In this document: one piece after another, positions 1 to 64,000 of the stretch | Layout: every line of letters starts with the position of its first letter | How positions within the stretch are numbered: position 1 is the stretch's first letter | Assembly (NCBI GenBank): GCA_902596065.1 | Contig: CACJSL010000001.1 | Coordinates: 48,782-112,781, forward strand | Reading direction: 5' to 3' | Length of the DNA: 64,000 bases | From: an uncultured Alphaproteobacteria bacterium | Lineage (GTDB): Bacteria > Pseudomonadota > Alphaproteobacteria > HIMB59 > GCA-002718135 | The notes under the pieces: generated by a model | Databases searched by the model: none | Seen by the model: the letters and a program-made list of their open reading frames with translations, nothing else | What the model was told of the DNA's origin: nothing | Translations under genes and position numbers: made by a program

Positions 1-1711
1 TACATTTAAATAGAGTTATGTTTTTAATTTTTTTTGGATTAATTTTATAAATCCATCTAGGATACTTTGAATCAATCAGTTTACAATTATTTTGTGAAGA
101 AAAATGTTTCGAAGTATCAAAATCTTTTGTTAAAATTAATACATCAGATTTAATTTTTTCCTTTTTGGTTAAAGATTGCATTTCATTAATGTTATCAGAT
201 TTAAATAAGTGAACAAAAAATTCATTTTTTTGATTATTTTTTAAATTTATATTAAAATTTATATATCCATTATTATTTTCCCATAGTTTATGTTCAAGTT
301 CTACACATGTGCTTTTTTGACAAAAACTGTTTGTTATAAACATTTGTTTATTATCAACTTTTTCAAAATAAGATATTTTGTCAAATTTAAAATAATAATT
401 AGTTGTTATATTTTTAATGTTAAATGGATTTAAAGATTCATAACTCTTAACTGAATTACTAGAGTTAATATAATATATTTCACTAATTTCACTAAAATAA
501 ATTTTATTTAAAATTTTAAGTTCTGAAGTTTGGCTTGTAAAAGTAAAAAATATTAATCCAAAAAAATTTAAGACTAAAGTTATTTTAATAATAAAATTTT
601 TAATTTTTTTATTGATGTTAGTTTTATCAAGAAAATAACAAATAAAAAAAGGAGCAAATACTAAAACTGGATAAATATATCTTAGTTCCTTGTGAGGAAC
701 TAATGAGTGGATGATAAAATAAGGTAAAGTTGCCCAGACAATTATGTTTCGATAACCAAAAAACCAAGTATATAAAAGGCTTATAACCAGTAAAATGCTA
801 ATCGGTGGAAAATATTTATATAGGGTTAAATAAAAGTAACCAAAAAAAGGATGATTAGACCAATCTGAACTAGAATAAAAATCGTTACCACTTCCGTACA
901 AGAAAAATTGAATGGATGGTGTTCTATCAATTATATAATTTAAATCAAAAAAATTTATTTTAGTTATAAAATTTTTTCCTTCTATGCCCCAGAAATTAGT
1001 AAGTTGTTCTATGAATATTAATATAATAATTCCAAATATTATAAAAATCAGATTAGATATTTTTTTTCTAAGAAAATTATTTTCAAAAAATAAAATCCAA
1101 AACAATATAAAGGCTATAGATATGCCTACATTGTATCTAAACACAAATGCACAACCTAAAAGCACGCCAAAGTTTATTAGTTTTATTATATTTAATTTAT
1201 TCGTGTTTATTAAATAGTAGGATAAGGCAATTATTAAAAAAGATGTTGATAAATTTTCTGCTGAAGTTCTGGCATGTAAAAGTGGAAAAAACCAAAAAAG
1301 AAAAATAAAAATAAAATAAAATTTTTTTATATCGTTGTCTTTAATATATTTTTTTGTTGCTTGATAAAAAAAATATATTGCCCCAAATCCCAATAGAGAA
1401 CTAACTAGTTTTAGAATAAATGTGATTGAAAAGAAATTTGTTAGATTAAAAAATAATAGTATTTTTGCAATAACAAAATATATAAAGGGCTGAAACCAGG
1501 ATCTAATTATTAAGCTAGAACTATTTACAGAATCTTTATCAGTATTAAGAAAACAAGGATCTGATTGATAACCTAATTTAAAGTTAACATATTCCAAAAC
1601 ACATGACTGCTCATCTGCATTTAGCCAACCTGTACTAAAATAACTTGCCAAAATATGGGAAAAAAAAGAAATTAAAATTATTAAATTAAATTTACTTTTT
1701 ATTAAGTTCAT
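1..1711 (-). CDS. Integral-membrane GT-C glycosyltransferase, Alg9/PIG-B (GT22)-like; 3' end runs off the window
   Basis: Absent from the ORF track because it is open at the window edge. My own translation from ATG at complement 1709-1711 (MNLIKSKFNLIILISFFSHILASYF...) stays open to base 1. Many hydrophobic helices. Motif PHKELRYIYPVL resembles the HKE(E/F)RF(I/L)YP loop of GT22 mannosyltransferases. Confidence 0.6.
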   Translation of the reverse strand, partial: MNLIKSKFNLIILISFFSHILASYFSTGWLNADEQSCVLEYVNFKLGYQSDPCFLNTDKDSVNSSSLIIRSWFQPFIYFVIAKILLFFNLTNFFSITFILKLVSSLLGFGAIYFFYQATKKYIKDNDIKKFYFIFIFLFWFFPLLHARTSAENLSTSFLIIALSYYLINTNKLNIIKLINFGVLLGCAFVFRYNVGISIAFILFWILFFENNFLRKKISNLIFIIFGIIILIFIEQLTNFWGIEGKNFITKINFFDLNYIIDRTPSIQFFLYGSGNDFYSSSDWSNHPFFGYFYLTLYKYFPPISILLVISLLYTWFFGYRNIIVWATLPYFIIHSLVPHKELRYIYPVLVFAPFFICYFLDKTNINKKIKNFIIKITLVLNFFGLIFFTFTSQTSELKILNKIYFSEISEIYYINSSNSVKSYESLNPFNIKNITTNYYFKFDKISYFEKVDNKQMFITNSFCQKSTCVELEHKLWENNNGYINFNINLKNNQKNEFFVHLFKSDNINEMQSLTKKEKIKSDVLILTKDFDTSKHFSSQNNCKLIDSKYPRWIYKINPKKIKNITLFKC

Positions 1712-1742
1712 TTATCTTTAGAGTAAGTTTATAAATTTTATT

Positions 1743-2690
1743 ATGAACACTATCAAACATACGAATAAAAAAATATCTATAATTGCACCTTTTTTCAATG
1801 AAGAAGAAAGTTTGCCAATTTTTTTAGAAGAAGTTTTAAATATTGTTGGAGAGCTGGCTGAGTATAATTTTGAAATTATATTTATAGATGATGGAAGTAC
1901 TGATAATAGCCTTGTTTTTCTAAAAGAAAAGGCCAAAGAAAACAAAAATATTATTGTTCTTGAGCTATCAAGAAATTTTGGGAAAGAGGCAGCTTTAACT
2001 GCTGGGATAGATATAGCTGTTGGATCGGCAATCATTCCAATAGATGTTGATTTACAGGATCCTCCAAATTTGATTAATAAGATGATAAAAAAATGGAAGT
2101 CCGGATCAGATGTTGTTCTTGCAAAAAGAGAAAATAGACTAAATGAAAATTTTTTAAAAAGGGTATCTGCAAGTTTTTTTTATAAAATTTATAGTTTCTT
2201 TGTCGGTAATTCAAAAATCTCAAATGTGGGTGATTTTAGACTGATTGATAAAAGAGTAGTAGATAATATAAAAAATCTAAAAGAAAAAAATAGGTACATG
2301 AAGGGCTTATTAAGTTGGCCTGGATTTTCATCTGCAGAAATCCCCTATACTCGCAACAAAAGAAAAGCAGGAAAGTCAAAATTTACTTTTTTAAAATTGT
2401 TAAACCTGGGTTTTGAGGGAGTTACTTCTTTTAGTGTATTACCTTTAAAATTTTTTATGTTTATAGGTTTTATAGGTATTATTTTTTCTTTGTTTTTTGC
2501 AATTATAATTTTGTTTCAAAAAATATTTTATGAAAATTTTATTGAGGGATATGCTTTTCTGATTCTATTAATTTTATTTTTTGGAAGTTTTCAATTATTG
2601 GGTGTTGGAATTCTTGGTGAATATATAGGTAAAATATACATAGAGACTAAAAACAGACCAATATATATTATTAAAAACAGATATAATTAG
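1743..2690 (+). CDS. GT2 polyprenyl-phosphate glycosyltransferase (ArnC/GtrB/DPM1-like) with two C-terminal TM helices
   Basis: ISIIAPFFNEEESL, IFIDDGSTDNS, DVDLQDPP motifs; hydrophobic C-terminus. Confidence 0.85.
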   Translation: MNTIKHTNKKISIIAPFFNEEESLPIFLEEVLNIVGELAEYNFEIIFIDDGSTDNSLVFLKEKAKENKNIIVLELSRNFGKEAALTAGIDIAVGSAIIPIDVDLQDPPNLINKMIKKWKSGSDVVLAKRENRLNENFLKRVSASFFYKIYSFFVGNSKISNVGDFRLIDKRVVDNIKNLKEKNRYMKGLLSWPGFSSAEIPYTRNKRKAGKSKFTFLKLLNLGFEGVTSFSVLPLKFFMFIGFIGIIFSLFFAIIILFQKIFYENFIEGYAFLILLILFFGSFQLLGVGILGEYIGKIYIETKNRPIYIIKNRYN

Positions 2691-2698
2691 AGATAGTT

Positions 2699-3427
2699 TT
2701 GGATTCAGAATCTTTTTTAGAAATGTCAAGATTTGAAAAAGATCATTGGTGGTTTTGTGGACGTAGAAAAATTATTGATTTATTTTTAAAAAAAATAAAA
2801 TTAAAAAAAAATGCTAAAATTTTAGAAATTGGTTGTGGCACTGGTTCGAATATAAATATGTTAAAAAGTTATGGCTTTGTTTCTGCTATAGAGCCAAGCG
2901 ATGAAGCCATTCATTATTTAAAAAAAAAAGATCTAACTTCAGTAAATTTCAATAAAGGTAAGTGTCCAGAAGATTTGGATTTTGAAAATAAATTTGATTT
3001 AATTTGCATGTTTGATGTTTTAGAGCACATTGATAAGGATAGTGAAACTTTATCAAAAACAATTAAAGGTCTAAAAAATAATGGTAGATTATTTATAACT
3101 GTCCCAGCTTATCAATGGTTATGGAGTCAGCATGATATTAATTTAATGCATAAAAGAAGATATAACAGCAATACATTAAAAAATTTAATAAAAAATTTTG
3201 ATATTAAAATAGAGCATATAACGCACTTTAATACTATTTTATTTCCCTTAGCATTATTAGATAGGATGATTCAAAAAATTGTAAAAAATAATAGTAAAAA
3301 TAATAAATTTCCCAATTATTTTTTAAACGTTTTATTTAAAATTATCTTTAATTTTGAAAAAATATTGCTAAAGTTTTTTTATTTCCCTTTTGGTCTTTCA
3401 TTGTTGTTAATTATCAAAAAAGTTTAA
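2699..3427 (+). CDS. Class I SAM-dependent methyltransferase (TTG start)
   Basis: LEIGCGTGSN glycine-rich SAM loop; DLICMFDVLEH motif. Confidence 0.8.
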   Translation: MDSESFLEMSRFEKDHWWFCGRRKIIDLFLKKIKLKKNAKILEIGCGTGSNINMLKSYGFVSAIEPSDEAIHYLKKKDLTSVNFNKGKCPEDLDFENKFDLICMFDVLEHIDKDSETLSKTIKGLKNNGRLFITVPAYQWLWSQHDINLMHKRRYNSNTLKNLIKNFDIKIEHITHFNTILFPLALLDRMIQKIVKNNSKNNKFPNYFLNVLFKIIFNFEKILLKFFYFPFGLSLLLIIKKV

Positions 3428-3831
3428 CCTGGCGACCATTTTGGGGGTGCTAATTCAAAATCTTTATAGTCAAAAGCTGGAGAAACAGTACATCCTATTA
3501 GGGAGTATTTCCCATTACTTTTCATACTAAACCATGAACCTGCCTTAATAATCAAATGATTATTCTCATCCTTTTCAATATTGTGTCCAAGAATTTTGGT
3601 CACTGAACTTTTTCCGTCTTCTGAAATAAATACAGACAAAGTGTCTCCACTATAAAAATGCAATATTTCATTTTTAGTTAATTTATGCCAATGGGAATTT
3701 TGATCTTTTTTAAGTAAATAATAAATTAAGCTAACATTGTTATCTATGTCACGAAATGATTCTGAAAAATATCCACCTTCAGGGTGGGGAATCATTTTTA
3801 ATTTTTCAATTAATTTTTCTGGATCACTCAT
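3424..3831 (-). CDS. Cupin-fold protein, DUF985 family
   Basis: N-terminal IPHPEGGYFSESFR signature typical of DUF985/YML079w-like cupins. Confidence 0.7.
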   Translation of the reverse strand: MSDPEKLIEKLKMIPHPEGGYFSESFRDIDNNVSLIYYLLKKDQNSHWHKLTKNEILHFYSGDTLSVFISEDGKSSVTKILGHNIEKDENNHLIIKAGSWFSMKSNGKYSLIGCTVSPAFDYKDFELAPPKWSPG

Positions 3832-3849
3832 AAATAAAACTTGGTATTA

Positions 3850-4440
3850 CTATATTAAATGACCAAGTTTTTTTATTTTTGTTGATATATATTTTTCATT
3901 ATATTTATTAGTGTCTGAAGTAATAGAAACTCTTTGATTAACGACTATACCCATATTTTTTAATGCATTTATTTTTTTTGGATTATTTGTCATTAAATCT
4001 ATTTTTTTTATTCCAAGAAAATTAATCATATCTGAAATATTTTCATATTCCCTTTCATCTTCTTTAAATCCTAATTGATGATTTGCTTCTACTGTATCAA
4101 ATCCTTTATCCTGAAGATTATAAGCCCGAATTTTGTTAGATAATCCAATTCCTCTTCCTTCTTGTTGCAGATAAAAAACTACACCACGACCCTTTTCAGC
4201 AATTTGTGTCAAAGATTCTGTTAATTGATACCTGCAATCACAGCGCATACTAAAAAATGATTCTCCTGTTATACATTGAGAATGCACTCTACATAGAACA
4301 GGTTCATTAGTTAATAAGTCACCCATACTTATTGCTAAGTGATCTTTAGAATTCTCTTCATCAGTAAATGCATGAACTTTAAATTCACCTAGGTCAGTAG
4401 GCAGTTTACTTGTTTCAATAAATTTCAATTTTTTTTCCAT
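3850..4440 (-). CDS. ribA: GTP cyclohydrolase II
   Basis: CRVHSQCITGE, MRCDCRYQL zinc site, GRGIGL, FDTVEAN motifs. Confidence 0.9.
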   Translation of the reverse strand: MEKKLKFIETSKLPTDLGEFKVHAFTDEENSKDHLAISMGDLLTNEPVLCRVHSQCITGESFFSMRCDCRYQLTESLTQIAEKGRGVVFYLQQEGRGIGLSNKIRAYNLQDKGFDTVEANHQLGFKEDEREYENISDMINFLGIKKIDLMTNNPKKINALKNMGIVVNQRVSITSDTNKYNEKYISTKIKKLGHLI

Positions 4441-4481
4441 TTTTAACTATGCTTTAATCTTTTATTTATTTTTGTAAATAA

Positions 4482-4958
4482 TTATAATTTAGTAGGATTG
4501 GGTGAGTCACCATAAACATCTTTTGGATCAAAAACCTTTTCTCCTTCTTCAAATTTTAGCTTTATTTTATTAAAATTTTTATTTTCAATAGAAATACTTC
4601 TATAAAAACATGATCTATAACCTACATGGCAACTAGCCCCCCCTTTAACTTGCACTTTGAGCCAAACACTATCTTGATCATCATCAATTCGTATTTCTTT
4701 TATCTTTTGTACAAGCCCACTTGTTTTTCCTTTGTGCCAAATAGTATTTCTACTTCGAGAATAATATACAGCCTCACCAAAAGTAATTGTTTTTTTAAAA
4801 GCTTCCTCATTCATAAATCCTTGCATTAATACTTCTCCTGAATCGAAGTCAGTTGTAACAACAGGTATTAATCCATCTTTATCAAACTTGGGAGCCAGGT
4901 CAGTAGATTCTTCTACTTGCTCTATTGATTTTCTTTTTTTAAATTCAATTTCAGACAT
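4482..4958 (-). CDS. hisI: Phosphoribosyl-AMP cyclohydrolase
   Basis: GLIPVVTTD, YYSRSRNTIWHKGKTSG, DDDQDSVWLKV, CHVGYRSCFY motifs. Confidence 0.9.
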   Translation of the reverse strand: MSEIEFKKRKSIEQVEESTDLAPKFDKDGLIPVVTTDFDSGEVLMQGFMNEEAFKKTITFGEAVYYSRSRNTIWHKGKTSGLVQKIKEIRIDDDQDSVWLKVQVKGGASCHVGYRSCFYRSISIENKNFNKIKLKFEEGEKVFDPKDVYGDSPNPTKL

Positions 4959-4964
4959 AATCTT

Positions 4965-5966
4965 TTATTTCAATTTTTTTGCTATATCTTTTGCAAAATA
5001 AGTTAGTATACCATTTGCGCCAGCTCTTTTAAAAGATAAAAGACTTTCCATAATAACCTTATCGGAATCTAACCAATTTTTTTTAATAGCAGCCATTATC
5101 ATCGCATATTCTCCAGATACTTGGTACACAAACGTGGGTATGTTAAAAGTATTTTTTACTTTATGAACTATATCTAGATAAGGCATACCTGGTTTTATCA
5201 TTACCATATCTGCACCTTCTAATATATCTAACTCAACTTCTCTTATAGCTTCATCGCTGTTAGCAGGATCTAGTTGATAGGTTGATTTTGTTGCTCCTGC
5301 TAGTTTTGAGCCAATTGCATCTCTGAAAGGTCCATAAAATCCTGATGCATACTTTGCTGCATAGGATAATATTTGAGTATTAATAAATCCTGCCTCATCA
5401 AGAATTGACCGAATATGTCCTACTCTTCCATCCATCATATCAGAAGGAGCAATAATATCACATCCAGCTTGTGCTTGGATTAAGGCTTGTTGTCCTAAAA
5501 CCTTTAATGTTTCATCATTATTAACTTCATCATTTATGACTAAGCCATCATGTCCATGATCAGTAAAAGGATCTAGAGCAACATCAGTAATAATTCCTAA
5601 GTCAGGAAATTCATTTTTTACTGCTTTAATTGATCTACAAATCAAGTTATTGTTATCAATAGCATTTGATCCTTTTGAGTCTTTTAATGAAGAATCTATA
5701 TGGGGAAAAATTGCTATAGCTGGGATTTTTAATTTAACAGCTTGTTCTGCTTCTTTAATTAGTTCGTCTATAGAATTTCTATAAATTCCTGGCATTGAGG
5801 AAATTTTATCTTTAATTTTGTTTCCTTCAGTTACAAAAAGAGGCCATATTAAATCATTAGTTGTTAAAATGTTTTCTGAAATAAGTTTTCGTGAAAATGC
5901 TTTCATACGGTTGCGCCTTAAACGTGTAGAAGGAAAAGAAAAGGTATTTAAAGATTTTTTTTTCAT
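4965..5966 (-). CDS. hemB: Porphobilinogen synthase (delta-aminolevulinate dehydratase), Asp-rich (Zn-independent type) metal site
   Basis: RLRRNR, PLFV, active-site stretch DVALDPFTDHGHDG (Asp-rich instead of Cys-rich), MVMIKPG, YQVSGEYAM. Confidence 0.95.
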   Translation of the reverse strand: MKKKSLNTFSFPSTRLRRNRMKAFSRKLISENILTTNDLIWPLFVTEGNKIKDKISSMPGIYRNSIDELIKEAEQAVKLKIPAIAIFPHIDSSLKDSKGSNAIDNNNLICRSIKAVKNEFPDLGIITDVALDPFTDHGHDGLVINDEVNNDETLKVLGQQALIQAQAGCDIIAPSDMMDGRVGHIRSILDEAGFINTQILSYAAKYASGFYGPFRDAIGSKLAGATKSTYQLDPANSDEAIREVELDILEGADMVMIKPGMPYLDIVHKVKNTFNIPTFVYQVSGEYAMIMAAIKKNWLDSDKVIMESLLSFKRAGANGILTYFAKDIAKKLK

Positions 5967-5968
5967 AA

Positions 5969-7891
5969 TTAATTTTTATTTAATGTTTCCTTTTTTAATG
6001 ATTTAATAAACTCATCTAATTTATAAACCTTAGATTCTTGACTTCCTAATCGTCGAACAGAAACAGTTTGTTCTTCTGCTTCTTTTTTACCTATAGCCAA
6101 AATTGCTGGAACTTTTAAATTACTATGTTCTCTAATTTTATATCCAATCTTTTCGTTACGAGTATCTATTTCTGCGCGTATTTTTTCTGATTTCATTTTA
6201 TTTAGTACTTCGTAACCATAATCATCAGTATCAGATGTAATAGTTGCTATAACAACTTGAACTGGGGATAACCAAATTGGCAAATGACCAGCATAGTGTT
6301 CTATCAAAATGCCTGTAAACCTTTCTAAAGAGCCAAAAAGAGCTCGATGTAACATTACAGGAGTTTTTTTCTGACCATCCTCATCAACGAAAGTAGCGCC
6401 TAAACGTCCCGGTAAATTTAAATCCACTTGCAAAGTACCACATTGCCAATCTCTACCTATGGCATCTCGAAGAACAAACTCTAATTTTGGCCCATAAAAT
6501 GCACCTTCACCAGGGTTTAAAGAATATTCCAAATCAGTTGCTTCCATAGCATCTTTTAATGCTTGTTCAGACTTATCCCAAACAGCATCATCACCAACTC
6601 TTTTATCTGGCCTGTCAGAATATTTAATTCGAACATCATTAAAGCCAAAATCTTTGTATATACTTAAAATTAAGTCACAAACTTTTTTACTTTCGCTTGT
6701 GATTTGATCTTCAGTACAAAAAATATGTGCATCATCTTGAGTAAAAGCTCTAACCCTCATTAATCCATGCAGTGCACCTGAAGGTTCATATCGATGAACT
6801 TTTCCAAATTCAGACATACGAAGAGGAAGGTCACGATAACTTTTTAAGCCTTGTTTATAAATTTCTACTGCACCTGGACAATTCATGGGTTTAATAGCAA
6901 ATATTTTTTCTTCTTTGGCTTCTGTTGTAAACATATTCTCACCAAATTTCTCCCAATGTCCTGATGTTTCCCATAAAGATTTATCCATCATATCCGGGGT
7001 GTTAGTTTCAACATAATCTTCTTTGTCTTGCCTATCCCTCATATAGTTTATGAGTGATTGAAATAGTGACCATCCTTTAGGATGCCAAAAAACAGCCCCA
7101 GGCGCTTCCTCTTGAAAATGAAACAAATCCATTTCTCTACCTAATTTACGATGGTCTCTTTTTTCAGCCTCTTCAAGTTGATGCAAATAATCTTTAAGTT
7201 CTTGATCATTTCTCCATGCAGTACCATAAATTCTTGTTAACATAATATTACTTGAATCACCTCGCCAATAAGCTCCAGCAACTTTCATAAGTTTGAAACT
7301 TTTACCAATATGTTTTGTTGAAGGCATATGAGGTCCTCTGCACAAATCCAACCACTCCCCTTGTTTGTAAATTGTAATTATTTCATCTTTTGGCAAATCA
7401 TTAATAAGCTCAACTTTAAACTTCTCTCCCTTTTCTGAAAAAAAGTTAACAGCTTCATCTTTAGACCATTCTTCTCTAACAAAATTTTCATTTTTATTAA
7501 TTATTTCAACCATCTTTTTTTCAATTTTTTTAAAATCATTTGTGGTAAAAGGTTCTTTTCTCGCAAAATCATAATAAAAACCATTTTCTATAGATGGTCC
7601 AATTGTAACTTGAGTTCCTGGGAATAATGTTTGTACTGCTTCTGCCATTACATGAGCGCAGTCATGCCGGATAATATCTAGGGCTTCACTATTTTCTTTT
7701 GTTAAAATTTGAATTTCAGAGTCGTTTTCAATTGTTCTTGATAAATCTAATATTTCTCCATTAACTTTAAAAGCTATAGCTGCTTTAGATAGAGACATTG
7801 AAATTTGTTTAGCAATATCATGGCCATTTAATCCCTTCTCTATTTTGGTAGATTTTCCATCAGGAAATTTAATATTTATTAAATCAGCCAT
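5969..7891 (-). CDS. thrS: Threonyl-tRNA synthetase
   Basis: Full-length ThrS similarity (TGS, editing, class II core, anticodon domain; HRALFGSLERF). The track start at 7906 is TTG. The ATG at complement 7889-7891 follows GGAGAAG and forms a TAATG stop/start overlap with cysS, so I prefer it. Confidence 0.93.
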   Translation of the reverse strand: MADLINIKFPDGKSTKIEKGLNGHDIAKQISMSLSKAAIAFKVNGEILDLSRTIENDSEIQILTKENSEALDIIRHDCAHVMAEAVQTLFPGTQVTIGPSIENGFYYDFARKEPFTTNDFKKIEKKMVEIINKNENFVREEWSKDEAVNFFSEKGEKFKVELINDLPKDEIITIYKQGEWLDLCRGPHMPSTKHIGKSFKLMKVAGAYWRGDSSNIMLTRIYGTAWRNDQELKDYLHQLEEAEKRDHRKLGREMDLFHFQEEAPGAVFWHPKGWSLFQSLINYMRDRQDKEDYVETNTPDMMDKSLWETSGHWEKFGENMFTTEAKEEKIFAIKPMNCPGAVEIYKQGLKSYRDLPLRMSEFGKVHRYEPSGALHGLMRVRAFTQDDAHIFCTEDQITSESKKVCDLILSIYKDFGFNDVRIKYSDRPDKRVGDDAVWDKSEQALKDAMEATDLEYSLNPGEGAFYGPKLEFVLRDAIGRDWQCGTLQVDLNLPGRLGATFVDEDGQKKTPVMLHRALFGSLERFTGILIEHYAGHLPIWLSPVQVVIATITSDTDDYGYEVLNKMKSEKIRAEIDTRNEKIGYKIREHSNLKVPAILAIGKKEAEEQTVSVRRLGSQESKVYKLDEFIKSLKKETLNKN

Positions 7892-9297
7892 TATATACTT
7901 CTCCAAATAGTACCCTCAGAAGTATCTTCAATTTCAACTCCTTCTTCTTTAAGTTTTTTTCTAATTTCATCTGCCATATCAAAATTTTTGTTGCGTCTAG
8001 CTTCATTACGATCTTTTATCAACCTTTCTATAGTATCTTGATTAATATTTTTTGATTGACCATAACCAAGCCAAGTATCTGGGTTTTCTTGGAGAATTCC
8101 AAATATTTTTCCTATCTCTAAAAGATTGAACTTAATTTTTTGTTTTGTTTTTACATCAGCATTATTAATACCATTAGTTAGCATATTGAGCTCAGCAATA
8201 ACTTTAGGTGTATTGAGGTCATCATATAGCCCATTTATAATTCTTTCTTCTATTTCATTTTTTTCCGCATAGGCATCAATCTTTTCTAGATCCTTTAGGG
8301 TCCTATACAATCTATCTAACATGGTACTGTTTTGCTTAATGATATCTCTTGTCCAATTAAGAGGCTGGCGATAGTGAGCTGATAGCAGAGTTAATCTTAG
8401 CACTTCGCCTTTATATTCTTTTACCAAGTCATGAACCAATTTAATATTACCAATAGATTTGGACATTTTTTCTCCCTCTACATTTACAAACCCATTGTGA
8501 AACCAATACTTTGAAAAGGATTTTAAATCATCATTACTTTTATGTGCTGCACATGTTTGCGCAATTTCGTTTTCGTGATGAGGAAAAATTAAATCAGCTC
8601 CTCCACTGTGTATATCAAATGGTAAGCCCAAAGTTTTTTCTGACATAGCGGAACATTCTAAATGCCATCCTGGCCTTCCCAGTCCCCACGGAGATTCCCA
8701 TCCCGGTAGAGGTGAAGGACTCGGTTTCCATAACACGAAGTCTGTAGGATCTTTTTTATATGGTGCAACTTCAACTCTGCTTCCAGTAATTTGTTCATCT
8801 CTGTTTCGGCCAGATAACATGCCATAATTTTTAAATGATGGAACATGAAATAAAACATGGCCATCCTTTTCATAAGCAAAATTATTTTTAATTAATTTTT
8901 CAATAAGATTAATCATTTCTTTAATATAATCAGTTGCTTTTGGTTGTATATCTGGTTGCTTCACACCTAGAATAGACATGTCTTCATTATAAATTTTAGT
9001 ATATTTTTCAGTTAATTCTTTTATAGAAATTTTATTTTCTTGAGATGCTGTAATTATCTTATCATCAATATCTGTGATATTAGAAACATAAGTAACTTTT
9101 GGATACAAAGTTTTCAAAAAGCGAATTAACAAATCATTTACCACTGCCATTCTAGCATTTCCAATATGAGCGTAATTATAAACTGTAGGTCCACATGCAT
9201 ATACTCTAACATTTAAGGGGTCTATTGGCTTAAACTCCTCTAAATTATTACCTAAGGTATTATGAATTTTAAGTGTTTTCATAAAATTAAAACTCAC
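7891..9297 (-). CDS. cysS: Cysteinyl-tRNA synthetase
   Basis: HIGNAR (HIGH) and KMSKS class I motifs, WHLEC zinc site. Confidence 0.95.
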   Translation of the reverse strand: MSFNFMKTLKIHNTLGNNLEEFKPIDPLNVRVYACGPTVYNYAHIGNARMAVVNDLLIRFLKTLYPKVTYVSNITDIDDKIITASQENKISIKELTEKYTKIYNEDMSILGVKQPDIQPKATDYIKEMINLIEKLIKNNFAYEKDGHVLFHVPSFKNYGMLSGRNRDEQITGSRVEVAPYKKDPTDFVLWKPSPSPLPGWESPWGLGRPGWHLECSAMSEKTLGLPFDIHSGGADLIFPHHENEIAQTCAAHKSNDDLKSFSKYWFHNGFVNVEGEKMSKSIGNIKLVHDLVKEYKGEVLRLTLLSAHYRQPLNWTRDIIKQNSTMLDRLYRTLKDLEKIDAYAEKNEIEERIINGLYDDLNTPKVIAELNMLTNGINNADVKTKQKIKFNLLEIGKIFGILQENPDTWLGYGQSKNINQDTIERLIKDRNEARRNKNFDMADEIRKKLKEEGVEIEDTSEGTIWRSI

Positions 9298-9332
9298 CTT
9301 ATATTATCCACAAAGGTGTTTTAAACTTTTAT

Positions 9333-9776
9333 TTAAAAAAAAGGATTATATGCCCATTGTAGCAAAGCTTGCCGCTGTTTTTTTCTACAACTAAAATATT
9401 TTTTTGGACAGTTTTTTTTAATTCCACCAATATGTCTTGGCCCAAAAGCTTTCCATCGCATTATTTGTATTCTATCTATCTCGGGAATTCTCCTACCAAT
9501 TGAAAAGCGACAGTACCACTGAAACCACCCTCTAGGATCTTCTTTCATAATCCATCCTTTAGATTGCCACTCTTTTAAGCTTTGCCCAGACTTAATTTGA
9601 AAGTAGTTTAAATTTACATCAAATGATTTGCTGATTTTAGCTTTTTTAAACCATGACTCTGGAAATTCATTAATTGTATCTCCTAAATATGAACCGCCAA
9701 ACACTCCGTATTCTAACATTTTTTTTGGACTTAATTCTGGTTTGAATTCTAAATAAAAATCCTTTTGTTTCTTCAT
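9333..9776 (-). CDS. Conserved hypothetical protein, Trp- and Arg/Lys-rich
   Basis: 147-aa ORF with DPRGWFQWYCRF and IMRWKAFGPRH blocks; no family I can name with confidence. Confidence 0.45.
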   Translation of the reverse strand: MKKQKDFYLEFKPELSPKKMLEYGVFGGSYLGDTINEFPESWFKKAKISKSFDVNLNYFQIKSGQSLKEWQSKGWIMKEDPRGWFQWYCRFSIGRRIPEIDRIQIMRWKAFGPRHIGGIKKNCPKKYFSCRKKQRQALLQWAYNPFF

Positions 9777-9793
9777 ACAAGAAAACTAAATAA

Positions 9794-10624
9794 TTAATTA
9801 ATAAAAAAATCTTTTGGCTGTTTTGAAATTTGAATAATATTTTTCTTTAATTTTTTTAAGGCAGCTGATTCTATTTGTCTTACTCTTTCTTTGCTAATAT
9901 TTAATTTTTTTCCAATCAGATCAAGTGTTATTTTTTTATCATTTAAATTTCTTGAAAGAATTATTTCTCTTTCTCTACTATTCAATAGTTCAATAGATTT
10001 TGCTAACCATTCATTTTTTAATTTATTATCATTATTTTTTTCAACAACTTCATCAGGTGTAAGAGAATTAGCTTTTAATATAGATAATAAATCTGGACCA
10101 TCTTCGTTATCTATAGTTTTATTTAAAGATAGATCCCCTAAGGCAAGCTTGTTTTCCATATGCTGAACTTGTAAGGGTTTTACATTTAAAAAATTAGATA
10201 TTTTTTCCACTTCTTCTTGGCCCATAAAATTGTGGGAGTCAAAATTGATTTGTTTTTTTAATTTATTTAAACCAAAGAATAATGTTTTTTGTGCAGCATT
10301 ATTACCATTTTTTACAATTGACCAATTTTTTAGAATATAGTTTTGAATTGTAGCTCTTATCCACCACTGGGAATAAGTTGATAATCTAAAACCTTTTGAT
10401 AAATCAAATTTTTCTAATGCATGCATAAAACCTATTGTACCTTCTTGCATTAAATCAAAGTGACTTAATCCATAGGAAGAATATTTTTTGGCTATTGAAT
10501 TTATTAATTTATTGTAAGCTCCTATTAATCTTAATAGAGATTTTTGATCATTATCATTTTGCCATTTTGTAATTAACTCATATTCTTCTTTTTTTTCTAA
10601 TGATTTTTGATTCATAAAATTCAA
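9794..10624 (-). CDS. rpoH: RNA polymerase sigma-32 (heat-shock sigma factor)
   Basis: Sigma-70 regions 2-4. STYSQWWIRATIQNYILKNWSIVK matches the alphaproteobacterial RpoH pattern. RpoH-box-like QKTLFFGLNKLK. Confidence 0.88.
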   Translation of the reverse strand: MNFMNQKSLEKKEEYELITKWQNDNDQKSLLRLIGAYNKLINSIAKKYSSYGLSHFDLMQEGTIGFMHALEKFDLSKGFRLSTYSQWWIRATIQNYILKNWSIVKNGNNAAQKTLFFGLNKLKKQINFDSHNFMGQEEVEKISNFLNVKPLQVQHMENKLALGDLSLNKTIDNEDGPDLLSILKANSLTPDEVVEKNNDNKLKNEWLAKSIELLNSREREIILSRNLNDKKITLDLIGKKLNISKERVRQIESAALKKLKKNIIQISKQPKDFFIN

Positions 10625-10825
10625 CCTATTATTTTTTTTAATCTTTTAACTTATAATGACATTAGAATGATTCTAATGTGTTAGCCATTAAAAAGGGTCA
10701 TATGTGACAATTTGGCAATAACACCTATTATTTTAAGTAGTAATTTTAAATAATATAAATTTACATATCTTGCTATTTGTTAATTACGCCCTAATTAGAA
10801 ACCTAAACAAATTTTTATAAAACTT

Positions 10826-11545
10826 ATGGAATATTTTTTACAATCGACGGATTATGTAGGGGTATCATTTTGGCTAGTTTCTGTAGCAATGGTAGCTGCT
10901 ACTGTTTTCTTTTTATATGAAGGTATGCATGTGAAAGAATCATGGAGAGTCTCAATGCTGTTAATGGGATTAGTGACATTGATAGCAGGAATTCACTATT
11001 ACTATATGAGAGATTATTGGATAACTTCTCAAGAGTCACCCATAGTCTATCGATATATAGATTGGCTACTTACTGTGCCACTTCAAATGATTGAATTTTA
11101 CCTTATTTTGGTTGCTGCAGGCTTGGCTGCAAGATCTGGTATTTTTTGGAGATTATTAGTTGGCACTTTAGTGATGCTTCTTGGTGGATATGCAGGAGAA
11201 AATAATTGGATTCACCCAACATTAGGTTTTGTTATTGGTATGGTTGGATGGATATATATTGTTTATGAAGTATTTAGAGGAGAATCAAGTGTCATTGCGA
11301 GTAAAAAAGATTCAATTAATAAAGCATTTAAAGCTCTTGGATTAATAATTGTTTTTGGCTGGGCTATTTATCCTATTGGATATATTTTTGGTCTGTTAAG
11401 TCCAATGATAGGAATGGGCACAGTCAATATAAATTTTTTAAATGTCACATACAATCTAGCAGACTTTGTTAACAAAATATTATTTGGATTAATAATATGG
11501 GACGTGGCTAGAAAAGATTCTTCTAAAGATTTAAAAGATGTCTAA
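10826..11545 (+). CDS. Proteorhodopsin (proton-pumping, Gln at the spectral tuning position, blue-absorbing type)
   Basis: RYIDWLLTVPLQMIEFY carries the D/T/E proton acceptor-donor set. Q87 (CAA 11084-11086) aligns with L/Q105 of reference PR. Retinal Schiff-base Lys lies in YNLADFVNKILFG. His in IHYYYMR. Confidence 0.95.
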   Translation: MEYFLQSTDYVGVSFWLVSVAMVAATVFFLYEGMHVKESWRVSMLLMGLVTLIAGIHYYYMRDYWITSQESPIVYRYIDWLLTVPLQMIEFYLILVAAGLAARSGIFWRLLVGTLVMLLGGYAGENNWIHPTLGFVIGMVGWIYIVYEVFRGESSVIASKKDSINKAFKALGLIIVFGWAIYPIGYIFGLLSPMIGMGTVNINFLNVTYNLADFVNKILFGLIIWDVARKDSSKDLKDV

Positions 11546-12263
11546 AAAGAAAATAATTGTAATCGGTGGGTCAGGCTCAATAGGATCAGCTATAGCACGA
11601 GATTGTATAAATGACGGTTTTGATGTTTGTCTTATAGGCAGAAATTATGCATCATTAGAAAAAGTATCAAAAGATCTTAATTGTACTTTTGAAAAAGCAG
11701 ACGTTACTCAGAATGAAGAATTAAAAAAAGCTATTAGTAATTGTGGAGACAATATTTATGGACTGGCCTACTGTGTTGGTTCAATAAATATGAAGACTTT
11801 ATCTTCTGCTCATGAAAATGATTATATAGATAGTTTTAAAATCAATGTTCTTGGAGCTATCACTGCTATTCAACATTCTAAAGATATGATTCTAAATAAC
11901 AAGGGATCAATATTATTGTTTTCTTCGGTAGCTGCTCAACAAGGTTTTATTAATCATACCGTGATATCTACTGCAAAAGCTGCCGTTGAAGGTTTAACTG
12001 TTTCATTAGCTGCAGAATTATCTCCTAAAGTGAGAGTAAATTGTATCGCTCCAAGCTTAACAGAATCAGGCATGTCTGAATCTATTCTATCTAATGAAAA
12101 TATGAAGAATGCTATAGCTTCTTTGCATGCTATTCCAAAAATTGGCCAAGCTGATGATCACAGTAAGCTTGCATCTTTCCTGCTTGGAGAAAAGAATTCA
12201 TGGATAACTGGGCAAATATTTCACGTTGACGGAGGTCGATCTACCGTTAGAAAAAAAGGGTAG
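11538..12263 (+). CDS. SDR-fold oxidoreductase with atypical active site (catalytic Tyr replaced by Ile)
   Basis: GGSGSIGSAIA Rossmann loop, FSSVAA Ser. The YxxxK position reads ISTAK (ATA 11964-11966). ATG 11538 overlaps the proteorhodopsin stop by 8 nt. Confidence 0.8.
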   Translation: MSKKKIIVIGGSGSIGSAIARDCINDGFDVCLIGRNYASLEKVSKDLNCTFEKADVTQNEELKKAISNCGDNIYGLAYCVGSINMKTLSSAHENDYIDSFKINVLGAITAIQHSKDMILNNKGSILLFSSVAAQQGFINHTVISTAKAAVEGLTVSLAAELSPKVRVNCIAPSLTESGMSESILSNENMKNAIASLHAIPKIGQADDHSKLASFLLGEKNSWITGQIFHVDGGRSTVRKKG

Positions 12264-12266
12264 TCT

Positions 12267-12767
12267 TTAGTAATTTAGCTCAATTGTAATTGGCTCACCA
12301 TGAATAAGATTAATAGAAGCTTTAGAAAATTTTGGTGGACCTTTGGGTTGGTAGTTATTGCTAAAAGCAAAGCCTTCTTTAGGCCTCCAAAAAAGTCCAG
12401 TTTTTAGCTCATTATTTGAATCCTCATCATGATAAACTACTACTGCTATTTTTCCTTCGTGTATTTTTGTTAAGGGAATTATCGTTTGTCCTTTGACAGC
12501 TTTTTTTCTTACAGATTCAATTGCAAGATCTTCTTTTAAAAAATTTTCTTTATTATTATAAATCTTAAGGTCTATATATCCTTCATCATGTTCAACATTT
12601 GTAATAATTATTGTCCCATGGGCATATACTGTAGTAGGTAAAAAAAATATAAAGAGTATTAACAAACGCACAAAAAACCTTTTCTTATTAAATTCAAAGA
12701 TATAATACTTAACTTTGTTAAATAATAAAGAATATTTAGAACGTCTTTTTGACTCCGATAAACCCAT
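12267..12767 (-). CDS. DUF2141 family exported protein
   Basis: VVVYHDEDSNNELKTGLFWRPKEGFAFSNN is the DUF2141 pattern. A GTG at complement 12669-12671 would give a clean signal peptide (MRLLILFIFFLPTTVYA-HG) and remove the overlap with pabB, so the true start may be 12671. Confidence 0.65.
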   Translation of the reverse strand: MGLSESKRRSKYSLLFNKVKYYIFEFNKKRFFVRLLILFIFFLPTTVYAHGTIIITNVEHDEGYIDLKIYNNKENFLKEDLAIESVRKKAVKGQTIIPLTKIHEGKIAVVVYHDEDSNNELKTGLFWRPKEGFAFSNNYQPKGPPKFSKASINLIHGEPITIELNY

Positions 12768-13944
12768 AGTTATATACAGGGTTACAAACGGATTTGATGT
12801 ATATACTGATTTTTCAAAAAGAATTAAACTGACAAAAAAAAATGCAAAACAGTTTTTTGAAAAAGAGGTAAGAAAAAAAAATCCTAAAAATAAATTTTTT
12901 GATGGTTATATTGGTTTTTTAAGTTTTGAACTTCAGTGTAAGTTAATAAATGTTAATCTACCTAAACAAAAAACAAATGGTTTCAAAGACAGTATTTTTT
13001 ATAAACCAAATACACTAATTAAAATTAGAAAAAATATACAAGTTTTTAGAACTACAATTTATAGTACGATTAGTAAAGCCGAAAGAGAAAAAAAAATTTC
13101 TATTTCTAAAAAAAAATTTTTTTATGATAAAAATTTTAATGTAAATATTTCTTTAGAAAAATATACAAAATTATTTAATCATTTTTCAAAAAAAATTCGT
13201 GAAGGCAAAACATATCAAATAAAAATTTGTCAAAAATACAGAAATAAATCAAATATTGATGCGGTTCAATTTTTTTGGAAACTAATGAAAGTCAATACTT
13301 CACCGGAGTCATTTATGATTAGAGATAATAATTTTTCAATTATAAGTTGTTCCCCAGAAACACTAATTGATAAAAAGAAAAATATAATTATCACTAAACC
13401 AATTGCAGGAACTTTAAAAAAAAATAAAAATACATCACTTAGATTTGCAAAGAAATTTTTTGCTAAAAATTTAAAAGAAAGCAAAGAACACAATATGATT
13501 GTGGATATGGAAAGAAATGATTTATCAAGAATTTGTAAAGTTGGGAGTGTTAAGATCAAAGATTTAAAATCTGTTGAGGAATATAAGGATTTATACCATT
13601 ATGTGACTACTATTAAGGGAATCTTAAAAAACAAAATTTCATCATTTGATATCATAAAAGCGATGATGCCTGGTGGATCAGTTATAGGTTGTCCTAAAAT
13701 CAGTACTTTAAATTTATTAAATTTTCAGGAAAAAGATAGTCGCAATATTTATACTGGAAGTTTCGGTTATGTTAAATCTAATGGAGATATGAGATTTAAT
13801 ATCATTATTAGATCTCTTTTAAATTACAAAAATATATCAGAAATTGCTGTAGCAAGTGGAGTGATATTAGGCAGCACTGCAATTAAAGAATATAATGAAA
13901 ACTTTATAAAAGCTAAGTCCTTATTGGATATTTTTAAATCATGA
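12715..13944 (+). CDS. pabB: Aminodeoxychorismate synthase component I
   Basis: Chorismate-binding C-terminal motifs KEHNMIVDMERNDLSRI, MPGGSVIGCPK, YTGSFGY. TTG start in the track; exact start uncertain. Confidence 0.85.
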   Translation: MLNNKEYLERLFDSDKPIVIYRVTNGFDVYTDFSKRIKLTKKNAKQFFEKEVRKKNPKNKFFDGYIGFLSFELQCKLINVNLPKQKTNGFKDSIFYKPNTLIKIRKNIQVFRTTIYSTISKAEREKKISISKKKFFYDKNFNVNISLEKYTKLFNHFSKKIREGKTYQIKICQKYRNKSNIDAVQFFWKLMKVNTSPESFMIRDNNFSIISCSPETLIDKKKNIIITKPIAGTLKKNKNTSLRFAKKFFAKNLKESKEHNMIVDMERNDLSRICKVGSVKIKDLKSVEEYKDLYHYVTTIKGILKNKISSFDIIKAMMPGGSVIGCPKISTLNLLNFQEKDSRNIYTGSFGYVKSNGDMRFNIIIRSLLNYKNISEIAVASGVILGSTAIKEYNENFIKAKSLLDIFKS

Positions 13945-14498
13945 TTTATATTATAGATCACGAAGATTCATTTACATTTAATTTGGCTCATCTGCTTGGT
14001 GCTTATGATACTGTTCAAGTATCTAATTTTTATGAAATTAATAAATCACAATTAAAAAAAGCTGATATGATTGTTTTATCTCCTGGGCCTGGGGAGCCTA
14101 AAAATTATCCAACAACAACAAAAATATATCATGAATACAAAGGAAAGAAAAAAATTCTTGGAATTTGTTTAGGATTCCAACAAATATTATTTGCAGAGGG
14201 TGGTCAAATTGTACAACAAAAAAATATTTATCATGGCTACCAATCTATAATTAATGTCTTGCCAAGAAGTTATTTATATAAACATTATAAAAAATTATCA
14301 GTTGGAAGATATCATTCATTAAAATTAAAAGAACCTTTTCAATCGTCTTCAATAGATATAACAATGCGATGTCAAAAAACTAATGTAGCTATGGCCCTGG
14401 AGGATAAAAAAAATAAGATATTTGGATTTCAATTTCATCCTGATTCTTTTTTAACAAAAAATGGAAAAAGTATTATACAAAAAATCGTATCAGCTTAA
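13941..14498 (+). CDS. pabA: Aminodeoxychorismate synthase component II (glutamine amidotransferase)
   Basis: ILGICLGFQ nucleophile elbow, FQFHPDS catalytic His; ATGA overlap with pabB. Confidence 0.85.
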   Translation: MIYIIDHEDSFTFNLAHLLGAYDTVQVSNFYEINKSQLKKADMIVLSPGPGEPKNYPTTTKIYHEYKGKKKILGICLGFQQILFAEGGQIVQQKNIYHGYQSIINVLPRSYLYKHYKKLSVGRYHSLKLKEPFQSSSIDITMRCQKTNVAMALEDKKNKIFGFQFHPDSFLTKNGKSIIQKIVSA

Positions 14499-15213
14499 TT
14501 CTTTCGCACCTAAAAGATACAATGATCTTTTGGGTAAGAGGGGTATTTTTTCAACTATTAGAGTTCTAGGCAAAAAACCTAAATTCATTTTAATAGATTT
14601 TCATATAAAAAATATGAATATAGCTTTGAAAAAAATGAACATTAATTTTTATATTTCTGAAAAACTGATTTTAGATTTTTTGCAACCCGCATTTAATAAA
14701 TTGAATAATAAAGATAGTTTATTAAGAGTGGCTATTAATTCTAATACAATCTCTTTATCTTTAAGAGCTAGACCAAAATACTATAAAAATTTTATTGGTG
14801 TATTTTCTTTTTATAAACGCCCAATCCCTCATGTAAAAAATTTATATTATAAAAAGGTCATGACGCTTATCAACTCAATTTATCCTAGAAAACAAGAGAT
14901 AATTTTATGCAATAATGGCCTTATATTAGAGGGGTGTACAACAAATATTATATGTATAAAGAATAAAAAAATCTATATTCCTAAAGAACACTATTATAAA
15001 GGTTGTACTATTAGTTACCTATTAAAAAATACTAAACGCCAAATACAAAAATCAAATATTGCTATTAATAATCTAAACAAATATGAAGAAATTTTGTTAG
15101 TAGGGTCAGGAAAAGGAGTTGTTAGTTTATCTGCAATACCTGAAATAAATTGGAAATCTAAATCTACTTTAATTTACAAAGAATTTATGAATTTATATAA
15201 AAAAATATTATGA
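14461..15213 (+). CDS. pabC: Aminodeoxychorismate lyase-like (fold-type IV PLP enzyme)
   Basis: LEGCTTNIICIKNKKIYIP matches the class IV aminotransferase/ADCL pattern; position between pabA and folP. Confidence 0.6.
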   Translation: MEKVLYKKSYQLNSFAPKRYNDLLGKRGIFSTIRVLGKKPKFILIDFHIKNMNIALKKMNINFYISEKLILDFLQPAFNKLNNKDSLLRVAINSNTISLSLRARPKYYKNFIGVFSFYKRPIPHVKNLYYKKVMTLINSIYPRKQEIILCNNGLILEGCTTNIICIKNKKIYIPKEHYYKGCTISYLLKNTKRQIQKSNIAINNLNKYEEILLVGSGKGVVSLSAIPEINWKSKSTLIYKEFMNLYKKIL

Positions 15214-16040
15214 AAACCATGATTTTAAATAAAAATAAATTTAATTTTCAATCTCCTCTAATGATGGGAATATGTAATGTAACAAAAGATTCTTTTAGCG
15301 ATGGTGGAAAAAATTACAAAACCTCAGATGCATTAACAAATATAAAAAAAATGTGGAAGGATGGAGCATCTATTATAGATATTGGGGCAGAAAGCACGAG
15401 ACCAGGAAGTGAGCCCATAACATATAAAAAAGAAATTAAAAAACTAGAACCTATTTTAAAAAAACTACCTAAAAATAAATTTATTATTTCTGTAGATAGT
15501 AATAAAATAGAAACACAAGAATTTGCCTTACAGCAAGGTGCTCATATAATTAATGATATATATGGAGGAAATGAAGATTTATTTTTTTTATCAAAAAAAT
15601 ATAAAAGTGGTTTAATATTAATGCATACGCCAGCTCCCCCAAAGTCTATGCAGTTAATGACAGGAAGTTACAAAAATATAATTAATGACATTAGAAAAAT
15701 TTTCTTATCTAAATCAAAATTATTAAAAAAATATAAAATTCCTCAATCTAAAGTTTATTTTGATCCAGGAATAGGTTTTGGAAAAAATCTTAATCAAAAC
15801 TTAGATATCATAAAAAATATTAATAAGTTTAAAATTGCAAAATATGGTTTATTAGTTGGTACATCAAGGAAGAGCTGGATAAGTAAAATCGATAATTCTT
15901 TAATCAACCAAAGGCTGGGAGGTTCGATTGCATCAGTTATATATTGTCTTGAAAAAGGAGTTGATATATTTCGAGTACATGATGTTCAAGAAACAAAACA
16001 GGCAATCAATATATATAATAAAATTTTATGTTCGAAGTAG
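15210..16040 (+). CDS. folP: Dihydropteroate synthase
   Basis: MGICNVTKDSFSDGG, IIDIGAESTRPGS, DPGIGFGK, RVHDV motifs. Confidence 0.92.
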   Translation: MKTMILNKNKFNFQSPLMMGICNVTKDSFSDGGKNYKTSDALTNIKKMWKDGASIIDIGAESTRPGSEPITYKKEIKKLEPILKKLPKNKFIISVDSNKIETQEFALQQGAHIINDIYGGNEDLFFLSKKYKSGLILMHTPAPPKSMQLMTGSYKNIINDIRKIFLSKSKLLKKYKIPQSKVYFDPGIGFGKNLNQNLDIIKNINKFKIAKYGLLVGTSRKSWISKIDNSLINQRLGGSIASVIYCLEKGVDIFRVHDVQETKQAINIYNKILCSK

Positions 16041-16372
16041 AAATAAAAAACTTAAAAACTAAAGCAAAAATAGGAATTAGCTCTAAGGAGAGAAAAAAAT
16101 TTCAAACATTGATAATTACATGTCGTTTTAAATATTCAATAATTAAAAAAGAAAAAATTGATGATATTAAATATCTAAAAGATTATTCTTCTATAGTTAA
16201 GTTTTTAAAAGAATTTGTCCAAAAATCTAAATATAAAAGCATAGAACGATTAACTTTTGAATGTGCTAATATTTTAGAAAAGAAATATAAATTAAAAAAA
16301 GTATTTATAAAAGTTAACAAAGTTGAAGTAGCAAAACGATATGGATGTGAGTCAATAAGTGTCTCAAAATAA
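16028..16372 (+). CDS. folB: Dihydroneopterin aldolase
   Basis: Size, IGISSKER N-terminal block and position between folP and folK. Confidence 0.7.
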   Translation: MFEVEIKNLKTKAKIGISSKERKKFQTLIITCRFKYSIIKKEKIDDIKYLKDYSSIVKFLKEFVQKSKYKSIERLTFECANILEKKYKLKKVFIKVNKVEVAKRYGCESISVSK

Positions 16373-16871
16373 GGTTTTTCTCGCACTTGGCTCAAATGTA
16401 GGAAATTGGAAAGTTAATTTTAATTCTTGTCTAATGGAATTAAAAAAAATCTCCAAACTAAAAGCCATTGCAAATATTTATGTATCAAAACCTTATGGTT
16501 ATAAAAAACAAAATGATTTTTATAATACAGTTGTTGCAGTTAAAACACGCAACAATCCATTTCAATTAATGAACCAAATTAAAATAATTGAAAAAAAACT
16601 TCACAAAAATAAAATATTGATCAATGGACCCAGGCGAATAGATATTGATATTATCTTTTTTAATTCATTAAATATTTCTTATAAAAAATTAATTATTCCC
16701 CACCCAAGAGTTAGTGAAAGAGATTTTGTCTTATTGCCTTTGTTTGATATTGATCCTTTTTTTAAACATCCACAATCTAAAAAATCTATAAAAGCATTAA
16801 CAACTGAATTAAAAACAACTTATATCAAAAAAAGTATTAGGCAGCCGAAAGAGATGTTTGTAATTCATTAA
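16359..16871 (+). CDS. folK: 2-amino-4-hydroxy-6-hydroxymethyldihydropteridine pyrophosphokinase
   Basis: FLALGSNVGN, GPRRIDIDII, PHPRVSERDFVLLPL motifs; GTG start. Confidence 0.85.
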   Translation: MSQNKVFLALGSNVGNWKVNFNSCLMELKKISKLKAIANIYVSKPYGYKKQNDFYNTVVAVKTRNNPFQLMNQIKIIEKKLHKNKILINGPRRIDIDIIFFNSLNISYKKLIIPHPRVSERDFVLLPLFDIDPFFKHPQSKKSIKALTTELKTTYIKKSIRQPKEMFVIH

Positions 16872-17484
16872 GTTTTAATAAAGATATATCATTGTTTTCA
16901 TCTTTGAGACTTCTTGAGACATCTAATCCATTTGGTGAAGCTATCTTTACAATATTCTTAGCATTATTATTATTAATGCCACCCCCAATAAATACTGGAA
17001 TATTGAATGTCTTTAAAAATTGAATGTGATCTAAACAATCATTTAGCGGATACGTAATTATTTCGTTATCTGTATAAACATTTAAATCATAATAATAAAT
17101 ATCAGTTAATGAGTGAATATCGCTAAGATAGGTTCTATCAAATTTTTTTGGATTAATAGCAATACCTATTTTTAATTTTTTAAAAATAGATTTAAGTGAT
17201 TGCAAATCTTCTTTAGGAAAAAAATATGAACACGAAATAGTTTTAGGTTTAGTAAAATCTATTTGAGCAATTAACTCTTTAAGTGTTTGATGACGTGTTA
17301 ATAGAACTGACTCAATTTTATAATAGTCACATTCTTCAATTAAATTTTTAATTTCTTCGTCATTACATGTATTAGGACCAGGAAGGTTATTACTAGCGAA
17401 ACCCAATAATTTCACATTATTTTCTGCAGCAATTTTTATTGATGAGACAGAAGTAATGCCGCAAATTTTTAAATTAATGTTCAT
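16837..17484 (-). CDS. Phosphoribosylanthranilate isomerase-like TIM-barrel protein
   Basis: MNINLKICGIT N-terminus typical of TrpF. The track start at 17511 is TTG; I prefer ATG at complement 17482-17484. No other trp genes nearby. Confidence 0.55.
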   Translation of the reverse strand: MNINLKICGITSVSSIKIAAENNVKLLGFASNNLPGPNTCNDEEIKNLIEECDYYKIESVLLTRHQTLKELIAQIDFTKPKTISCSYFFPKEDLQSLKSIFKKLKIGIAINPKKFDRTYLSDIHSLTDIYYYDLNVYTDNEIITYPLNDCLDHIQFLKTFNIPVFIGGGINNNNAKNIVKIASPNGLDVSRSLKDENNDISLLKLNELQTSLSAA

Positions 17485-17575
17485 ACTTACTAATATAGCA
17501 GATTTTGCCAAAAATTATTCAAGATTTAAATTATTTTTCTACATTCAATGTGTATTTTGATGTTAAATAGAACTA

Positions 17576-17977
17576 ATGATTTCAGAAAATTTTAATAAGT
17601 TATTTGAGGCTGCAAAAAAAGTCCGAGAAAGTGCACACGTCCCATATTCAAATTTTAAAGTTGGTGCTGCTTTATTGGTAGAAAATGACGCTATCGTTGT
17701 TGGGTGTAATGTTGAAAATGCCGCTTATCCTCAATCACAGTGCGCTGAAGCTAGTGCTATTGGGAATTTAGTTAGTCAGGGATTTTCTAAAATTAAAGAA
17801 GTAGTTGTAATAGGTTCAGGATCTTTATTATGCTCACCTTGTGGTGGCTGTAGACAACGTTTAAGAGAATTTGCATCATTAGAAACACCAATTCATATGT
17901 GTAATAGTGACGGTCATTTAAAAACTTCTACACTTAAAGAATTATTGCCTGACTCTTTTGGTCCAGAAAATTTATAA
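17576..17977 (+). CDS. cdd: Cytidine deaminase
   Basis: CAEASAI and PCGGCRQ zinc-binding motifs. Confidence 0.9.
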   Translation: MISENFNKLFEAAKKVRESAHVPYSNFKVGAALLVENDAIVVGCNVENAAYPQSQCAEASAIGNLVSQGFSKIKEVVVIGSGSLLCSPCGGCRQRLREFASLETPIHMCNSDGHLKTSTLKELLPDSFGPENL

Positions 17978-18807
17978 TGCATAACTCCGCTAAAATATTT
18001 TTAGAAAAAACAAATAATATTAATCCAGACATAGCTGTTATTTTAGGAAGCGGTCTAACTAATTTTTTTGAAGATAAAAATATTATCAACTCAATTTCTT
18101 ATGAAGACCTTCCAGATTTTCCAAAACCTACTGTTAAAGGTCACGCTGGTAAACTCGTTATAGGAAAAATTAGTGAAATGAATATTGTTTGTATGTATGG
18201 GCGCTCTCATATTTATGAAGGTCACGAACCACAAAGTTTAGCAAAACCCATTAGGGTATTGAAAGATATTGGATGTAAGTTATTAATTGTTACAAACGCT
18301 GCAGGAAGCCTTGATCAAAATATGCCTGCTGGAAGTTTAATGGCCATTACTGATCATATTAATTGGAGTGGATTTAATCCTTTAATTGGTATTAATGCTG
18401 ATGCTTATGGACCGCGCTTTAATGATATGAGTGATGGCTATCATAAAAAGTATAGAGACCAATTAATTAAAACAGCAAACAAAATAGATCAAAAGGTATA
18501 TGAAGGAATTTACTGTATGTATTCTGGACCAAATTTTGAAACACCTGCTGAAATCAATGCTCTTAAAGTTATTGGAGGAAATGCAGTAGGAATGTCAACT
18601 ATTCCAGAAGTCTTAGTGGCTAATCATTGTGGTCTTCCAGTGATTGCGATTAGTGTAATTACAAATTTAGCAGCAGGAATGAATAAAACCAAACTAAGCC
18701 ACCAAGAAACATTAGAAAATGCTGCACTAGCAGAAAACAATATAATAAATCTTATTAAAAACTTTATTCACGATGTAAAATTAGATGATTCCTCAGGAAA
18801 TAATTAG
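17977..18807 (+). CDS. Purine nucleoside phosphorylase (trimeric PNP/PunA type)
   Basis: GRSHIYEGH, NAAGSL, GMSTIPEV motifs; TAATG overlap with cdd. Confidence 0.88.
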   Translation: MHNSAKIFLEKTNNINPDIAVILGSGLTNFFEDKNIINSISYEDLPDFPKPTVKGHAGKLVIGKISEMNIVCMYGRSHIYEGHEPQSLAKPIRVLKDIGCKLLIVTNAAGSLDQNMPAGSLMAITDHINWSGFNPLIGINADAYGPRFNDMSDGYHKKYRDQLIKTANKIDQKVYEGIYCMYSGPNFETPAEINALKVIGGNAVGMSTIPEVLVANHCGLPVIAISVITNLAAGMNKTKLSHQETLENAALAENNIINLIKNFIHDVKLDDSSGNN

Positions 18808-20098
18808 AAAAAAAAGAGAAGGCCATTCTTTAACAGAAGAAGAAATAAAATTTTTTGTTAATGGTCTAACGGACAAATCATTTTCCGATATACAGATTGC
18901 AGCTATGAGCATGGCAATCTTTTTAAATGATATGTCATCCGAAGAAACTGTATGGATGACGCATGCTATGAAAAATTCAGGCGATACTTTAGAGTGGGAA
19001 AAAATAGTAGATAGTGATTTAGTTTGTGATAAACATTCTACTGGAGGTGTTGGAGATAAAACAAGTCTTTTGTTAGCACCAATTTTAGCTGCCTGTGATT
19101 TATTTGTCCCTATGATTTCTGGAAGAGGACTTGGGCATACCGGAGGGACACTTGATAAGTTTGATGCAATACCAGGATATAATACTCAGCCAGATATTGA
19201 AACTTTTAAAAAAGTTGTCAGGGAAGTTGGGTGTGCAATTATTGGACAAACTTCCAACTTAGCTCCTGCTGATAAAAAATTATATTCTATAAGAGATGTT
19301 GTTGGGACGGTGGAGTCACTTCCACTTATCACCTCATCTATTTTGTCAAAAAAAATTGCATCCGGAGTTACATCTTTAGTTTTAGATGTAAAAGTAGGCA
19401 ATGGAGCATTTAATTCTACAATACAAATTGCAGAAAAATTAGCAAAATCCTTAGTGAATGTTGCCAAAGGTGCTGATCTAAAGTGTGAAGCTCTTATTAC
19501 TGATATGAATCAAGTTTTAGGAAAAAGTGCCGGCCACTCCTTAGAGGTTATTGAATGTATTGAATATTTAACAACAACAAAAAGAGACAAGAGACTAGAA
19601 ATTATTACCAATGATTTAGCATCTTCCCTTTTAATGATGATAAAAAATATTTCAAAAGAAGAAGCTTTAAAAAAAATAAATTCAGTTTTAGATAATGGAT
19701 TAGCTGCAGAAAAATTTGAAAAAATGGTTCATGCATTAGGGGGTAGCAATTCTTTTTTAAGCACATATGAAAAACAATTAGCCGGCAATTCTTATTCTGA
19801 AGATATTTTTTTAAATAAAAGCGGCTGGATTAAAGAAATAGATACACGAAAACTTGGCTTAACCCTTATTCAGCTTGGGGGAGGAAGAAAAAAAGTAGAT
19901 GATAAAATAAATTATCAAGTAGGTTATAATAATATTTTAGGAATAGGTGAGTATGTTGAAGAAAAAAAACCTGTATTAAAAGTTTTTGCTGATACTGAAG
20001 ACTCTTTTAAACAAATTAAAGATCAAATTATCAACTCTTTTGTTTTAACGAATCAAGAAGTAAAAAAACCTAAAAATATATATCAAGTGATAAATTAA
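18785..20098 (+). CDS. deoA: Thymidine/pyrimidine-nucleoside phosphorylase
   Basis: QEIIRKKREGHSLTEEEI N-terminus, DKHSTGGVGDK, SGRGLGHTGGTLDK. Confidence 0.9.
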   Translation: MIPQEIIRKKREGHSLTEEEIKFFVNGLTDKSFSDIQIAAMSMAIFLNDMSSEETVWMTHAMKNSGDTLEWEKIVDSDLVCDKHSTGGVGDKTSLLLAPILAACDLFVPMISGRGLGHTGGTLDKFDAIPGYNTQPDIETFKKVVREVGCAIIGQTSNLAPADKKLYSIRDVVGTVESLPLITSSILSKKIASGVTSLVLDVKVGNGAFNSTIQIAEKLAKSLVNVAKGADLKCEALITDMNQVLGKSAGHSLEVIECIEYLTTTKRDKRLEIITNDLASSLLMMIKNISKEEALKKINSVLDNGLAAEKFEKMVHALGGSNSFLSTYEKQLAGNSYSEDIFLNKSGWIKEIDTRKLGLTLIQLGGGRKKVDDKINYQVGYNNILGIGEYVEEKKPVLKVFADTEDSFKQIKDQIINSFVLTNQEVKKPKNIYQVIN

Positions 20099-20755
20099 AT
20101 GAGTACACAAATAGAAATAGATAAAAAGCTTACAAAATATTTACAAGAGATAGGATATAGATCTGATAAGATAATTGATGAATTAGTTGCTGAAACACTT
20201 GCATTAGGAAATGTTGCACGTATGCAAATTGCTCCGGAGCAAGGCCAATTTCTCGAAATCATTGTCAAAATTTCTCAAGCTAAAAATTGTTTAGAAATAG
20301 GAAGGTTTACTGGGTTAAGTTCTTTATGTATTGCAAAAGGTCTTCCTGAAAATGGGAAGTTGGTTGCCATAGATAATTCAGATGAATTTCTTTTAATGGC
20401 TGAGAAGTATTGGAAAATGGCAGAGGTAGATTCCAAAATAGAATCTATTATTGCTGATGGGGTAGAGGCAATGCAAAGTATGATTGACCGCAAGCATTTT
20501 TTTGATTTTATATTTATTGATGCTGATAAAAATAACTATCCTCACTACTATGAACTATCATTACAACTACTTAGTCCAAACGGAATTATCATTATAGATA
20601 ACATGTTATGGCATGGTGATGTAGCTGATGATAAAAAACAAGATACGCAAACCAATACAATCAGAGAACTTAATCTAAAAATACAAAAAGATGACAGAAT
20701 AAATTACTCACTTTTACCTTTATCTGACGGTCTGTCTTTTATTCAAAAAAAATAG
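20099..20755 (+). CDS. Class I SAM-dependent O-methyltransferase (family 3, caffeoyl-CoA OMT-like)
   Basis: LEIGRFTGLSSL SAM loop, FDFIFIDADKNNY motif; starts directly after the deoA stop. Confidence 0.8.
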   Translation: MSTQIEIDKKLTKYLQEIGYRSDKIIDELVAETLALGNVARMQIAPEQGQFLEIIVKISQAKNCLEIGRFTGLSSLCIAKGLPENGKLVAIDNSDEFLLMAEKYWKMAEVDSKIESIIADGVEAMQSMIDRKHFFDFIFIDADKNNYPHYYELSLQLLSPNGIIIIDNMLWHGDVADDKKQDTQTNTIRELNLKIQKDDRINYSLLPLSDGLSFIQKK

Positions 20756-20763
20756 TTCATCGT

Positions 20764-20791
20764 CTTGAAAATTATATAAAAACTCCCACAT
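20764..20791 (+). promoter_or_regulatory. Sigma-32 (RpoH)-type heat-shock promoter
   Basis: CTTGAA (20764-20769), 14-nt spacer, TCCCACAT (20784-20791), versus consensus CTTGAA-N13-15-CCCCATNT; sits upstream of hsp20. Confidence 0.55.
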
Positions 20792-20798
20792 TAGTAAT

Positions 20799-20852
20799 GT
20801 TGGTATGCCATTATGGGTGCTAACAAATTAACTTGCTTATAAAGGAGTTTTT
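20799..20852 (+). promoter_or_regulatory. ROSE-like RNA thermometer in the hsp20 5' UTR
   Basis: Hairpin 1 spans 20799-20824. Hairpin 2 spans 20830-20849: AAC-UUGCU-[UAUAA]-AGGA-GUU, the UYGCU anti-SD with a bulged G (20835) pairing the AGGAG Shine-Dalgarno. ATG at 20853. Confidence 0.55.
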
Positions 20853-21290
20853 ATGACTAGAAACCTATCCGTATGGAATTCGCTAAGACCATTTTCAGTA
20901 GGATTTGACTCTATTTTTGAAGAGTTTGATCGTATGTTAGAATCTACTGAGCGATATAATTCTAACTACCCACCTTATAACATTCGTAAAATAAATGAGA
21001 ATGATTATAAAATTGAAGTTGCTCTTGCTGGTTATAGCAAAGACGACATAGAGTTAGAATTAAAAGACAGCACATTGACTGTTCGCAATAAACAAAAAGA
21101 AAAAGTTGTTAATGATGATTCTAATGGAGTAATCCATAAAGGAATTTCCACAAGACAATTTGAGCGAGCATTTACAATATCTGAGGATATTAAAGTAAAA
21201 AATGCTGAACTACAAAATGGTCTCTTAAATATTGATTTAGAGCGTATTATTCCAGATGAAAAAAAAGCACGACTAATTAACATTAGTTAA
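20853..21290 (+). CDS. ibpA: Small heat-shock protein, Hsp20/alpha-crystallin family
   Basis: YPPYNI, alpha-crystallin domain (YKIEVALAGYSKDDIELE ... GLLNIDLER). Confidence 0.9.
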   Translation: MTRNLSVWNSLRPFSVGFDSIFEEFDRMLESTERYNSNYPPYNIRKINENDYKIEVALAGYSKDDIELELKDSTLTVRNKQKEKVVNDDSNGVIHKGISTRQFERAFTISEDIKVKNAELQNGLLNIDLERIIPDEKKARLINIS

Positions 21291-21300
21291 TTACATGGAT

Positions 21301-21327
21301 AGGGGCCTTGAAGGCCCCTTTTTTTTA
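21301..21327 (+). terminator. Rho-independent terminator
   Basis: AGGGGCC-TTGAA-GGCCCCT stem-loop followed by a run of nine T. Confidence 0.85.
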
Positions 21328-21342
21328 TTTATATAAAGTTTA

Positions 21343-22407
21343 ATGTTTTTTCGATTAATCATTATCATTTTTTTTTATTCGAGTTCTCTCTATTCATTAA
21401 CTTTAGAAAAATTTAATGTTGATCTAAGTTATCCCTGGGGAATGACGTGGGTGGATTCAACCAAGCTTTTGATTACACAAAAAAAATCTGCAGAAATAGT
21501 TTTAATTGACCTTACTAAAAACACATCAACAATTATTGATCATCAAATTCCTGTAGCGGCCTTTGGACAAGGTGGATTGCTTGATATTATAAGTGAAGGT
21601 AATGATATTTGGATTTCCTGTTCAGTTTTAAAAGAACGTCATCTGACAACAGCTATATTTAAATCTAGATTAGAAAATAATTCTTTAGTTGATTCAAAAT
21701 TAATTTTTGAAGCCGAACCATATTTTATGAATGCTAAACATTTTGGATCAAGATTAGTTCTAAAAGATGATTATCTATTTGCTAGTATTGGGGAGAGAGG
21801 TGAAGGGATGATTGCGCAAGATCCAAGCAACGCTATAGGAAGTATTATTCGTATTCACAAAGATGGAAATCCTCCAAGTGATAATCCCTATGTTGAAAAT
21901 GCCAATTGGTTACCAGAAGTGTTTCAAGTAGGAGTTCGAAATCCGCAAGGAATGAGCTTAGACCCTTTAACTAACACAGTGTATATTTCTAATCACGGTC
22001 CAAAGGGGGGAGATTTTATAGGTCCTGTTTTAAAAGGTACAAATTATGGATGGAAACGAGTTGCTTGGGGTGGAACAAATTATTCAGGAACGAAAGTTGG
22101 AGATGGTAATGCATGGGAACCGGGGTTACTTAAACCAGATTATATCTGGGTTCCTTCTATTGGTGTAGGAGGTATAAAATTTTATGAAGGTGATTTATTT
22201 CCTGAATGGCAAAACTCCTTATTAGTGGGTTCTTTAAAATTTAAATATTTATCTATTTTACACAGATCAGAAGATGGCTTTACAGAGGAAGAAATTATTT
22301 TTAAAGATAAAATTGGCCGCATAAGAGATATTGAAATTAATCAAAAAGGAGAAATATTTTTATTAGCTGATGAACCTAAAACTAGTTTATATAAACTTAC
22401 TCCTTAA
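21343..22407 (+). CDS. PQQ-dependent soluble sugar dehydrogenase (YliI/sorbosone dehydrogenase family), exported
   Basis: Signal peptide, GLLDI, RNPQGMSLDP, HGPKGGD, NYGW beta-propeller motifs. Confidence 0.82.
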   Translation: MFFRLIIIIFFYSSSLYSLTLEKFNVDLSYPWGMTWVDSTKLLITQKKSAEIVLIDLTKNTSTIIDHQIPVAAFGQGGLLDIISEGNDIWISCSVLKERHLTTAIFKSRLENNSLVDSKLIFEAEPYFMNAKHFGSRLVLKDDYLFASIGERGEGMIAQDPSNAIGSIIRIHKDGNPPSDNPYVENANWLPEVFQVGVRNPQGMSLDPLTNTVYISNHGPKGGDFIGPVLKGTNYGWKRVAWGGTNYSGTKVGDGNAWEPGLLKPDYIWVPSIGVGGIKFYEGDLFPEWQNSLLVGSLKFKYLSILHRSEDGFTEEEIIFKDKIGRIRDIEINQKGEIFLLADEPKTSLYKLTP

Positions 22408-22412
22408 ATAAA

Positions 22413-22766
22413 ATGTGGTATTTATTAATTAAAACAATACTTACAGCAGTTGTTGTAGTTCTAGTTGCTGAAATAGCTAAAAGGTCATCGCTTCTGGCAG
22501 GATTACTTGTTTCTATTCCTCTTACATCTTTCTTAGCTTTAATGTGGGTGTACTTTGATACAAAGGATAATCAAAAAATAATTGATCTATCTAACGCAAC
22601 ATTTCTAATGATTATTCCTTCTTTGGCTTTTTTTATTTTTCTACCTATTTTACTAAAGCTTAATCTACCTTTTTTTCTATCTATGGCAGCCGCAGTTTTA
22701 TTAACAGCTGGGTGTTATTGGCTTTATGTAACGATTTTAAGCAAATTGGGGCATGCTGGATTTTAG
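22413..22766 (+). CDS. Small 4-TM membrane protein (DUF3147-like)
   Basis: 117 aa, four hydrophobic segments; family assignment from recollection only. Confidence 0.45.
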   Translation: MWYLLIKTILTAVVVVLVAEIAKRSSLLAGLLVSIPLTSFLALMWVYFDTKDNQKIIDLSNATFLMIIPSLAFFIFLPILLKLNLPFFLSMAAAVLLTAGCYWLYVTILSKLGHAGF

Positions 22767-22814
22767 TATTGTTATCTATAAAAATTACTGTTAATTTTCT
22801 TCTTTAAAAGTAAC

Positions 22815-23501
22815 ATGAAACTGCTGCTATTTATTTTATTTTTATTCTGTATGCCTTTGCAGGCACACCAACCAAAGTTAATTAATTATTCTCCAACAAT
22901 TGATAATCCTCATGCTGTTATTTTTCCTGAAATATCAAAAGCTTATTACAGCAAACTAACTGGTCAGCCACATTATTATGTCATTAATAGCGAAGATGAT
23001 TTTTTATTTTATACAAGTATCTTAAGTCCAAAAATTAATGAAGAGCCCTCGAGGTTTTCTCTAGAGGTTTCAGATGGAAATCAGAATATTGTTTATAAAG
23101 TTGATGGATCAAATTTTGAATGGACAGCCTGGTATGAACCTTATGCCCGTGATTGGTATTGGAAGGGGCCCGAGATTGGTGTTGAAAGCGGGAAAGAATT
23201 TCAAACAAGTTTTACTATAGACGCTGGCACCTATTACATAAAAGTTTTTAATGAAAATAATATAGGACATTATTCACTGGCTGTTGGTGAAGCAGAATTT
23301 TTTGGATCAAATTTATGGGAACAAATATTAACATGGACACCTATTATTTTATATATCGGTCCCTATATGGATATAGTTCATTGGCAAAAATTTGATATTA
23401 GAGCATTTATCCCACATATTGCATTATTGGTTTTAATTTTTATAATTTATTTTTTAATAAAAAGAATATTTTTTAGAAAAAGAAGATACTTTGCCAAATA
23501 A
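22815..23501 (+). CDS. Exported protein with predicted N-terminal His after signal cleavage and a C-terminal TM anchor
   Basis: Signal peptide MKLLLFILFLFCMPLQA-HQPK, C-terminal hydrophobic helix then RKRRYFAK; overlaps the hupE-like gene by 11 nt. Confidence 0.5.
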   Translation: MKLLLFILFLFCMPLQAHQPKLINYSPTIDNPHAVIFPEISKAYYSKLTGQPHYYVINSEDDFLFYTSILSPKINEEPSRFSLEVSDGNQNIVYKVDGSNFEWTAWYEPYARDWYWKGPEIGVESGKEFQTSFTIDAGTYYIKVFNENNIGHYSLAVGEAEFFGSNLWEQILTWTPIILYIGPYMDIVHWQKFDIRAFIPHIALLVLIFIIYFLIKRIFFRKRRYFAK

Positions 23502-24084
23502 AATTTTTTTATTTTTAATCTTATTATCGTTTCCAGTAAACGCTCATACTTTCACTGGGATGATTGGTTTTTATGATGGACTCTCCCATCCTGTTTTAGG
23601 CATTGATCATTTTTTAGCTATGGTAAGTGTTGGTATTGTTAGTGCACAAATAGGCGGAAGAGCTATTTGGACGGTTCCTAGCACTTTTGTTGTCATGATG
23701 ATTATTGGTGGAATATTAGGGATGGTTGCAGAAATATTTTTATTAAATATTACTGAATTGTTTATTGTAATAGTTGAGATTGGAATTGTCTTATCAGTTA
23801 TTCTACTTGGATTAGCAATCGCTATTGGAAGAAAATTATCGTTAACTATAATGATGTTTTTTGTCAGCATATTTGGATTATGTCATGGGGCAGCACACGG
23901 GATGGAAATGCCATGGGCAGCTAACCCAATACTTTTTGCACTTGGTTTTTCTTCAGGTACCGCAACTCTTCATTTATTTGGTGTCATTATAGGTAGTCTT
24001 TTAATTAAAAATAATTACTCATTATTCCTATTGCGCTTTATTGGTATTGCTTCTGCTTGTTATGGAGCTTATCTTTTTATTTAG
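23491..24084 (+). CDS. HupE/UreJ family metal (Ni/Co-type) transporter
   Basis: Signal peptide ending VNA-HT, GLSHPVLGIDHFLAMVSVG, second HGxAHG motif (CHGAAHGME). Confidence 0.8.
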   Translation: MPNKIFLFLILLSFPVNAHTFTGMIGFYDGLSHPVLGIDHFLAMVSVGIVSAQIGGRAIWTVPSTFVVMMIIGGILGMVAEIFLLNITELFIVIVEIGIVLSVILLGLAIAIGRKLSLTIMMFFVSIFGLCHGAAHGMEMPWAANPILFALGFSSGTATLHLFGVIIGSLLIKNNYSLFLLRFIGIASACYGAYLFI

Positions 24085-24533
24085 ATATTTATTTTTACGT
24101 CAACTTCATCAGATAAAGAATTAGCAACAAAACAGTATCGGTGTGAACGATCTTGCATTTTTATCATTTCTTCCTTTGATACTTCAAAATTATTTGCAAA
24201 AGTGATTTGAGGATTTAATTCAATTTTAGTTACACACATCTTACCTTTTGAGCTTTTGCCAAGAAAGGCAACAGCTTTATCTTTATAATTTGTAACGGGC
24301 CACTTCATTTTAGCGGCTAGAGCTAAAAAAGTCATCATGTGACAACTGCTAATAGACGCTGCTAGTCCTTGTTCAGGATTTAAGCTATTTTTATTTCCAC
24401 CATAATCAGGAGCTGCACTAGATGGCATAGATATATCATCGTTTACAAAGATCATATGATCAGGAGAGTACTTGCCTGGCTCAAAATCTTTACCTGCTAA
24501 ATCCCAGTTTAAATTAATTGATAATTCTTCCAT
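24081..24533 (-). CDS. OsmC/Ohr family protein
   Basis: Size and ASISSCHMMTFLALAAK plus downstream Cys (MCVTKIEL) typical of OsmC-like thiol peroxidases. Confidence 0.7.
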   Translation of the reverse strand: MEELSINLNWDLAGKDFEPGKYSPDHMIFVNDDISMPSSAAPDYGGNKNSLNPEQGLAASISSCHMMTFLALAAKMKWPVTNYKDKAVAFLGKSSKGKMCVTKIELNPQITFANNFEVSKEEMIKMQDRSHRYCFVANSLSDEVDVKINI

Positions 24534-24821
24534 AAAAAAAATTCATTATTACAATTTATAAATATTGCAATAAAGATCTACAAATATTGTCATCCTTTTA
24601 ACTTAAATTTTATATTTAGAATAATTACAATAAAGACTATTTTAGTCCAGAAAATCTAGGTTTTTTTTATAAAATTTATTTTTGTTCATAATCTTGTAAA
24701 TCACATTTGTTCTTTATGAAAGAATGTGGGAAAGACATGCTTATAAGATTTAGGTCTCGTCACGACTTAACTTCCTCTTTTTGTTTTTCCCACAAATTAA
24801 AAAATATTTAAACGGGGAAAT

Positions 24822-26198
24822 ATGAAAAAATTTTTAATATCTATAATTACTTCATTATTTACTTTGGGTTTTGCTTATTCAACTTTTGCAGATGGACATA
24901 AAGTTTATGGTCCATACCCTATTACATTAAAAGGTTATGATGGAGATAAAACGAATTCAGTAAAATATACAGGTCAAATGGCAAGACAAGTTTTGCATGA
25001 CAGCTTAAAAGCTCTTGTTAAGTCAGGTGACGTAGCAAAGATGATGGCCTATTATAATGGTGAAGATAATCTAGAAATCATTGCTCCAAAATCAAAGGAT
25101 GATTTTAAAATAAAACAAACCATGGTTTCTGAAATTGGTAGTGGTAATTTATCTGGCAAAACATACAAAGGTGCTATTGCAGGATGGGGAAATCTTACAG
25201 GGCCAGAAGTATTAGAGCACATGATGAACAAAGCCGGAGAAGTTGAAGGTGGGTTCGATCCAAATACTGGTTTTGACTATACTCAATTAATTTCTAAATT
25301 TGCAATGGGGGCAGTTTTTTATAATCAAGCTGCTAACAATTATCTTGGTAAAAAAATGGAGATTGGTCAAAAACCAAATAGCGAACCATACAAAGAAGGT
25401 TCATATTATACTGGTAAAGAACATAGCTGGGACGAAGCTTTTGGATATTGGGGTTCTGCTGCGCATGCATTAACTTTGAGTGCAGAACAAAATTATAATG
25501 TTGCAAAAAGAAAAGACATGTCTTCTGCTGATTTTAATGGCGATGGAGTTGTAGATCTTTATTCTGAGTATACTTTTGCGCATGCTTATTATGCATCTAG
25601 TTATGACAAGAGTGGTAAAACTAATTATCTTGCCACTGTTAACCAAGCATTTATTGATGGAAGACAAGTAATCACAGATGCTAATGGAAGAAATTTGAAC
25701 TTTGATGAAAGAACCAAATTATTGGCTCAAAGAGATATCATTGTAGATAACTGGCAAAAAGTTATTGCTGAATCTGTTTTTAAATATGCTGGATCAACTT
25801 ATAAAGATATTGTTGCTTTAGAAATTATTATTGAGGCTAATGGTGACACATCAGATGCATTTAGAACATATGCTAAGCATTGGGGAGAACTAAAAGGATT
25901 TGCTTTAGCGCTTCAATGTGGCCCTGAAAATCTAGGCGAAACAGCTGTAAAGCTTAATCGTATGATGGGATTGGGCCCCGTTCTTTTAAATGCTTCTCAA
26001 GTTGTAGGGATAGACTCAAATGGGAACTTTATTAAAGATCAGGCTCAAGACTGGAATGAATTTAAACTTCATATGCTAAAAATTCAAAAACTTATGGTCG
26101 ATGAATTTGGAGTAGTAGCCAAAGCCAAAGATCAACTTGGCGATATGGAAGCTCTTGCTGGTAGCATGGGAAGCGCAGATTCTGCTGAAAACGACTAA
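24822..26198 (+). CDS. Abundant-type exported protein of unknown function, possibly imelysin/DUF4856-like iron-associated
   Basis: Clear signal peptide, GKEHSWDEAFGYWG block, heads an iron-uptake locus. Family assignment is tentative. Confidence 0.5.
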   Translation: MKKFLISIITSLFTLGFAYSTFADGHKVYGPYPITLKGYDGDKTNSVKYTGQMARQVLHDSLKALVKSGDVAKMMAYYNGEDNLEIIAPKSKDDFKIKQTMVSEIGSGNLSGKTYKGAIAGWGNLTGPEVLEHMMNKAGEVEGGFDPNTGFDYTQLISKFAMGAVFYNQAANNYLGKKMEIGQKPNSEPYKEGSYYTGKEHSWDEAFGYWGSAAHALTLSAEQNYNVAKRKDMSSADFNGDGVVDLYSEYTFAHAYYASSYDKSGKTNYLATVNQAFIDGRQVITDANGRNLNFDERTKLLAQRDIIVDNWQKVIAESVFKYAGSTYKDIVALEIIIEANGDTSDAFRTYAKHWGELKGFALALQCGPENLGETAVKLNRMMGLGPVLLNASQVVGIDSNGNFIKDQAQDWNEFKLHMLKIQKLMVDEFGVVAKAKDQLGDMEALAGSMGSADSAEND

Positions 26199-26211
26199 GA
26201 ATTATTGTAAA

Positions 26212-26237
26212 AGTGTGGCTTTTATTAAAGCCACACT
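26212..26237 (+). terminator. Terminator-like hairpin (attenuating, weak U tract)
   Basis: AGTGTGGCTTT-TATT-AAAGCCACACT perfect 11-bp stem, 14 nt after the stop codon. Confidence 0.6.
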
Positions 26238-26256
26238 ATAATTAATTTATCATTCT

Positions 26257-27267
26257 ATGGATTATTTTTTTGACTATACATCGCAAATAACCAATCAATT
26301 TATTGATCCTAAAAAAAGAGTATTTCTATTTTACATATTAATTTCAATATTAATTGCAACTGCTTGGTTTATGATTAATAAAAAACTTTCTCTTAAAAAA
26401 ACTCTAATTAAAATATTTGATAAAAAAATATTTTTTTCTAAATCTGCTAAGTCTGATTATAAAATTTTTTTAATAAATCAGTTAATCATGATGATCGTTT
26501 CACCTTTTTTAATTACACAACTAACAATTGCAACAGCATTGTATTTTTATTTTCATACTATTGATTGGTTAAGTGCTGGAATGTTTGTTGGAATAGCAAA
26601 AATTTATATAATTTTAAGTTTTACAATATTTCAATTTACAATTGATGATTTTAGTAAATATATAGTTCATCGATTTATGCATAAATGGCCAGTATTATGG
26701 GCTTTGCATAAAGTACATCACTCTGCAACTGTATTAACTCCTATGACAGTATTTAGAACACATCCTTTAGAAGGTATAATTTTTTCACTTAGAAGTGCTA
26801 TTACCCAAGCCATAGGAATATCTATTTTTTTCTACCTTTTTGGTAATCTTGTAAGTTTATATACCATAGTTGGTGTTAACATTTTTGTATTTGTATTTAA
26901 TATTCTTGGATCTAACTTAAGACACTCTCATATAGGAATAAGATACTGGAAATGGTTAGAATATATTTTTATTTCACCAGCTCAACATCAATTGCACCAT
27001 TCAATAGCATTTGAGCACCATGATAAAAATTTTGGGGCGGCTTTAGCTATTTGGGATTGGTTATTTGGATCACTGCACCATTCAGTAGAATTTGAAACAC
27101 TTCATTTAGGCATAAAAAAGAATCAACATGATGCAACTCATAACTTAAAAAATTTATATCTTGATCCAATTCATGAAATTAAAAAGCATATTTTTAACAA
27201 AATAAAGAAAATTAAAAATAAATTTAACAAAATAATTTTAAAAGGAAGATATATTAATGAAGTATAG
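26257..27267 (+). CDS. Fatty acid hydroxylase/sterol desaturase superfamily membrane di-iron enzyme
   Basis: Histidine boxes HRFMH, HKVHH, HQLHH plus several TM helices. Confidence 0.8.
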   Translation: MDYFFDYTSQITNQFIDPKKRVFLFYILISILIATAWFMINKKLSLKKTLIKIFDKKIFFSKSAKSDYKIFLINQLIMMIVSPFLITQLTIATALYFYFHTIDWLSAGMFVGIAKIYIILSFTIFQFTIDDFSKYIVHRFMHKWPVLWALHKVHHSATVLTPMTVFRTHPLEGIIFSLRSAITQAIGISIFFYLFGNLVSLYTIVGVNIFVFVFNILGSNLRHSHIGIRYWKWLEYIFISPAQHQLHHSIAFEHHDKNFGAALAIWDWLFGSLHHSVEFETLHLGIKKNQHDATHNLKNLYLDPIHEIKKHIFNKIKKIKNKFNKIILKGRYINEV

Positions 27268-28267
27268 CATTATAATAATCTCACTCATTATGTTATGTGC
27301 AAACAATATATTAGCAAAGGAAATTAATATTTATTCACACAGACAGCCTTTTTTAATCAATCCATTTTTAGAAGCTTTTACAAATGAAACTGGAATTAAA
27401 ACCAATGTTGTCTATTCCAAAACTGGTTTAGCTGAAAGACTTCAAGCTGAAGGTGAAAATAGTCCAGCAGATGTTATTTTGACAGTAGATATTGCAAGAC
27501 TGTATGTTTACAAAGATAAAGATTTATTAGCATCCATAGAATCTAAAAAATTAGAAAAAAATATTCCTCAACATTTGAGAAGTCCAGACAATACTTGGTT
27601 TGGTTTATCCAAAAGATCACGAGTAATAGTAGTTTCAAAAGATAGCAATGCGTTAGAAAGTATTAAAAGAATAGAAGATTTATCCGACCCTCAATGGAAG
27701 GGAAAAATTTGTTCAAGACCTGGAAGCCATGTTTACAACAGAGCATTAATGGCTTCTATTATTGCTGCCAATGGTGAGGCAAAAGCTGAAGAATGGGCAA
27801 ATGGTCTTGTTAGTAATTTGGCAAGAAGACCTCAAGGTAATGATAGGGCGCAAGTGAAAGCAATATATGAAGGACAATGTGAAATTGGCATCATTAATAA
27901 TTATTATTTTGGAAAGTTAAAATTTTCTGATGATCCAAAACAACGAGAGTGGACAAAAAATTTAAAATTGATTTTTCCTAATCAAGAAGAAGGAGATAGA
28001 GGCTCTCATGTTAATATCTCAGGTGGGGGAGTTGTTAAATTTTCAAAAAATAAAAAAGAAGCTATTGCTTTGTTAGAGTTTTTAACAAATAAAAAAGCTC
28101 AAAATCTTTATGGTGAAATTAATTTTGAATATCCAGTTAATCCAGAAATATCTCCTACAAAAGAATTATCAAGTTGGGGTACTTTTAGAGAAGATAATCT
28201 TCAAATTATAAAAATTGCTGAATTAGCACCATTAGCACAAAAAATTATTGATAGAGTTGGTTGGTAA
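27257..28267 (+). CDS. fbpA: Fe(3+) ABC transporter periplasmic binding protein
   Basis: Signal peptide, INIYSHRQP, similarity pattern of FbpA/SfuA/AfuA; SD AAAGGAAG. Confidence 0.85.
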   Translation: MKYSIIIISLIMLCANNILAKEINIYSHRQPFLINPFLEAFTNETGIKTNVVYSKTGLAERLQAEGENSPADVILTVDIARLYVYKDKDLLASIESKKLEKNIPQHLRSPDNTWFGLSKRSRVIVVSKDSNALESIKRIEDLSDPQWKGKICSRPGSHVYNRALMASIIAANGEAKAEEWANGLVSNLARRPQGNDRAQVKAIYEGQCEIGIINNYYFGKLKFSDDPKQREWTKNLKLIFPNQEEGDRGSHVNISGGGVVKFSKNKKEAIALLEFLTNKKAQNLYGEINFEYPVNPEISPTKELSSWGTFREDNLQIIKIAELAPLAQKIIDRVGW

Positions 28268-28314
28268 ATCAAATAAATATTGATAGTAAACAATGTTAAA
28301 CTATAAGATTTGTT

Positions 28315-29922
28315 GTGTTGTCTAATTGGAATACTTGGTCATCAATTGTTGCCCTTATTGCATTAATGATAATAGCACCAGTTGTGGCAATTTTTTATTC
28401 AGCCTTCTTAGGTGATACTTCTCTTTGGCCGCATTTATTTTCAACTGTACTTCCACGTTATACTTATAACACGATTGTTTTAATGTTTGGCGTTGGTTGT
28501 TTAAGTTTAGTTTTTGGTGTTACAACAGCTTGGATTGTTACACGTTATAATTTTCCTTTCAAATTAATTCTTGAATGGGCTTTATTATTACCTGCTGCTG
28601 TACCAGCTTATATTATTGCTTACACATATACCGATATATTTGAGTATGCTGGACCAGTTCAGGGAATGTTACGAGATTTATTTGGATGGAAAACTTCTCA
28701 AGATTATTGGTTTCCAGAAGTTCGTTCGATGGGAGGAGCTATTTTAGTGATGTCATCAGTTCTCTATCCATATATTTACTTATTAACTAGAGCCTCTTTT
28801 TTAACTGTTCCTGTTTCTTTTTATCAAACTAGTTCAATTTATGGTCGGAATACATTTTATTATGTTGCGCTTCCTCTAGCTAGACCAGGGATTATTGCTG
28901 GATTAGCCTTAGTTTTAATGGAAACTATATCAGATTTTGGAACAGTTGATTATTTTGCCTTAGAAACATTAACCCTAGGAGTCTTTAATGTTTGGATGGG
29001 AATGAATAGCTTATCTGGAGCCTCACAAATTTCTTCAGTTTTATTTATTTTTATTGTTGTGCTTTTAACAGTTGAATACCTTGCTAGAAGAAGACAACGA
29101 TTTCATGAAAAAAGCAGCGGACAAGATACTGTTCAATCTGAAGAGATTTCTAATTTTAAAAAGATTGTATGTTTAATTGTATGTTTAATACCCATCCTTT
29201 TAGGTTTTATCATACCGACATTTGTTTTATTAAATTTTGTTTTAAGTGGTTTTTCTATAATTAATTTTACTGAAATTTTAGAAATAGCTTTTTCAAGTAT
29301 AGCTATTGCTGCCGTTAGTGCCTTGGTAGTAATGATAATATCTTTGTTGATGATAGTTGTTGCTAATTACAAATCAAATTCTATTCAAAGAATTTTAATT
29401 TTTCTTGCTTCTTGTGGTTATGCTTTTCCTGGTACTATCTTAGCTGTAGGAATAGTAGTTTTTGTAGGTTGGTTAAATGATTTAATTTATTTTCATTTAA
29501 GTTATTTCGTTGGAGGTTTTATTATTTTAATATTTGCCTATACCACACGCTTTTTAGCAGTTGGTAATGGAGCAATAAATTCAGGTATATTAAGAATTCA
29601 TCCTAATTTATTTGATGCTTCTAGAATAATGGGAATAAGTTTTTTTCAAAGTATAAGAAAAGTTATACTGCCATTAGTTTATGCTAATTTACTAGCTGGA
29701 GGTATATTAGTATTTGTAGATATATTGAAAGAATTACCAATAACACTATTATTAAGACCATTTAATTTTGAAACTTTAGCAACTTATGTATATCAATATG
29801 CATCAGATGAATTGCTAGAAGAATCTTCCTTTGCAGCATTAATTATTATTATTGTAGGGTTAGGACCTGTTATTTTTTTAAGTAATACTATTAAAAATAT
29901 AACTAACAAAAAACAAAGTTAA
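28315..29922 (+). CDS. fbpB: Fe(3+) ABC transporter permease (fused two-domain)
   Basis: 535 aa, 12 TM-type hydrophobic profile, duplicated permease domains; GTG start. Confidence 0.85.
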   Translation: MLSNWNTWSSIVALIALMIIAPVVAIFYSAFLGDTSLWPHLFSTVLPRYTYNTIVLMFGVGCLSLVFGVTTAWIVTRYNFPFKLILEWALLLPAAVPAYIIAYTYTDIFEYAGPVQGMLRDLFGWKTSQDYWFPEVRSMGGAILVMSSVLYPYIYLLTRASFLTVPVSFYQTSSIYGRNTFYYVALPLARPGIIAGLALVLMETISDFGTVDYFALETLTLGVFNVWMGMNSLSGASQISSVLFIFIVVLLTVEYLARRRQRFHEKSSGQDTVQSEEISNFKKIVCLIVCLIPILLGFIIPTFVLLNFVLSGFSIINFTEILEIAFSSIAIAAVSALVVMIISLLMIVVANYKSNSIQRILIFLASCGYAFPGTILAVGIVVFVGWLNDLIYFHLSYFVGGFIILIFAYTTRFLAVGNGAINSGILRIHPNLFDASRIMGISFFQSIRKVILPLVYANLLAGGILVFVDILKELPITLLLRPFNFETLATYVYQYASDELLEESSFAALIIIIVGLGPVIFLSNTIKNITNKKQS

Positions 29923-29936
29923 CAAGAAAAATTCAA

Positions 29937-30989
29937 TTAACTAATTGGGAAAACAAAAGCTTGAGATTTATCAATTTCAATACCTACAGCACTTGACTGG
30001 TTGGGGCTGAAGGTTGGAGGCATATGACTATGAACATGAATGATCTCTTTTTTTTCATTTAAGACAGATAAATGAACAAAGCTATATTCACCCATTAATC
30101 TAGAAGCCATTACCGTACCTTTTATTCCATTAACAGGTGTTGATTCCTCACTTAATTTAATAGCTTGAGGCCTAACATGAATTTCAACTTTTTTAGATTC
30201 TAGTTCTTTTGGAGCCTTTATTACCCCTATTGGAGTTTTTACTTCAGAATTAATAACTGTGCCACTAAATTTATTTGTCTCACCAAAAAAACCTGCAACA
30301 TATGAGTTAAAAGGATTATTGTATAATTCTTGAGGAGATCCAGATTGTATTATTTTACCTCCTTTTTCCATAATATATATTTTGTTTGAAATAAACATCG
30401 CTTCAAAAGGATCATGCGTTACGATTAAAACTGATATATTTGATTTTTGTAATAAGTGAAGCGTATCATCTCTAACTTCTTCTCTTAAATTTAAATCCAA
30501 GCTAGAAAAAGGCTCATCTAAAAGTAATAAATCTGGTTTTGCTATAATTGATCTAGCAAGTGCAACACGTTGTTGTTCTCCTCCACTTAATTCATGAGGA
30601 TATTTATGAAGTGATTTTGGAAGCTTAATTATTTCTATAATTTCATCAATATTATTTGATAAGTCTTTATGATTTTGAATAGCAAAGTTTAGATTTTCTT
30701 TTACAGTTAGGTGAGGAAAAAGAGCATAGTCTTGAAAAAGAAACCCAATTTTTCTTTTTTCTGTTTTTATGTGTTTATTGATTGAACTTACAAGATTATC
30801 ATGAAGATAAATTTCACCAGACTGTACCTTGTCTAAACCTGCAATAAGCTTTAACATCGTTGTTTTGCCACATCCTGAGGGTCCTAGTACACAGGCTATT
30901 TTGTCTTGTTCAAGTTCCAAGCTAACATTTTGTAAAATATCATTATTATTTATTTGGTAGCTTAGGTTGTTAATTTTTACTGCAAGCAT
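29937..30989 (-). CDS. fbpC: Fe(3+)-type ABC transporter ATP-binding protein
   Basis: Walker A GPSGCGKTT, LSGGEQQRVALAR, LLLDEP; C-terminal TOBE-like domain. Confidence 0.82.
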   Translation of the reverse strand: MLAVKINNLSYQINNNDILQNVSLELEQDKIACVLGPSGCGKTTMLKLIAGLDKVQSGEIYLHDNLVSSINKHIKTEKRKIGFLFQDYALFPHLTVKENLNFAIQNHKDLSNNIDEIIEIIKLPKSLHKYPHELSGGEQQRVALARSIIAKPDLLLLDEPFSSLDLNLREEVRDDTLHLLQKSNISVLIVTHDPFEAMFISNKIYIMEKGGKIIQSGSPQELYNNPFNSYVAGFFGETNKFSGTVINSEVKTPIGVIKAPKELESKKVEIHVRPQAIKLSEESTPVNGIKGTVMASRLMGEYSFVHLSVLNEKKEIIHVHSHMPPTFSPNQSSAVGIEIDKSQAFVFPIS

Positions 30990-30995
30990 TTAAAT

Positions 30996-31817
30996 TTATC
31001 CTATAACAGGATATTGTTTTGAAACAATTGGTATCCACTCTTTTAATTTTTTTATTCTATTATCAGGTGATGGGTGAGTACTAAAAAATTCTGAAGGTCC
31101 AGACCCTCCCATATCTTCTTTCATTCTTTCCCAAACTTTATATGACTCATTAATATCATAACCAGCTAAACTTGAAAAAATTAAACCTAAGTAGTCTGCT
31201 TCGGACTCTTGTCTTCTATTAAAGGGTAGATCTAATCCAAATTGTCTTACATATCCAGCAGCCTGTGGTAGTCTCTGTCCTAACACTAATTGTTCTAATG
31301 CCATAATTCCAAGATCAGTTACCATGGCAGTGCTTGCTCTTTCTGCAGAATGTCTTGCTACAGCATGAGCTATTTCATGTCCCATAACAGATGCTATTCC
31401 ATCTTGGTTTTTTAGAATTGGTAATATACCTGAATAAAATGCAATTTTACCACCAGGCATACACCATGCGTTTTTTGTTTGATCATCATCAACAAGAATA
31501 AATTCCCATTGAAAATTAGAAGTAGGATTTTTTTGTGAATTAGTTTCATAATAAACATTAATAGCATCACGAGTTTTAAAACCAATATCAACAATTTGAT
31601 TGTATTCGGAAGTACCAGTTATAAGTTTGGATTGTGATTTAAAATTATTATAGGCAGGAAAGGTTCTTGAATATAAAAAATCATCTGACATAATATTTAA
31701 TTGTTTTCGTTCTGAAAGTGCAACTTCAGTACATGAAGATAACAATAGTGACGCTCCGCACATGCAGCCCCCACCAATAATAAATTTTCTTCTGGATAAA
31801 TTATTTATTTGTGTCAT
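30996..31817 (-). CDS. M48 family zinc metallopeptidase, Tat-signal lipoprotein
   Basis: SRRKFIIGG twin-Arg motif, lipobox LLSSC, HEIAHAVARH zinc site. Confidence 0.85.
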   Translation of the reverse strand: MTQINNLSRRKFIIGGGCMCGASLLLSSCTEVALSERKQLNIMSDDFLYSRTFPAYNNFKSQSKLITGTSEYNQIVDIGFKTRDAINVYYETNSQKNPTSNFQWEFILVDDDQTKNAWCMPGGKIAFYSGILPILKNQDGIASVMGHEIAHAVARHSAERASTAMVTDLGIMALEQLVLGQRLPQAAGYVRQFGLDLPFNRRQESEADYLGLIFSSLAGYDINESYKVWERMKEDMGGSGPSEFFSTHPSPDNRIKKLKEWIPIVSKQYPVIG

Positions 31818-31844
31818 TTAATATATAAATATAAAAAAAATCAC

Positions 31845-32825
31845 ATGAACTCAACAGAACAAATATTTAAATCTGAAATACACGTTCATTTAGAGGCGAC
31901 AATTACCCCAGATTTGTGTCGTAAATTTGCTAAGCGAAATAATGTCAACTTATCAGAGGATCTTTTTGGTACAAAATATGCTTATGAATGGGATGATTTT
32001 TATGATTTTATTAAAAAATATGATTTGATCACCTCTGTTATTCATACACCAGAAGACTACAGAGAATTAACATATCAATACTTAAAAGATTGTGCTGCTA
32101 GTGACACAATCTATGTTGAAGCAATGGTCTCTTCTACCCATGCTAAGAAAAAGGGTATGACTTATCACTCCTTTTTAGATGGTGTCCATGAAGCTTCTTT
32201 ACAGGCTGAAAAAGATTTTGGAATAGTTTCTAGATTTATAATGAATGGCATAAGGCACTTAGGTCCTGAATCTGTTCAAGATACTGCCTATGAAGTTTTG
32301 AAAAATCCTCACCCTTGTCTTGTTGGGTTTGGTTTAGCAGGAGATGAATTGCATTTCCCACCCAATCTATTTGTTAAAACATTTGATATGCTTAAAGAAG
32401 CAAATTTTCCTATTACTGTTCATGCAGGAGAATGGGATGGTCCAGAAAATATTAGAAATGCTATAAAGCTATTACATCCCACAAGATTAGGACATGGAGT
32501 TCGGTCTATTGAAGATGCAAATTTAGTTCAAGAAATTATTGAACAAGAAATTATTTTAGAAACTTGTCCAACAAGCAATATTGCTACAAAAATTTATGAT
32601 AGTTATGAAAATCATCCTGTTAAAAAATTATATGACGCCGGTGTTAAAATAACAGTTAATTCGGATGACCCCCCTTTTTTTAATGCAACAATTCAAGGTG
32701 AATACGACGTAATGTCTAAGTTAGGATTATCGAATGATGAGTTAAGATCTTTAACGTTTAATGCAATACAATCATCTTTTTGCGAAGATCAAATAAAAGA
32801 AAAATTATTAATTAAATTAAGCTAG
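31845..32825 (+). CDS. add: Adenosine deaminase
   Basis: HVHLEAT, VHAGE, NSDDPPFF motifs. The track start at 31809 is TTG; ATG at 31845 gives MNSTEQIF. Confidence 0.88.
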   Translation: MNSTEQIFKSEIHVHLEATITPDLCRKFAKRNNVNLSEDLFGTKYAYEWDDFYDFIKKYDLITSVIHTPEDYRELTYQYLKDCAASDTIYVEAMVSSTHAKKKGMTYHSFLDGVHEASLQAEKDFGIVSRFIMNGIRHLGPESVQDTAYEVLKNPHPCLVGFGLAGDELHFPPNLFVKTFDMLKEANFPITVHAGEWDGPENIRNAIKLLHPTRLGHGVRSIEDANLVQEIIEQEIILETCPTSNIATKIYDSYENHPVKKLYDAGVKITVNSDDPPFFNATIQGEYDVMSKLGLSNDELRSLTFNAIQSSFCEDQIKEKLLIKLS

Positions 32826-33786
32826 ATAATTTTACCAAAGGTCTGGCACCATAATGTGATATTACTTCTGCTGAAGCAACAGATGCTAAATGACCACATT
32901 CTTTAAGTTCTTTTTTTCTCGACATACCAAATAAAAATCCTGAAGCAAAAAGATCGCCTGCTCCTGTTGTATCTACTACTTTATCAACTTTTATAGGTTC
33001 TATTTCTATAACATCATTATTATTGACAATTACTGATCCTTTATCACCAAGAGTAATTGCACAAATAATTTTTAATGATTTAGCATATTCTATCCCTTCT
33101 TCGATAGTTGAAGATTGAGACATAGAACAAATCTCATCACTATTGCCAAATAGAATATCAATGTCATTATGAATTAATTCTGAAAAAGAATCACGATGGC
33201 GATCAACACAAAATAAGTCTGACAAAGTAAATGCAACTTTCTGATCATCTGCCTTACATATATCTACCATTTTTTTCATTGCCTTTTTTGCGTTTTCATT
33301 ATCCCATAGATAGCCTTCTAAATAAGCCATTTTATGATTAACAATTTGATCCTCTTTTATATCTTCAGGACTAATTAAAGTTCCTGCCCCAAGAAATGTG
33401 CACATTGTTCTTGTGCCATCTTCTTCCACAAAAATAGTACAACAACCAGTAGAAATATCAGGAGAAGTAAAGCCTAGAGGAAATTGCAAACCCTCACGTA
33501 TCATATCTTTTTGTAAAAAATCTCCAATATTATCATCTTTAATTTTGCCAATAAAACTTCCATTACCTCCAAAAGAAGTAATGCCAAACATTGAATTTCC
33601 TAAGGATCCGCCCCCAATCATTTCTTTGATTTTATATTCTTGATGTAGATTATTTTTTAAATCTTCATCAATTAGATTCATGGAATCGCGATTAATATTA
33701 TGTTTTTCAATCTCATTTTGATTTGAAGGAATGATTGCATCAACCATTGCATTTCCTATACCTACGACGTCTAATCTTTCACTCAT
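32812..33786 (-). CDS. PfkB-family kinase, adenosine kinase-like
   Basis: GGS di-Gly lid region, DTTGAGDLFASGFLFG ATP/anion-hole motif; adjacent to add. Confidence 0.72.
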   Translation of the reverse strand: MSERLDVVGIGNAMVDAIIPSNQNEIEKHNINRDSMNLIDEDLKNNLHQEYKIKEMIGGGSLGNSMFGITSFGGNGSFIGKIKDDNIGDFLQKDMIREGLQFPLGFTSPDISTGCCTIFVEEDGTRTMCTFLGAGTLISPEDIKEDQIVNHKMAYLEGYLWDNENAKKAMKKMVDICKADDQKVAFTLSDLFCVDRHRDSFSELIHNDIDILFGNSDEICSMSQSSTIEEGIEYAKSLKIICAITLGDKGSVIVNNNDVIEIEPIKVDKVVDTTGAGDLFASGFLFGMSRKKELKECGHLASVASAEVISHYGARPLVKLSSLI

Positions 33787-33787
33787 C

Positions 33788-34672
33788 TTATTTTTTATTT
33801 GTATAAATTGGAATTAGCTGCACTATAATCACTCCTATAAAAATTGCAATACAACCGAGTATTTTATTTGTATCTAAAACCTGGTTTATTAAAATCCATC
33901 CTGCTATTGTTCCAAATACTGACTCCATTGATAAAATAATAGCAGCAGGAGCAGGACTAGCTTTGCTTTGAGCAATGATTTGAAGTGTGTATCCTATCCC
34001 AGCAGAAGCTACGCCTGTATAAATAAGCTCAAACCATTCTAATTTTATATTTGCTAGTGTAGGAGTTTCAAATGAGAAGGCTAAAATCGTAGAACACAAA
34101 AAAACAACTGCATACTGTATAAATCCAAACGTAAAAGGACTATAAAATTGTTTCATAAATACATCGATCAAAATTATATGAATTGCAAAACATACTGCTG
34201 CGATAAACAATAAACTATCAGACCTTTGTATTTCTAGTGCTTGATTAGAAGATAGCAAATAGGAACCATAGATACATAACAAAACAGCTATCCAAACAAT
34301 CCAATGCAATCTGGATTTAAAAATAAACCGTGAAATTAAACTTACTATTGGCACATAAAGAGTACTTAAAAATGAAGCATTAGCAATTTGAGATTTTAGC
34401 AATGCATATTGCTGCAGTCCCATTCCACCAAACAAAGCAAGGCCAGCAAATAAACTTAAATAAATAAAATTTTTATTTTTAAAAAAAATTTCAAAATTCT
34501 GTTTTTCAAAATACAAAGCCAAAGGCAAAACAGTTAAAGCTGCCAAAAAAAAACGTGCAAAACTAAATGTGAAGGGTCCAATAAAACCCATACCAGTTGT
34601 TTGACTAACAAAGGCCGTTCCCCATATTAAGGAAGCGATTAACATTAAAAAATTTGCCTTCATGTGGCTCAT
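33788..34672 (-). CDS. DMT superfamily (EamA) transporter
   Basis: 10-TM profile, duplicated EamA halves. Confidence 0.8.
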   Translation of the reverse strand: MSHMKANFLMLIASLIWGTAFVSQTTGMGFIGPFTFSFARFFLAALTVLPLALYFEKQNFEIFFKNKNFIYLSLFAGLALFGGMGLQQYALLKSQIANASFLSTLYVPIVSLISRFIFKSRLHWIVWIAVLLCIYGSYLLSSNQALEIQRSDSLLFIAAVCFAIHIILIDVFMKQFYSPFTFGFIQYAVVFLCSTILAFSFETPTLANIKLEWFELIYTGVASAGIGYTLQIIAQSKASPAPAAIILSMESVFGTIAGWILINQVLDTNKILGCIAIFIGVIIVQLIPIYTNKK

Positions 34673-34690
34673 ATAAATAATCCTTATTTG

Positions 34691-36496
34691 TTATCTTTGA
34701 AGTTTTGAGGCTTTTTCTGAATTAGCCCACCATGACTCTATAACTAAGCCATACAAGGGAATCTCATCCGGAAATTCCAAAAAATTCCAATAGGCTATAC
34801 GGTCTGTATTACTATGATACAAGGGAATAACATAGTGCCCCCATAATAAAACTCTGTCTAATGCATGGATAGCCGTTGTTAATTCTTCTCTAGTTTTTGC
34901 TCCTATCAAAGTTTCAATTAAACTATCCACTACTGGACTATTAACCCCAGCATAATTTTTACTTCCATCTTTTTTACCAACTTCAGATCCCCAATAAAAT
35001 TGTTGCTCATTTCCTGGACTCAAGCTTACATTCCAAGAAGCTTTAATCATATCAAAATCATAATTTAGCATTCTTGCTTGATATTGAGAAGAATCTACAG
35101 TTCGCACGGACATAGTAATACCTAAAACCTCCAAAGTTTTTTGAAAAGCCAATGCTATTTTTTCTACAGAAGGACTTACGATTAAAAATTCAAAGGCAAA
35201 TTCTTTTCCATCTTTCATTAATTTTCCATCTTCAACAAACCAACCTTCACCTTCAAGAATTTTTTTTGCTATACGCAAATTATCACGAGGCATACCTGAT
35301 CCATCAGAAACAGGCGGTTGATAGGTTTGATTAAATATTTCTTTAGGTAATTGATTCTTCCAAGGATTAAGAAGTTTTAATTCATTTTCAGATGGTAGTC
35401 CTGAGGATGCCAGCGGAGAATTATCAAAATAACTATCTGTACGAGTATAAGCATTATTATATAAAGCTTTATTGATCCATTCATGATCATAGGCATAGCT
35501 TAATGCAAGCCTTACCTGAGGGTTGTTGAAAATTTCTTTTCTTGAGTTCATAACAAGAGCATTCATTCCAGTTGGTCGATCATTTTTCATTTCCTGTAAA
35601 ATGACATCCCCTCTATCTACTGCATCAAAAGCATAATTACTTTGCCATCGTTTAGCATTGTACTCTCTTCTATAATCATATTCCCCAACCTTAAATGCTT
35701 CTAGTAGTACATTCGAGTCTTTGTAGTAATCATAAATTAACGTATCAAAATTATATTGTCCCTTATTTGCTAATAAATCTTTTGCCCAATAATCTTTGAC
35801 TCTTTGATATTTAATTTGTCTGCCAGGCTCTAAACTTTCTATAGTATACGGACCACTGCCGAGAGGAATATCAAGAAAAGTTTTAGTTACATCAATATTT
35901 TCATAATATTTTTTTGGAACAATTGGCAGGAAGCCAGCTATGATTAATGGCAATTCTTTATCTTCATTGTTAACAAAGATCATTTTAATTCCATTTTGAT
36001 CTACGAGTTCTGTGTTAATAACTTTGCCGTATGTTTTCTTTTGATTAGGCGTTCCCTTATTTTGAAAAGTTTCAAGGCTAAACAAAACATCTTCTCTAGT
36101 AATAGGAGAGCCATCATGAAATTTAGCTTTAGGATTTATATAAAATGTTATGGAAGAGCGGTCTTCTGGCATTTCTGCATATTCTGCTATTAAACCATAT
36201 AATGAAAAAGCCTCATCCCATACTCTTCGCATTAAGGTGTCATTTATATAGCCCAACCCTGCTGCTCTCGATCCTTTGAAAGCTATACGATTTAAATTAT
36301 CAAAAGAACCATAAACACCTAAGCGTAAAACACCTCCTTTGGGTGCATCTGGATTGACATAAGGAAGATGCTTTTCATCCGAACTATGCATTGGTAACCC
36401 ATGCATAGCGATCCCATGCATTTTATTTGCTAGACCAGACTGAGAAAATAAAAAAACAAATAAAAGTATAATAAATTTATGACATATAAATTTCAT
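34691..36496 (-). CDS. ABC transporter substrate-binding protein, family 5 (YejA/peptide-opine type)
   Basis: 601 aa, signal peptide, family 5 SBP similarity throughout. Confidence 0.8.
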   Translation of the reverse strand: MKFICHKFIILLFVFLFSQSGLANKMHGIAMHGLPMHSSDEKHLPYVNPDAPKGGVLRLGVYGSFDNLNRIAFKGSRAAGLGYINDTLMRRVWDEAFSLYGLIAEYAEMPEDRSSITFYINPKAKFHDGSPITREDVLFSLETFQNKGTPNQKKTYGKVINTELVDQNGIKMIFVNNEDKELPLIIAGFLPIVPKKYYENIDVTKTFLDIPLGSGPYTIESLEPGRQIKYQRVKDYWAKDLLANKGQYNFDTLIYDYYKDSNVLLEAFKVGEYDYRREYNAKRWQSNYAFDAVDRGDVILQEMKNDRPTGMNALVMNSRKEIFNNPQVRLALSYAYDHEWINKALYNNAYTRTDSYFDNSPLASSGLPSENELKLLNPWKNQLPKEIFNQTYQPPVSDGSGMPRDNLRIAKKILEGEGWFVEDGKLMKDGKEFAFEFLIVSPSVEKIALAFQKTLEVLGITMSVRTVDSSQYQARMLNYDFDMIKASWNVSLSPGNEQQFYWGSEVGKKDGSKNYAGVNSPVVDSLIETLIGAKTREELTTAIHALDRVLLWGHYVIPLYHSNTDRIAYWNFLEFPDEIPLYGLVIESWWANSEKASKLQR

Positions 36497-36586
36497 ATTT
36501 GTTATCTTATCAATAGTTACTATATAAATGAAGTAACTTTATGATAATTTATCAAAGTTAATATTTTAGTATATAGTTTTATTTTA

Positions 36587-37507
36587 ATGAAAAAAATTTT
36601 ACCTTCAGAAATTACCCCATATTCAACATATTTGAATAGAAGAAAATTTGTCAAAACTGCAAGCGCCTTTTCTATAGCTGCATCGCTATCTCTTTCGGCA
36701 AAAGCTTTACATAATAACGATTCATCTAAATACATTTCAAAATTAGATGAAAATGATGAGTTGAATACATATGAAGAAATAACAACCTATAATAATTTTT
36801 ATGAATTTGGGATGGGTAAATCTGATCCGTCAAATAACTCAAGCTTGTTTAATCCTAAACCGTGGACTATTAAAATTGAAGGCTTAGTAGAAAAACCATT
36901 AGAGATAAATTTAGAAGATCTGTTAAAAAAAATTGAGATTGAAGATCGTATATATAGACTTAGATGTGTCGAAGCGTGGTCAATGGTCATTCCTTGGCAA
37001 GGTTTTCCTTTATCAGAGTTAATTAAAATTGCTTCTCCTCTCAGTAACGCAAAGTATATTCAATTTGTCACCATCTTTCGACCTGAAGAAATGCCAGGAC
37101 AAAAAAGACGCCTATTGCCATGGCCTTATGTTGAAGGTCTAAGAATGGATGAGGCAATGAACCCACTAACAATTTTATCAACTGGTTTATACGGCCATGA
37201 TTTATTAAATCAAAATGGCGCTCCCCTTAGACTTGTAGTGCCGTGGAAATATGGTTTTAAATCAATTAAATCCATTGAAACTATTCGTTTTGTTGAAAAT
37301 CAACCAAGCGCAACTTGGTCAATGGTAGCTCCAAATGAGTATGGCTTTTATTCAAATGTAAATAATACTGTAGACCATCCAAGATGGAGTCAAGCAACTG
37401 AAAGAAGAATTGGTGAATTTATGCGCCGTCCTACTCTCATGTTTAACGGATATGAAGAAGAAGTTGCTCATTTGTATAAAGATATGGATCTTCAAACATA
37501 TTATTAA
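36587..37507 (+). CDS. msrP: Protein-methionine-sulfoxide reductase catalytic (molybdopterin) subunit
   Basis: Tat signal [13 protein letters not shown]; [39 protein letters not shown] motifs of YedY. Confidence 0.9.
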
Positions 37508-37510
37508 AAT

Positions 37511-38107
37511 ATGCTTTCGACCAACAGGGTTAAAAAAACAAAACCCCCGATTATAATATTGTTATTTCTTCCAAGTTTTTATTGGATTTATTTATTATTG
37601 ATAGGAAATTTAGGAGTAAATCCTATTGAAAAATTAATGGATAATTTAGGTGAGATGGCTTTAAGATTAATTATTCTAACACTTATTATTTCTTCTCTTT
37701 CCGATTTAAAATTTTTTCGATCCTTAGTTACGCTGCGTCGTACAATTGGTTTATTTGCTTTTTATTATGTATGTTTACATTTTTCGACTTATATTTTTTT
37801 AGATCATTTTTTTAATTTTCAGTTCATCATCAAGGATATTATTAAAAGACCATTTATTACTTTTGGATTTATTAGTTTTTTGTGTTTAATACCTATGGCC
37901 ATCACTTCATTTGATGGCATGATAAAAAAATTAGGTTTTAATTTATGGAAAAAAATTCATTACTTAATTTACCCAGCTGCTATTCTTTCAAGTTTTCATT
38001 TTTTTATGTTGGTTAGGGCTAATAAAACAGAGCCTATAATTTATATAGGTATAATTTTTTTATTATTAAGTTATCGTTTCTATAAAAAAATATTTATTCG
38101 TCGATAG
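37511..38107 (+). CDS. msrQ: Protein-methionine-sulfoxide reductase heme-binding subunit
   Basis: YedZ-type 6-TM ferric-reductase-like protein directly after msrP. Confidence 0.85.
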   Translation: MLSTNRVKKTKPPIIILLFLPSFYWIYLLLIGNLGVNPIEKLMDNLGEMALRLIILTLIISSLSDLKFFRSLVTLRRTIGLFAFYYVCLHFSTYIFLDHFFNFQFIIKDIIKRPFITFGFISFLCLIPMAITSFDGMIKKLGFNLWKKIHYLIYPAAILSSFHFFMLVRANKTEPIIYIGIIFLLLSYRFYKKIFIRR

Positions 38108-39329
38108 GATCAGTAACAGGATTTAATTCCATACCAGCAGCAGTGATATTGCGAGGCAATGGTGTATATTGTGATTCCAAATCTAGTGGCTTTGCTCTTT
38201 TTGCCATTCTGTATAATCCAAAAAGACCAAGCATTGCATGCCCTATTAATAAATAAATAAAAAACCCATTAGCTCCAATCAAACTCATAAAACTAGAAAC
38301 CAATATTGGTCCCATTACCGCTCCTATTCCAACAAGAATAGCAAAAGAAGAACTTGCTGCAACTATTTCATCAGGTTTTAAAAAATCATTCACATGTGCT
38401 ACCGCCAGGGAATACATTGGTAAACAAACAGCTGAATAAAAAGCGACAAAAATAAAAAACATAATTAATGAAAGATAAGAGGAGCCTACAATAAGTAAGC
38501 ATAATCCAGAGGCTATAAAAGTAGTCCCTATTAATATGATTCTTCGGTCAATTCTGTCAGACAAATATCCAATAGGCCACTGGGAAAGTGCCCCAAAAGA
38601 ACTAATTATGACCATAAACATTGAAATTTCAAATAGCCCCAGTTCTTTAGAAGCGGCATACACAGCTCCATATCCAAAAACGGCACTATGAATTAGTCCT
38701 GTAAACAAAGCGCCAATAAATCCAAGTGGTGATATGATATAAAACTCTTTTAAGGATAAAGATTTTGGGTTTGAAAAATTTGGTTGCTCTGTAGTTGATA
38801 ATAATATTGGTAAAAGCGCAAAAGATAATAATACTGAAACTAATATAAATAAATCTACTTTAGCAGGATCACTAATGTTTAAAAGAAATTGACCACATCC
38901 AAGAAATGCAAAAGTTATAATCATATAAACTGATAAAAGTTGGCCACGTGTTTCATTTGTTGATTTGTCATTTAACCAACTTTCCATAATAACAAAAATG
39001 CCCGACAAACTTATTCCAGTTAATATTCTAATACAAAACCAAGAATAAGGATCTAATAAAACTGAGTGAAGAAGAATTGCAATTGATGCCAAAGAAGCCA
39101 AAGCAGCAAATACACGTATATGACCTACTCGCCTTAATAGTATCGGAATTAATAATGATCCTGATAAATAACCAACATAGTATCCTGCCACTATGACACC
39201 TGTAGAAAAAAAACCAAAACCTTCTATTACAGATCTGACTCCTATTAATGTTCCTTGCAGTCCATGTGCTAGACAAATTATTGCAAAGCCAAAAAAAAGG
39301 GCCCACGTTTTAGATAGTATAGTAGTCAT
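38094..39329 (-). CDS. MFS transporter
   Basis: 411 aa, 12-TM profile, LRRVGH loop motif. Confidence 0.8.
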   Translation of the reverse strand: MTTILSKTWALFFGFAIICLAHGLQGTLIGVRSVIEGFGFFSTGVIVAGYYVGYLSGSLLIPILLRRVGHIRVFAALASLASIAILLHSVLLDPYSWFCIRILTGISLSGIFVIMESWLNDKSTNETRGQLLSVYMIITFAFLGCGQFLLNISDPAKVDLFILVSVLLSFALLPILLSTTEQPNFSNPKSLSLKEFYIISPLGFIGALFTGLIHSAVFGYGAVYAASKELGLFEISMFMVIISSFGALSQWPIGYLSDRIDRRIILIGTTFIASGLCLLIVGSSYLSLIMFFIFVAFYSAVCLPMYSLAVAHVNDFLKPDEIVAASSSFAILVGIGAVMGPILVSSFMSLIGANGFFIYLLIGHAMLGLFGLYRMAKRAKPLDLESQYTPLPRNITAAGMELNPVTDPIDE

Positions 39330-39371
39330 ATAAATGAATGTAATTATTTAATAGTTGGTGTTTTATTTAAT

Positions 39372-39728
39372 CTAGTATTCTTCTTCGCCTTCTTCTGTTG
39401 GTTTAATACCAACGTCAACAGCTGGATCGACATCTGTTTCATCTTCAAGAAGTACTGTATCATCTTCTACTTGATCTTCAGTATTATCTAAATCCAAATT
39501 CTCTATGTCTAGATCGTCTTCTTTTTCTTTTGGTTTAGGAGGTATTGGGTTTGTTAAAGGTGCAGCATTTGTTGTGCCAGGTTTACGACCTCTTCGTGGA
39601 CGAGACATTGTTGTAACTTCAATTTCTTTTCCACACTCAGGACATTCCAATTCAGTCCTTCCTAAATCGTAGTATTGTTTGCTACACATAGGACAAATTC
39701 TTTTTAAACCCCAGGATTCTTTGTACAT
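39372..39728 (-). CDS. TIGR02300/FYDLN_acid family zinc-ribbon protein with acidic tail
   Basis: KRICPMCSKQYYDLGRTELECPECG, then an acidic C-terminus. The track start at 39794 is a TTG extension that overlaps the upstream small gene; ATG at complement 39726-39728 is preferred. Confidence 0.72.
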   Translation of the reverse strand: MYKESWGLKRICPMCSKQYYDLGRTELECPECGKEIEVTTMSRPRRGRKPGTTNAAPLTNPIPPKPKEKEDDLDIENLDLDNTEDQVEDDTVLLEDETDVDPAVDVGIKPTEEGEEEY

Positions 39729-39729
39729 A

Positions 39730-39891
39730 TTATTCTTGATCTCTCTCGTATATTTTTCCGCAGTAACTACAAACAATTTTATTTGTTGAACCAAATGTAT
39801 AGTAAACTGCGGGATGTCCTAAACCATCTTGTCCCCCATCGCAACAAATAGTTTCAATATCTGCAGGAACTTTTGTCACTTCTTCATCCAT
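39730..39891 (-). CDS. Small zinc-finger protein, zf-CHCC (NDUFS6-like) family, 53 aa
   Basis: Not in the ORF track. My translation: MDEEVTKVPADIETICCDGGQDGLGHPAVYYTFGSTNKIVCSYCGKIYERDQE. The CDGG..LGHP...C.YCG pattern is the zf-CHCC signature. Confidence 0.7.
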   Translation of the reverse strand: MDEEVTKVPADIETICCDGGQDGLGHPAVYYTFGSTNKIVCSYCGKIYERDQE

Positions 39892-39962
39892 ATGAAAATG
39901 CTATAGAAAAAAAAATTAATAATGTCTACGATAATTGTATAGAATGGATAAATCTAAAACTT

Positions 39963-40802
39963 CTATAACTGGAAATAAACAATACTAATTCCCATGACTA
40001 TTAATATGGAAGGGATAATTCTCTTTTTTGCCTCTTTTTCAGCTAAAAATAATAACCCAATAATTGTTGCAATAACTATACTTATTTCTCTAATACTAGA
40101 CACATAGGCAATTTCAATAAACTGCATTCCCCACACAACCAACGCATAACTACTCGTTGCAAAAAATCCAGCTGCAATTCCAGATTTAATGGTATATGAA
40201 TTCCTATCTCTAAGACCTTTTTTTGAAAAAATTGAAATGATTAAAAGAGGTACTCCGTTCAAGGCAAATAACCAGAATATATAAGTAAAACCATTTTCAG
40301 CTTTTCTTACTCCAATACCATCCACTAAAGTATATAGTGTGATTAATACTGCTGTAGATAATGCTAAAAAAAAAGCGGCTCTATTAAATTTTATTTTTGA
40401 TGAAAATGAAATCAAAAATAAACCTAGGCAAACTATTATTATGCCTCCAAAACCGTATGTATTAATAGAGGTTGATAAAAATATAATACTAAAGAGAGCA
40501 ATTAAAAGTGAAGAGCCTCCTCTAGCTATAGGATAAACAAATGATAAATCTCCATATTTATAAGAATAAATAACATTCAATCTATAGAGTACGTGAATGA
40601 TTACTGTTGCTAATAAAAAAAACCAAATTTCTAAAGTAGGAAAAGGAACATAAAAAGTGAGAGGAATAAAAATTATAATTTCCATCAAAGAAGTTATGCC
40701 CATTAAAGATAAAGGATTAGAACTTGATTTTATAATAGCACTCCATGTTGCATGAAATAGAGCTGATAAAAGAATTAATAAGAAAATAAAATTAATTGTC
40801 AA
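39963..40802 (-). CDS. DMT superfamily (EamA) transporter, paralogue of 53597-54472
   Basis: 10-TM profile. Shares YPIARG, YTLVDGIGVRKAENGFTYIFW and IAYVSSIREISI blocks with the other copy. Confidence 0.8.
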   Translation of the reverse strand: MTINFIFLLILLSALFHATWSAIIKSSSNPLSLMGITSLMEIIIFIPLTFYVPFPTLEIWFFLLATVIIHVLYRLNVIYSYKYGDLSFVYPIARGGSSLLIALFSIIFLSTSINTYGFGGIIIVCLGLFLISFSSKIKFNRAAFFLALSTAVLITLYTLVDGIGVRKAENGFTYIFWLFALNGVPLLIISIFSKKGLRDRNSYTIKSGIAAGFFATSSYALVVWGMQFIEIAYVSSIREISIVIATIIGLLFLAEKEAKKRIIPSILIVMGISIVYFQL

Positions 40803-40830
40803 AATGTTGCTTTCATCAATTAAGTATTTA

Positions 40831-41724
40831 TTACTTCATTCCAGTCAGAGTAATTCCTTCGATAAATCTTTTTTGTGCTATTATGAAAGCAACAATTAAG
40901 GGAACCGTGACAGTAACAATTGATGCCATCATTGGTCCAAATTCATCACTATCTATTCCTCCTCTAAATTCTCTAATTCCAAGAGGGGGAGTAAATAGAT
41001 CTCTATTTCCAGTTATAACCATTCTTGGCCAGAAATAATCATTCCAGTGTGCTACAACTGAGAATATTGCAAATGCAAGTAAAGCAGGTATTGCAGTTGG
41101 TAGCATGACTTTCCACACAATAGAATATTCTCCCATTCCATCCATTCTGGCGGCATCAATTAATTCATCTGGAACTGTCATAAAAAATTGTCGCATAAGA
41201 AAAATTCCAAATACAGATATTGTCCAGGGGAGTATTAAGGCGGAATAGGTATCAACTAGCCCGGCCTGGGCCAGCATTACATAAAGAGGAAGTGCAATGC
41301 CGTGCACTGGTATTAGAAGACAAAACAATACCATTGAAAATACAAATTCCCGTCCATAAAACCGGAGTTTTGCAAGCGCATAAGCACAAGGTAAGGCAAC
41401 AAGAACTTGAATTATAAAAATTGATAAAGTTACTATAACTCCATTCATTAAGTATCTAGGAATTGGAGCTTTCTCAAAAGCAAACCAGTAATTATAAATA
41501 TAAGGTTTTGTCGTACATGTTTCTTCGGAATAACCCGTTTTTACACAAACCGGAAATGTTTGAACTTCTTGTGCACCAATTAGCCCACCAGAAATCGATT
41601 GAATTTCTTGTTGAGATTTTAGTGACATTGAAACCATCATATAAAATGGCAGTAAAACAAGGATTGCACCAATTATTAAAATGCCGTGTTTCCAACTCTC
41701 ACCTATATACTGTTTAGCTTGCAT
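40831..41724 (-). CDS. CUT1-type ABC transporter permease (UgpE-like)
   Basis: EAA loop DELIDAARMDGMGEYSIVWKVMLP. Confidence 0.85.
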   Translation of the reverse strand: MQAKQYIGESWKHGILIIGAILVLLPFYMMVSMSLKSQQEIQSISGGLIGAQEVQTFPVCVKTGYSEETCTTKPYIYNYWFAFEKAPIPRYLMNGVIVTLSIFIIQVLVALPCAYALAKLRFYGREFVFSMVLFCLLIPVHGIALPLYVMLAQAGLVDTYSALILPWTISVFGIFLMRQFFMTVPDELIDAARMDGMGEYSIVWKVMLPTAIPALLAFAIFSVVAHWNDYFWPRMVITGNRDLFTPPLGIREFRGGIDSDEFGPMMASIVTVTVPLIVAFIIAQKRFIEGITLTGMK

Positions 41725-42680
41725 TAATAGTGAACCCTCTTCTCAATGATATACCTCTGAAAAAAAGTTAATATCAATATAAAGCCAATAAAAACAACAG
41801 TAATAGCTGCTCCAATACTCGTTAAGTTTTGTTGGATAGCTTTTTCAAAAATTGCATACATCATAACGTAGGTAGTTTTAGAGGGGCCGCCTTTAGTAAG
41901 TATTTCAATTGTATCAAAAACTTGAAATGTTCTGATTGTTGTAATTGTTACTACAAACAAAGTTGTGGGTCCAAGCATTGGCCAAGTTACAAGTTTAAAT
42001 TGCTCCCATGTTGATTTAGCGCCATCCATTTCTGCTGCTTGATATAGTTCACGAGGTATCCCTGTTAGGCCTGCTAAATACAAAACCATATTAAAACCAA
42101 ATGCTTGCCAAATTCCTATAAAACATATCGTCCAAATTGCTGTATTTTTTTGCTTTAGCCAATAAGGAAAATCCATATTATTTGCACATGCTACATGATA
42201 CCAGCTTTGTTGTGAATCTACCCATGGTAACCAATGAAAACCAAAAATAAACTCTCTTGCGCCTCCACAACCATTAGCTAAAAAACTATTCACTATACCG
42301 AGTGTTGGATGAAGAGTGAATTCCCATGCAATAGCCATAGCAAGAAGGGTCGCCATAACAGGAAGAAAGAAAATTGTTTTATAAATATCAGCTCCAAATC
42401 TAAGTGAATTTAAGAGCATTGCTGCACACAAACCAAGTACAACTGAAATAGGTACAACAACTATTACATAGGTTGCTGTGGCCCAAATCATTTTCACATA
42501 TGTTTTTCTTGAAAACATTTTTTCATAATTTTCAAGCCCTATCCATTCAAGAGATTTATTACCTAAATTATAATCAGTAAAAGAAATTCCCCCAGCAAGA
42601 AACAATGGAAAAATTAATATAATAATCATTAGTATTATTGCAGGTGCAATAAACCAAATATGTGCTTTGGAATTATGCAT
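41724..42680 (-). CDS. CUT1-type ABC transporter permease (UgpA-like)
   Basis: EAA loop ELYQAAEMDGAKSTWEQFKLVTWP. Confidence 0.85.
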   Translation of the reverse strand: MHNSKAHIWFIAPAIILMIIILIFPLFLAGGISFTDYNLGNKSLEWIGLENYEKMFSRKTYVKMIWATATYVIVVVPISVVLGLCAAMLLNSLRFGADIYKTIFFLPVMATLLAMAIAWEFTLHPTLGIVNSFLANGCGGAREFIFGFHWLPWVDSQQSWYHVACANNMDFPYWLKQKNTAIWTICFIGIWQAFGFNMVLYLAGLTGIPRELYQAAEMDGAKSTWEQFKLVTWPMLGPTTLFVVTITTIRTFQVFDTIEILTKGGPSKTTYVMMYAIFEKAIQQNLTSIGAAITVVFIGFILILTFFQRYIIEKRVHY

Positions 42681-43806
42681 TATTAAATTGAACCCTTTTA
42701 CCTTCTTGGTTAAACAATAGTGCTTTATTAGGAGCTCTTTTAATGTTTACTGTTGAACCATTAGAAATTTCATGTGTTAATTGAGGTATGCCTCTAACAA
42801 TAATTCTATTCATCCCATCTTCCGTATTTACATGAAAAAAAATATCTGATCCTAAATTTTCTCTGTAAGAAACTTTTGCACTAAAAGTATCTTCATCACT
42901 TTGATTGGAAATTTCTAAATGTTCAGGTCTAATACCAATATTTAACTCTAGATTTGTTTCTGAACTTTTTCTTTTTAAGTTTAGATTTAGTAAGTTTACA
43001 GTTCCGCTTGAATCTGATGAACCTTTAAAAATATTAATTTTAGGACTTCCAACGAATTGAGCCACACTTAGTGAGGAAGGATTATCATATACTTCTTGAG
43101 GAGTATCAAGTTGTAATAAATTTCCATCAATCATAACAGCCATACGAGAAGACATCGTTAATGCCTCCGCCTGATCATGAGTAACGTATACAAAAGTAGT
43201 TTTAAGTGAACTATGAAGTTCAGATAATTCGGAGCGCATATGAACTCTAAGCGCTGCATCTAAATTTGATAACGGTTCATCCATCAAAAAAGCAACAGGC
43301 TCTCTTACCATTGCCCTACCAAGAGCCACTCTTTGTCTTTGACCACCAGATAGTTGACCTGGTTTTCTATCAAGTAGTTCAGAGATTTTAAGTGTTTCAG
43401 AAGTTTTACTAACCAATTGATTTATAGATTCTGTTTTTTGTTTTTTATTCGGAGATAAATTTCCAATTAAAGGCAATCTTTCAAATGAATTGTAATCTCT
43501 AAGCCTTAAAGGAGTTTCTAAATTTCTTCTTACTGAAAGATGAGGATAGAGAGCGTAAGACTGAAACACCATTGCCAAGTCTCTTTCACTAGCTCTAATT
43601 TTATTTACGTTTTTATTATCAATTAAAACATCACCAGAAGTTTGTTGTTCAAGACCGGCTATAATTCGAAGTAAGGTAGATTTGCCACAACCAGATGGGC
43701 CAACTAATGTTAAAAATTCACCGTCTTTTATATCTACACTTAAATCTTTTAATACCTCTGTGGATCCAAATGATTTTGAAATATTTTTAAGTGATATTGT
43801 GCCCAC
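42673..43806 (-). CDS. ABC transporter ATP-binding protein (UgpC/MalK-like)
   Basis: GPSGCGKST, LSGGQRQRVALGRA, FLMDEP, C-terminal regulatory/TOBE domain. Confidence 0.9.
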   Translation of the reverse strand: MGTISLKNISKSFGSTEVLKDLSVDIKDGEFLTLVGPSGCGKSTLLRIIAGLEQQTSGDVLIDNKNVNKIRASERDLAMVFQSYALYPHLSVRRNLETPLRLRDYNSFERLPLIGNLSPNKKQKTESINQLVSKTSETLKISELLDRKPGQLSGGQRQRVALGRAMVREPVAFLMDEPLSNLDAALRVHMRSELSELHSSLKTTFVYVTHDQAEALTMSSRMAVMIDGNLLQLDTPQEVYDNPSSLSVAQFVGSPKINIFKGSSDSSGTVNLLNLNLKRKSSETNLELNIGIRPEHLEISNQSDEDTFSAKVSYRENLGSDIFFHVNTEDGMNRIIVRGIPQLTHEISNGSTVNIKRAPNKALLFNQEGKRVQFNNA

Positions 43807-43969
43807 AGAACCTCTCTTTTTTTTAATATATACTTTTTATAAAATTTTATGATTTTTTAAATGCATTTATTTCATTTTTATCTAAATTTTATGGACAAAT
43901 ATTCAAATTACTATTGAGTTTAAATAACATATAACTATAAATTCAATTTTTTAACTATATATAATCATT

Positions 43970-45211
43970 GTGACTGAAAATTTATTAATTAACAATAGAG
44001 AATATCCAAGTATATTTTCAAAGACAGCTATAGTTATTTGTCTTGATGGAAGCCAAAAAGAATATCTTGAAGAGGCATCAAAATCAAATCTGACACCTAA
44101 TCTTGACTCATTAATTGCAAGTGGTCAAAATTTATTAGTTCACAGTGCTATACCTAGCTTCACAAATCCAAATAATATTTCAATTGTGACAGGGCAGCCT
44201 AGTTCTGTTCACGGAATATGTGGTAACTTTTTTTACACTCCTGAAACGGGTGAAGAAGTAATGATGAATGATCCAAAATATATGCGTGCTCCAACAATTT
44301 TTGAAAAATTTTATAATTCTGGCTCAAAAATCGCTCTTGTTACTGCAAAAGATAAACTTAGAACCCTTTTGGGAAATGGTTTAAGTTTTGATAATAATCG
44401 AGCAATATGTTTTTCTGCAGAAAAATCTGATCAGGCAACAAAAGAACTTAATGGTATAGAAAATGTTAATGACTGGTTAGGTATGCCGGTGCCAGAAGTG
44501 TACTCCGAAGGTCTTTCTGAGTTTGTCATGGCCGCTGGAGTAAAACTACTAAAGGAATTTAAACCAGACATTATGTATTTATCTACGACTGACTATATTC
44601 AACACAAGTATGCACCTGGAAATGAAATAGCAAATAAGTTCTATGCAATGTTTGATAAATATATTGGCCTTTTAAATAAAGAAGACGTATCAATGATAGT
44701 AACAGCTGATCATGGAATGAAATCTAAATCAAAAGAAGACGGTTCACCTAACGCGATATTTTTACAAGATTATCTTGATAAAAAATTTGAACCGAACTTA
44801 ACAAAAGTCATCTTACCAATCACAGATCCGTATGTAGTTCATCATGGATCATTAGGTTCATTTGCTACAATTTATCTTGAAGATAAAACTAAAGTCAACG
44901 ATGTTATTGAATCAATTAAAGCAATTAAAGATATAGAAGTAGTCTTAACTAAAGACGAAGGTTGCTCAACATATAATCTTCCTCCAGATAGAATGGGAGA
45001 TATAATATGCATGTCTTCTGAATTTATGACAATTGGATCCTCTTTAGATAAACATAATCTTTCTGGATTAAATGAGCCTTTGCGTTCCCATGGTGGTTTA
45101 CATGAGCGAGAAGTACCTTTTATTTCAAATTTAAAAATACAAAATTTAAATAATGAAAAACAGTTATATAATTATGATGCATTCTATTATGCAATCAATG
45201 GAGCTTTATGA
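43970..45211 (+). CDS. phnA: Phosphonoacetate hydrolase (alkaline phosphatase superfamily)
   Basis: [35 protein letters not shown] (Thr nucleophile region), [44 protein letters not shown]. These closely match what I recall of Pseudomonas fluorescens PhnA. GTG start. Confidence 0.9.
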
Positions 45212-46650
45212 TGGAAAAGAAAATTATTAATGAAGCTATGCGCATTGCTGGCAAAAAAGTAAATTTTGAAAAAACAATTGATGTTGAATATCCATTTACA
45301 GGAGAAGTAATTGGTACAGTTCCTGCAGGAAATGCTGAGCATGCAAAACAAGCTCTTGAAATTGCTGCAAACTATCAACCTAAGTTGACACGATATGAAA
45401 GACAAAAAATACTTCAAACCGCAGCTGAGGTACTTGTAAAAAGAAAAGAAGAGATTTCTGACATCATTACCTTAGAACTTGGAATTTCAAAACAAGACTC
45501 ATTGTATGAAGTAGGCAGAGCATTTGATGTTTTTTCTTTAACCGCACAACTTTGTATTCATGATGACGGAGAAATTTTTTCTTGTGATTTAACTCCACAC
45601 GGAAAAGCGAGAAAAATATTTACAATAAGAGAACCATTAACAGCAATTTCGGCAATTACACCATTTAATCACCCTTTAAATATGGTGGCACATAAAATTG
45701 CACCTTCAATTGCAACGAATAATTGTACTGTTTGTAAGCAGACTGAGTTAACTCCATTAACAGCAATGGTTCTTGCTGATGTTTTGTATGAAGCTGGTTT
45801 GCCGCCAGAAATGTTTTCTGTTGTTACAGGATGGCCGCAAGATATCGGCTCTGAAATGATAAAGAATCCAAATATTGATCTTATTACTTTTACTGGAAGT
45901 GTTGGTGTTGGAAAACTAATTGCTGAACAAGCAGGATACAAAAGAACTGTCCTTGAACTTGGTGGAAATGATCCTTTAATAGTTTTAAATGATTTAGATC
46001 CAGATGATTTAAAGAAAGCAGTTGAATTAGCAGTTACTGGAGCAACAAAAAATTCAGGACAACGATGTACAGCTGTTAAAAGAATACTTTTGCAAGAAAA
46101 AATTGCTGATCAGTTTGTTGAAATGGCTTTGGAAAGAGCAAAAAAAATTAAATTTGGTGATCCAATGAGTATGGAAACTGACTTAGGCACTGTTGTTAAT
46201 GCTCAAGCAGCGGAATTATTTGATAAAAGAGTTTCAATGGCAGAGGCAGATGGTGCAAAAATCTTATATCACCCTGGAAGAAAAGGTGCGTTATTGCCTC
46301 CTATAGTAATTGATAATGTTGATCCAAAAAGTGAACTTGTTCTTGAAGAAACATTTGGCCCAGTTATCCCTATTATTAGGGTTCCCAATGATGATGAATC
46401 GGTAATCAAGATTTCAAACTCAACTGCTTTTGGATTATCTTCAGGTGTATGCACCAATAATTTTATGAGAGCTAAAAAATATATTCAAGGTCTTAATGTT
46501 GGAACTGTAAATATCTGGGAAGTACCTGGTTACAGAATTGAAATGTCCCCTTTTGGAGGAATTAAAGATTCTGGCTTAGGCTACAAAGAAGGCGTAATAG
46601 AAGCGATGAAGAGCTTTACTAATGTAAAAACATTCTCACTTCCTTGGTAG
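45208..46650 (+). CDS. phnY: Phosphonoacetaldehyde dehydrogenase (ALDH superfamily)
   Basis: ELGGNDP catalytic Glu, GQRCTAVKR catalytic Cys; ATGA overlap with phnA. Confidence 0.8.
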
Positions 46651-46819
46651 TTTCCTAGAAAAGAAGAGTATTTACTATTAAATAATAATAAATACATATA
46701 AAAAATATAATCAAATTTTACTTTCAAAATGACTTTACTGTTTGTATCCTTTTTAAGACTATTATATCATTAATTAGTTAAACGAAGTTTTAAGGTTTAA
46801 TTATACAGTGGAGGATTAA

Positions 46820-48073
46820 ATGAGAAAATTAATTACAGGATTAGCAGCCGTATTAGCTTTTGGTTTCTATGGTTCTGTTAATTCAGCGAAGTCTATAGAA
46901 ATAGAAGTAGCTTATCCTTATTCAGGTTTATTTGATGTTACCTATCAAGCTATTATGCCTGAGTTTGAAAAAGCTCATCCAGATATTCAAGTAAAATTTA
47001 GAGCAACTTATGAAAACTATGAAGATGCTACTGCTACAATTTTAAGAGAAGCAACTTCTGGTAATCTACCAGATGTTACAATGCAGGGTCTTAACAGACA
47101 AGCTCCTCTAGTAGACAAAGGTATTGCAAAATCTTTAGAGCCATTTATTGCAAAAGAAGCTGATTTTGAAAAAGATGGTTATCATGCTGCAATGTTAAGT
47201 CTTTCAACATTTGGAGGAGAGGTTTATGGTTTGCCATTCTCTGTATCAACTCCTGTTGGATATTATAACATGGATTTATTAGCTGAAGCTGGCATAGACA
47301 GCATCCCAACTAACTGGGATGAAGTTATTGATGCTTGTGGAAAATTAGAGGCAGCTGGAAAAGGTACTTTATATTTTGGTTGGAACATTACAGGTAACTG
47401 GTTCCACCAAGCATTAATGCATACTCAAAATGTAAAAATTGTTGAAGATGGAAAAGTAAACTTAGGTGGAGACGCTGGTTTAGCAACATTACAACAAATG
47501 CACGATATTATGAGTGGATGTAACATGCCTAACTATTCAATTGCTGATGGTCAAGCTGCATTTAATGCAGGCACGATCGGTATGATGTTCTGGTCAACTT
47601 CAAGCTTAGGTTCAGTAAATGCTGCAAAAGCAGATTTCGTACTTAAGACAGCTCCATTCCCTGGAATGGCAGGTGTTAATAATGGAACCCCAGCAAGATT
47701 ACCAGCAGGTGGAAATGCAGCAATGTTAACTTCTACTTCTGATGATCCAGCAAGAGTAGACGCAGCATGGACATTCTTGAAGTTCATTACTTCTGGTATT
47801 GGAGCAGCATTAGTTGCTGAGACTACTGGTTATGTTCCACCAAACAAAGCAGCTAACGATTTATTAGGTGATTTCTATAGTGCAAATCCAAATAAACTTA
47901 CTGCGGTAGAACAGCTTCCACTCTTAGCAGACTGGTTTGCATATCCTGGTGAAAACGGACTAGCAATCACTCAAGTAATTTATGATTACACTGAAGAAAT
48001 TGCCACAGGAAGTGCTGATGATATGGCAGATCTTCAAGAAGAAATGATGGAAGAAATCAACGATCTTTTATAA
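46820..48073 (+). CDS. ABC transporter substrate-binding protein, family 1 (UgpB-like)
   Basis: Signal peptide, family 1 SBP architecture, strong SD GGAGGA. Likely partner of the permeases at 40831-43806. Confidence 0.85.
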   Translation: MRKLITGLAAVLAFGFYGSVNSAKSIEIEVAYPYSGLFDVTYQAIMPEFEKAHPDIQVKFRATYENYEDATATILREATSGNLPDVTMQGLNRQAPLVDKGIAKSLEPFIAKEADFEKDGYHAAMLSLSTFGGEVYGLPFSVSTPVGYYNMDLLAEAGIDSIPTNWDEVIDACGKLEAAGKGTLYFGWNITGNWFHQALMHTQNVKIVEDGKVNLGGDAGLATLQQMHDIMSGCNMPNYSIADGQAAFNAGTIGMMFWSTSSLGSVNAAKADFVLKTAPFPGMAGVNNGTPARLPAGGNAAMLTSTSDDPARVDAAWTFLKFITSGIGAALVAETTGYVPPNKAANDLLGDFYSANPNKLTAVEQLPLLADWFAYPGENGLAITQVIYDYTEEIATGSADDMADLQEEMMEEINDLL

Positions 48074-48103
48074 TAAAGAATACTTTATTATTAACTTTTT
48101 ATT

Positions 48104-48135
48104 ACAGCGGCTTTATAAAAGCCGCTGTTTTATTT
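48104..48135 (+). terminator. Rho-independent terminator
   Basis: ACAGCGGCTTT-ATA-AAAGCCGCTGT 11-bp stem followed by TTTATTT. Confidence 0.8.
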
Positions 48136-48157
48136 CAAATAAAAGGGAGAATAAATA

Positions 48158-49237
48158 ATGCCTCTAACTACAACTACAATAGGTGCTTATCCAAAACCTA
48201 AACAAACTCCAATTCAAGATTGGTTTTTAGGCACTAAATCTGAAGAAGAAAGAAAAGCTTCAAAAGGATTATTATCAAACTGGTCACCCGGTGCATATGA
48301 AAAAGCATTAGAGTCTGCTGGAGAAGAAGCGGAGAAATTATTTTTAGAAGCAATTAAAGAAGTTATTACTGATCAAGTAAATTCAGGCATTGATGTTCCA
48401 ACTGATGGAGAAGTACGAAGAGAAAGTTATGTTTTATATCAATGTCGTTTTTTAAATGGTGTAAGCTTTAAGGAAGTAACACATAGGTCAGTTAGACAAG
48501 GCGCGTTTGAAGCAGATCTTCCAACAATAGTAGCGCCTATTTCAAGTAAAGAAATTCGCTTGCATTTAGATTGGAAAAGCGCGCAACAATTTACAAAAAA
48601 TCCTGTAAAAATTACTCTACCAGGACCTATGACAATTACAGATTCAATTGCTAATAACTATTATGATGACATGAAAAAACTAGGTTTTGATCTAGCACTT
48701 GCTTTAAACAAAGAAGTGAAAGCGCTTGTAGATGCTGGGTGTAAATACATTCAAATTGATGAACCTGTATTTGCAAGAAAACCTGAAGAAGCAAATTCTT
48801 ATGGTATGGAAAATTTAGAAAGAATGATGCACGGGATTCCAAAAGAGGTACAAAGAGTGTGCCATATTTGTTGCGGCTATCCAAACTCTCTTGACTCCGA
48901 GGGTTACAAAAAAGCAGACTTAGATGCTTATGATAGGATTGCTACTTTAGTAGATGATTCTACGATTGATGAAGTGTCATTAGAAGACTCACATAGACAC
49001 AATGATTTAAATCTTTTAGAAAAATTTACTAAAACAAAAGTTATTTTTGGATTTATTGATATTGCCAAAAGCAGAATGGAGTCAGTAGAAGAAGTAAGAA
49101 GTCGTATGAAAGACTCTTTAGAACATATTGACGAACATAGATTGATAGCTGCTCCAGATTGTGGTTTAGGTTTCTTTACAAGAGAACAAGCTATTGAAAA
49201 AATGTCAATATTATCTAAGGCTGCAAAATCAATTTAG
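48158..49237 (+). CDS. Single-domain cobalamin-independent methionine synthase (MetE C-terminal)-like Zn enzyme
   Basis: TDGEVRRE, IQIDEP, H236-I-C238, E276 (SLEDSHR), C335 (APDCGLGF); SD AGGGAGA. Confidence 0.8.
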   Translation: MPLTTTTIGAYPKPKQTPIQDWFLGTKSEEERKASKGLLSNWSPGAYEKALESAGEEAEKLFLEAIKEVITDQVNSGIDVPTDGEVRRESYVLYQCRFLNGVSFKEVTHRSVRQGAFEADLPTIVAPISSKEIRLHLDWKSAQQFTKNPVKITLPGPMTITDSIANNYYDDMKKLGFDLALALNKEVKALVDAGCKYIQIDEPVFARKPEEANSYGMENLERMMHGIPKEVQRVCHICCGYPNSLDSEGYKKADLDAYDRIATLVDDSTIDEVSLEDSHRHNDLNLLEKFTKTKVIFGFIDIAKSRMESVEEVRSRMKDSLEHIDEHRLIAAPDCGLGFFTREQAIEKMSILSKAAKSI

Positions 49238-49241
49238 TAGA

Positions 49242-50354
49242 ATGTGGAATTATTATAATCCTGTTGATGTTGTTTTTGGTGAAAATAAATTTTCAGAGAT
49301 ACACAAAATATTAGAAAATAAAAAATACGTCGTTGTTACCCATCCTGAAGAAATTTTTAAAAAATATACTGATCAATTAAATACATCATCTAATCCTCCC
49401 CTTATGGTTATGACAGAAGTACAACCTAATCCAGATTATTTAGATATTCTTACTCTATTAAAAAATTTTGCTTCTATAGCAAAAGAAGTTGATCATGTAG
49501 TTGCTATAGGAGGTGGATCTGTTACCGATACAGCAAAAGCTTTAGCAGCATTTAAAGGCAATGAAAATCTTTTAACAGATTTTGTTCGCAATAAAAAAAC
49601 TCCTTATGTGGATGACCCTATAAGTATTATTGCTGTGCCTACAACTTCTGGAACATCAAGTGAATTAACTTGTTGGGCTACGATTTGGGATAAAGAAAAA
49701 AATGGAAAGCTATCTTTAGCACACAAGAGCCTTTATCCTTTAAAGGCAATTATAGATCCAGTTATCATGTTAGATAAACCCAAAGGATTAACAATTTCAA
49801 CAGGTCTTGATGCCCTTTCTCATTCAATGGAAAGTATTTGGAATATTAATGCAAACCCAGTTTCTGCTATGCATGGAATAGTGGGCTCTCAATTAATTAT
49901 TGAAAACCTTCCTTTATTAGCTAATGATTTAAAAAACATCACATTAAGAAGTAATGTTGCTCGCGCTTGCGTTCATGCGGGTTTAGCTTTTTCTAATACT
50001 AAGACAGCCATTGCACATAATATTTCTTATCCCATTACTCTTAATTATGGTATTCAACATGGAATTGCGTGTTCTTTTAGCTTGCCTATGATTTTAAGAA
50101 GTATGCTTGATATTAATGATGAAGCTGAAAATCGTTTAAAAATGATTTTTAATGATGATTTAATTAGTTCAGCAACAAAACTTGAATCAATTTTACGACA
50201 ATTAAATATTCCTCTTAATCTTAATGAATTAAAAATCAATAAAGACGAGTGGAATAAAATTGTTGGTGATGCATTTATGGGCGAAAGAGGTAAAAATTTT
50301 TTAGGTAATAAAAATGCTTTTGATAAAGCAGTTGATGAATCAAATTTTTTTTAA
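49242..50354 (+). CDS. Group III iron-containing alcohol dehydrogenase (phosphonoacetaldehyde reductase-like)
   Basis: GGGSVTDTAKA, DALSHSMES, AHNISYP motifs. ATG at 49242 lies 5 nt after the upstream stop; the track start at 49194 is TTG inside the upstream gene. Confidence 0.82.
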   Translation: MWNYYNPVDVVFGENKFSEIHKILENKKYVVVTHPEEIFKKYTDQLNTSSNPPLMVMTEVQPNPDYLDILTLLKNFASIAKEVDHVVAIGGGSVTDTAKALAAFKGNENLLTDFVRNKKTPYVDDPISIIAVPTTSGTSSELTCWATIWDKEKNGKLSLAHKSLYPLKAIIDPVIMLDKPKGLTISTGLDALSHSMESIWNINANPVSAMHGIVGSQLIIENLPLLANDLKNITLRSNVARACVHAGLAFSNTKTAIAHNISYPITLNYGIQHGIACSFSLPMILRSMLDINDEAENRLKMIFNDDLISSATKLESILRQLNIPLNLNELKINKDEWNKIVGDAFMGERGKNFLGNKNAFDKAVDESNFF

Positions 50355-50355
50355 A

Positions 50356-51168
50356 TTAAAATTTTTTAGTTGTCTCAAACCAATTGATATTATCTTTTAA
50401 AAAATCTTCAGTATGGACTACTAGTGAGTTTTTATTAATTAATATTACATTATAATTTGGATCAGTATTGGCCGTTCCCAATCTATAGTTTTTTGAAAAA
50501 TTGGGCACCAATGGAGACCAAGTACTTCTCGGCGCACTAAAAGGTATGTTTAAATAATTTCCTGATACTGTAATATGCTGATGACCAAAAAAAATATGTT
50601 GAATAATTTTTTTAAATTTAATTAATATATCTTTAAACTCATCTCCTTGTTGTAAACCAATATAATCACTAGTGGGCTCTCCTAGGGGTAAAGGATTATG
50701 ATGCATAAAAAGATAAACTTGTTTATTATTATCTGAAGCATTTTCTAGAGTATTTATAAGCCAACTTTGTCTGTTGTTGCAAAAATGCCCTTGATGGGTA
50801 TTTGATAAATTTGTATCTAAAAAAATAAAACGTTTATCTTCAATGTCTTCAAAGTATTGAATAAAACCATTTTCATCTAAAGGTATTTTTGTAAATATTT
50901 GTTTAAACTGTTCTCTATCATCATGATTGCCCATAAGCAATTTTGGAAACAAATGTTTTGGTATTTTGGAATTTAATAATATTTCATTTAATTTATTATA
51001 AGATTCACTATCCCCGTCATGCGTTAAATCTCCTGATATAACAAATAGCTTTGAGTCTAAATGATTGTTGCAAATATGTTGAAGTGCTAGTGAAAATCTC
51101 TCTTTAGCATCATGTTCAAAAAGTTTATCTGGAGAAATATGAGGATCTGATAAGTGGATTATTTTCAT
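50356..51168 (-). CDS. Class III metallophosphodiesterase (GpdQ/CpdA family)
   Basis: HLSDPH, SGDLTHDG, GNHDD, FMHHNPLPLG, FGHQH. These five metallophosphoesterase blocks are spaced as in GpdQ. Confidence 0.85.
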   Translation of the reverse strand: MKIIHLSDPHISPDKLFEHDAKERFSLALQHICNNHLDSKLFVISGDLTHDGDSESYNKLNEILLNSKIPKHLFPKLLMGNHDDREQFKQIFTKIPLDENGFIQYFEDIEDKRFIFLDTNLSNTHQGHFCNNRQSWLINTLENASDNNKQVYLFMHHNPLPLGEPTSDYIGLQQGDEFKDILIKFKKIIQHIFFGHQHITVSGNYLNIPFSAPRSTWSPLVPNFSKNYRLGTANTDPNYNVILINKNSLVVHTEDFLKDNINWFETTKKF

Positions 51169-51194
51169 ATTTAAAAAATATTTTAAATGAATAA

Positions 51195-51824
51195 TTAAAG
51201 TTTTGTTTTAAAAAAAAGATACTTATTAAATTCTTTTTTTAAATCGATGCTAACACGGGCATGTACTTTCCCTTGTTTGCCCATAAAAGAACTTTTCTTT
51301 TGAACAGGGAAAACACCCTCATGCCAAATATTGGGATGAATATATAAACCTTTTGATCCATCAAAATAAAATGCCTTAAAATCTTCTGCTTGAATATCAT
51401 CGCCAGGTAACGCAAGAGGTGAAATAAATGGACCTCTTTCAGAGGGAAAAAATAACTGCCCTCCATCTGGGTGGTAATTAACATGCCATATATAAATCTC
51501 TTCTGGCTCACTATATTCTGTATTGTTTTCAATATTTTCTGGAGGGGCAGAATAGCCTAAAATATATTTTCCATCTATTTCATACTCACTATTATGTTGC
51601 ACAGCATTATTTTGCCCATAAAGAGTTGAGCCTTCCCACCAAGTATCAAACGCACCTTTGGTATAGCCCGCTTCATTACCTGTTCCTTCATCAATTTCTC
51701 GCCAACCTTGTTTTGGCCAAGTTACAATTTCAACATCACTGTTTTCAAATGAGTCTATTAAATAACCATATCCTTTAAGAGTTTCATTTGTAGCTTTGAC
51801 TAAGGGGATTTCAATGGCCTGCAT
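51195..51824 (-). CDS. Ureidoglycolate lyase (AllA) family-like cupin, extended form
   Basis: N-terminal LKGYGYLID, central YHPDGGQLFFP and C-terminal GLYIHPNIWHEGVFP align with blocks I recall from AllA (FSAYGDVIE, RHPLGTQAFIP, VNYHRNVWHHPLF). Confidence 0.55.
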   Translation of the reverse strand: MQAIEIPLVKATNETLKGYGYLIDSFENSDVEIVTWPKQGWREIDEGTGNEAGYTKGAFDTWWEGSTLYGQNNAVQHNSEYEIDGKYILGYSAPPENIENNTEYSEPEEIYIWHVNYHPDGGQLFFPSERGPFISPLALPGDDIQAEDFKAFYFDGSKGLYIHPNIWHEGVFPVQKKSSFMGKQGKVHARVSIDLKKEFNKYLFFKTKL

Positions 51825-51835
51825 AAATATTACTT

Positions 51836-52936
51836 TTAATTAATTTTAATTTGTAATTCATTTACAACTTCTTTTATGGCCTTAATGGTATCATGCATAT
51901 CATTGTCATCTAAATTTCCAATACATCCAATACGAAAAGTATCAGCAACAGTAAGCTTGCCTGGATAAATCAAAAAATCTTTATTACTCAAAGCATCATA
52001 AAATTCTTCAAAATTAAAATTTGAATTTTGAGGCTGCATAAATGTTATAATTATTGGCGCTTGTAATTCATTTGACAGTAATTGTTTAAAACCTATTTCT
52101 TTCATACCATCACAAATTATTTTGCAATTATTTGAATACCTTTTATGCCTTCCTTCAACCCCCCCTTCTTTTGAATGTTCATTTATAGCTTGTTGAAAGG
52201 CAGCTAAAACATGTGTGGGAGGAGTAAAACGCCACTGTTTATTTTTTTCCATCGCCTGCCACTGGTCATATAGATCTAAACTTAAAGAATGTGCATTTCC
52301 TTTTGCTTTTTCGATAATATTATTTTTAACTAAAATAAAGCCTACTCCTGGAACTCCTTCTAAACATTTATTGGAAGAAGCAGCAACAGCATCAAATGCA
52401 ATTGTTTTACTACTAAGAGGAAGAGCGCCAAAAGCACTCATAGCATCAATAAATAATGATAAATTTTTTTTTGCTACTAAGTCAGATATTTTTTGAATAG
52501 GATTTAATATTCCTGAGGTTGTTTCGCAGTAAACAGCAAACACATGAGTTAAATCAGTATTTGAATCTATGATGTTTTCAATTTCATCTAAATCATGTTG
52601 TTCATGTTCCGCAACTTCATAAGCAATACATTCTCTACCAACATAGTCACACATTTTTTTCATACGGTGACCATATGCTCCATTAATTAATATTAATATT
52701 TTTGCATCTTTAGATGTGAGAGAGCCAACCATTGATTCTACTGCAAATGTTCCGCTACCTTGCATTGGAACACATTGGTAATTATTTTCACCATCAATAA
52801 GTTTTACAAGAGACTCACGAATAGAATGGTTCAGATCAATAAATTTTTGATCTCGCGAACCCCAATCATGAAGCATGGCTTCTTTGGTTGTCATGGAGGT
52901 AGTAAGTGGTCCAGGTGTAAGAAGTTTTTTATCCAT
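51836..52936 (-). CDS. phnW: 2-aminoethylphosphonate:pyruvate aminotransferase
   Basis: LLTPGPLTTS N-terminus, class V aminotransferase fold, PLP Lys in SSNKCLEGVPGVGF. Confidence 0.9.
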   Translation of the reverse strand: MDKKLLTPGPLTTSMTTKEAMLHDWGSRDQKFIDLNHSIRESLVKLIDGENNYQCVPMQGSGTFAVESMVGSLTSKDAKILILINGAYGHRMKKMCDYVGRECIAYEVAEHEQHDLDEIENIIDSNTDLTHVFAVYCETTSGILNPIQKISDLVAKKNLSLFIDAMSAFGALPLSSKTIAFDAVAASSNKCLEGVPGVGFILVKNNIIEKAKGNAHSLSLDLYDQWQAMEKNKQWRFTPPTHVLAAFQQAINEHSKEGGVEGRHKRYSNNCKIICDGMKEIGFKQLLSNELQAPIIITFMQPQNSNFNFEEFYDALSNKDFLIYPGKLTVADTFRIGCIGNLDDNDMHDTIKAIKEVVNELQIKIN

Positions 52937-53034
52937 ATTCTTAATTGAGTTAACTATTTAATTCTTAATTAGCTCACTAGCAATTAAATAAAAAATTGAT
53001 TTGCAATTTTTCTTGAAAGTTGTATTTTTTCTAA

Positions 53035-53607
53035 ATGGAAAATATTGTAGATCAACTTCTAAATCTTTTAGTTACAAAGGGGGGAGATATACAATATGGA
53101 AATGAAGATGTTACTCAATTAGAGCATGCCTTACAGTGCGCAGAATTAGCTGAACAACACAATTTACCAGGCCCAACAATAGCAGCTGCTTTATTACATG
53201 ATATTGGCCATCTTTTATATGAAGACAAGGATCCAATTCATGAAGGGAAAGATGGACGTCATGAAAACTTAGGAGCTGATTATTTATCGCAATACTTTGA
53301 TACTGATGTGACACAGCCTATTCGAGCTCATGTAGATTCCAAAAGATATTTAGCAACAGTTGAAGAAGGTTATTATGATCTTCTCTCAGAGGCCTCCAAA
53401 CTTTCACTCGCTGTTCAGGGCGGTCCATTTACCAAAGAGGAGGCAAAAAAATTTATAGATAAACCATTTATGAAGGAAGCTGTAGAAATGAGGCGTTTCG
53501 ATGATATGGCAAAAATTTTAAATAAAAAAACCCCTGATATAAATTATTTTAGACCATATGTAGAAAAAGCACAAAATTCATTTAATTTAAAAAACATTAA
53601 GAATTAA
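53035..53607 (+). CDS. phnZ: PhnZ-type HD-domain di-iron oxygenase (phosphonate-degradation-associated HD protein)
   Basis: LEHALQC, AALLHDIGH, RHENLGADYL, RAHVDSKRYL, RRFDDMAK give the H/HD/H/H/D ligand pattern of the PhnZ/MIOX-like family. Confidence 0.75.
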   Translation: MENIVDQLLNLLVTKGGDIQYGNEDVTQLEHALQCAELAEQHNLPGPTIAAALLHDIGHLLYEDKDPIHEGKDGRHENLGADYLSQYFDTDVTQPIRAHVDSKRYLATVEEGYYDLLSEASKLSLAVQGGPFTKEEAKKFIDKPFMKEAVEMRRFDDMAKILNKKTPDINYFRPYVEKAQNSFNLKNIKN

Positions 53608-54472
53608 ATATAAAATATACTCCAATAAAAAATATTACAGCTGATAAAATTCTTATAAATTTTATTTTTTCACCTAAAAATATAAAGCTGATTAATGAAG
53701 TCATAATGATACTAGACTCTCTTATAGAAGATACATAAGCAATTGGTTGATGATTCATGCTCCATACAATTATTCCGTAAGCAATAAATGACATAAAAGA
53801 TGCAACTGTGATTAATACCAGTTGTTTTGTTCTTATTTTAAATAGGTCATTTTTTTGTGTTAAATAAACATAACTAATAGTTATCCATCCACCTAAAAAG
53901 AAATTCCATACAATAAAAGTAAATTCATTTTTAGCACTTCTTACACCTGCACCATCAGAAAAAGTATATAAAGCTATAAGTATAGAAACAAATATAGAAA
54001 TAATTAATAATTTTAAATTTAATTTATTTTTATAATTTTCTTTGGCTAATAATAATAAGCCAAACACGACAATGCTTATACCAACGTAACCTTTAAAAGT
54101 TATATAATCGTTTAAAAATGTAACTGAGAAGATTGTAACGAAAACAGGAGCAAGTCCTCTAAATACAGGATAGGTTATTGTTATATCGCCACGATTATAA
54201 ATATTTCCTAGAATTAGAAAGTATGAACTATGAAGAAGCAGTGATAAAATCAAAAAAATCCATGTTATTCCTTCTGGCAGAGGAACAAAAAATAATACAG
54301 GAAAAAAAATTATGCTTTGAATTAACATTTGTAAAGCTATTGCAACTTGAGAATTGTTAATTGATTTAATAATAATATTCCAGCTTGCATGAAGAAATGC
54401 AGCAAAAAGTATTAGTAAAAATATTGAAATATTACTCATAGGCAAAAAAAATGGGGATGAAATCATCCCCAT
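53597..54472 (-). CDS. DMT superfamily (EamA) transporter, paralogue of 39963-40802
   Basis: 10-TM profile and shared sequence blocks with the other copy. The true start may be the internal MSNISIF. Confidence 0.78.
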   Translation of the reverse strand: MGMISSPFFLPMSNISIFLLILFAAFLHASWNIIIKSINNSQVAIALQMLIQSIIFFPVLFFVPLPEGITWIFLILSLLLHSSYFLILGNIYNRGDITITYPVFRGLAPVFVTIFSVTFLNDYITFKGYVGISIVVFGLLLLAKENYKNKLNLKLLIISIFVSILIALYTFSDGAGVRSAKNEFTFIVWNFFLGGWITISYVYLTQKNDLFKIRTKQLVLITVASFMSFIAYGIIVWSMNHQPIAYVSSIRESSIIMTSLISFIFLGEKIKFIRILSAVIFFIGVYFIFNS

Positions 54473-54493
54473 AATTTATAATAAATTTGTTAT

Positions 54494-55537
54494 TTAGTTT
54501 TTTGGCTCAGTTTTGCCATCATATCTTTTTTTCCATTCAGCAACTATACGATCTTTGTTTGCCGCTGCCCAAACAAAATCATTATCAATTAATTTTGCTT
54601 GCACTTCGTCATAAAAATCAGGAAGTTCTGGATCTTTAGTTACTTTAGAAGGATCAGCAATAATTGATTGTCTTTGCCCGAATAATTTCATTCCTTCTCC
54701 CAAAGTCCAATCCATTAATGTTTTTGCATCTTCAAGATTATCTGTTCCTTCCATTATAGCCACTACTTGCATTTCCCAACCAATTCCTTCTTCAGGAATA
54801 ATCATATCAATTGGAGCACCAGCTTTAATAACTTTAATTGCTCTACCAGGCCATGAGATACCAATTGCAAATTCACCAGCCCCTGCTTGCTTACAAGGTT
54901 TAGAACCAGAGTGAGTATACACACCTATATTTTCATGTAGTGCATCCATATACTCCCACGCTTTATCTTCACCCCATATTTGCATCCAACTAGATGCATC
55001 CAAGAAACCAGTTCCAGAGGAAGCTGGATTTGGCATAGAAATATGACCTTTATAAATTGGATCAGTTAACTCTGCCCAAGTTGTTGGTTTAGGTAAACCA
55101 AGTTTTTCTGCCTCAATGCGGTTCCAGCAAATACAACCTGCCCAGCCATAATTTCCAACCCAAGTTACAGGTGCAGATTTATCAACATATCGTTGATCAA
55201 TCGCATCCATACCTTTTGGAGTATATTCAACAAACATACCTTCTGCTTCCATATTTAAAGCAACAGTTGCAGCCATCTCAAATAAGAAATCAGCTTGTGG
55301 GTTATCTTTTTCTGCCATCATTTTTGCTGCCATTGTTCCAGTTGATTCACGAACAACGTTAACTTTTATATCGGGATGATCTTTTTGAAATTCATCCATG
55401 TAATATTTAAGATTATCTGCATCAGTACTAGAATATACTAAAAGCTCACCAGCATTAGCTAGATAGCTAAATGTAGATAAAGATATAAAAATTAAAACAG
55501 CACTTAGTGTGTTTAAAATTTTTTTTATTAAAAACAT
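54494..55537 (-). CDS. Putative 2-aminoethylphosphonate ABC transporter substrate-binding protein (PhnS2/AepX-like)
   Basis: Signal peptide, Fe3+/2-AEP-type SBP fold; divergent from the ATPase/permease genes. Confidence 0.78.
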   Translation of the reverse strand: MFLIKKILNTLSAVLIFISLSTFSYLANAGELLVYSSTDADNLKYYMDEFQKDHPDIKVNVVRESTGTMAAKMMAEKDNPQADFLFEMAATVALNMEAEGMFVEYTPKGMDAIDQRYVDKSAPVTWVGNYGWAGCICWNRIEAEKLGLPKPTTWAELTDPIYKGHISMPNPASSGTGFLDASSWMQIWGEDKAWEYMDALHENIGVYTHSGSKPCKQAGAGEFAIGISWPGRAIKVIKAGAPIDMIIPEEGIGWEMQVVAIMEGTDNLEDAKTLMDWTLGEGMKLFGQRQSIIADPSKVTKDPELPDFYDEVQAKLIDNDFVWAAANKDRIVAEWKKRYDGKTEPKN

Positions 55538-55736
55538 AAAATTACCTCCAAATTTAAATGTTATCTTTTATTTAAAAAATGTGATTAAATTTAAACATAT
55601 ATATGACCTATTTGTTAACAATTAATTACAAATTTTGATATTATTTTGAGTATAAGAAGATATAGTATTTTTCAATTTGGCCAAAAACTAATATATTTTA
55701 CTAATACATTTGATTAACTAAAATTTATAAAATTTT

Positions 55737-56816
55737 ATGACTGAACAAAAAAACAATACTTATCTTGCAGTTAATAATTTATCTAAATCTTTTGGTAATT
55801 TTGAAGCCATTAAAAATATAGGAATAGATATAAAAGAAGGTGAGTTTGTTTGTTTTCTTGGACCTTCTGGTTGCGGTAAAACAACTTTACTGCGATGTAT
55901 AGCAGGATTGGAAACACAAACTTCTGGATCTGTTATTCAAAAAGATATTGATATTTCACATGAACCTCCATCCAATAGAGATTTTGGAATTGTCTTTCAG
56001 TCTTATGCATTATTTCCAAACCTTTCTGTTTTTTCTAACATTTCATATGGATTAATAAATAATAAATGGAAAAAAGATGACATCAAAAAAAGAGTAGATG
56101 AATTGCTTGATCTGGTTAATCTTACAGAGCATGCATCAAAGTATCCAAGTCAATTATCTGGTGGGGAACAACAACGAGTAGCTTTAGCTAGAGCTCTTGC
56201 TACATCACCTGGATTATTATTGCTTGATGAGCCTCTTTCCGCACTAGATGCAAAAGTAAGAGTTTTTCTAAGAAAACAAATAAGAGATTTGCAAAGAAAA
56301 CTTGGAGTAACTACTATTATGGTTACTCATGACCAAGAGGAAGCCCAAACAATGGCGGATAGAATATTTGTTATGAATGAGGGTGAAATTATTCAGTCTG
56401 GAACACCTAGTGAAATTTATACAAAAGCTAATTCACCTTTTATTGCTTCTTTTATTGGAAGTATGAATTTTATACCTGCAACAATTGATAGTTCTAAAAA
56501 AGTGAAGTGTAACAATATTGAAATAAATTGTGATACAAGCTCTTTTACAGAAAATGATTCTGTGCAATTAGCTGTAAGACCTGAAGAAATTTATTTTAAA
56601 CAAGAAAACCAAGATGATAATGTTATATCTGCTACAATAAAAGAAATAGAATTTTTGGGTTCTTTTCAACGAGTCTATTTTGAAGCAAAGAGTTTTAGTA
56701 ATGAGTTGATCATAGTAGATGTCCCAAGTGCAAACGCTAGAAAAATTAAATTAATTATTGACGAAGAAATAAATTTGTATTTTTCCAAACAAGATGCACG
56801 AATTTATTCAACTTAA
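55737..56816 (+). CDS. Putative 2-aminoethylphosphonate ABC transporter ATP-binding protein
   Basis: GPSGCGKTT, LSGGEQQRVALARA, LLLDEP, TOBE-like C-terminus. Confidence 0.85.
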   Translation: MTEQKNNTYLAVNNLSKSFGNFEAIKNIGIDIKEGEFVCFLGPSGCGKTTLLRCIAGLETQTSGSVIQKDIDISHEPPSNRDFGIVFQSYALFPNLSVFSNISYGLINNKWKKDDIKKRVDELLDLVNLTEHASKYPSQLSGGEQQRVALARALATSPGLLLLDEPLSALDAKVRVFLRKQIRDLQRKLGVTTIMVTHDQEEAQTMADRIFVMNEGEIIQSGTPSEIYTKANSPFIASFIGSMNFIPATIDSSKKVKCNNIEINCDTSSFTENDSVQLAVRPEEIYFKQENQDDNVISATIKEIEFLGSFQRVYFEAKSFSNELIIVDVPSANARKIKLIIDEEINLYFSKQDARIYST

Positions 56817-56819
56817 ATT

Positions 56820-58523
56820 ATGAATTTATTAAAGTTTGGCAATATTCGTAGAGGAAAAGACTCAAGTGATAGAGTTGGGCAATTTATGCTCATATCATAT
56901 ATCATTCTTTTTTTAATATTCTTAGTTTTACCCTTAGTAGCATTAATTTCAAAAAGTTTACAAAATAAAGAGGGTGAATTTATAGGTTTGGCAAACTATA
57001 ATTTATATCTTCAAGAACCAGCATTATTTCAATCACTTTTTAATAGTTTGTTTGTTGCTATTAGCTCTACAATTATAGTTGTTATATTAGCCTTTTTATT
57101 TTCATATGCGCTTACGCGTACATGTATGCCTTTTAAGGGATTTTTTAAATTAATAGCTTTAATACCTTTATTAAGTCCTTCTATTCTAGCGGCTATTGCA
57201 CTTGTGTATTGGTTTGGAAATCAAGGAGTTTTAAAAGAAGTTCTACTAGGGAAATCCATATATGGCCCAATTGGTATTATTATGGCTTCAGTCTATTGGA
57301 CTTTTCCGCATGCTCTTATAATTTTAACCACTTCTTTATCCTTATCAGACTCGCGATTATATGAGGCAGCTGAAGTATTAAAAACTTCTAAACTTAGAGC
57401 ATTTTTTACTATTACAATTCCTGGAGCAAGATATGGAATTATTAGTACTGCTTTTGTAATTTTTACCCAAGTGTTTACAGACTTTGGTGTTCCCAAAGTT
57501 ATTGGAGGAAATTACAATGTGCTTGCTACAGATATTTATAAAGAAGTTGTTGGTATGCAGAATTTTCAAATGGGAGCTGTAATCTCAATGGTTTTATTAG
57601 TTCCTGCCATGATCGCTTTTTTTATTGATCGTTATTCAAGAAAAAAACAAATTTCTTTGCTTACTGCCAGGTCAGTTGTTTTTAAGCCAAAAAAACATTT
57701 TAAAGTTGATATGATTATGCTCGCCTTTTGTTCGGCGCTAGCATTAATCATTATATTGATGATTGGGATGGCACAATATGGTGCAATAGTAAAATTTTGG
57801 CCTTACAATTTAAATCTTACTTTAAAAAATTATAATTTTGAAGTTGCTGGACTTGGGTGGGATTCTTTTTATAATTCAGTCCGATTAGCTTTTTATGCAG
57901 CAGTATTTGGGACCATTATTATTTTTGTAGGCGCTTATTTAATTGAAAAATTAAGAATTAATGAAGGGACAAGAAATGTAGTACAATTTTTTGCTCTAAT
58001 GCCCATGGCTGTACCTGGATTAGTATTAGGTCTAGCTTACATTTTTTTCTTTAACGCAAAAGACAATCCATTAAACTTTATTTATGCAACTATGATTATT
58101 TTAGTAGTTAATACTATTGTTCATTTTTATACAGTATCCCACTTAACAGCTGTAACAGCTTTAAAACAAATGGATAAAGAATTTGAATCTGTTTCCTTAT
58201 CTTTAAAAATACCTATTTATAAAATGTTTTGGCGTGTTACCTTGCCCGTTTGTTTGCCTCCTATCTTTGATGTTTCTATTTATTTATTTGTTAATGCTAT
58301 GACAACAGTTTCGGGTGTAATCTTTCTTTACTCTTATGATACTACCTTAGCGTCAGTCTCAGCTATTCATTTGGATGAACAGGGTGAAGTTGCTAAAGCG
58401 GCAGCTATGGCCATGTTAATCGTATATGTTTCTATTGCTGTGCGATTAACGCATACAATTATTACAAAAAAAATATTGAGAAAAACTCAGGCCTGGCGCT
58501 ATAATATTATTGATACAAGTTAA
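56820..58523 (+). CDS. Putative 2-aminoethylphosphonate ABC transporter permease (fused two-domain)
   Basis: 567 aa with duplicated permease domains, as in single-permease PhnU2/AepW-type systems. Confidence 0.85.
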   Translation: MNLLKFGNIRRGKDSSDRVGQFMLISYIILFLIFLVLPLVALISKSLQNKEGEFIGLANYNLYLQEPALFQSLFNSLFVAISSTIIVVILAFLFSYALTRTCMPFKGFFKLIALIPLLSPSILAAIALVYWFGNQGVLKEVLLGKSIYGPIGIIMASVYWTFPHALIILTTSLSLSDSRLYEAAEVLKTSKLRAFFTITIPGARYGIISTAFVIFTQVFTDFGVPKVIGGNYNVLATDIYKEVVGMQNFQMGAVISMVLLVPAMIAFFIDRYSRKKQISLLTARSVVFKPKKHFKVDMIMLAFCSALALIIILMIGMAQYGAIVKFWPYNLNLTLKNYNFEVAGLGWDSFYNSVRLAFYAAVFGTIIIFVGAYLIEKLRINEGTRNVVQFFALMPMAVPGLVLGLAYIFFFNAKDNPLNFIYATMIILVVNTIVHFYTVSHLTAVTALKQMDKEFESVSLSLKIPIYKMFWRVTLPVCLPPIFDVSIYLFVNAMTTVSGVIFLYSYDTTLASVSAIHLDEQGEVAKAAAMAMLIVYVSIAVRLTHTIITKKILRKTQAWRYNIIDTS

Positions 58524-58547
58524 TAGGTAAAATGGAATAATCCAATC

Positions 58548-59075
58548 ATGGCAATGCAATTAATTGATTATGTTCAACCAAAAGATGTAAAAGGAAAAAT
58601 ATTTTTAACCTGTTTTCCAGGAAGAAATGGAGAAAAAATTTCTTTTGAGGAAAATATTTTTTTAAAAGAACTAAATAATTTTTCCTCTCTAAATTCTAAT
58701 ACGGTCGTAACTTTGGTAGAGGATAATGAAATTGAAAAACTTTGTGATAAAAAGTTTTTTGTTCGAAAAATTTATTCTCATAATTTTAAATGGATACATA
58801 TGCCAATTGTAGATTTAAAATCCCCTGATCATAAATTTATGGATAAATGGCAAACAACAAAAGTATTATTAAAAAATGATTTAATAGAAGGAAAGAATAT
58901 TATTTTGCATTGTATGGGAGGCAAAGGACGTACAGGTACAATTGCCGCTATTCTCTTAATTGAGTTTGGGGAAAAACATGAAGAGGCTATAAAAATTGTT
59001 AGAGAAAAAAGAAAAGGCGCTATTGAAACAAAAGAACAAGAAGATTTTATTTTTTCTTATAGGCCTGTAGCTTAG
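58548..59075 (+). CDS. Cys-based phosphatase, dual-specificity/PTP-like (CX5R)
   Basis: HCMGGKGRTGT P-loop (HCX5R[ST]); 24 nt after the permease stop. Confidence 0.75.
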   Translation: MAMQLIDYVQPKDVKGKIFLTCFPGRNGEKISFEENIFLKELNNFSSLNSNTVVTLVEDNEIEKLCDKKFFVRKIYSHNFKWIHMPIVDLKSPDHKFMDKWQTTKVLLKNDLIEGKNIILHCMGGKGRTGTIAAILLIEFGEKHEEAIKIVREKRKGAIETKEQEDFIFSYRPVA

Positions 59076-60124
59076 TAATTTACGGTTAAATTAAAAATAT
59101 TTTGTAACACAAATAAAATTATAAAAGATATTAATGCTGCAAGGATTGGCAACAAAACCCAACCCATAGAAATTTTCCTTGCAATTGTCCATTGTACTTC
59201 TTTTCCACCTTTTAATAATCCTATACCAATTACACCACCCACGACTGCTTGAGAGCTTGATACCGGAACAAGAGGAATTGAGGGTAAATTAATTGACTGA
59301 AGAAAATTACTAATACCTTGAGAGGCAAATAGAAATAAAACGATAGAATGAGCTAGTACAACGATAAAAGCGGCTACAGGTGACATCTTTAACAAATCAT
59401 TTCCAACAGTAAACATTACTTTTTTAGAATAAGTAAAAACACCAACTGCTATAGCAATACCACCTAATAGAAAAAGTTGCTCTTTGGACGAGAAATTAAA
59501 ATCATTTAAAATATTAATATCAGTAAAAGGTGAGATAGGGACAAAAACCCCCATTACATTAGCAATGTTATTAGCTCCTAGACTGTACGCTCCAAAAGCA
59601 CCGGCTAATAAAAGAGCTGCTCTCGTATATGCGTCTAATCGCAGAATATGTAATTTTGCTTTTTGTAGAAAATTTTTTGTTATTACAAAAAAAAGCATTG
59701 AAAGCAAACCAGCAATAATAGGACATAAAACCCAAGTCCCTAAAATTGTAATTAAAACTTGAATATTGGTTGAAGATCCAGTGTACAAGTTCCATCCTAT
59801 AATAGCGCCAACAATTGCCTGCGTTGTTGAAACAGGAAGACCAGATTTTGTCATTATATATACTGAGAGTCCCGCAGCAACACATGCAGCAAAAGCTCCA
59901 GGCAATGCATTGATTGATCCGAGCTTGCCCAGTGTTTCGGTTGTTCCAGATCCACTAATAATAGCTCCTAAGATTACAAATATACTACAAACAATTGCAG
60001 CAGTTTTAAATTGTACCATGCGCGTGCCAACCGCAGTTCCAAAAACATTAGCTGCATCATTGGCTCCTAAAGACCATCCTAGAAATAATCCTCCTAAGAG
60101 AAAAATAATAATTGTTAATTCCAT
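59072..60124 (-). CDS. pit: Inorganic phosphate transporter, PiT family
   Basis: GANDAANVFGTAVGT and GANNIANVMG repeats, GLPVSTTQAIVGAIIG. Confidence 0.9.
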   Translation of the reverse strand: MELTIIIFLLGGLFLGWSLGANDAANVFGTAVGTRMVQFKTAAIVCSIFVILGAIISGSGTTETLGKLGSINALPGAFAACVAAGLSVYIMTKSGLPVSTTQAIVGAIIGWNLYTGSSTNIQVLITILGTWVLCPIIAGLLSMLFFVITKNFLQKAKLHILRLDAYTRAALLLAGAFGAYSLGANNIANVMGVFVPISPFTDINILNDFNFSSKEQLFLLGGIAIAVGVFTYSKKVMFTVGNDLLKMSPVAAFIVVLAHSIVLFLFASQGISNFLQSINLPSIPLVPVSSSQAVVGGVIGIGLLKGGKEVQWTIARKISMGWVLLPILAALISFIILFVLQNIFNLTVNY

Positions 60125-60131
60125 AAATTAA

Positions 60132-60794
60132 TTAAACTGATCTTTTGATAGCGTAGATCTGAATTTCATCTGAAATATCTTCTGCTTGATCACAAATACG
60201 ATCAATTTTTTCAACAAAATAACGTAGATGCATTTTTTGATCCAAAGAAAGATTAGAATCAAAAATTTTTCTCGCCAAAGAACTAAATTTTATATCAGAT
60301 TCTTTTTCATAAAATGTCACTTTGTGTGCATTGTCTCTAACAGATTTAATATCTCTAAAAAACGATCTTACTGTTAAACATAGTGCCTCTACACAATTTA
60401 CTACAGTCTCTGTTAAATCAATTAAATCGTCATGAAACTCTTTTGGAAAATTTGGTTTTTGAATAGAGAAATGATAACAATTACCTTGATACATTCCAAT
60501 AACTTCATCAAGATGTTCAAGAACTCTTAATACATCACTTCGAGCATCGGGAATTAATGTTTCTTCATATAAGGTGTGTTCCACTTCTTTGGTTATTTTA
60601 TCAGCCTTACTTTCCATTAATTTAACTTGTTCGACCATTTCATCGAATTTGCCATTGGCAGAACTAGATAAATATGTTGGAATAATAGACTTAAATACCA
60701 AGCCTACTTCAGAGAGAATATCAACAAATTCGTCTATTTCTCTCTCTAATTTTTTGGTTTCACCAAATAAAGATGTACTTTTTAATCCAAACAT
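60132..60794 (-). CDS. DUF47/PhoU-like phosphate transport regulator (PiT accessory)
   Basis: All-helical 220-aa protein immediately upstream of pit in the typical pairing. Confidence 0.78.
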   Translation of the reverse strand: MFGLKSTSLFGETKKLEREIDEFVDILSEVGLVFKSIIPTYLSSSANGKFDEMVEQVKLMESKADKITKEVEHTLYEETLIPDARSDVLRVLEHLDEVIGMYQGNCYHFSIQKPNFPKEFHDDLIDLTETVVNCVEALCLTVRSFFRDIKSVRDNAHKVTFYEKESDIKFSSLARKIFDSNLSLDQKMHLRYFVEKIDRICDQAEDISDEIQIYAIKRSV

Positions 60795-60921
60795 TTGGTG
60801 CTTATAGAACTTTTATTAAAAAAATAAAGCTATGTTACATTTTTGTTACAAACTCGTAGTTTTTCAAATTTTAGCAATGTATAAAATATAAAGTTTTATC
60901 ACTTTATATTAGGGAGAAAAA

Positions 60922-61152
60922 ATGAGTTCTATGTCGTTAAATCAGCTAAAGTGGTTTAGCACTGTCTTAGTTTTATTTGGTATTTTATTAACGAATTTAA
61001 ATTATTATCCTTTAAATATATTTAGTCATGGCCTTGGAGCAGTAGGATGGTGCATGGCTGGATTTATAGCAAAGGACAAGGCACTGCTAACAAATTTTGG
61101 ATTACAAATTCCTCTTTTTATAATTGGGTATTTTAACTATTTTCTTATTTAA
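60922..61152 (+). CDS. Small membrane protein (2-3 TM), unknown function
   Basis: Good SD (AGGGAGA) 7 nt upstream, hydrophobic profile. Confidence 0.45.
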   Translation: MSSMSLNQLKWFSTVLVLFGILLTNLNYYPLNIFSHGLGAVGWCMAGFIAKDKALLTNFGLQIPLFIIGYFNYFLI

Positions 61153-61210
61153 TATTTAAATAGTCATAATAAAACAATTTGTATAAAAGAGCTTTATCTA
61201 AGAAATTTCT

Positions 61211-61699
61211 ATGGAAAAATTGTGGTATAAAAAAAAATCTCGCCTACATGGATCAGGATTATTTGCTCTCAGTAATATTAAAAAAGGTGAACAAGTAATT
61301 GAATATATAGGTGACAAAGTAACTAAAAAAGAAGGCGATAAAAGAGCTGATAAACAAATAAAAAAAGCTGAAAAAAATAAAAAAAATGGAATGGTCTATG
61401 TTTTTGAGCTCAATAAAAAATATGACATTGATGGAGGAGTACCTCGAAATTATGCACGTTTTATCAATCACTCTTGTGATCCAAATTGTGAAGTAGAAAT
61501 AACCAATAATCATATTTGGATATCATCAATTAAAAGAATTAAAAAAGACGCAGAATTAACATATAATTATGGCTATCCCTTTGATAGTGATTTTGAAGAT
61601 CATATTTGTAAATGTGGATCTAAAAAATGTGTAGGGTATATTTTGAGTGATGATGACTGGCCTAAATTAAAAAAAGAATTAAAAAAGAAAAAAAAATAA
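61211..61699 (+). CDS. SET-domain protein (putative lysine methyltransferase) with post-SET Cys cluster
   Basis: SRLHGSGLFA, RFINHSCDPNC, ELTYNYGY, CKCGSKKCVGY. Confidence 0.85.
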   Translation: MEKLWYKKKSRLHGSGLFALSNIKKGEQVIEYIGDKVTKKEGDKRADKQIKKAEKNKKNGMVYVFELNKKYDIDGGVPRNYARFINHSCDPNCEVEITNNHIWISSIKRIKKDAELTYNYGYPFDSDFEDHICKCGSKKCVGYILSDDDWPKLKKELKKKKK

Positions 61700-61703
61700 T
61701 TTT

Positions 61704-62666
61704 TTAAAATCCATTTGGAATGAAAATGTAATGAATGGATAAAACAATTCCAACCGATACAGATAATCCAAAAATCATTTTTAAAAAATCTTTTCCAATT
61801 AATGGAAAAACATAACGAAGTTTATAATTTTTATTCATGGTCGCTATTGCTAATTCTCTACCGCACAGTAATCCAACAAAAACCCAAGTAGTTGACATCG
61901 GAATGTCATTATACTGTTTAAAATAGAGAAGTATTATTGCATATATAAAATCAATAATAGTTGCAGACCTAGTATATCGGGTTCCTGTTTTTGAGTAGAC
62001 TATTTTTTGAATACGCCCCCCTCTATCCCAAAAAATATAAAACAGAAGTACACTCAATAAAATAATGCAGACGATTAATAAATTTACAGGTAATTGACGT
62101 GGAAGAAAAACAGCAATATTAGCAACATCATGACTAAGCCATGTGTACCATAGAAATCCAGTTGTACACCACTGTCCAATCACCCAAGCTCTTCGGTGAT
62201 TATCTTTTACTTTATCAAATTTTTCATTAATAAAATAACTAACTGCTAACCAAACAATATAAGCAACCATAGCAGCTAAACCATAGCCAACAACTGATTT
62301 CATTAAAACTTTTTCAAGAACAACAGTTGAGGCAAAAGCAGATAGGACTAGAAAAGTTGTGGAGACAGGAATTCCAACTCTTGTAAGTATAACAAGTATT
62401 AATGGAGCAGCAGCATGGTACCATTGAATTGTTTGAAAAGGAATTTTATTGAGACGTCCAAAAGTAATATCACCATCATTAACACTCCACCCATAAATTA
62501 AGGTAAAGGCAAGTACTGTAGAGGCTGCGGTAGCTAACCAATACCATTTGAAGCGTTGGTTGGAAGCCATAAATGTACCAAGTGTTTGTACTGAGTCATT
62601 TGCAATAACTGAATATGCCGCTAGACTAAAGCCAATAATGGTATAAATTAATGTGAGGTCCATCAT
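61704..62666 (-). CDS. Divergent PiT-superfamily-like membrane protein
   Basis: Two-repeat pattern: IANDSVQTLGTF plus GIPVSTTF, then SHDVANIAVF plus DIPMSTTW. This echoes the GANDxAN and PVSTT signatures of PiT. Confidence 0.55.
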   Translation of the reverse strand: MMDLTLIYTIIGFSLAAYSVIANDSVQTLGTFMASNQRFKWYWLATAASTVLAFTLIYGWSVNDGDITFGRLNKIPFQTIQWYHAAAPLILVILTRVGIPVSTTFLVLSAFASTVVLEKVLMKSVVGYGLAAMVAYIVWLAVSYFINEKFDKVKDNHRRAWVIGQWCTTGFLWYTWLSHDVANIAVFLPRQLPVNLLIVCIILLSVLLFYIFWDRGGRIQKIVYSKTGTRYTRSATIIDFIYAIILLYFKQYNDIPMSTTWVFVGLLCGRELAIATMNKNYKLRYVFPLIGKDFLKMIFGLSVSVGIVLSIHYIFIPNGF

Positions 62667-62781
62667 TTATCTAATAATCGTGAACTAATTGAATAAAAAT
62701 AGATTCGTCTATTATTTTTTTGCATAATTAAGCCCTAAAATACATTTATACAAATCACTTATCACAATGTAAAATTGTCTT

Positions 62782-64000
62782 ATGCAGGGATTTTTCAGAT
62801 CTTTTTTTACTGTTAGTTTTTATACTTTTCTAAGTCGTATATTGGGTTTTGTCAGAGACATATTAATAGCGAGATTCCTTGGATCCACCGTAACATCTGA
62901 TGCCTTCTTTGTTGCCTTTAGAATTCCCAATTTCTTTAGACGTGTTTTAGCAGAAGGTGCCTATAGCGCCGCACTAATCCCAGTTTTTTCAGGCGTTGTT
63001 ATTGATTCCAAAAATGATCATGAAGCTGCAGACTTTGTGGAAAATACAATGTCATTGTTACTATTTGTTACGGTAATTTTAACCTTCATTTTCTTTTTTG
63101 GCATGCCGTATATTATTCAAGTTTTAGCTCCTGGATTTTCGGCAAACAAAGAAGCATTTGATTTAGCTGTTCATTTTGGAAAAATTATTTTTCCGTATTT
63201 AATTTTTATTTCCCTCGTTGCCCATTTTGCCTCTATTAATAATGTTCACGGAAAATTTGTAGCAGGTGCTTTTGCTCCCGCTATTTTAAATATTAGTCTT
63301 ATTCTTTCTCTTTTTATTTTAACTCCTCAACTCTCTACAGCTGGTCATGCTTTATCATATGGTGTTTTGATTGGAGGGTTATTCCAATTTATTTATTTAT
63401 ATAAAGCGGTATTAAAATTTTATCGTCCTCGTATTCGTATCCCGCACTTTGATAAAAAATTAAAAAAATTTTTACGTTTATTTTTTCCAGGATTAATTGG
63501 TTCAGGTGTCATACAATTAAATATTGTTATTGGAACAATTATAGCATCCTTTCTTCCAATAGGAGCCATTAGTCATATTTATTATGCAGACCGGTTAAAT
63601 CAATTACCACTAGCCATTTTTGGTATTGCCATGGGCATTGTTCTTTTACCAAGTTTATCAAAGGCGATTAAACAAAATAACAAAGAGGAAATTACTACAA
63701 CACAAAATAGATCCTTAGAATTTTGTTTGTTAATAGCCTTACCTTCAGCAGCTGGATTATATATTTTATCTTCTCCTATTATTTATATTTTATTTGAGCG
63801 AGGTGCTTTTTTGCCAGAGGATACTTTTTATACTGCTAAGGTGCTATCGATATTTGCCCTTGGGCTGCCTGCTTATATTTTAATTAAAGTGTTAGTTACT
63901 TGTTTTTTTGCAAGAGAAGACACCAAAACGCCTCTTTATATTTCAGTGATCAGTGTCATAATTAATATTGTTTTATCTCTCTTATTAATAGGAACAATGC
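62782..64000 (+). CDS. murJ: Lipid II flippase MurJ (MviN), 3' end beyond the window
   Basis: My translation from ATG 62782: MQGFFRSFFTVSFYTFLSRILGFVRDILIARFLGSTVTSDAFFVAFRIPNFFRRVLAEGA. Open to the window end, so absent from the ORF track. Confidence 0.9.
   Translation, partial: MQGFFRSFFTVSFYTFLSRILGFVRDILIARFLGSTVTSDAFFVAFRIPNFFRRVLAEGAYSAALIPVFSGVVIDSKNDHEAADFVENTMSLLLFVTVILTFIFFFGMPYIIQVLAPGFSANKEAFDLAVHFGKIIFPYLIFISLVAHFASINNVHGKFVAGAFAPAILNISLILSLFILTPQLSTAGHALSYGVLIGGLFQFIYLYKAVLKFYRPRIRIPHFDKKLKKFLRLFFPGLIGSGVIQLNIVIGTIIASFLPIGAISHIYYADRLNQLPLAIFGIAMGIVLLPSLSKAIKQNNKEEITTTQNRSLEFCLLIALPSAAGLYILSSPIIYILFERGAFLPEDTFYTAKVLSIFALGLPAYILIKVLVTCFFAREDTKTPLYISVISVIINIVLSLLLIGTM

Follow-up and report, generated by a model that had tools for sequence, protein, structure and literature searches.

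A predicted Irr-type operator ahead of a sigma-32 paralog gene, beside proteorhodopsin, in uncultured Alphaproteobacteria

The intergenic region that separates a sigma-32-family gene, rpoH2, from a proteorhodopsin (PR) gene in an uncultured alphaproteobacterium carries a palindrome that is very probably a real, though at this point predicted, binding site for an iron- or peroxide-sensing regulator of the Irr type. Our main reading, to which we give a probability of about 0.7, is that the palindrome is an operator of the ICE form with 7-1-7 architecture, that it would be bound by a dimer of an Irr-like protein, and that it would set the expression of rpoH2 within a small regulon that also takes in katG and an FbpA-type iron-uptake locus. 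The DNA analysed is a stretch of 64,000 nucleotides (hereafter the window), corresponding to C1:48782-112781 of genome G000, an assembly that is 68% complete and in which about 1100 called ORFs cover 95.7% of the sequence, leaving approximately 4% non-coding. The features on which the argument turns are as follows, with positions in the window unless a contig of G000 is named.

9794..10615, minus strand: rpoH2, 273 aa, sigma-32 family (NCBIfam PRK06596, 246.9 bits against a cut-off of 241)
10659..10679, no strand: palindrome ACATTAGAAT-G-ATTCTAATGT, predicted 7-1-7 Fur-family operator of the ICE (Irr-box) type
10699..10731, plus strand: second conserved element, the near-palindrome TGACAATTTGGCA, overlapping a sigma-70-like promoter that points at PR
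10826..11545, plus strand: proteorhodopsin gene (Pfam Bac_rhodopsin, E 4.7e-45)
24081..24533, minus strand: OsmC-like peroxiredoxin-family gene (Pfam OsmC, E 1e-15), divergent from the site at 24615
24615..24631, no strand: degenerate ICE-type site TTTAGAATAATTACAAT, intergenic, between osmC and the iron-uptake locus; fourth-best matrix match
24822..29922, plus strand: iron-uptake locus (exported DUF4856 protein, fatty-acid-hydroxylase-family protein, FbpA-type Fe(3+)-binding protein and fused permease, by Pfam)
G000:C1:46155-48765, 16-2627 nt before the window's first base: unit of Irr2, ICE box, TTGACA and katG
G000:C1:46155-46568, ~2.2 kb before the window's first base: Irr2 gene, Irr-like Fur family, adjoining katG
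G000:C13:23884-24342: Irr1 gene, Irr-like Fur family

As the preliminary description of this DNA had it, the sequence ACATTAGAATGATTCTAATGT at 10659-10679 is a perfect 10-1-10 palindrome, two 10-bp arms flanking a single base. Its core, TTAGAAT-G-ATTCTAA (10662-10676), is made of two half-sites that both read TTAGAAT, and the identification of this core with the ICE motif holds up, as TTAGAA-TGA-TTCTAA is exact and the palindrome fits 12 of the 14 specified positions of TTTAGAA-N3-TTCTAAA. The boxes of Fur, PerR and Zur reportedly share a 7-1-7 layout, which Fuangthong and Helmann are said to have set out in 2003, and the inner bases of the palindrome give TTAGAAT-N-ATTCTAA in that layout. The palindrome is located in a 210-bp divergent intergenic region, with the sigma-32-like gene on the minus strand and the rhodopsin gene on the plus strand. 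Its centre is 157 nt, and its edge 147 nt, from the rhodopsin start at 10826, close to the distance of about 150 nt first estimated, but the 35-55 nt originally assigned to the other side requires correction. The start codon conserved among rpoH2 orthologues is the ATG at 10615 (MNQKSLEKK) and not the TTG at 10624, and the palindrome consequently lies 44-64 nt upstream of the sigma gene, with its centre 54 nt from the start codon.

The significance of the palindrome lies in its particular sequence, location and conservation, and not in its palindromicity. The length of the palindrome had been taken as evidence against chance, but perfect palindromes with arms of at least 10 and a spacer of at most 5 number 68 in this 1.06-Mb, 28%-GC genome, or about two per 64-kb window, compared with a mean of 38.5 (range 27-45) in first-order Markov simulations, and rarity was rejected as evidence on this account. 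Matches to TTAGAATNATTCTAA with at most one mismatch are likewise no commoner than those to a reversed control pattern genome-wide in nine genomes, and in about 100 genomes of genus g8 the 17-mer does not rise above background. We estimate from hit densities that such a match with at most one mismatch would fall by chance in a given 250-bp region with a probability of approximately 1e-3. The genome-wide counts are what one would expect if there were no dedicated regulator and the repeat were an AT-rich inverted repeat produced by chance or derived from promoter sequence, seemingly conserved only through close kinship. Each arm contains the -10-like hexamer TAGAAT, one per strand, and from the sequence these might be used by a pair of divergent promoters placed back to back; within genus g1, moreover, conservation extends over most of the intergenic region. 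The evidence on the other side comes from where else the motif is found, and in which genomes.

A matrix built from the conserved sites, the window's own included, ranked the palindrome first in the 1.06 Mb, the site between Irr2 and katG second and the site ahead of fbpA (the fbp site) fourth; all three are intergenic, which argues against an origin by chance. With matrices built solely from the fbp or katG sites of relatives, the palindrome was still the best position in its region, at 11.9 bits. The remaining high matches in G000 fall within genes. Those on C30 (rpsT) and C34 (an enoyl-ACP-reductase-like gene, as read from the translation) are genuine coding sequence and were treated as chance, and a site with a perfect core ahead of murA (C21) does not have the right inner bases and scores low. 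Recurring as it does in the genome at the promoters of iron- and peroxide-related genes (katG and the FbpA locus), the motif is classed here as a predicted ICE/Irr box.

The katG box, TTTAGAATTATTCTAG, overlaps the stop codon of Irr2, lies 61 nt before katG and is followed four bases on by a perfect TTGACA; because it is upstream of this separate, perfect -35, the box is not itself the promoter at katG, contrary to what a promoter-derived repeat would predict. The unit of Irr2, box and katG is kept in G001-G003 and G007, and the box stands directly between Irr2 and katG in five genomes belonging to two genera. Across four congeners the arms of the katG box are constant while the central base varies between T, G and A, and the core is perfect in G007, which belongs to another genus. 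Two sites precede katG in G008, despite Irr2 not being detected in that 85%-complete genome. The palindrome near rpoH2 is a copy unlinked to this unit, 13 kb from the regulator gene, and further copies of the palindrome, for which the preliminary description had suggested a search, are found at Irr2-katG and upstream of the FbpA locus. The single-contig relative G025 has a cysteine-containing Fur-family gene directly before katG, in place of Irr2.

The second site in the window, at 24615-24631, had been described as a weaker ICE-like site ahead of an iron-uptake locus, and the sequence agrees with this; in G000 it is degenerate, with a TTACAAT arm. The FbpA-type protein of the locus (27257-28267) matches the solved FbpA/FutA structures 1q35 and 2pt1 with E values of 1.8e-86 and 4.3e-85, and because of these matches we take the transporter's binding protein to be Fe(3+)-binding; the NCBIfam naming of the transporter was uninformative, consisting of weak PhnS-like matches. 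At the orthologous position a perfect TTAGAATAATTCTAA is present in G002, G003, G007, G005 and G008, and in the congeners G002 and G003 a perfect TTTAGAATAATTCTAAT sits between osmC and fbpA, in the same osmC arrangement as in G000. The site in G010 has the same two-mismatch form as that of G000, and genus g8 has two sites. Altogether, the fbp site is perfect or near-perfect in six genera, and every genome that has it also has Irr1. Comparison of window positions 24534-27267 with G002 and G003 revealed that in G000 the ICE site is separated from fbpA by two extra genes, which encode the DUF4856 and fatty-acid-hydroxylase-family proteins. Although other genera have the DUF4856 protein at 81-86% identity, the remaining genomes of this genus lack it, and the insert containing it may therefore be a mobile or variable cassette.

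The regulon may extend beyond the sites found here, given that the G000 assembly is 68% complete, and the congeners have a further site near adhC. This ICE-type site, TAGATTAGAATGATTATAAT, is conserved at G003:C1:189766-189782 and G001:C29:4089-4105 (locus L109), with an adhC-fghA-like pair on one side and, on the other, a 135-aa ORF and then a pdhA-like gene; the incomplete G000 assembly does not contain this locus.

On the rpoH2 side, the site is kept in three species of genus g1, being identical in G003 and also in G002, where the flank on the rpoH side has diverged. The version in G007, ATTATAATGATTCTAAT, has one mismatch and lies within DNA that otherwise cannot be aligned. In genus g8 rpoH2 is not beside the rhodopsin gene, and in most of 13 genomes the upstream position with the best matrix score is the same, some 48 nt ahead of the start codon, with a near-perfect site in G017 (TATTAGAATTATTCGAATC); this conservation is confounded, since the 3' end of a coding gene occupies the same stretch. 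G008 and G010 have rpoH2 but no upstream site. Since the whole intergenic region is well conserved within the genus, independent support comes mainly from G007 and the diverged flank of G002, together with the sites of g8 and G005, which are weak or confounded by coding sequence. TTATAAT half-sites appear in the G007 version and in the version at the second rhodopsin gene (PR2) of G002. In g8, a conserved ACGTATAAT stands 5-6 nt before the ATG of rpoH2 (loci L038-L050), with a degenerate ICE-like sequence in the last codons of the upstream gene, and the position of this TATAAT suggests that the g8 rpoH2 mRNA has a very short leader or is leaderless. The 15-mer core is found again at katG and fbp, where across genera the arms stay constant and the spacer base changes, and it survives in G007 where its surroundings do not align; a repeat without a dedicated regulator would not be expected to leave this pattern, and we regard that explanation as very unlikely. 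Conservation of the site in relatives, the further copies of the box and the presence of Irr-like genes, described below, all support the original ICE/Irr reading, and we retain it.

The gene that the site would serve is a member of the sigma-32 family, as first described, but it is not the housekeeping heat-shock factor that the name rpoH implied. It scores above the cut-off of the subfamily model PRK06596 and below those of the equivalog models PRK07500 and TIGR02392, and an RpoH-box-like QKTLFFGLNK can be seen by eye in its translation. Relatives carry two RpoH-like genes, one of which is the orthologue of the window's gene, with 49-59% identity from genus to genus. The other, at about 42% identity to the window's, is the sole RpoH in family f2. 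On the grounds that relatives carry both the orthologue and this other RpoH, sequence comparison assigns the window's gene as the second sigma-32 paralog, rpoH2. The sigma genes found in the incomplete G000 assembly are rpoD and rpoH2 only, and a wider search for rpoH2 orthologues returned only two congeners already known, AG-414-E06 and AG-426-I04.

Candidate regulators of the Irr/Fur family, whose presence the original reading presupposed, are encoded in the genome. There are three Fur-family genes in G000, of which the third lies within a znuA/znuCB cluster and is, from this context, Zur. For the other two the top NCBIfam models are IrrA/Irr, with scores of 149.3 and 140.6 bits, just under the cut-off of 150, and we designate them Irr-like proteins and not certified equivalogs. 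No canonical Fur was found in G000 or in ten relatives, five of them at least 92% complete, and the relatives have the same set of regulators. Fur, Mur and Zur were accordingly rejected as binders, there being no Fur or Mur and the third gene being Zur by context. Irr1 and Irr2 have in common the recognition helix S[LV]ATIYN[TN]L, which would fit their reading one shared box. Irr2 lacks cysteine, and its best solved relatives are the PerR proteins of Leptospira (5nl9) and Bacillus subtilis (2fe3); all five regulatory-site ligands (H37, D85, H91, H93 and D104) are kept in its alignment to PerR, and yet it scores 140 bits against Irr models versus at most 78 bits against PerR models. Irr2 occurs only in genera g1 and g4, which are also the only genera of the 116-genome family with a strong 17-mer at rpoH2, and it is from such co-occurrence that we infer which of the two paralogs would act at each site. 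In G000, G002, G007 and G008 (loci L064-L068, L008, L098 and L105), the katG and rpoH2 sites have G or C at ±9 from the centre (in flanks such as TCTA and TGT) and the fbp sites have A or T, a difference that may separate the targets of the two Irr paralogs.

An operator for a regulator outside the Fur family, such as a dimer of the MerR, Rrf2 or Xre type that recognises TTAGAAT-N-ATTCTAA, would account for G008 keeping its katG sites with no Irr2 detected, and the assignment of the site to Irr1 or Irr2 is made from sequence. Such a regulator would, however, leave unexplained why the site lies directly between Irr2 and katG in five genomes and why Irr1 is present in every genome with an fbp site. 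The motif also fits the Irr box defined experimentally (PMC1698941), with the 7-1-7 layout of the Fur family. In family f2, finally, the Irr-like protein has a differing recognition helix, and in the one f2 genome examined, G029, a different palindrome, TTTGAAT-N4-ATTCAAA, is found upstream of the DUF4856 gene. We therefore judge a regulator from outside the Fur family highly improbable.

How an Irr-like protein might control rpoH2 can be sketched as follows. A dimer, most likely of Irr2, which is encoded next to katG, would bind the palindrome. The site would lie on or against the core promoter of rpoH2, centred 54 nt from the start codon, a placement that is a guess on our part, and in that position an occupied site would set rpoH2 transcription. 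The katG box ends four bases before the -35 hexamer, which would place its centre at about -47 and make a bound Fur-family dimer overlap the -35 region. For rpoH2, the distance between site centre and start codon is 48-54 nt in g8, g1 and g4, and the TATAAT just before the ATG in g8 suggests that the geometry is comparable. The predicted geometry at both genes fits repression by occlusion of the -35, which would be the most likely mode; because activation as well as repression has been reported for ICE sites (PMC1698941), this direction of control is one that we infer and not one that the box dictates. Release would presumably follow inactivation of the regulator by heme or iron, or by peroxide, by extension from the biology of Irr and PerR. 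Given the link to katG and the PerR-like ligand set of Irr2, heme or peroxide is as likely a signal as iron. The outcome would be a very small regulon, comprising the rpoH2 site, katG and the FbpA iron-uptake locus, through which a stress sigma factor would be tied to iron and oxidative status.

The proteorhodopsin gene on the other side of the palindrome has regulatory candidates of its own. A promoter scan identified a sigma-70-like PR promoter, GTGACA, 16 nt and TATTAT (10704-10731), that matches at 10 of 12 positions. The second conserved element, TGACAATTTGGCA, overlaps it and has counterparts in the same relative place, ATATGCAAAAATTGCATAT in G005 and TGCAAAATTTGCA in G007, which are TGCAA-N3-TTGCA palindromes; this element may belong to the control of PR. 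A regulon for it was sought and rejected, as the genome holds no other copy of TGACAATTTGGCA or TGCAA-N3-TTGCA.

The palindrome could be a real Irr-type operator whose target is PR, either alone or with rpoH2, with the regulator raising or lowering PR expression in response to iron status from ~70-100 nt upstream of the PR promoter, such that light-driven proton pumping would substitute for iron-rich respiration. Relative to this promoter the palindrome would sit near -69, where activators typically bind, and ICE-like sites accompany rhodopsin genes in three gene arrangements: divergent rpoH2 and PR1 in g1 and g4; a ybaK-like gene divergent from PR2 in G002 and G003, with sites 134-157 nt upstream of PR2, that of G002 having a 15-mer, TTATAATGATTCTAA, identical to the PR1 site of G007; and, in G008, katG divergent from a formyltransferase-like gene followed by PR. 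In all three arrangements, however, PR is much the more distant of the two genes, the site being 22-56 nt from the divergent one, and the PR2 site of G003 scores only 4.8. Sites are likewise missing from PR in the 13 genomes of g8 that were examined, in G010 and in family f2, while the g8 rpoH2, which is not beside PR, nevertheless has a degenerate site at the equivalent upstream place. PR as the regulated gene in place of, or on a par with, rpoH2 seems to us rather unlikely on balance. As the site is nearer the divergent gene each time and the rhodopsin genes of g8, G010 and f2 are without it, rpoH2 is most likely the main target and PR a possible second one.

A sigma-32-type promoter candidate, CTTGCTA-N13-CCCTAATT, is also located at 10770-10797, 29 nt before the PR start. 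Among approximately 1100 upstream regions, the pattern matches only dnaK and PR, with 1.7 matches expected after shuffling; the PR candidate is kept in G002 and G003, is at best weakly so in G007, and is not clearly conserved outside the genus. With that many chance matches expected and conservation unclear beyond the genus, we set the candidate aside as support for a cascade and keep it as a lead. That an Irr-type regulator gates the sigma-32 paralog, which in turn would transcribe PR from this promoter, is distinctly unlikely; if true, light-driven energy capture would be wired to iron and oxidative status via repressor, sigma factor and rhodopsin, in a clade abundant in the oligotrophic ocean. 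Outside the window, the dnaK sigma-32 promoter reads CTTGTAA-N14-CCCATATT (G000:C1:36090-36160), and 3' of it lies an inverted repeat, TAGAAT-N8-ATTCTA, with the ICE half-site at a different spacing. Also outside the window, groES (G000:C8:13772-13930) is preceded by a CIRCE element, TAGCACTC-N9-GAGTGCTAA, for which reason the chaperonin operon appears to be controlled by HrcA and not by sigma-32.

The palindrome at 10659-10679 could in principle function in RNA, by forming a hairpin in the 5' leader of a long mRNA for PR or rpoH2, and the region does fold to -9.5 kcal/mol, with z = -3.2 relative to shuffled sequences. It is, however, the sequence of the arms that is conserved across sites and genomes, with no compensatory changes, and the substitution in G007 breaks a pair uncompensated. 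The same sequence is found at unrelated genes, the repeat has no T-tract on its 3' side, and no gene ends here that would need a terminator. We find an RNA role extremely improbable, and the Irr-type operator ahead of rpoH2 remains our preferred reading.

Irr boxes, the regulator family and small, peroxide-centred Irr regulons are already known from streamlined or non-rhizobial alphaproteobacteria (PMC1698941, PMC3413700). What is new here is the lineage, an uncultured group of Alphaproteobacteria known from SAGs, and the extra target, a sigma-32 paralog beside proteorhodopsin; a literature search yielded no report of Irr control of rpoH or rhodopsin genes. These are streamlined ocean bacteria with very few regulators, the sigma and Fur families comprising here RpoD, one or two RpoH paralogs, two Irr-like proteins and Zur, and because regulators are so few, each regulatory link carries much of the cell's decision-making. 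A Fur-family operator before a sigma gene would turn an iron/peroxide regulon of three operons into a cascade. It would also provide a handle on the response of an uncultured clade, distributed globally, to scarce iron and to oxidative stress, and on any regulation of proteorhodopsin.

Among known systems, PerR of Bacillus subtilis recognises the Per box TTATAAT-N-ATTATAA and controls katA, ahpCF and mrgA. The palindrome resembles this system in its 7-1-7 architecture, with one base per half-site differing (TTAGAAT versus TTATAAT), in having a catalase gene as the flagship target and in the five PerR regulatory ligands that align in Irr2. Irr2 differs in that it is without the Cys4 zinc site and indeed any cysteine, as are Irr and Leptospira PerR. 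A Per box was rejected because the half-sites read TTAGAAT and not TTATAAT, and a Fur box because the half-site differs from GATAAT and neither G000 nor the ten relatives have a canonical Fur.

The likeness is closer to ICE, which Rudolph and colleagues are said to have found bound by Irr in Bradyrhizobium japonicum in 2006. The consensus TTTAGAA-N3-TTCTAAA is bound by Irr in that species and in other Rhizobiales and Rhodobacterales (Rodionov et al. 2006, PMC1698941), and Irr binds the ccpA and mbfA promoters in R. sphaeroides (PMC3413700). Classical Irr is active at low iron and inactivated through heme (PMC3413700, PMC1698941). The present system shares with it the palindromic consensus at 12 of 14 positions, Irr-like genes and sites at the promoters of iron-uptake and heme/peroxide genes, and the small size of the putative regulon recalls the minimal Irr regulons of peroxide-related genes predicted in Pelagibacter (P. 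ubique) and Rhodospirillales (PMC1698941). It differs in that the outermost consensus bases are swapped (ATTAGAA...TTCTAAT), in that there is no Fur and hence no evident division of labour between Fur and Irr, and in the predicted targets, as neither a sigma-32 paralog nor PR is among the Irr targets in those sections of PMC1698941 that were accessible.

For the sigma factor itself, the nearest parallel is RpoHII of Rhodobacter sphaeroides, a second sigma-32 paralog for singlet-oxygen and oxidative stress that is switched on by RpoE (PMC3441632). In both cases a duplicated RpoH is under a stress-specific upstream regulator, predicted in the present one, and co-regulation with katG makes an oxidative-stress connection for rpoH2 plausible by analogy. 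The upstream controller here would be a Fur-family repressor instead of an ECF sigma factor, and the likeness drawn here is one of role. Finally, the predicted Irr-ICE-rubrerythrin/ccpA units of P. ubique (PMC1698941) have the same order as the Irr2-katG unit, in which the regulator gene is followed by an ICE palindrome on the promoter and then by a gene for peroxide detoxification. What the present lineage adds is a further, unlinked copy of the predicted operator before a sigma-factor gene, which would extend such a unit into a small regulon.

Follow-up and report, generated by a model that had tools for sequence, protein, structure and literature searches.

The ROSE elements of Bradyrhizobium and other rhizobia (Rfam RF00435) and those of Escherichia coli and Salmonella ibpA (ROSE_2) precede genes of the same class as the one described here, and carry a core of U(U/C)GCU, a bulged G and the Shine-Dalgarno sequence (SD) within their 3'-proximal hairpin. 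The classical rhizobial elements have promoters of the sigma-70 type. A ROSE-like core has been defined as a U(U/C)GCU sequence that pairs imperfectly with the SD and contains a bulged G lying between a U.G pair on its 5' side and a C-G pair on its 3' side (PMC11342760). The closest described systems are the ibpA leaders of Pseudomonas putida and P. aeruginosa, which have two hairpins in 61-62 nt and act as thermometers behind a sigma-32 promoter (Krajewski et al. 2013, PMC3669281). In these leaders, transcribed from a promoter of the form NNCTTGAA-N13-18-CNCCATAT, heat opens hairpin II between 25 and 42 C while hairpin I remains closed, and deletion of the bulged G represses expression (PMC3669281). 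Both in Pseudomonas and in Providencia, the ROSE core confers heat induction, which is lost without the bulged G (PMC3669281, PMC11342760).

We analyzed a stretch of 64,000 nt (hereafter, the window) from the AT-rich genome (28% G+C) of an uncultured alphaproteobacterium that probably belongs to the HIMB59/AEGEAN-169 order, which is the SAR11 ‘subclade V’ (PMC10308909) and comprises two families. Upstream of its hsp20 gene we found what is likely, by analogy with the systems above, to be an RpoH-dependent promoter followed by a short two-hairpin ROSE-like RNA thermometer. The mechanism is already known as textbook heat-shock control; what is new is its occurrence in a group unannotated by Rfam. 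In the literature searched, we found neither a report of ROSE on the ibpA gene of SAR11 or HIMB59 nor a description of the hsp20 leaders of Pelagibacteraceae.

The features of the locus are collected in Table 1. The hsp20 product matches Pfam HSP20 (E = 1.4e-14), and its top NCBIfam model is IbpA, with 112 bits, under the equivalog cut-off. It is the sole small heat-shock gene, giving one match within its own genome. Because an intrinsic terminator comes after the stop codon, hsp20 forms a monocistronic unit; on the other side, the upstream O-methyltransferase gene ends 8 nt from the -35 box.

Table 1. Coordinates of the hsp20 locus and of the presumed sigma factor gene, numbered from the first nucleotide of the window.
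Feature	Position	Strand	Details
-35 box CTTGAA, RpoH (sigma-32)-type	20764-20769	+	Direct read
-10 box TCCCACAT, core CCCACAT	20784-20791	+	Direct read; conserved, with variants in relatives
Predicted transcription start	20796-20799	+	From promoter geometry, 5-8 nt past the -10 box; leader of ~54-57 nt
Element, both hairpins	20798-20849		Between the promoter (20764-20791) and the hsp20 ATG (20853)
Hairpin I, UGUUGGUAU-G-CCA / UUA / UGG-GUGCUAACA	20798-20825	+	Minimum free energy (MFE) fold, 5-45 C; RNAalifold consensus
Hairpin II, presumed thermosensor, AACUU-G-CUU / AUA / AAG-GAGUU	20830-20849	+	MFE and consensus folds
hsp20/ibpA-like small heat-shock protein gene	20853-21290	+	145 aa; ATG at 20853
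Intrinsic terminator AGGGGCC-UUG-AAGGCCCCU plus T run	21301-21329	+	3' of the hsp20 stop codon
rpoH-type sigma factor gene, presumed trans-acting partner	9794-10615	-	NF005143; RpoH-box-like motif

Regarding the promoter, we considered as RpoH-type a CTTGAA box with a C-rich -10 box (CCCCATNT or CNCCATAT) 13-18 nt apart, following the consensus given in PMC3669281. The initial annotation of this DNA had proposed a sigma-32 promoter made of CTTGAA, 14 nt and TCCCACAT, and its coordinates are exact, with the spacer covering 20770-20783. The -10 box matches five of the seven defined positions of the consensus quoted in PMC3669281, and those of the relatives, which read CCCCACAT or CCCCATAT, match six to seven. 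Among 43 distinct sequences from relatives, CTTGA is kept in nearly all (the exceptions, L030 and L032, have ATTGA). The spacing between the two promoter boxes and the base of hairpin I is near-constant in this set, with one 1-base insertion and one -35 box shifted by 1 base, while the sequence between the two boxes drifts; the stretch that separates hairpin I from the -10 box hardly varies in length. We found no sigma-70-like site near the gene, between 20600 and 21450, and rejected a sigma-70 promoter for hsp20.

The presence of rpoH in the window, also claimed in the initial annotation, is borne out: the product scores 246.9 bits against the NCBIfam sigma-32 subfamily NF005143 (cut-off 241) and contains the RpoH-box-like sequence QKTLFFGLNK. 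Against TIGR02392 it scores 243 bits, under the cut-off of 323. The promoter motif is shared by dnaK, which has CTTGTA-N15-CCCATAT located 64 nt 5' of its ATG (C1:36093-36120, 12.7 kb ahead of the window start), with a CTTG-to--10 distance equal to that of hsp20 (CTTG-N17-CCCAYAT). In the whole genome, CTTG-N16-18-CC(C/T)A(C/T)AT occurs three times, with 3.75 occurrences expected, and two of the three sites are those found 61 nt before hsp20 and 64 nt before dnaK. The strict promoter pattern gave no match in the genome scan, and the looser patterns showed no genome-wide enrichment, so the case for this promoter rests on its position and its conservation. Taken by analogy with the known promoters of this type, hsp20 would be transcribed in an RpoH-dependent manner.

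The motif also occurs at groES, which lies on contig C8, outside the window. Its upstream region contains CTTGAA-N15-ATTACAT, with a weaker -10 box, and a perfect CIRCE operator (CTAGCACTC-N9-GAGTGCTAA), which suggests HrcA control of groESL alongside RpoH. A ‘SAR11-groES’ RNA motif has already been described (supplement of PMC6429828), and the CIRCE region upstream of groES may be this same motif. CIRCE is absent at hsp20, for which CIRCE/HrcA control was ruled out.

Regarding the leader, the initial annotation had described ~54 nt folding into two hairpins, the second of them at 20830-20849, with UUGCU as an anti-SD against AGGAG, a single bulged G at 20835 and the AUG 3 nt further on. We recovered every one of these elements at exactly these coordinates; both hairpins appear in the RNAalifold consensus, and the core is invariant in the relatives. 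In hairpin I, G20807 is bulged. In hairpin II, the anti-SD (20833-20837) lies opposite the SD (20843-20847), with outer pairs A20830-U20849, A20831-U20848, C20832-G20847, U20833-A20846 and U20834.G20845, and, past the bulged G20835, inner pairs C20836-G20844, U20837-A20843 and U20838-A20842. Hence, in both the MFE and the consensus folds, the bulged G is predicted to be flanked by U20834.G20845 on one side and by C20836-G20844 on the other, and the hsp20 ATG follows 3 nt 3' of the helix. This predicted structure contains the whole of the published ROSE-like core. In addition, the element is located in the 5' leader of a small heat-shock protein gene, between promoter and start codon, and hairpin I provides the hairpin (at least one) that ROSE-like elements have 5' of the thermosensing one. 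The proposal of a ROSE-like element on hsp20 is thus upheld at the level of predicted structure, and the element is conserved in the family.

Isolated hairpin II becomes less stable with heat, with predicted values of -5.9, -3.0, -1.3 and -0.4 kcal/mol at 5, 25, 37 and 45 C, respectively, and hairpin I remains folded across the predicted 5-45 C range. The loss of stability of hairpin II with heat fits a thermometer, but it does not discriminate, because any weak hairpin would behave in the same way. A role of hairpin I as a terminator or attenuator was ruled out, with no U run after it.

The comparison with Rfam gave a divided answer: the best matches at this spot come from ROSE_3 and ROSE_2, but all three ROSE models stay under their gathering scores. 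At gathering thresholds, the whole 64-kb window gave no match. In a permissive search of 301 nt with 4227 families, the top match was ROSE_3 (RF02523), at 20799-20858, with 23.6 bits and E = 0.0066; it spans the full model (1-69) and misses the gathering score of 43. ROSE_3 probably represents the two-hairpin ibpA thermometers of Pseudomonas. Its alignment takes in both cores, AUGCC...GGGU in hairpin I and CU(c/u)GCU...AGGAG in hairpin II. The second-best match was ROSE_2 (RF01832), with 16.7 bits against a gathering score of 65, and ROSE (RF00435) gave no match at the locus in this permissive search. ROSE_3 was also found at the same spot in two relatives, with 29.9 bits (the maximum among relatives) and 24.8 bits. 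A search of the loci of eight relatives (6.8 kb) returned no ROSE match at E <= 1, and ROSE_3 was undetected in the SAR11 (Pelagibacteraceae) leaders at E <= 10. The gathering score is a curated cut-off trained on GC-richer sequences, and not a mechanistic feature.

By comparing the locus with the Pseudomonas ibpA leaders, we find the same type of promoter (CTTGAA-N13-18-CNCCATAT), a leader of similar size (~55-62 nt) and the same regulated gene (ibpA/hsp20). In both, the 5' end forms a stable hairpin I that has an AUGCC...GGGU core and a bulged G; hairpin II is weak, sets U(U/C)GCU against the SD, again with a bulged G, and leaves the AUG unpaired. Unlike Pseudomonas, a gammaproteobacterium, the host here is an AT-rich alphaproteobacterium; in its hairpin I, A-U and G-U pairs abound instead of G-C pairs, and its predicted hairpin II has a 3-nt loop and no flanking G-C clamps. 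The rhizobial and E. coli/Salmonella ROSE elements have three or four hairpins in ~70-120 nt. The initial annotation called the leader unusually short, a claim that finds no support, as the Pseudomonas leaders (61-62 nt) are equally short in large genomes.

Seen on its own, the hsp20 leader is statistically unremarkable. Its fold has a z-score of -1.35, and the predicted masking of its SD ranks 53 among 251 crude gene starts of the genome; not being an outlier, it draws no support from single-sequence thermodynamics. The bare motif U(U/C)GCU-N3-12-AGGAG-N-ATG was found 10 times genome-wide, with 1.5 occurrences expected. The case for the element is comparative.

Hsp20 is single copy and present in 56 of 61 related genomes, and the promoter and the two hairpins precede its gene in all nine of the nine genera of the window's family. 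We aligned 20 leader sequences of the family with MAFFT and built a covariance model, R1, from this alignment. Of 116 family genomes, many of which are incomplete, R1 detected the element in 96, with one copy each, and it gave no match in the genomes of the sister family. In the alignment, 97% of the cells are paired, compared with 42-54% in controls with the partners slid. Six pairs show double (compensatory) changes, and none of 500 shuffles equaled the covariation score. RNAalifold, given the 20 leaders with 6 nt of coding region, predicted both hairpins unguided.

The two hairpins are conserved in different ways. In hairpin I, 4 of the 11 pairs present compensatory changes within the family. 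Hairpin II shows almost no covariation, because both of its strands are invariant (CUUGCU, AGGAG and the bulged G are the same in the 20 sequences) and conservation of the SD strand is to be expected whatever its pairing. What argues for hairpin II is the consistent pairing and the invariance of its non-coding 5' strand, CUUGCU, which is kept even where loops and flanks diverge.

In a relative of another genus, the hsp20 promoter and leader recur in part as an additional copy (L079; G006:C4:95618-95685, - strand; 36.8 bits with R1). This copy contains ATTGAA...CCTCCCATAT, hairpin I and AACUUGCUU, without an AGGAG partner, and precedes a gene for an MFS-like membrane protein, 13 kb from the hsp20 gene of that genome. 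The ortholog of this gene in the window (38307-39329, - strand, 76% identical) has no upstream element, so the copy appears to be a lineage-specific partial duplication.

In the sister family (genus g9, L033-L046), Hsp20 is 41-42% identical and its gene has a three-hairpin leader of ~85-90 nt, hardly detected by R1 or Rfam. The promoter, CTTGAAA...CCCAAAT, is alike, as is the first hairpin, which has a GCC...GG core with a one-base bulge, and the last hairpin, UUAAC-G-CUU/AAG-GAGGUUAA, masks the SD and carries a bulged G. Unlike the leader in the window, there is an extra middle hairpin, the last helix is longer and more stable, and the motif is ACGCU in place of the U(U/C)GCU of ROSE.

The next nearest Hsp20 proteins found in a scan of named genomes, with 52-59% identity, belong to single-cell genomes of Pelagibacteraceae (SAR11). 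All 26 Pelagibacteraceae leaders searched match R1, with 24 to 45 bits. They present a CTTGAAA-N-CC(C/T)ATAT promoter, a hairpin I of the form GUAAGUC-G-CC/UUAU/GG-GGCUUAC, and AACUUGCUU...AAGGAGG followed by the ATG, with CUUGCU kept; they differ from the leader in the window by UCGCC instead of AUGCC in hairpin I and by AGGAGG as the SD. Shortness had been attributed to genome streamlining, an explanation that fits neither group: the equally streamlined sister family has three hairpins, and the Pelagibacteraceae leaders examined have, as a rule, two.

When the family and Pelagibacteraceae are taken together (49 distinct sequences, in an alignment fitted to the model), 91.6% of the cells are paired and 17 of the 19 pairs show double changes. 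Compensatory changes across these alphaproteobacterial lineages affect all 11 pairs of hairpin I in the model-fitted alignment. With MAFFT and RNAalifold, the mixed family/SAR11 set gave back hairpin I, with 7 of 9 pairs compensatory; hairpin II was not recovered from this set, because its variable-length loops misalign. Across a class sample of 401 genomes, R1 gave weak matches in seven genomes outside the order, five of them directly before hsp20/ibpA, one before an rpoH-like gene and one spurious.

The match at the rpoH-like gene (L086; G433:C58:4250-4318, - strand; 26.5 bits with R1) comes from an alphaproteobacterium of another family, with a genome of 2.1 Mb. There, a two-hairpin leader with CCUUGCUU...AGGAGG is found directly 5' of the gene, whose product has the RpoH box QKKLFFSLRR, instead of hsp20. 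This leader could be a ROSE-like element on rpoH itself.

In the mechanism that we propose for hsp20, RNA polymerase with RpoH, encoded 10 kb away, would start from CTTGAA-N14-TCCCACAT at the site predicted in Table 1, and the leader of ~55 nt would act as a short two-hairpin ROSE-like thermometer. Hairpin I, stable and at the extreme 5' end, would probably scaffold or stabilize the transcript. At low temperature, the weak hairpin II would pair UUGCU with AGGAG (U.G, bulged G, C-G) and block ribosome binding; as the temperature rises, its zipper-type helix would open and IbpA would be made. We infer both the temperature-dependent melting and the transcription start by analogy with the Pseudomonas ibpA leaders.

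One could argue that the heat control of hsp20 is only transcriptional, through the RpoH promoter, and that the hairpins contribute mRNA stability and a constant damping of translation, with no sensing in the natural temperature range. The location of hairpin I at the extreme 5' end, where stem-loops stabilize transcripts (a role discussed for Pseudomonas in PMC3669281), would fit this explanation, as would the predicted midpoint of isolated hairpin II, at ~45 C by extrapolation and far above sea-surface temperatures, and the unexceptional SD masking reported above. However, it leaves unexplained why the U.G/bulged-G/C-G geometry and CUUGCU are invariant across families whose loops and flanks drift, and in Pseudomonas and Providencia the same core does give heat induction, abolished without the bulged G (PMC3669281, PMC11342760). 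We therefore consider purely transcriptional control unlikely, though the best placed of the alternatives.

It could also be that most of the masking of the SD comes from the first part of the coding region, with hairpin II as a minor conformer. The weakening of hairpin II expected on folding over temperature (5-45 C) holds for the isolated hairpin, but when codons 2-7 are included (74-nt construct), the SD region is bound in the MFE structure at 20-45 C by the coding sequence and not by UUGCU, through a helix between GGAGUUUUUA at 20844-20853 and UAGAAAC..UCC at 20858-20870. The energy difference is small, however, and nearest-neighbor parameters do not model the ROSE core. Moreover, hairpin II emerges when the 20 family leaders, with only 6 nt of coding sequence, are folded to a consensus, the relatives with ACA for ACU at codon 2 would have a weaker alternative helix, and masking by the coding region offers no reason for an invariant 5' strand CUUGCU. 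Such masking thus seems very improbable as the main state of the leader. Least credible of all is a chance resemblance, in which UUGCU, AGGAG and a promoter-like string would have arisen by accident in an AT-rich spacer: the 10 copies of the bare motif in the genome and the promoter pattern at its expected frequency would allow it, but it is contradicted by the comparative data, namely the position-specific conservation in more than 90 family genomes and in Pelagibacteraceae, the compensatory changes, and the five of seven weak matches outside the order that stand directly before hsp20 genes.

We also noticed that the upper part of hairpin I (20804-20818) repeats the geometry of the thermosensor, with a U.G or C-G pair, one bulged G and C-G pairs. 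This module reads UAUGCCAU..UGGGU in the family (AUGCC/GGGU in the window), UCGCC..GGGG in Pelagibacteraceae and GAUGCCG..CGGGUC in the Rfam ROSE_3 consensus. A speculative reading, to which we give little credence, is that hairpin I is more than a scaffold and that the short ROSE consists of tandem bulged-G modules, from gammaproteobacteria to streamlined marine alphaproteobacteria, with a sequence-specific role of its own for hairpin I. If so, it could serve, for example, as a second sensor for higher temperatures or as a site where a protein or the ribosome docks.

The short two-hairpin ROSE-like thermometer that we favor belongs to an element that spans the whole order of these streamlined marine Alphaproteobacteria, with a close variant in Pelagibacteraceae, which are among the most abundant bacteria in the ocean. 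Regulators are very scarce in these genomes, so an RNA sensor that works without one, on the single small heat-shock gene they have, would be a rare handle on their response to warming. R1 could be used to annotate such leaders and to compare the stability of their helices between warm-water and cold-water lineages.

Follow-up and report, generated by a model that had tools for sequence, protein, structure and literature searches.

A phosphonate-rich version of the HIMB59 flexible phosphorus island that lacks pst and phoBR

Gene content of the island

Positions 39963-62666 (22.7 kb) of the window—the 64 kb stretch of DNA analysed here—carry 23 ORFs, 19 of which show homology to phosphorus-linked transport or catabolic proteins. 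The host belongs to HIMB59/AEGEAN-169 and not to the Pelagibacterales, the frame of comparison chosen in a preliminary description of this DNA. Protein identities were held to curated NCBIfam cut-offs, with Pfam searches besides. The labels 'backbone' and 'segment' are explained below.

39963..40802, minus: EamA/DUF6 membrane protein, left backbone gene; best match TIGR03340, 150 bits, below the 288 cut-off
40831-41724, minus: UgpE-like permease, segment 1; far below the UgpE cut-off
41724-42680, minus: UgpA-like permease, segment 1; far below the UgpA cut-off
42673-43806, minus: UgpC-like ATPase, segment 1; best match UgpC, 392 bits, below the 432 cut-off
43970..45211, plus: PhnA, phosphonoacetate hydrolase; TIGR02335, 467 bits, above the 407.6 cut-off
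45208..46650, plus: PhnY, phosphonoacetaldehyde dehydrogenase; TIGR03250, 788 bits, above the 635.7 cut-off
46820..48073, plus: CUT1-family substrate-binding protein; SBP_bac_1/SBP_bac_8 (Pfam)
48104..48128, plus: terminator-like hairpin after the binding-protein gene; 11-pair stem with 6 G-C pairs, then TTTATTT
48158..49237, plus: single-domain MetE-like ('core MetE') zinc alkyltransferase; Meth_synt_2, 121 bits (Pfam)
49194..50354, plus: PhpC-type iron-ADH-family enzyme; best match TIGR03405, 377 bits, below the 423.7 cut-off
50356..51168, minus: GpdQ/class-III-PDE-like metallophosphoesterase, backbone; Metallophos (Pfam)
51195..51824, minus: AllA-fold cupin, backbone; PF04115, 39 bits, above the gathering score of 23
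51836..52936, minus: PhnW, 2-aminoethylphosphonate:pyruvate transaminase, backbone; NF010006, 524 bits, above the 296 cut-off
53035..53607, plus: PhnZ/TmpB-type HD-domain diiron oxygenase, opens segment 2; TIGR03276, 197 bits, below the 214.6 cut-off
53597..54472, minus: second EamA/DUF6 membrane protein; TIGR03340, 145 bits, below the 288 cut-off
54451-54472: hairpin downstream of the PhnS2 gene
54494..55537, minus: PhnS2 substrate-binding protein (putative 2-aminoethylphosphonate); TIGR03261, 403 bits, above the 392.8 cut-off
55737-56816, plus: PhnT2 ATPase; 497 bits, above the 457.7 cut-off
56820-58523, plus: PhnU2 fused permease; 768 bits, above the 593.3 cut-off
58548..59075, plus: CX5R dual-specificity/PTP-type phosphatase, closes segment 2; PTP-SAK and DSPc (Pfam), motif HCMGGKGR
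59072-60124, minus: PiT, backbone operon; PHO4, 196 bits (Pfam)
60132-60794, minus: DUF47 (PhoU_div), backbone operon; 80 bits (Pfam)
60834..60850, minus: direct repeat of Pho-box type, TGTAACAAAAATGTAAC; lies 40 bp ahead of the DUF47 start codon
60922-61152, plus: DUF6552 (Pfam)
61211-61699, plus: SET-domain methyltransferase (Pfam)
61704..62666, minus: 320-aa PiT-related permease, segment 4; slot of phoR-pstSCAB-phoU-phoB in most relatives

The genes that the preliminary description had named all lie where it placed them, with PhnA, PhnY, PhnW, PhnS2, PhnT2 and PhnU2 exceeding curated cut-offs, and the whole 64 kb is, as it had said of the island, free of C-P lyase, phnX, pst genes and any LysR/GntR/PhoB-type regulator. 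Its view that nearly every ORF serves phosphorus acquisition fits the 19 genes but not DUF6552 and the SET-domain gene, which have no known phosphorus role, and where it had counted six direction changes and at least seven transcription units we find eight strand changes, hence nine strand blocks. Two EamA/'phn_DUF6' proteins (150 and 145 bits against 288) were missing from its gene list; their model, TIGR03340, bears the title 'phosphonate utilization associated putative membrane protein'. Among relatives the flanks are conserved, with MFS/MsrPQ on one side and murJ on the other. The stretch 39795-39962 is no empty flank: a 53-aa zf-CHCC gene (39730-39891) lies mostly within it.

Cassettes are exchanged on a conserved backbone

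Contigs that are 98-100% identical in backbone genes—EamA, phnW-cupin-metallophosphoesterase, DUF47-PiT and DUF6552/SET, found in every related locus seen—differ in their combination of four replaceable segments. The region is thus a flexible mosaic phosphorus island, as originally proposed, whose segments are exchanged among near-identical genomes, presumably by homologous recombination in the backbone. One relative, L162, matches window positions 31724-52679 at 99.2% and another, L068, matches 50132-64000 at 98.6%. DNA breakpoints against L069 fall at 40829/43987, 46654/50292, 53584/58710 and 61697/62724; L069 lacks 40829-43987 (the Ugp-like ABC genes of segment 1) and 53584-58710 (with the PhnT2 and PhnU2 genes of segment 2), and has a replacement of ~7.0 kb for 61697-62724.

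In the window, segments 1 and 2 are both long, the first with the Ugp-like ABC genes, phnA-phnY and the binding protein/MetE-like/PhpC group, the second with HD oxygenase, EamA, PhnS2T2U2 and CX5R phosphatase. Segment 3 (60922..61699) is in its minimal state; between DUF6552 and SET, relatives have inserts of an ArsC-like and a MIP gene, or of genes for a glycosyltransferase and a metallophosphoesterase. Segment 4 holds the PiT-related permease in place of phoR-pstSCAB-phoU-phoB. Wherever a neighbouring cassette is missing, identity drops: the HD oxygenase falls to 74-78% in genomes lacking the transporter cassette, the CX5R phosphatase to 58-60% in those with a short segment 2, PhnA to 81-82%, a divergent allele, in genomes without the flanking cassettes, and PhnY to 90% in L067, L069 and L081, while L070 has it at 100%. 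L069 and L081, both without the neighbouring cassette, share the left EamA gene at 98-99% identity, and DUF47 and PiT are 99-100% identical across all sibling contigs. The second EamA gene is missing from L067, L069, L070, L072 and L074. Every contig spanning both (the window, L161 and L162) combines the Ugp-like ABC genes with the binding protein/MetE-like/PhpC group.

Transporters and catabolic enzymes

The CUT1-family importer at 40831..43806 (minus) has no binding-protein gene within its own unit; the binding protein at 46820..48073 is its likely partner. This protein scores 63 bits against the UgpB model (cut-off 411), and its closest solved structures bind sugars or glycerol-3-phosphate. 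The ligands of the closest solved relatives of PhnS2 are sugar phosphates or PLP, and NCBIfam itself labels PhnS2T2U2 'putative'.

The MetE-like protein lacks the folate-binding N-terminal domain but, aligned to 3RPD, retains the zinc-ligand positions HxC, E and C. The iron-ADH gene beside it probably starts at 49242, giving 370 aa, the length called for it in relatives. PhpC-type enzymes oxidise 2-hydroxyethylphosphonate (HEP) to phosphonoacetaldehyde, a role described in 2026 (PMC13576164), and the window's protein is a candidate HEP dehydrogenase of this type. The HD oxygenase matches TmpB (6NPA, E 2.8e-33) ahead of PhnZ (4MLM, E 2.4e-26), and its YxxE loop and metal ligands align (PMC8177086). 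The names PhnZ-type (for the HD oxygenase) and Ugp-like, given in the preliminary description, stand as best matches or as CUT1 homologues, yet these proteins, like PhpC, score below curated cut-offs, so that the substrates of all of them are putative. A GpdQ-type diesterase and a CX5R phosphatase had likewise been named and are borne out, by GpdQ structures 2ZO9 and 2DXL as closest to the metallophosphoesterase (E 4e-16; 183 bits against the SpdA model, below its cut-off of 400) and by the active-site motif.

Regulation and the slot upstream of murJ

Among 58 informative related species genomes, the slot upstream of murJ holds phoR-pstSCAB-phoU-phoB in 44, the PiT-like gene in 13 and nothing in one; SET and phoR overlap by 32 nt in pst-type genomes. 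The window lacks the regulator and pst genes because its slot holds the PiT-like gene instead. The island thus has no regulator, as first noted, but this describes the content of a single swappable slot and not the locus as such. The resemblance of the slot's 320-aa product to PiT, listed earlier as a second divergent PiT-like protein, is weak (Pfam PHO4 E 0.0017; BLASTP against PiT E 8e-7; hhalign probability 70%).

From the pstS and phoB promoters of relatives, which carry TGTAACAAAAATGTAAC-type repeats, we derived a lineage Pho box, TGTAAY-N5-TGTAAY. Its sole zero-mismatch match in the 64 kb window is TGTAACAAAAATGTAAC, ahead of DUF47-PiT and conserved there across species. A PWM built from the other sites ranked this repeat first, yet 10 of 40 shuffles reached its score, which is not significant alone. 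No comparable site precedes the phnA, binding-protein, phnW/HD or PhnS2/PhnT2 units, and the search for a motif shared among the island's divergent intergenic regions, suggested earlier, returned none. With the regulator cassette swapped out and the Pho-box-like repeat confined to DUF47-PiT, we therefore predict that the catabolic operons are expressed without PhoB control; in DNA this AT-rich, a weak box could be missed, and the genome may encode phoBR or pst outside the 64 kb.

Comparison with known systems

A flexible phosphate-related genomic island (fGIp) has been published for HIMB59 by Molina-Pardines, Haro-Moreno and Lopez-Perez (mSystems 2023; PMC10734472), who proposed exchange by homologous recombination and found island versions to track ambient phosphate. 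The present island shares its bacterial order, conserved position and optional genes: SET methyltransferase, PhoR/PhoB, pstSCAB-phoU, 'GlpF' (MIP), 'Wzb' (LMWPc) and a glycosyltransferase with an 'LpxH'-like esterase. Whereas all published versions contain the pst operon, the window's has no pst. The phosphonate island of that paper encodes C-P lyase and lies elsewhere; in the window, genes for hydrolytic and oxidative phosphonate breakdown form one continuous stretch with the island and are themselves cassette-polymorphic. None of the terms phnW, phnA, phnZ, phosphonoacet- and aminoethylphosphonate occurs in the paper's text. The island type is therefore already published, and what is new is a version without pst and rich in phosphonate genes.

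All three enzymes of the PhnW-PhnY-PhnA route for 2-aminoethylphosphonate (2-AEP; PMC13576164, PMC10574752) are present above curated cut-offs, with phnA and phnY overlapping and co-oriented; phnW, however, lies in a separate opposite-strand unit with the cupin and esterase genes, and a LysR regulator is absent. As in PhpC-type HEP clusters (Piazza et al., Protein Sci 2026; PMC13576164), an iron ADH of the phosphonate-cluster family adjoins phnY-phnA and transporter genes, but here the MetE-like gene sits between binding protein and ADH, and phnW in the same island is, by that paper's account, the less common arrangement; neither 'MetE' nor 'methionine synthase' occurs in that paper's text. 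With PhnY*/PhnZ and TmpA/TmpB oxidative C-P cleavage (PMC8177086) the island shares an HD-domain oxygenase with YxxE loop and diiron ligands, whose sequence resembles TmpB more than PhnZ, but the 64 kb window encodes no 2OG-dependent hydroxylase partner.

The orfA-pit (DUF47-PiT) operon of Sinorhizobium meliloti is under PhoB control. The window's DUF47-PiT pair likewise lies behind a Pho-box-like direct repeat, but its island lacks the regulator cassette.

Proposed function and alternatives

We consider it likely that the region, flanked by MFS/MsrPQ and murJ, is the HIMB59 flexible phosphorus island in a form that carries neither pst nor phoBR. Judged from gene content, 2-AEP would enter via PhnS2T2U2 and be converted by PhnW to phosphonoacetaldehyde, by PhnY to phosphonoacetate and by PhnA to acetate and Pi. 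A HEP-type substrate could be imported by the CUT1 ABC system and feed the PhnY-PhnA trunk via the PhpC-type dehydrogenase, directly ahead of which the MetE-like enzyme may work. The HD oxygenase, lacking a hydroxylase partner in the window, would cleave ready-made 1-hydroxy-2-aminophosphonates; the GpdQ-like esterase and CX5R phosphatase would open esters, and PiT/DUF47 and the PiT-like permease would handle Pi traffic.

That these genes are fixed core-genome genes merely lying together hardly merits belief: backbone genes do occur in every related locus seen, but variation of four segments by presence/absence and allele replacement among contigs 98-100% identical elsewhere already refutes it. 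An ordinary Pho regulon, with PhoB/PhoR and pst elsewhere in the genome and all units induced by Pi starvation, is rather unlikely. It would account for the repeat upstream of DUF47-PiT and for a similar one, CTGTAACAAATCTGTAATA, between the PiT-like gene and murJ in a species group at 81% identity, which suggests that PhoB persists in genomes with the PiT-like version; yet the four sets of units listed above lack such a site, phoBR and pst lie at the island locus in every pst-bearing relative examined, and one family had no further phosphorus genes outside the island (PMC10734472). Possible, though doubtful, is that the island mainly serves to mineralise aminophosphonates irrespective of phosphate for nitrogen and carbon, PiT and the PiT-like protein exporting or recapturing surplus Pi. 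The version lacking pst and phoBR is indeed the one with most phosphonate cassettes, alanine is a product of PhnW and glycine or a betaine one of the HD oxygenase, and marine bacteria are documented to use 2-AEP in a Pi-insensitive way (PMC8316502), but published island versions follow ambient phosphate, and esterases plus a CX5R phosphatase suit phosphorus scavenging.

The CUT1 ABC/MetE-like/Fe-ADH module might instead be a recombination hot-spot insert unrelated to phosphonates, acting on a choline-, glycerol- or methyl-sugar-type compound. Its binding protein, like its permeases, is of a generic CUT1 type, the ADH, below the TIGR03405 cut-off, also matches choline and lactaldehyde dehydrogenase models, and one Magnetovibrio context has no clear phosphorus genes bar an aldehyde dehydrogenase. 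Against this, the phosphonate-cluster Fe-ADH model leads by far (377 bits versus at most 152), and the module is nested around phnA-phnY and inherited with the matching phnA/phnY allele. In other lineages, moreover, the MetE-like gene recurs beside CUT1 ABC transporters and phosphonate-linked ADHs of both classes (TIGR03366 or TIGR03405), or beside PhnD, DUF47-PiT or NaPi-PhoU. We hold this alternative to be unlikely.

Genes outside described pathways

Of the interleaved enzymes initially placed outside every described phosphonate pathway, the iron ADH now has a described PhpC-type role (PMC13576164), whereas the MetE-like protein and the cupin keep that standing. The former, with its zinc site, is a lead to a possible further function, as is the AllA-fold cupin (AlphaFold2 model pLDDT 85; top fold matches 2BDR and 1XSQ), which usually follows phnW: phnW lies directly upstream of it in 18 of 23 marine-clade loci.

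Gene content of the phosphorus island

The island at 39963-62666 comprises 23 ORFs in nine strand blocks within a window of ~30% G+C. Curated-model and Pfam searches confirmed, with corrections, the gene content that a preliminary description had read from the sequence. Six proteins score above curated cut-offs (PhnA; PhnY, a phosphonoacetaldehyde dehydrogenase; PhnW; PhnS2; PhnT2; PhnU2), so that all three enzymes of the PhnW-PhnY-PhnA pathway are present as equivalogs. Others returned the expected best match but remained below cut-off or matched only a general family, namely the PhnZ/TmpB-type HD oxygenase, the phosphonate-cluster iron alcohol dehydrogenase (ADH), a CUT1 ABC system with loose resemblance to Ugp, two EamA/'phn_DUF6' membrane proteins, a GpdQ-like metallophosphoesterase, a CX5R phosphatase and the DUF47-PiT pair. 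For four genes no role in phosphorus metabolism is known; they encode an AllA-fold cupin, a single-domain MetE-like protein, a DUF6552 protein and a SET-domain protein.

Compared with the Ugp glycerol-3-phosphate transporter, the UgpB, UgpA, UgpE and UgpC counterparts score 63, 102, 128 and 392 bits (cut-offs 411, 335, 297 and 432, respectively); by equivalog scores, the system is best classed as a CUT1-family transporter and not as Ugp. Searches of the entire 64 kb found neither C-P lyase nor phnX, and neither pst genes nor a LysR/GntR/PhoB-type regulator, in line with the absences noted before; a 2-oxoglutarate (2OG) hydroxylase is missing as well. The remainder of the window is housekeeping in character, with tRNA synthetases, folate genes, proteorhodopsin, FbpABC and MsrPQ.

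The island occupies a conserved position in HIMB59 genomes

A scan with the flanking MurJ as query, at one genome per species, returned 61 loci, without exception from GORG single-cell genomes labelled 'uncultured Alphaproteobacteria' or from 'MarineAlpha5' and 'HIMB59-LRMED' MAGs. Because all 61 carry such labels, the organism is assigned to HIMB59/AEGEAN-169 (once called SAR11 clade V) and not to Pelagibacterales proper. The conserved left flank consists of SBP_5, MsrPQ, MFS, FYDLN and zf-CHCC genes, the right flank of murJ and the Trp-tRNA synthetase gene; these borders (murJ versus zf-CHCC/FYDLN/MFS/MsrQP) are shared by the window and four contigs of relatives (L001, L069, L161 and L162). 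The zf-CHCC zinc-finger gene (39730-39891, minus strand, 53 aa), just left of the island start, overlaps the neighbouring FYDLN_acid ORF (39372-39794), and relatives keep both as flank genes.

A 'flexible phosphate-related genomic island' (fGIp) was described in 2023 at a conserved position throughout HIMB59, its versions correlating with ambient phosphate and thought to be exchanged by homologous recombination (PMC10734472). The present island matches it in chromosomal position, with border genes conserved across the order (the paper names none, and equivalence follows from shared island content), in its optional genes, and in content that varies among close relatives while retaining phosphorus function. 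The island reading is hence right but known in kind. The published versions all possess pst, in a pstSCAB-phoU operon that the window version lacks; the terms phnW, phnA, phnZ, phosphonoacet- and aminoethylphosphonate do not occur in the paper's text, and its phosphonate island is C-P lyase (PMC10734472). On these grounds, two features are missing from its description: a version devoid of pst and phoBR, and a cassette polymorphism of hydrolytic/oxidative phosphonate genes adjoining the island.

A backbone with four replaceable segments

Sibling contigs, obtained by exact-protein look-up with the DUF47 protein, belong to the same population yet differ in content. Per-gene identities and blastn breakpoints resolved a backbone (EamA, metallophosphoesterase-cupin-PhnW, PiT-DUF47 and DUF6552/SET), 98-100% identical among siblings, and four replaceable segments.

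Replaceable segments of the island, with the form in the window and the alternatives in relatives

Segment 1, 40829-50292: long form in the window (UgpEAC-like, phnA-phnY and binding protein/MetE-like/PhpC-type ADH); short form only phnA'-phnY', diverged to 81-82% and 90% identity
Segment 2, about 53035-59075: long form in the window (HD oxygenase, EamA, PhnS2, PhnT2U2, phosphatase); short form HD'-phosphatase' (74-78% and 58-60% identity)
Segment 3: bare DUF6552-SET in the window; in relatives, ArsC-like plus MIP, or glycosyltransferase plus metallophosphoesterase, inserted
Segment 4, 61697-62724: PiT-related permease of 320 aa in the window; in L069, phoR-pstS-pstC-pstA-pstB-phoU-phoB instead (7.0 kb)

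For each half of the window's arrangement there is a counterpart in public assemblies: L162 matches 31724-52679 at 99.2% and L068 matches 50132-64000 at 98.6%. With segments swapped among relatives around a near-identical backbone, the flexible island proposed in the preliminary description is supported. No shared promoter motif was found, and the view that the iron ADH has no described role is outdated, leaving that interpretation to stand in part.

In oligotrophic surface oceans, phosphonates account for a large share of dissolved organic phosphorus, and HIMB59/AEGEAN-169 are among the abundant streamlined bacteria there. That otherwise identical cells differ in whole transport and catabolic cassettes, master regulator included, offers a concrete picture of phosphorus-source partitioning in streamlined populations.

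Genes exchanged near segments 3 and 4 drew further observations. In pst-type genomes (L007:2413-2910 and 2879-3916; also L069 and L067), SET and phoR, which share a strand, overlap by 32 nt. The apparent arrangement is a SET-phoR-pstSCAB-phoU-phoB run headed by SET, and a link of this methyltransferase to phosphate signalling is possible. At L007:1137-2279 (equivalent to L069:8497-9639), a gene whose best NCBIfam match is arsenate reductase (112 bits, below cut-off) lies beside a MIP channel gene. The two seem to be an arsenate-detoxification pair that accompanies the pst block, as would fit arsenate entry through Pst. A glycosyltransferase and a 270-aa metallophosphoesterase lie between DUF6552 and SET at L012:6469-8278 (minus strand), a pair that we take to resemble PlcP/Agt, with which phosphorus-starved marine bacteria remodel their lipids. 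The 2023 paper labels the former pair Wzb and GlpF, and genes such as the latter RfaG and LpxH (PMC10734472).

A PiT-like permease in place of pst and phoBR

Homologues of pst, phoU, phoB and phoR are absent from the 64 kb window, and the PiT-like gene (61704-62666, minus strand) occupies their slot. Of the species genomes, 44 have the pst/phoBR block in the slot beside murJ, 13 have the PiT-like gene there and one has an empty slot; 'no regulator, no pst', as stated earlier, is thus true of the window but reflects the state of segment 4 and is not a property of the locus. The published model, with pst in all island versions, would be broadened by such a version. The PiT-like protein scores 17.8 bits against Pfam PHO4 (cut-off 33.7), aligns with the island's own PiT over 110 residues (BLASTP E 8e-7) and shares with it the ANDxxxxxGT and G(I/L)PVSTT motifs. 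Its relation to PiT received an hhalign probability of 70%; the AlphaFold2 model was unusable (pLDDT 37).

From relatives' pstS and phoB promoters we derived a lineage Pho box, TGTAAYA-N4-TGTAAYA. The sole clean copy in the window, at 60834-60850, lies 40 bp upstream of DUF47-PiT (59072-60794, minus strand) in the right orientation, and the repeat is kept across species while the neighbouring spacer diverges. A position weight matrix (PWM) excluding this site still ranked it first in the 64 kb, yet 10 of 40 shuffles equalled its score, for which reason we treat it as a candidate Pho box only. Relaxed to two mismatches, the Pho-box pattern gave 46 matches against 43 expected, and PWM scans returned no extra significant site. 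The preliminary description had proposed a search for a motif common to the divergent intergenic regions; in the five regions, the best common 10-, 12- and 14-mers found de novo were no better than shuffles, and the regions other than that before DUF47-PiT have no comparable Pho site either. Because these other regions have neither, we infer that the phosphonate units probably lie outside PhoB control. A phoBR copy might be encoded outside the 64 kb.

A well-formed Pho-box-like repeat, CTGTAACAAATCTGTAATA, occurs in the PiT-like/murJ spacer of a species group at 81% identity (L012, L016, L050 and L060). It is half-deleted in L018, L026 and L066 and unrecognisable in the corresponding spacer of the window.

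Phosphonate enzymes and a proposed working scheme

Alignment to 6NPA and 4N71 showed that the HD oxygenase keeps the H...HD...H...H...D diiron ligands and the YxxE substrate loop, both PhnZ/TmpB features (PMC8177086). Its whole-protein score falls under the TIGR03276 cut-off, and it is nearer TmpB (E 2.8e-33) than PhnZ (E 2.4e-26). PhnZ/TmpB systems encode a 2OG-dependent hydroxylase (PhnY*/TmpA) nearby, whereas the 64 kb window has none. The iron ADH (49194-50354), a candidate PhpC-type enzyme three genes downstream of phnA-phnY in the same plus-strand block, has TIGR03405 as best model (377 bits, under 423.7). It had been listed as having no described role, a view now outdated, as PhpC-type enzymes are 2-hydroxyethylphosphonate (HEP) dehydrogenases feeding PhnY/PhnA or PhnX (PMC13576164). 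PhnS2 (54494-55537, minus strand) passes the 'putative 2-AEP' (2-aminoethylphosphonate) model; its nearest solved relatives are AfuA (4R72, sugar phosphates) and 6WCE (pyridoxal phosphate).

Homology and gene order suggest the following scheme. 2-AEP would enter through PhnS2T2U2 and be converted by PhnW, PhnY and PhnA to acetate, alanine and Pi. A HEP-type substrate, imported by the CUT1 ABC system, could join the PhnY/PhnA trunk via the PhpC-type ADH. The HD oxygenase, having no hydroxylase partner, would act on preformed 1-hydroxy-aminophosphonates; the GpdQ-like esterase and CX5R phosphatase may open esters; and Pi would move via PiT/DUF47 and the PiT-like permease. A hairpin follows each of the two binding-protein genes, which would fit stronger expression of the binding proteins than of genes downstream.

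Two uncharacterised enzymes with consistent gene partners

The cupin and the MetE-like protein are targets for the discovery of 'phosphonate breakdown factors'. Exact-protein look-up of the cupin gave no match, a 99% relative exists, and marine data hold >5,000 homologues. Its confident AlphaFold2 model (pLDDT 85) has the AllA fold, and its NYHPDGGQ and WH(E/Q) motifs are nearly invariant. It shares fold and Pfam domain with the ureidoglycolate lyase AllA; however, it reaches only 20-32 bits in equivalog models with cut-offs of 160-315, is 50 residues longer and differs in gene context. An alternative role for the cupin, as an Fe/2OG-type hydroxylase in place of PhnY*, draws on conserved H118, D120 and H168, but H163 is not conserved, the motifs that are conserved belong to AllA, and a fold search ranks AllA first; we now regard this idea as speculation. 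Nor is the entire family phosphonate-linked: in 18 of 23 loci the marine-clade cupin gene comes immediately after phnW, whereas relatives at ~50% identity have phnW within 400 nt in just 3 of 38 and otherwise occupy unrelated contexts, beside epimerases, SDRs, a hydantoinase, a dehydratase or an M20 peptidase. The link to phnW is confined to the marine cupin clade.

At L004:6627-8371, phnW and the cupin (82% and 67% identity) are paired in another setting, possibly a locus for quaternary-amine phosphonates. Around the pair are two OpuAC-type ABC systems, GlpABC-like flavoproteins, a choline-kinase-like gene, an SDR and a HAD hydrolase that may be PhnX.

Cobalamin-independent MetE has two domains, a folate-binding N-terminal half and the zinc site. 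The island protein (359 aa) consists of the catalytic domain alone, keeping the zinc-ligand positions, and resembles 'core' methionine synthases, which draw on other methyl donors (PMC7857596). Its homologues in other lineages likewise follow a CUT1 ABC system. They lie close to either a TIGR03366 zinc ADH (295 bits) or a TIGR03405 iron ADH (421 bits), and to PhnD, DUF47-PiT or NaPi-PhoU; a LysR gene is often present as well. This neighbourhood suggests that an alkyl transfer dependent on a thiol is linked to the HEP branch; an O-methyl phosphonate ester as substrate is speculation. We consider it rather unlikely, taken jointly, that MetE-like zinc alkyltransferase, CUT1 importer and HEP dehydrogenase form an undescribed route freeing HEP from an alkylated or esterified form ahead of PhnY/PhnA (for example by passing the methyl of an O-methyl phosphonate ester to homocysteine), that the cupin is a new PhnW accessory enzyme and, separately, that some HIMB59 cells live without any Pst/PhoBR.

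Among HIMB59 relatives, the slot between esterase and phnY may instead hold a homocysteine S-methyltransferase (PF02574), unrelated to the MetE-like protein, or a 370-aa ORFan. PF02574 genes occur in other island versions (L067:12012-14118; L082:4278-5183), one of them in the MetE-like slot, and two unrelated, predicted zinc-/thiol-dependent methyltransferase families alternate in the island's phosphonate context. The ORFan (L001:11523-12635, minus strand) is conserved in 11 further metagenome loci between metallophosphoesterase and phnY, where the window has PhpC/MetE-like/binding protein; Pfam, NCBIfam and PDB sequence searches gave no match to it.

Other features of the window

The ABC system at 27257-30989 was considered as an AepXVW-type 2-AEP importer and rejected, its binding protein being the iron-binding FbpA (match to 1Q35, E 2e-86). 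A fatty-acid-hydroxylase-superfamily gene lies directly upstream of this system (26257-30989 together), and the ATPase is on the opposite strand. The proteorhodopsin-type gene (10826-11545, plus strand; Bac_rhodopsin, 154 bits) adjoins a sigma-70 family gene (9794-10624). G+C drops to 22-27% at 1-4000 and 12000-18000, against ~31% elsewhere; the latter stretch holds folate biosynthesis genes, and the former, with a family-2 glycosyltransferase and a methyltransferase, is possibly the edge of a cell-envelope island.

Follow-up and report, generated by a model that had tools for sequence, protein, structure and literature searches.

A Ugp-like importer within a SAR11 phosphonate-breakdown unit very probably represents a hitherto unrecognised type of phosphonate uptake system

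Described systems and the SAR11 unit

The experimentally defined clusters for catabolism of 2-hydroxyethylphosphonate (HEP) combine a PhpC-type dehydrogenase with phnY-phnA and lack phnW, and the same work describes the enzymology of such PhpC-type dehydrogenases (PMC13576164). Lockwood et al. (PMC9381506), on the other hand, read the phpC of catabolic operons as reductive, which counts against the HEP importer proposed below. On the transport side, the phosphate-coordinating residues of the binding protein UgpB have been defined as a Tyr/Ser/Ser/Tyr tetrad (PMC12718374). The literature accessible to our search describes no phosphonate carrier of the CUT1 type, in agreement with the original prediction for this locus.

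The window studied here, a DNA stretch of 64,000 nucleotides, contains an eight-gene unit at 40831-50354 in which UgpE-UgpA-UgpC on the minus strand diverge from PhnA-PhnY-SBP-MetE-like-PhpC on the plus strand, SBP being the substrate-binding protein. The original prediction had listed the genes between 40831 and 48073 correctly but had closed the unit too early, missing the last two. PhnA, the phosphonoacetate hydrolase that cleaves the C-P bond (43970-45211, plus strand; TIGR02335, 467 bits, cutoff 407.6), overlaps by 4 nt with the phosphonoacetaldehyde dehydrogenase PhnY (45208-46650, plus strand; TIGR03250, 788 bits, cutoff 635.7). The MetE-like gene (48158-49237, plus strand; PF01717) encodes a MesD-like 'core MetE' homologue, with 3RPD (MesD) as best PDB match (E 1e-44) and the fold of a Zn-dependent homocysteine alkyl/methyl-transferase; its Zn ligands (H236/C238/E276/C335) do not vary, nor do E85/D201, which bind the homocysteine amino group. 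The last gene (49242-50354, plus strand) encodes a PhpC-type Fe-alcohol dehydrogenase predicted to interconvert 2-HEP and phosphonoacetaldehyde. It scores 377 bits with TIGR03405 (Phn_Fe-ADH) and 152 bits with the next best family; the former value is below the trusted cutoff of 423.7, which again speaks against HEP as the cargo. Its start is likely the ATG at 49242, 4 nt past the MetE-like stop, rather than the TTG at 49194 of the listed ORF.

Gene calls and family profiles agree with the predicted divergence of two CUT1 permeases and an ATPase (40831-43806) from phnA-phnY. The UgpE/MalG-like permease (40831-41724, minus strand; PF00528, BPD_transp_1) reaches 128 bits with NF008210 (UgpE, cutoff 297), the UgpA/MalF-like permease (41724-42680, minus strand; PF00528) 102 bits with NF007852 (UgpA, cutoff 335), and the MalK/UgpC-type ATPase with its C-terminal TOBE/OB domain (42673-43806, minus strand; PF00005 and PF08402) 392 bits with NF008653 (cutoff 432). 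The SBP (46820-48073, plus strand; PF01547/PF13416, SBP_bac_1/SBP_bac_8) belongs to the UgpB branch of family 1, carries a signal peptide and scores 63 bits with the UgpB model (cutoff 411). BLASTP with E. coli UgpB/A/E/C against window ORFs of at least 200 aa found no second family-1 SBP or CUT1 permease pair. The claim that the window's only such SBP follows phnY with its own Shine–Dalgarno sequence and terminator thus held: a GGAGG lies 6 nt 5′ of the start, and the gene is followed by an intrinsic terminator/attenuator hairpin (48104-48128, plus strand) whose 11-bp stem contains 6 G-C pairs and precedes a T-run. Both elements are kept across SAR11 clades, the hairpin being conserved in three of them with compensatory substitutions. 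The AT-rich stretch separating the ATPase gene from phnA (43807-43969), presumably a bidirectional promoter region, has blocks conserved inside SAR11 clades but not between them, and promoter-like matches in it were no commoner than in shuffled sequence.

All 80 SAR11 genomes obtained share the eight-gene order (L006-L085, species representatives long enough to judge, SBP 77-99% identical), phnA and phnY sitting between the ATPase and SBP genes in every one. In the minimal clade (L064-L082) the eight genes are surrounded only by housekeeping genes such as thioredoxin, metK and ahcY, and the phosphonoacetaldehyde needed by PhnY and PhnA has no encoded source but PhpC. Most SAR11 versions are larger. 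In line behind the permease genes they have an accessory EamA-family membrane protein (39963-40802, minus strand; PF00892), phn_DUF6-like but at 150 bits below the TIGR03340 cutoff of 288, which is absent from the minimal clade. Beyond phpC, and convergent with it at a distance of 2 bp, lies an accessory GpdQ/CpdA-class metallophosphoesterase gene (50356-51168, minus strand; PF00149; best matches GpdQ 2ZO9/2DXL/3D03, E 4e-16, then Rv0805), which in many other bacteria is fused to the transporter operon. A ureidoglycolate-lyase-like cupin (51195-51824, minus strand), PhnW (51836-52936, minus strand; NF010006, 524 bits; TIGR02326, 475 bits) and a PhnZ-like HD oxygenase (53035-53607, plus strand; TIGR03276, 197 bits, cutoff 214.6) are likewise conserved in most versions and represent entry enzymes for AEP and hydroxy-AEP.

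The binding protein and its putative pocket

An AF2 model of the SBP (pLDDT 79) gave as best Foldseek matches the M. tuberculosis UgpB-GPC complex (TM 0.81-0.85) and the UgpBs of E. coli and Phaeobacter, with sugar binders scoring almost level; the best PDB match by sequence profile is also a UgpB (9LFF). The pocket was placed by aligning the SBP with UgpB, to which it is about 22-25% identical, rather than by use of coordinates, and two aligners concur. The phosphate tetrad is kept as Y67/S143/S259/Y338, whereas the residues by which UgpB recognises glycerol, the pair Glu88/Arg393 and a second Trp (Trp191), are not conserved, Glu and Arg being replaced by G90 and T384. Across 118 distinct SBPs the putative pocket residues do not vary, irrespective of gene context. 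Since the tetrad is retained and the Glu/Arg pair and second Trp are lost, the ligand should, judging from the alignments, be a small organophosphorus anion, though not glycerol phosphate.

It could be argued that this is simply a UgpBAEC system for sn-glycerol-3-phosphate or glycerophosphodiesters, or a sugar importer of the CUT1 family, placed beside phn genes by chance. The Ugp models are indeed the best NCBIfam matches of the four subunits, and homologues are publicly annotated as 'multiple sugar transport system substrate-binding protein'. However, all four scores are far under the Ugp equivalog cutoffs, none of about 180 loci has a UgpQ/GlpQ or sugar-catabolic gene next to the transporter, and the synteny with phn genes persists through 80 SAR11 species-level genomes. 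A protein of the phosphoryl-binding UgpB branch without the glycerol-binding residues is therefore not an ordinary binder of G3P or sugars; this reading is largely refuted and extremely improbable. The loss of the same residues also disfavours a glycero-conjugate, one of the ligands originally suggested.

Orthologous transporters outside SAR11

In other bacteria the transporter is encoded by contiguous C-A-E-SBP operons in which every subunit is orthologous to the split SAR11 parts (ATPase 51-63%, permeases 59-76%, of which UgpE-like 63-76% and UgpA-like 59-69%, SBP 59-69% identical, with an identical putative pocket), which shows that the separated UgpC/A/E and SBP form one cognate transporter. 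The original prediction held that the importer feeds the PhnY/PhnA pathway and named linkage of SBP orthologues to phosphonate genes elsewhere as part of its test. Such linkage was found in many non-SAR11 lineages, on contigs of 37-70% GC, with a recognised phosphonate gene in 23 of 80 metagenomic loci (16 of 37 among those of at least 10 kb), and it supports the claim. The neighbours comprise phnA, phnY, phnW, pbfA, PbfG-type dehydrogenases and the same MetE-like gene or a GpdQ-like phosphodiesterase, in differing arrangements: phnW-phnA-phnY diverging from C-A-E-SBP-MetE-like (L116/L117); phnA, a PbfG-type alcohol dehydrogenase (ADH), an aldehyde dehydrogenase (ALDH) and C-A-E-SBP on a single strand (L112); PbfG-like-ALDH-C-A-E-SBP-MetE-like (L130/131/135/137); SBP-MetE-like-PhnDCEE-PhnA-PhnY (L120/L144/L179); and SBP-GabT-like-ZnADH-isomerase-like-PbfA, with or without PhnA/PhnY (L102-104, L154, L164-176, L174). 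The PbfA clusters lie beside the transporter in abundant roseobacters (L102-104, L154, L164-176), and three unrelated alcohol-dehydrogenase families flank it. Among the 61 informative non-SAR11 loci, the next gene is an aminotransferase, ADH or PbfA gene in 41, MetE-like in 16 and a phosphodiesterase in 3; the MetE-like gene follows the SBP in 16 of 80 non-SAR11 loci, and in all SAR11 loci.

In every lineage a PhnA beside the transporter is accompanied by an aldehyde dehydrogenase and an enzyme generating phosphonoacetaldehyde (PhpC, PbfG-like, PhnW or PbfA). This bears on the original suggestion that phosphonoacetate itself is imported and cleaved directly by PhnA. The small dianion or trianion could suit a phosphoryl-binding pocket and phnA opens the SBP-containing operon, but PhnY and PhpC would then be superfluous and PhnA is missing from the neighbourhood of many orthologous loci, which makes this ligand very unlikely.

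Not all contexts point to phosphonates. At least ten cassettes, namely L001/2, L005, L086, L090, L091/92 and L184 together with all the 30-45% identical relatives (Tistrella, Agrobacterium, Cupriavidus, Delftia and Sinorhizobium), consist of a regulator, the ABC genes, the SBP and a GpdQ-like phosphodiesterase alone and lack any phosphonate gene within 10 kb, which counts against the HEP-importer reading. One might thus imagine an importer of phosphate diesters that are cut by the metallophosphoesterase, the SAR11 phn genes sharing a P-scavenging island without being supplied by it. SBPs in the 30-45% range always occur in cassettes of ABC and phosphodiesterase genes, with or without a HAD phosphatase (Rhizobiales, Tistrella, Cupriavidus, Delftia), and the same holds for several marine orthologues whose pocket is identical. 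PhoU/PHO4/Na-Pi genes are common neighbours, and the window's own GpdQ-like protein, encoded right next to phpC, shares 34-41% identity with the phosphodiesterase that comes after the SBP in cassettes of roseobacters and rhizobia. Against this stand the minimal SAR11 module, which has no phosphodiesterase, the rarity of this gene after the non-SAR11 SBPs, the invariable position of phnA and phnY in SAR11, the repeated origin of the PhnA/PhnY/PhnW/PbfA linkage and the lack of glycerol-recognition residues in the SBP; we regard phosphate diesters as an unlikely cargo.

Import of esterified or methylated phosphonates such as HEP mono-esters, unmasked by GpdQ-like hydrolysis or by MetE-like methyl transfer to homocysteine, would reconcile both contexts: the slot directly after the SBP is taken by the phosphodiesterase or by the MetE-like gene, and the two co-occur in L108/L136 and SAR11. 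The ancestry of the SBP family is of the phosphodiester type, the MetE-like protein retains its Zn and homocysteine-binding residues, and GpdQ hydrolyses phosphonate mono-esters. Yet L112, L106 and the 41 GabT-like/PbfA-type loci have neither gene despite their phosphonate linkage. Methyl transfer from the anion of a phosphonate mono-ester is chemically demanding, the sole precedent known to us being Ada acting on methyl-phosphotriesters, and we know of no natural HEP methyl esters in seawater. Marine HMW DOM does contain HEP and methylphosphonate in esterified form (PMC5649143), which favours this reading, although overall it seems rather improbable.

A proposed route for C2 phosphonates

As phpC is part of the unit, 2-HEP, or a related C2 phosphonate, is the best candidate ligand, and we consider it reasonably probable that the importer serves C2-phosphonate uptake, chiefly of HEP, feeding PhpC, PhnY and PhnA in turn; further cargo may include 2-AEP, hydroxy-AEP or mono-esters of HEP that are simple in structure. 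In the model we propose, the ATPase and the two permeases are transcribed leftwards, the SBP gene having been relocated into the rightward operon phnA-phnY-SBP-metE-like-phpC, where its own ribosome-binding site and attenuating terminator presumably allow the SBP to be made in excess. PhpC would oxidise HEP to phosphonoacetaldehyde, PhnY would convert this to phosphonoacetate, and PhnA would hydrolyse the C-P bond to yield acetate and phosphate. Where the larger island is present, PhnW and the PhnZ-like oxygenase could bring in AEP and hydroxy-AEP as extra inputs.

The MetE-like enzyme and the GpdQ-like phosphodiesterase might, for example, remove methyl or other ester substituents. A simple HEP pathway has no place for the conserved MetE-like gene, and a diesterase is superfluous for a free phosphonate; both observations count against the HEP-importer reading.

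The CUT1 importer had originally been described as a second uptake system beside PhnS2/T2/U2 (54494-58523). This is correct for the window, where all three genes score above their TIGRFAM cutoffs, but PhnS2T2U2 is a strain-specific insertion that is absent from other SAR11 loci, and the CUT1 system is therefore the only ABC importer of most SAR11 islands. Being built into a HEP-breakdown unit, and having relatives that adjoin phosphonate-degrading genes in many other marine bacteria, the Ugp-like importer of SAR11, the most abundant bacterium of the ocean, very probably constitutes a type of phosphonate uptake system that had gone unrecognised.

The eight-gene module and its conservation in SAR11

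The DNA of the window is low in GC (~30%) and belongs to a SAR11/Pelagibacterales genome; many GORG single-cell genomes, whose label is Pelagibacteraceae or "uncultured Alphaproteobacteria", encode proteins 94–99% identical to its family-1 binding protein (SBP). At window positions 1–4000 the GC content is 22–25%, well under the ~30% found elsewhere. ORF calling and Pfam/NCBIfam scans reproduced the genes of the original prediction. The minus strand encodes a UgpE-like permease (40831–41724), a UgpA-like permease (41724–42680) and a UgpC/MalK-like ATPase with a TOBE domain (42673–43806). A 163 nt AT-rich divergent spacer (43807–43969) separates them from the plus-strand genes for PhnA (43970–45211, 467 bits), PhnY (45208–46650, 788 bits), both above cutoff, and the SBP (46820–48073), which has a signal peptide. 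The SBP gene had been credited with its own Shine–Dalgarno sequence and terminator, and it indeed possesses a GGAGG motif and a strong hairpin terminator 3′ of the gene (48104–48128, plus strand). It also had been taken for the only matching family-1 protein, which agrees with the presence of one such SBP and one CUT1 permease pair in the whole 64 kb. What the prediction had overlooked is that the plus-strand operon runs on beyond the SBP with two further genes. The first (48158–49237, plus strand) encodes a MetE-like protein of 359 aa, which corresponds to cobalamin-independent methionine synthase reduced to its catalytic domain. The second (49242–50354, plus strand) encodes a PhpC-type Fe-alcohol dehydrogenase, with a likely ATG start at 49242, 4 nt 3′ of the MetE-like stop codon. 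PhpC scores 377 bits against TIGR03405, below the cutoff of 423.7, while the next family reaches 152 bits.

Convergent with phpC lies a metallophosphoesterase gene (50356–51168, minus strand); among solved structures its product is closest to the glycerophosphodiesterase GpdQ, followed by Rv0805. Past it are found genes for a ureidoglycolate-lyase-like cupin of 209 aa (51195–51824; PF04115, 39 bits), PhnW and a PhnZ-like HD-domain oxygenase (53035–53607; TIGR03276 197 bits, just below cutoff). PhnS2/T2/U2 (54494–58523, the PhnS2 gene at 54494–55537) is a genuine second ABC importer, as had been proposed. The island border is marked by a dual-specificity-phosphatase-like protein (PF22784) and a SulP/PitA-like permease (58548–60124), both conserved with the island in SAR11. 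An EamA/phn_DUF6-type membrane protein gene is located behind the permease genes. An Rfam scan of 38000–60500 detected no SAM or other riboswitch upstream of the MetE-like or SBP genes, and a sub-threshold match to an L20 leader was put down to chance. Matches to sigma-70 promoters were rarer than in shuffled sequence, so that in such AT-rich DNA the promoter scan is uninformative.

Relatives were sought in one genome per GTDB species. This yielded 510 SBP relatives, the best 80 of which (77–99% identity) are all from SAR11. A tblastn synteny map revealed the order UgpE-UgpA-UgpC on one strand and PhnA-PhnY-SBP-MetE-like-PhpC on the other in every SAR11 locus long enough, and the association with the C–P cleavage pathway is conserved in 80/80 of these best-matching loci. 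In a minimal clade (L064–L082, SBP 85% identical) the eight genes stand alone, surrounded by thioredoxin, tsaE, metK, ahcY and a peptidase gene, and are thus the conserved core; PhpC, PhnY and PhnA are present there and no PhnW is found within 10 kb. In one member of this clade (L068, 13502–18341) the eight genes lie a few kb from the methyl-cycle genes metK and ahcY, a proximity which may be coincidental but deserves mention beside a MetE-like gene. The terminator following the SBP gene is kept in three SAR11 clades with compensatory changes in the stem, and the Shine–Dalgarno sequence of this gene is invariant among them.

Elsewhere in SAR11 the core is frequently extended by phosphodiesterase, cupin, PhnW, PhnZ and EamA genes. 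The EamA2-PhnS2-PhnT2-PhnU2 block (53597–58523) is missing from the other SAR11 loci reaching that far, where the phosphatase-like gene and the SulP-like one come directly after that for the PhnZ-like protein; this absence leaves the CUT1 system as the sole ABC importer of most SAR11 islands. In the window the block seems to be an insertion specific to the strain. The cupin gene is conserved in most island versions between those for the phosphodiesterase and PhnW, and we know of no role for it in phosphonate metabolism. No 2-oxoglutarate dioxygenase of the PhnY* type is encoded near the PhnZ-like oxygenase, which may act on environmental hydroxy-AEP (AEP, 2-aminoethylphosphonate) or another 1-hydroxyphosphonate. 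Seven SAR11 loci (L038, L039, L042, L043, L045, L047 and L084) carry a second, distant CUT1 set beside the GpdQ-like phosphodiesterase gene, between it and the cupin gene. Its SBP is 24–25% and its permeases are 29–37% identical to those of the window, and the set may represent a genuine glycerophosphodiester importer.

Family and predicted pocket of the importer

The SBP matches PF01547 (123.5 bits) and PF13416 (122 bits), both permeases match PF00528 with UgpA and UgpE as best hits, and the ATPase contains PF00005 and PF08402 in addition to a weak match to PF17912. A family-1 SBP, a MalF/MalG-type permease pair and a MalK-type ATPase with a TOBE domain are the constituents of UgpBAEC and of CUT1 systems in general. 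The fold of the SBP (TM 0.75–0.85 against CUT1 SBPs) together with its phosphate-binding tetrad places the importer in the UgpB branch of CUT1 (TC 3.A.1.1). The nearest neighbours of the SBP in sequence and structure are the UgpBs of E. coli, Phaeobacter sp. MED193 (9LFF) and M. tuberculosis (6R1B). A search with a profile of the clade ranked Phaeobacter UgpB first, followed by E. coli UgpB and the Thermus dinucleotide-binding protein, all of them binders of phosphoryl ligands; this was more informative than a single-sequence PDB search, which was swamped by mutants of the Thermus protein and proved indecisive. The best Foldseek match of the AlphaFold model (pLDDT 79, pTM 0.80) was M. tuberculosis UgpB with glycerophosphocholine (TM 0.81/0.85), and the UgpBs of E. 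coli and Phaeobacter ranked shortly behind it. Since sugar binders score nearly as high, the fold alone does not discriminate.

The importer nevertheless differs from UgpBAEC in several respects. Identities are only 20–25%, no UgpQ is encoded, the transporter genes lie on either side of phnA-phnY and their partners are phosphonate enzymes. The NCBIfam equivalog scores are 63 versus a cutoff of 411 for UgpB, 102 versus 335 for UgpA, 128 versus 297 for UgpE and 392 versus 432 for UgpC. By these scores, by its glycerol-binding positions and by the missing UgpQ, the system falls outside Ugp. In the UgpB branch two Tyr and two Ser residues coordinate the phosphate, while the glycerol moiety is contacted by Glu88, Arg393, Gly303 and a Trp188/Trp191 clamp (Wang et al., PMC12718374). 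We mapped the pocket by alignment, with hhalign to E. coli UgpB and HMMER to 9LFF giving concordant results. The phosphate ligands Tyr64, Ser143, Ser266 and Tyr342 of MED193 UgpB are conserved as Y67, S143, S259 and Y338, and so are Gly303 (G298) and Trp188 (W188). Glu88 is replaced by Gly90 within an invariant QGLNRQ motif, Arg393 by Thr384, and Trp191 falls into a deletion. The mapped positions are invariant across 118 distinct SBP sequences of the marine clade. The SBP thus looks like a phosphoryl-group binder that would no longer recognise glycerol.

CUT1 importers had been said not to be established phosphonate carriers, and none of the phosphonate importers described so far, PhnCDE, PhnSTUV/PhnS2T2U2, AepXVW, AepSTU, AepP and a Na+ symporter, belongs to this family (PMC8316502, PMC10574752). 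Full-text literature searches likewise returned no paper linking UgpB/CUT1 proteins to phosphonate clusters. The present system resembles known phosphonate ABC importers in being encoded beside phnW/X or phnW/A/Y, and its non-SAR11 orthologues are accompanied by a LysR-type regulator as AepXVW is by AepR. In contrast, the SBP contains only PF01547/PF13416 while PhnD (PF12974) and PhnS/AepX/AepS (PF13343/PotD-like) are of unrelated families. The permeases and the ATPase subfamily differ as well, a contrast illustrated within the window by PhnS2T2U2.

Orthologous transporters outside SAR11

The non-SAR11 sample consisted of fifteen contexts obtained from identical-protein look-ups and plasmid records and of 80 metagenomic loci (GC 37–66%) picked around one non-SAR11 member. 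Outside SAR11 the ATPase, the two permeases and the SBP are encoded contiguously, each 51–76% identical to its counterpart in the window, which shows that the split parts of the window form one transporter. The original prediction proposed genomic co-occurrence with phosphonate genes as a test, and its outcome is favourable. Of the 80 loci, 23 carry a recognised phosphonate gene (16/37 among those of at least 10 kb), in at least five different arrangements. One locus (L112) has on one strand phnA (494 bits), a PbfG-type Zn-alcohol dehydrogenase gene (TIGR03366, 275 bits), an aldehyde dehydrogenase gene and the four transporter genes, and in four others (L130, L131, L135, L137) PbfG-like and aldehyde dehydrogenase genes precede the transporter and a MetE-like gene. 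In L116 and L117 phnY (813 bits), phnA (523) and phnW (545) diverge from the transporter and MetE-like genes, while in L120, L144 and L179 the SBP and MetE-like genes are followed by PhnDCEE, PhnA (513) and PhnY (784). The gene after the SBP encodes a GabT-like protein in 41 of the 80 loci, a MetE-like protein in 16, a phosphodiesterase in 3 and another protein in 1; in the remaining 19 the contig is too short.

The commonest roseobacter type, whose SBP occurs on >250 contigs, continues from the SBP with a GabT-like class-III aminotransferase, a class-III-like Zn-alcohol dehydrogenase, a hydroxypyruvate-isomerase-like TIM barrel and PbfA (663 bits, cutoff 525), as exemplified by L102–L104, L154 and L164–L176. 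In L174 this set is followed by convergent PhnA/PhnY. The combination has no match in the phosphonate literature examined and may serve to degrade hydroxy-AEP or dihydroxyethylphosphonate. Its Zn-alcohol dehydrogenase could not be equated with the racemase PbfF, which is a PF02826 protein, and a URO-D-like gene (442 aa) near roseobacter clusters has no homology to the MetE-like gene. PbfG-type enzymes are found in L098, L087 and L112, while the Zn-alcohol dehydrogenases of L088 and L003, considered as candidates, are class-III-like.

Several neighbourhoods contain further genes. In L088/L089 the SBP gene is followed (11341–17506) by genes for a CaiB-type CoA-transferase, an MBL-fold hydrolase (RNase Z/PhnP-like), an aldehyde dehydrogenase and a Zn-alcohol dehydrogenase, by a Na/Pi-cotransporter fragment and by a HAD protein that is an HAD-IIA phosphatase rather than PhnX. 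In L112 the phnA-pbfG-aldh-transporter cluster has SAM-dependent methyltransferase genes on both sides (181–1020 and 10052–10678), and another comes after the phosphodiesterase gene of L101 (9771–10499); these may hint, as a second sign, at methyl chemistry around the transporter family. In L097 (1372–3509) a PhpC-type Fe-alcohol dehydrogenase (TIGR03405, 421 bits) adjoins PhnD-PhnC-PhnE with a MetE-like homologue 5 kb off, indicating that dehydrogenases for 2-hydroxyethylphosphonate (HEP) can also pair with a classical phosphonate importer.

In many compact loci a regulator gene adjoins those of the transporter and a GpdQ-like phosphodiesterase, to which a HAD phosphatase gene may be added. 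Relatives of 30–45% identity (Rhizobiales, Tistrella, Cupriavidus, Delftia) show no other layout, and it also occurs on Phaeobacter plasmids, as for the P. inhibens orthologue, whose SBP is 64% identical. The Sinorhizobium homologues, considered as candidates for the ABC transporter that S. meliloti encodes in its phnWAY operon, turned out to be such cassettes. On a Cupriavidus plasmid (L095) and a Delftia IncP plasmid (L101), both conjugative, DeoR, HAD, ABC, SBP and phosphodiesterase genes form a cargo between IS1071/IS21 elements. IS-flanked cargo on conjugative plasmids is typical of xenobiotic traits, and these two cassettes may reflect the use of dialkyl phosphates. We found no literature on a GpdQ operon. 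SBPs 30–69% identical to ours are typically encoded in this GpdQ/PdeA-type arrangement of a Ugp-like importer and a class-III metallophosphodiesterase (GpdQ of Enterobacter aerogenes, 2ZO9/3D03). The SAR11 island departs from it in several ways: its GpdQ-like gene runs on the other strand, is not one of the eight core genes and is missing in the minimal clade; the MetE-like gene occupies the position following the SBP gene; and the operon holds genes for C–P cleavage. Both the MetE-like and the phosphodiesterase genes are present in L108 and L136. In a neighbour-joining tree the SBPs linked to MetE-like genes are scattered among those linked to phosphodiesterases, so these associations arose more than once. 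By its ancestry the family seems to be of phosphodiester type. For a free phosphonate, a cassette with a phosphodiesterase alone has no purpose, which does not fit HEP as the cargo.

Candidate ligand, the MetE-like partner and implications

The ligand is very probably a phosphonate, free or esterified. Clusters combining a PhpC- or PbfG-type dehydrogenase with PhnY-PhnA or PhnX in the absence of PhnW and PbfD have been interpreted as dedicated to HEP catabolism (Piazza et al. 2026, PMC13576164). The minimal SAR11 module, with phpC, phnY and phnA and no phnW, carries this signature, and so does L112 with its PhnA, PbfG-type and aldehyde dehydrogenases. SAR11 uses phpC, in a divergent version, while its non-SAR11 relatives have PbfG-type Zn-alcohol dehydrogenases, and the CUT1 importer and MetE-like gene are constant here; in PMC13576164 transporters were neither identified nor analysed, and SAR11 is not listed in the main text. 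As PhpC is the only source of aldehyde for PhnY and PhnA in the minimal module, it must run oxidatively there. In the simplest scheme, HEP would be taken up by the CUT1 importer, oxidized by PhpC to phosphonoacetaldehyde, converted by PhnY to phosphonoacetate and finally cleaved by PhnA into acetate and phosphate. The enzymes flanking the invariant-pocket transporter in SAR11 and roseobacters include PhnW, GabT-like, PbfA and PhnZ-like proteins. The same aldehyde would arise from AEP through PhnW, perhaps also the GabT-like enzyme, and from hydroxy-AEP through PbfA, whereas a PhnZ-like oxygenase would cleave hydroxy-AEP directly. Several C2 phosphonates may therefore be carried, and we think it rather likely that the importer feeds PhpC-PhnY-PhnA with HEP or C2 phosphonates as its chief cargo. 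The proposal of a CUT1 importer serving a phosphonate pathway is thereby supported and sharpened to an eight-gene module with a putative ligand. Phosphonoacetate or a phosphonate-containing ester or glyco-conjugate had been suggested as the cargo; HEP is likelier than phosphonoacetate or glycero-conjugates.

The MetE-like gene is the most constant member of the module without an explanation in the HEP pathway. Placed directly after the SBP gene and with intact zinc and homocysteine sites, it is found in the SAR11 island and in 80 related genomes. The closest solved relative of its product is MesD (3RPD, E 1e-44). The zinc ligands H236, C238, E276 and C335 and the homocysteine amino-binding residues E85 and D201, common to both proteins, are invariant in 12 homologues, among which the position of the carboxylate-binding Ser is occupied by Ala or Ser. 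The methyl donor of MesD is unknown, and MesX is obligate for its function (Price et al. 2021, PMC7857596). Unlike MesD, the MetE-like protein is linked to an importer and phosphonate genes and lacks this partner, no MesX (DUF1852) being found among 29 ORFs scanned at 34.7–60.1 kb or the called genes of L087 and L096–L099. A tblastn search of plasmids returned only MesD-like relatives of at most 33% identity (about 31–33% for those carrying a methionine synthase annotation), and their context was uninformative. No paper on methionine-synthase homologues in phosphonate clusters emerged from full-text literature searches.

More speculatively, esterified or methylated phosphonates might also be cargo, unmasked by GpdQ-like hydrolysis or by MetE-like methyl transfer to homocysteine. 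That the MesD-like protein is a new enzyme of phosphonate clusters, a homocysteine methyltransferase drawing its methyl group from an imported methylated organophosph(on)ate such as the HEP methyl ester or an N-methylated aminophosphonate, strikes us as improbable. If it were so, the module would yield both phosphate and methionine, and methyl transfer and importer together would constitute the first phosphonate uptake by the CUT1 family and a new type of reaction in phosphonate catabolism. The gene recurs in phosphonate clusters, and in SAR11 it occurs in an organism thought to be without MetE-type methionine synthases.

What makes the system interesting is how abundant the organisms involved are, how large the marine HEP pool is and that the MetE-like partner is unexplained. 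In the sea HEP forms a major pool of phosphorus, and until 2026 C–P lyase, with release of ethylene, was its sole known fate. Hydrolytic mineralisation of HEP could be open to SAR11 and to abundant pelagic roseobacters. The transporter is uncounted in current surveys because the markers used there are phnD, phnS and aepX, and an SBP with a pocket invariant in 118 sequences would suit ligand screening, biosensors and meta-omic markers. If HEP is imported via a dedicated Ugp-like system, the ligand range of CUT1 transporters would widen from sugars and glycerol phosphates to phosphonates, and much of the turnover of marine HEP would lead to acetate and phosphate without hydrocarbon gas.
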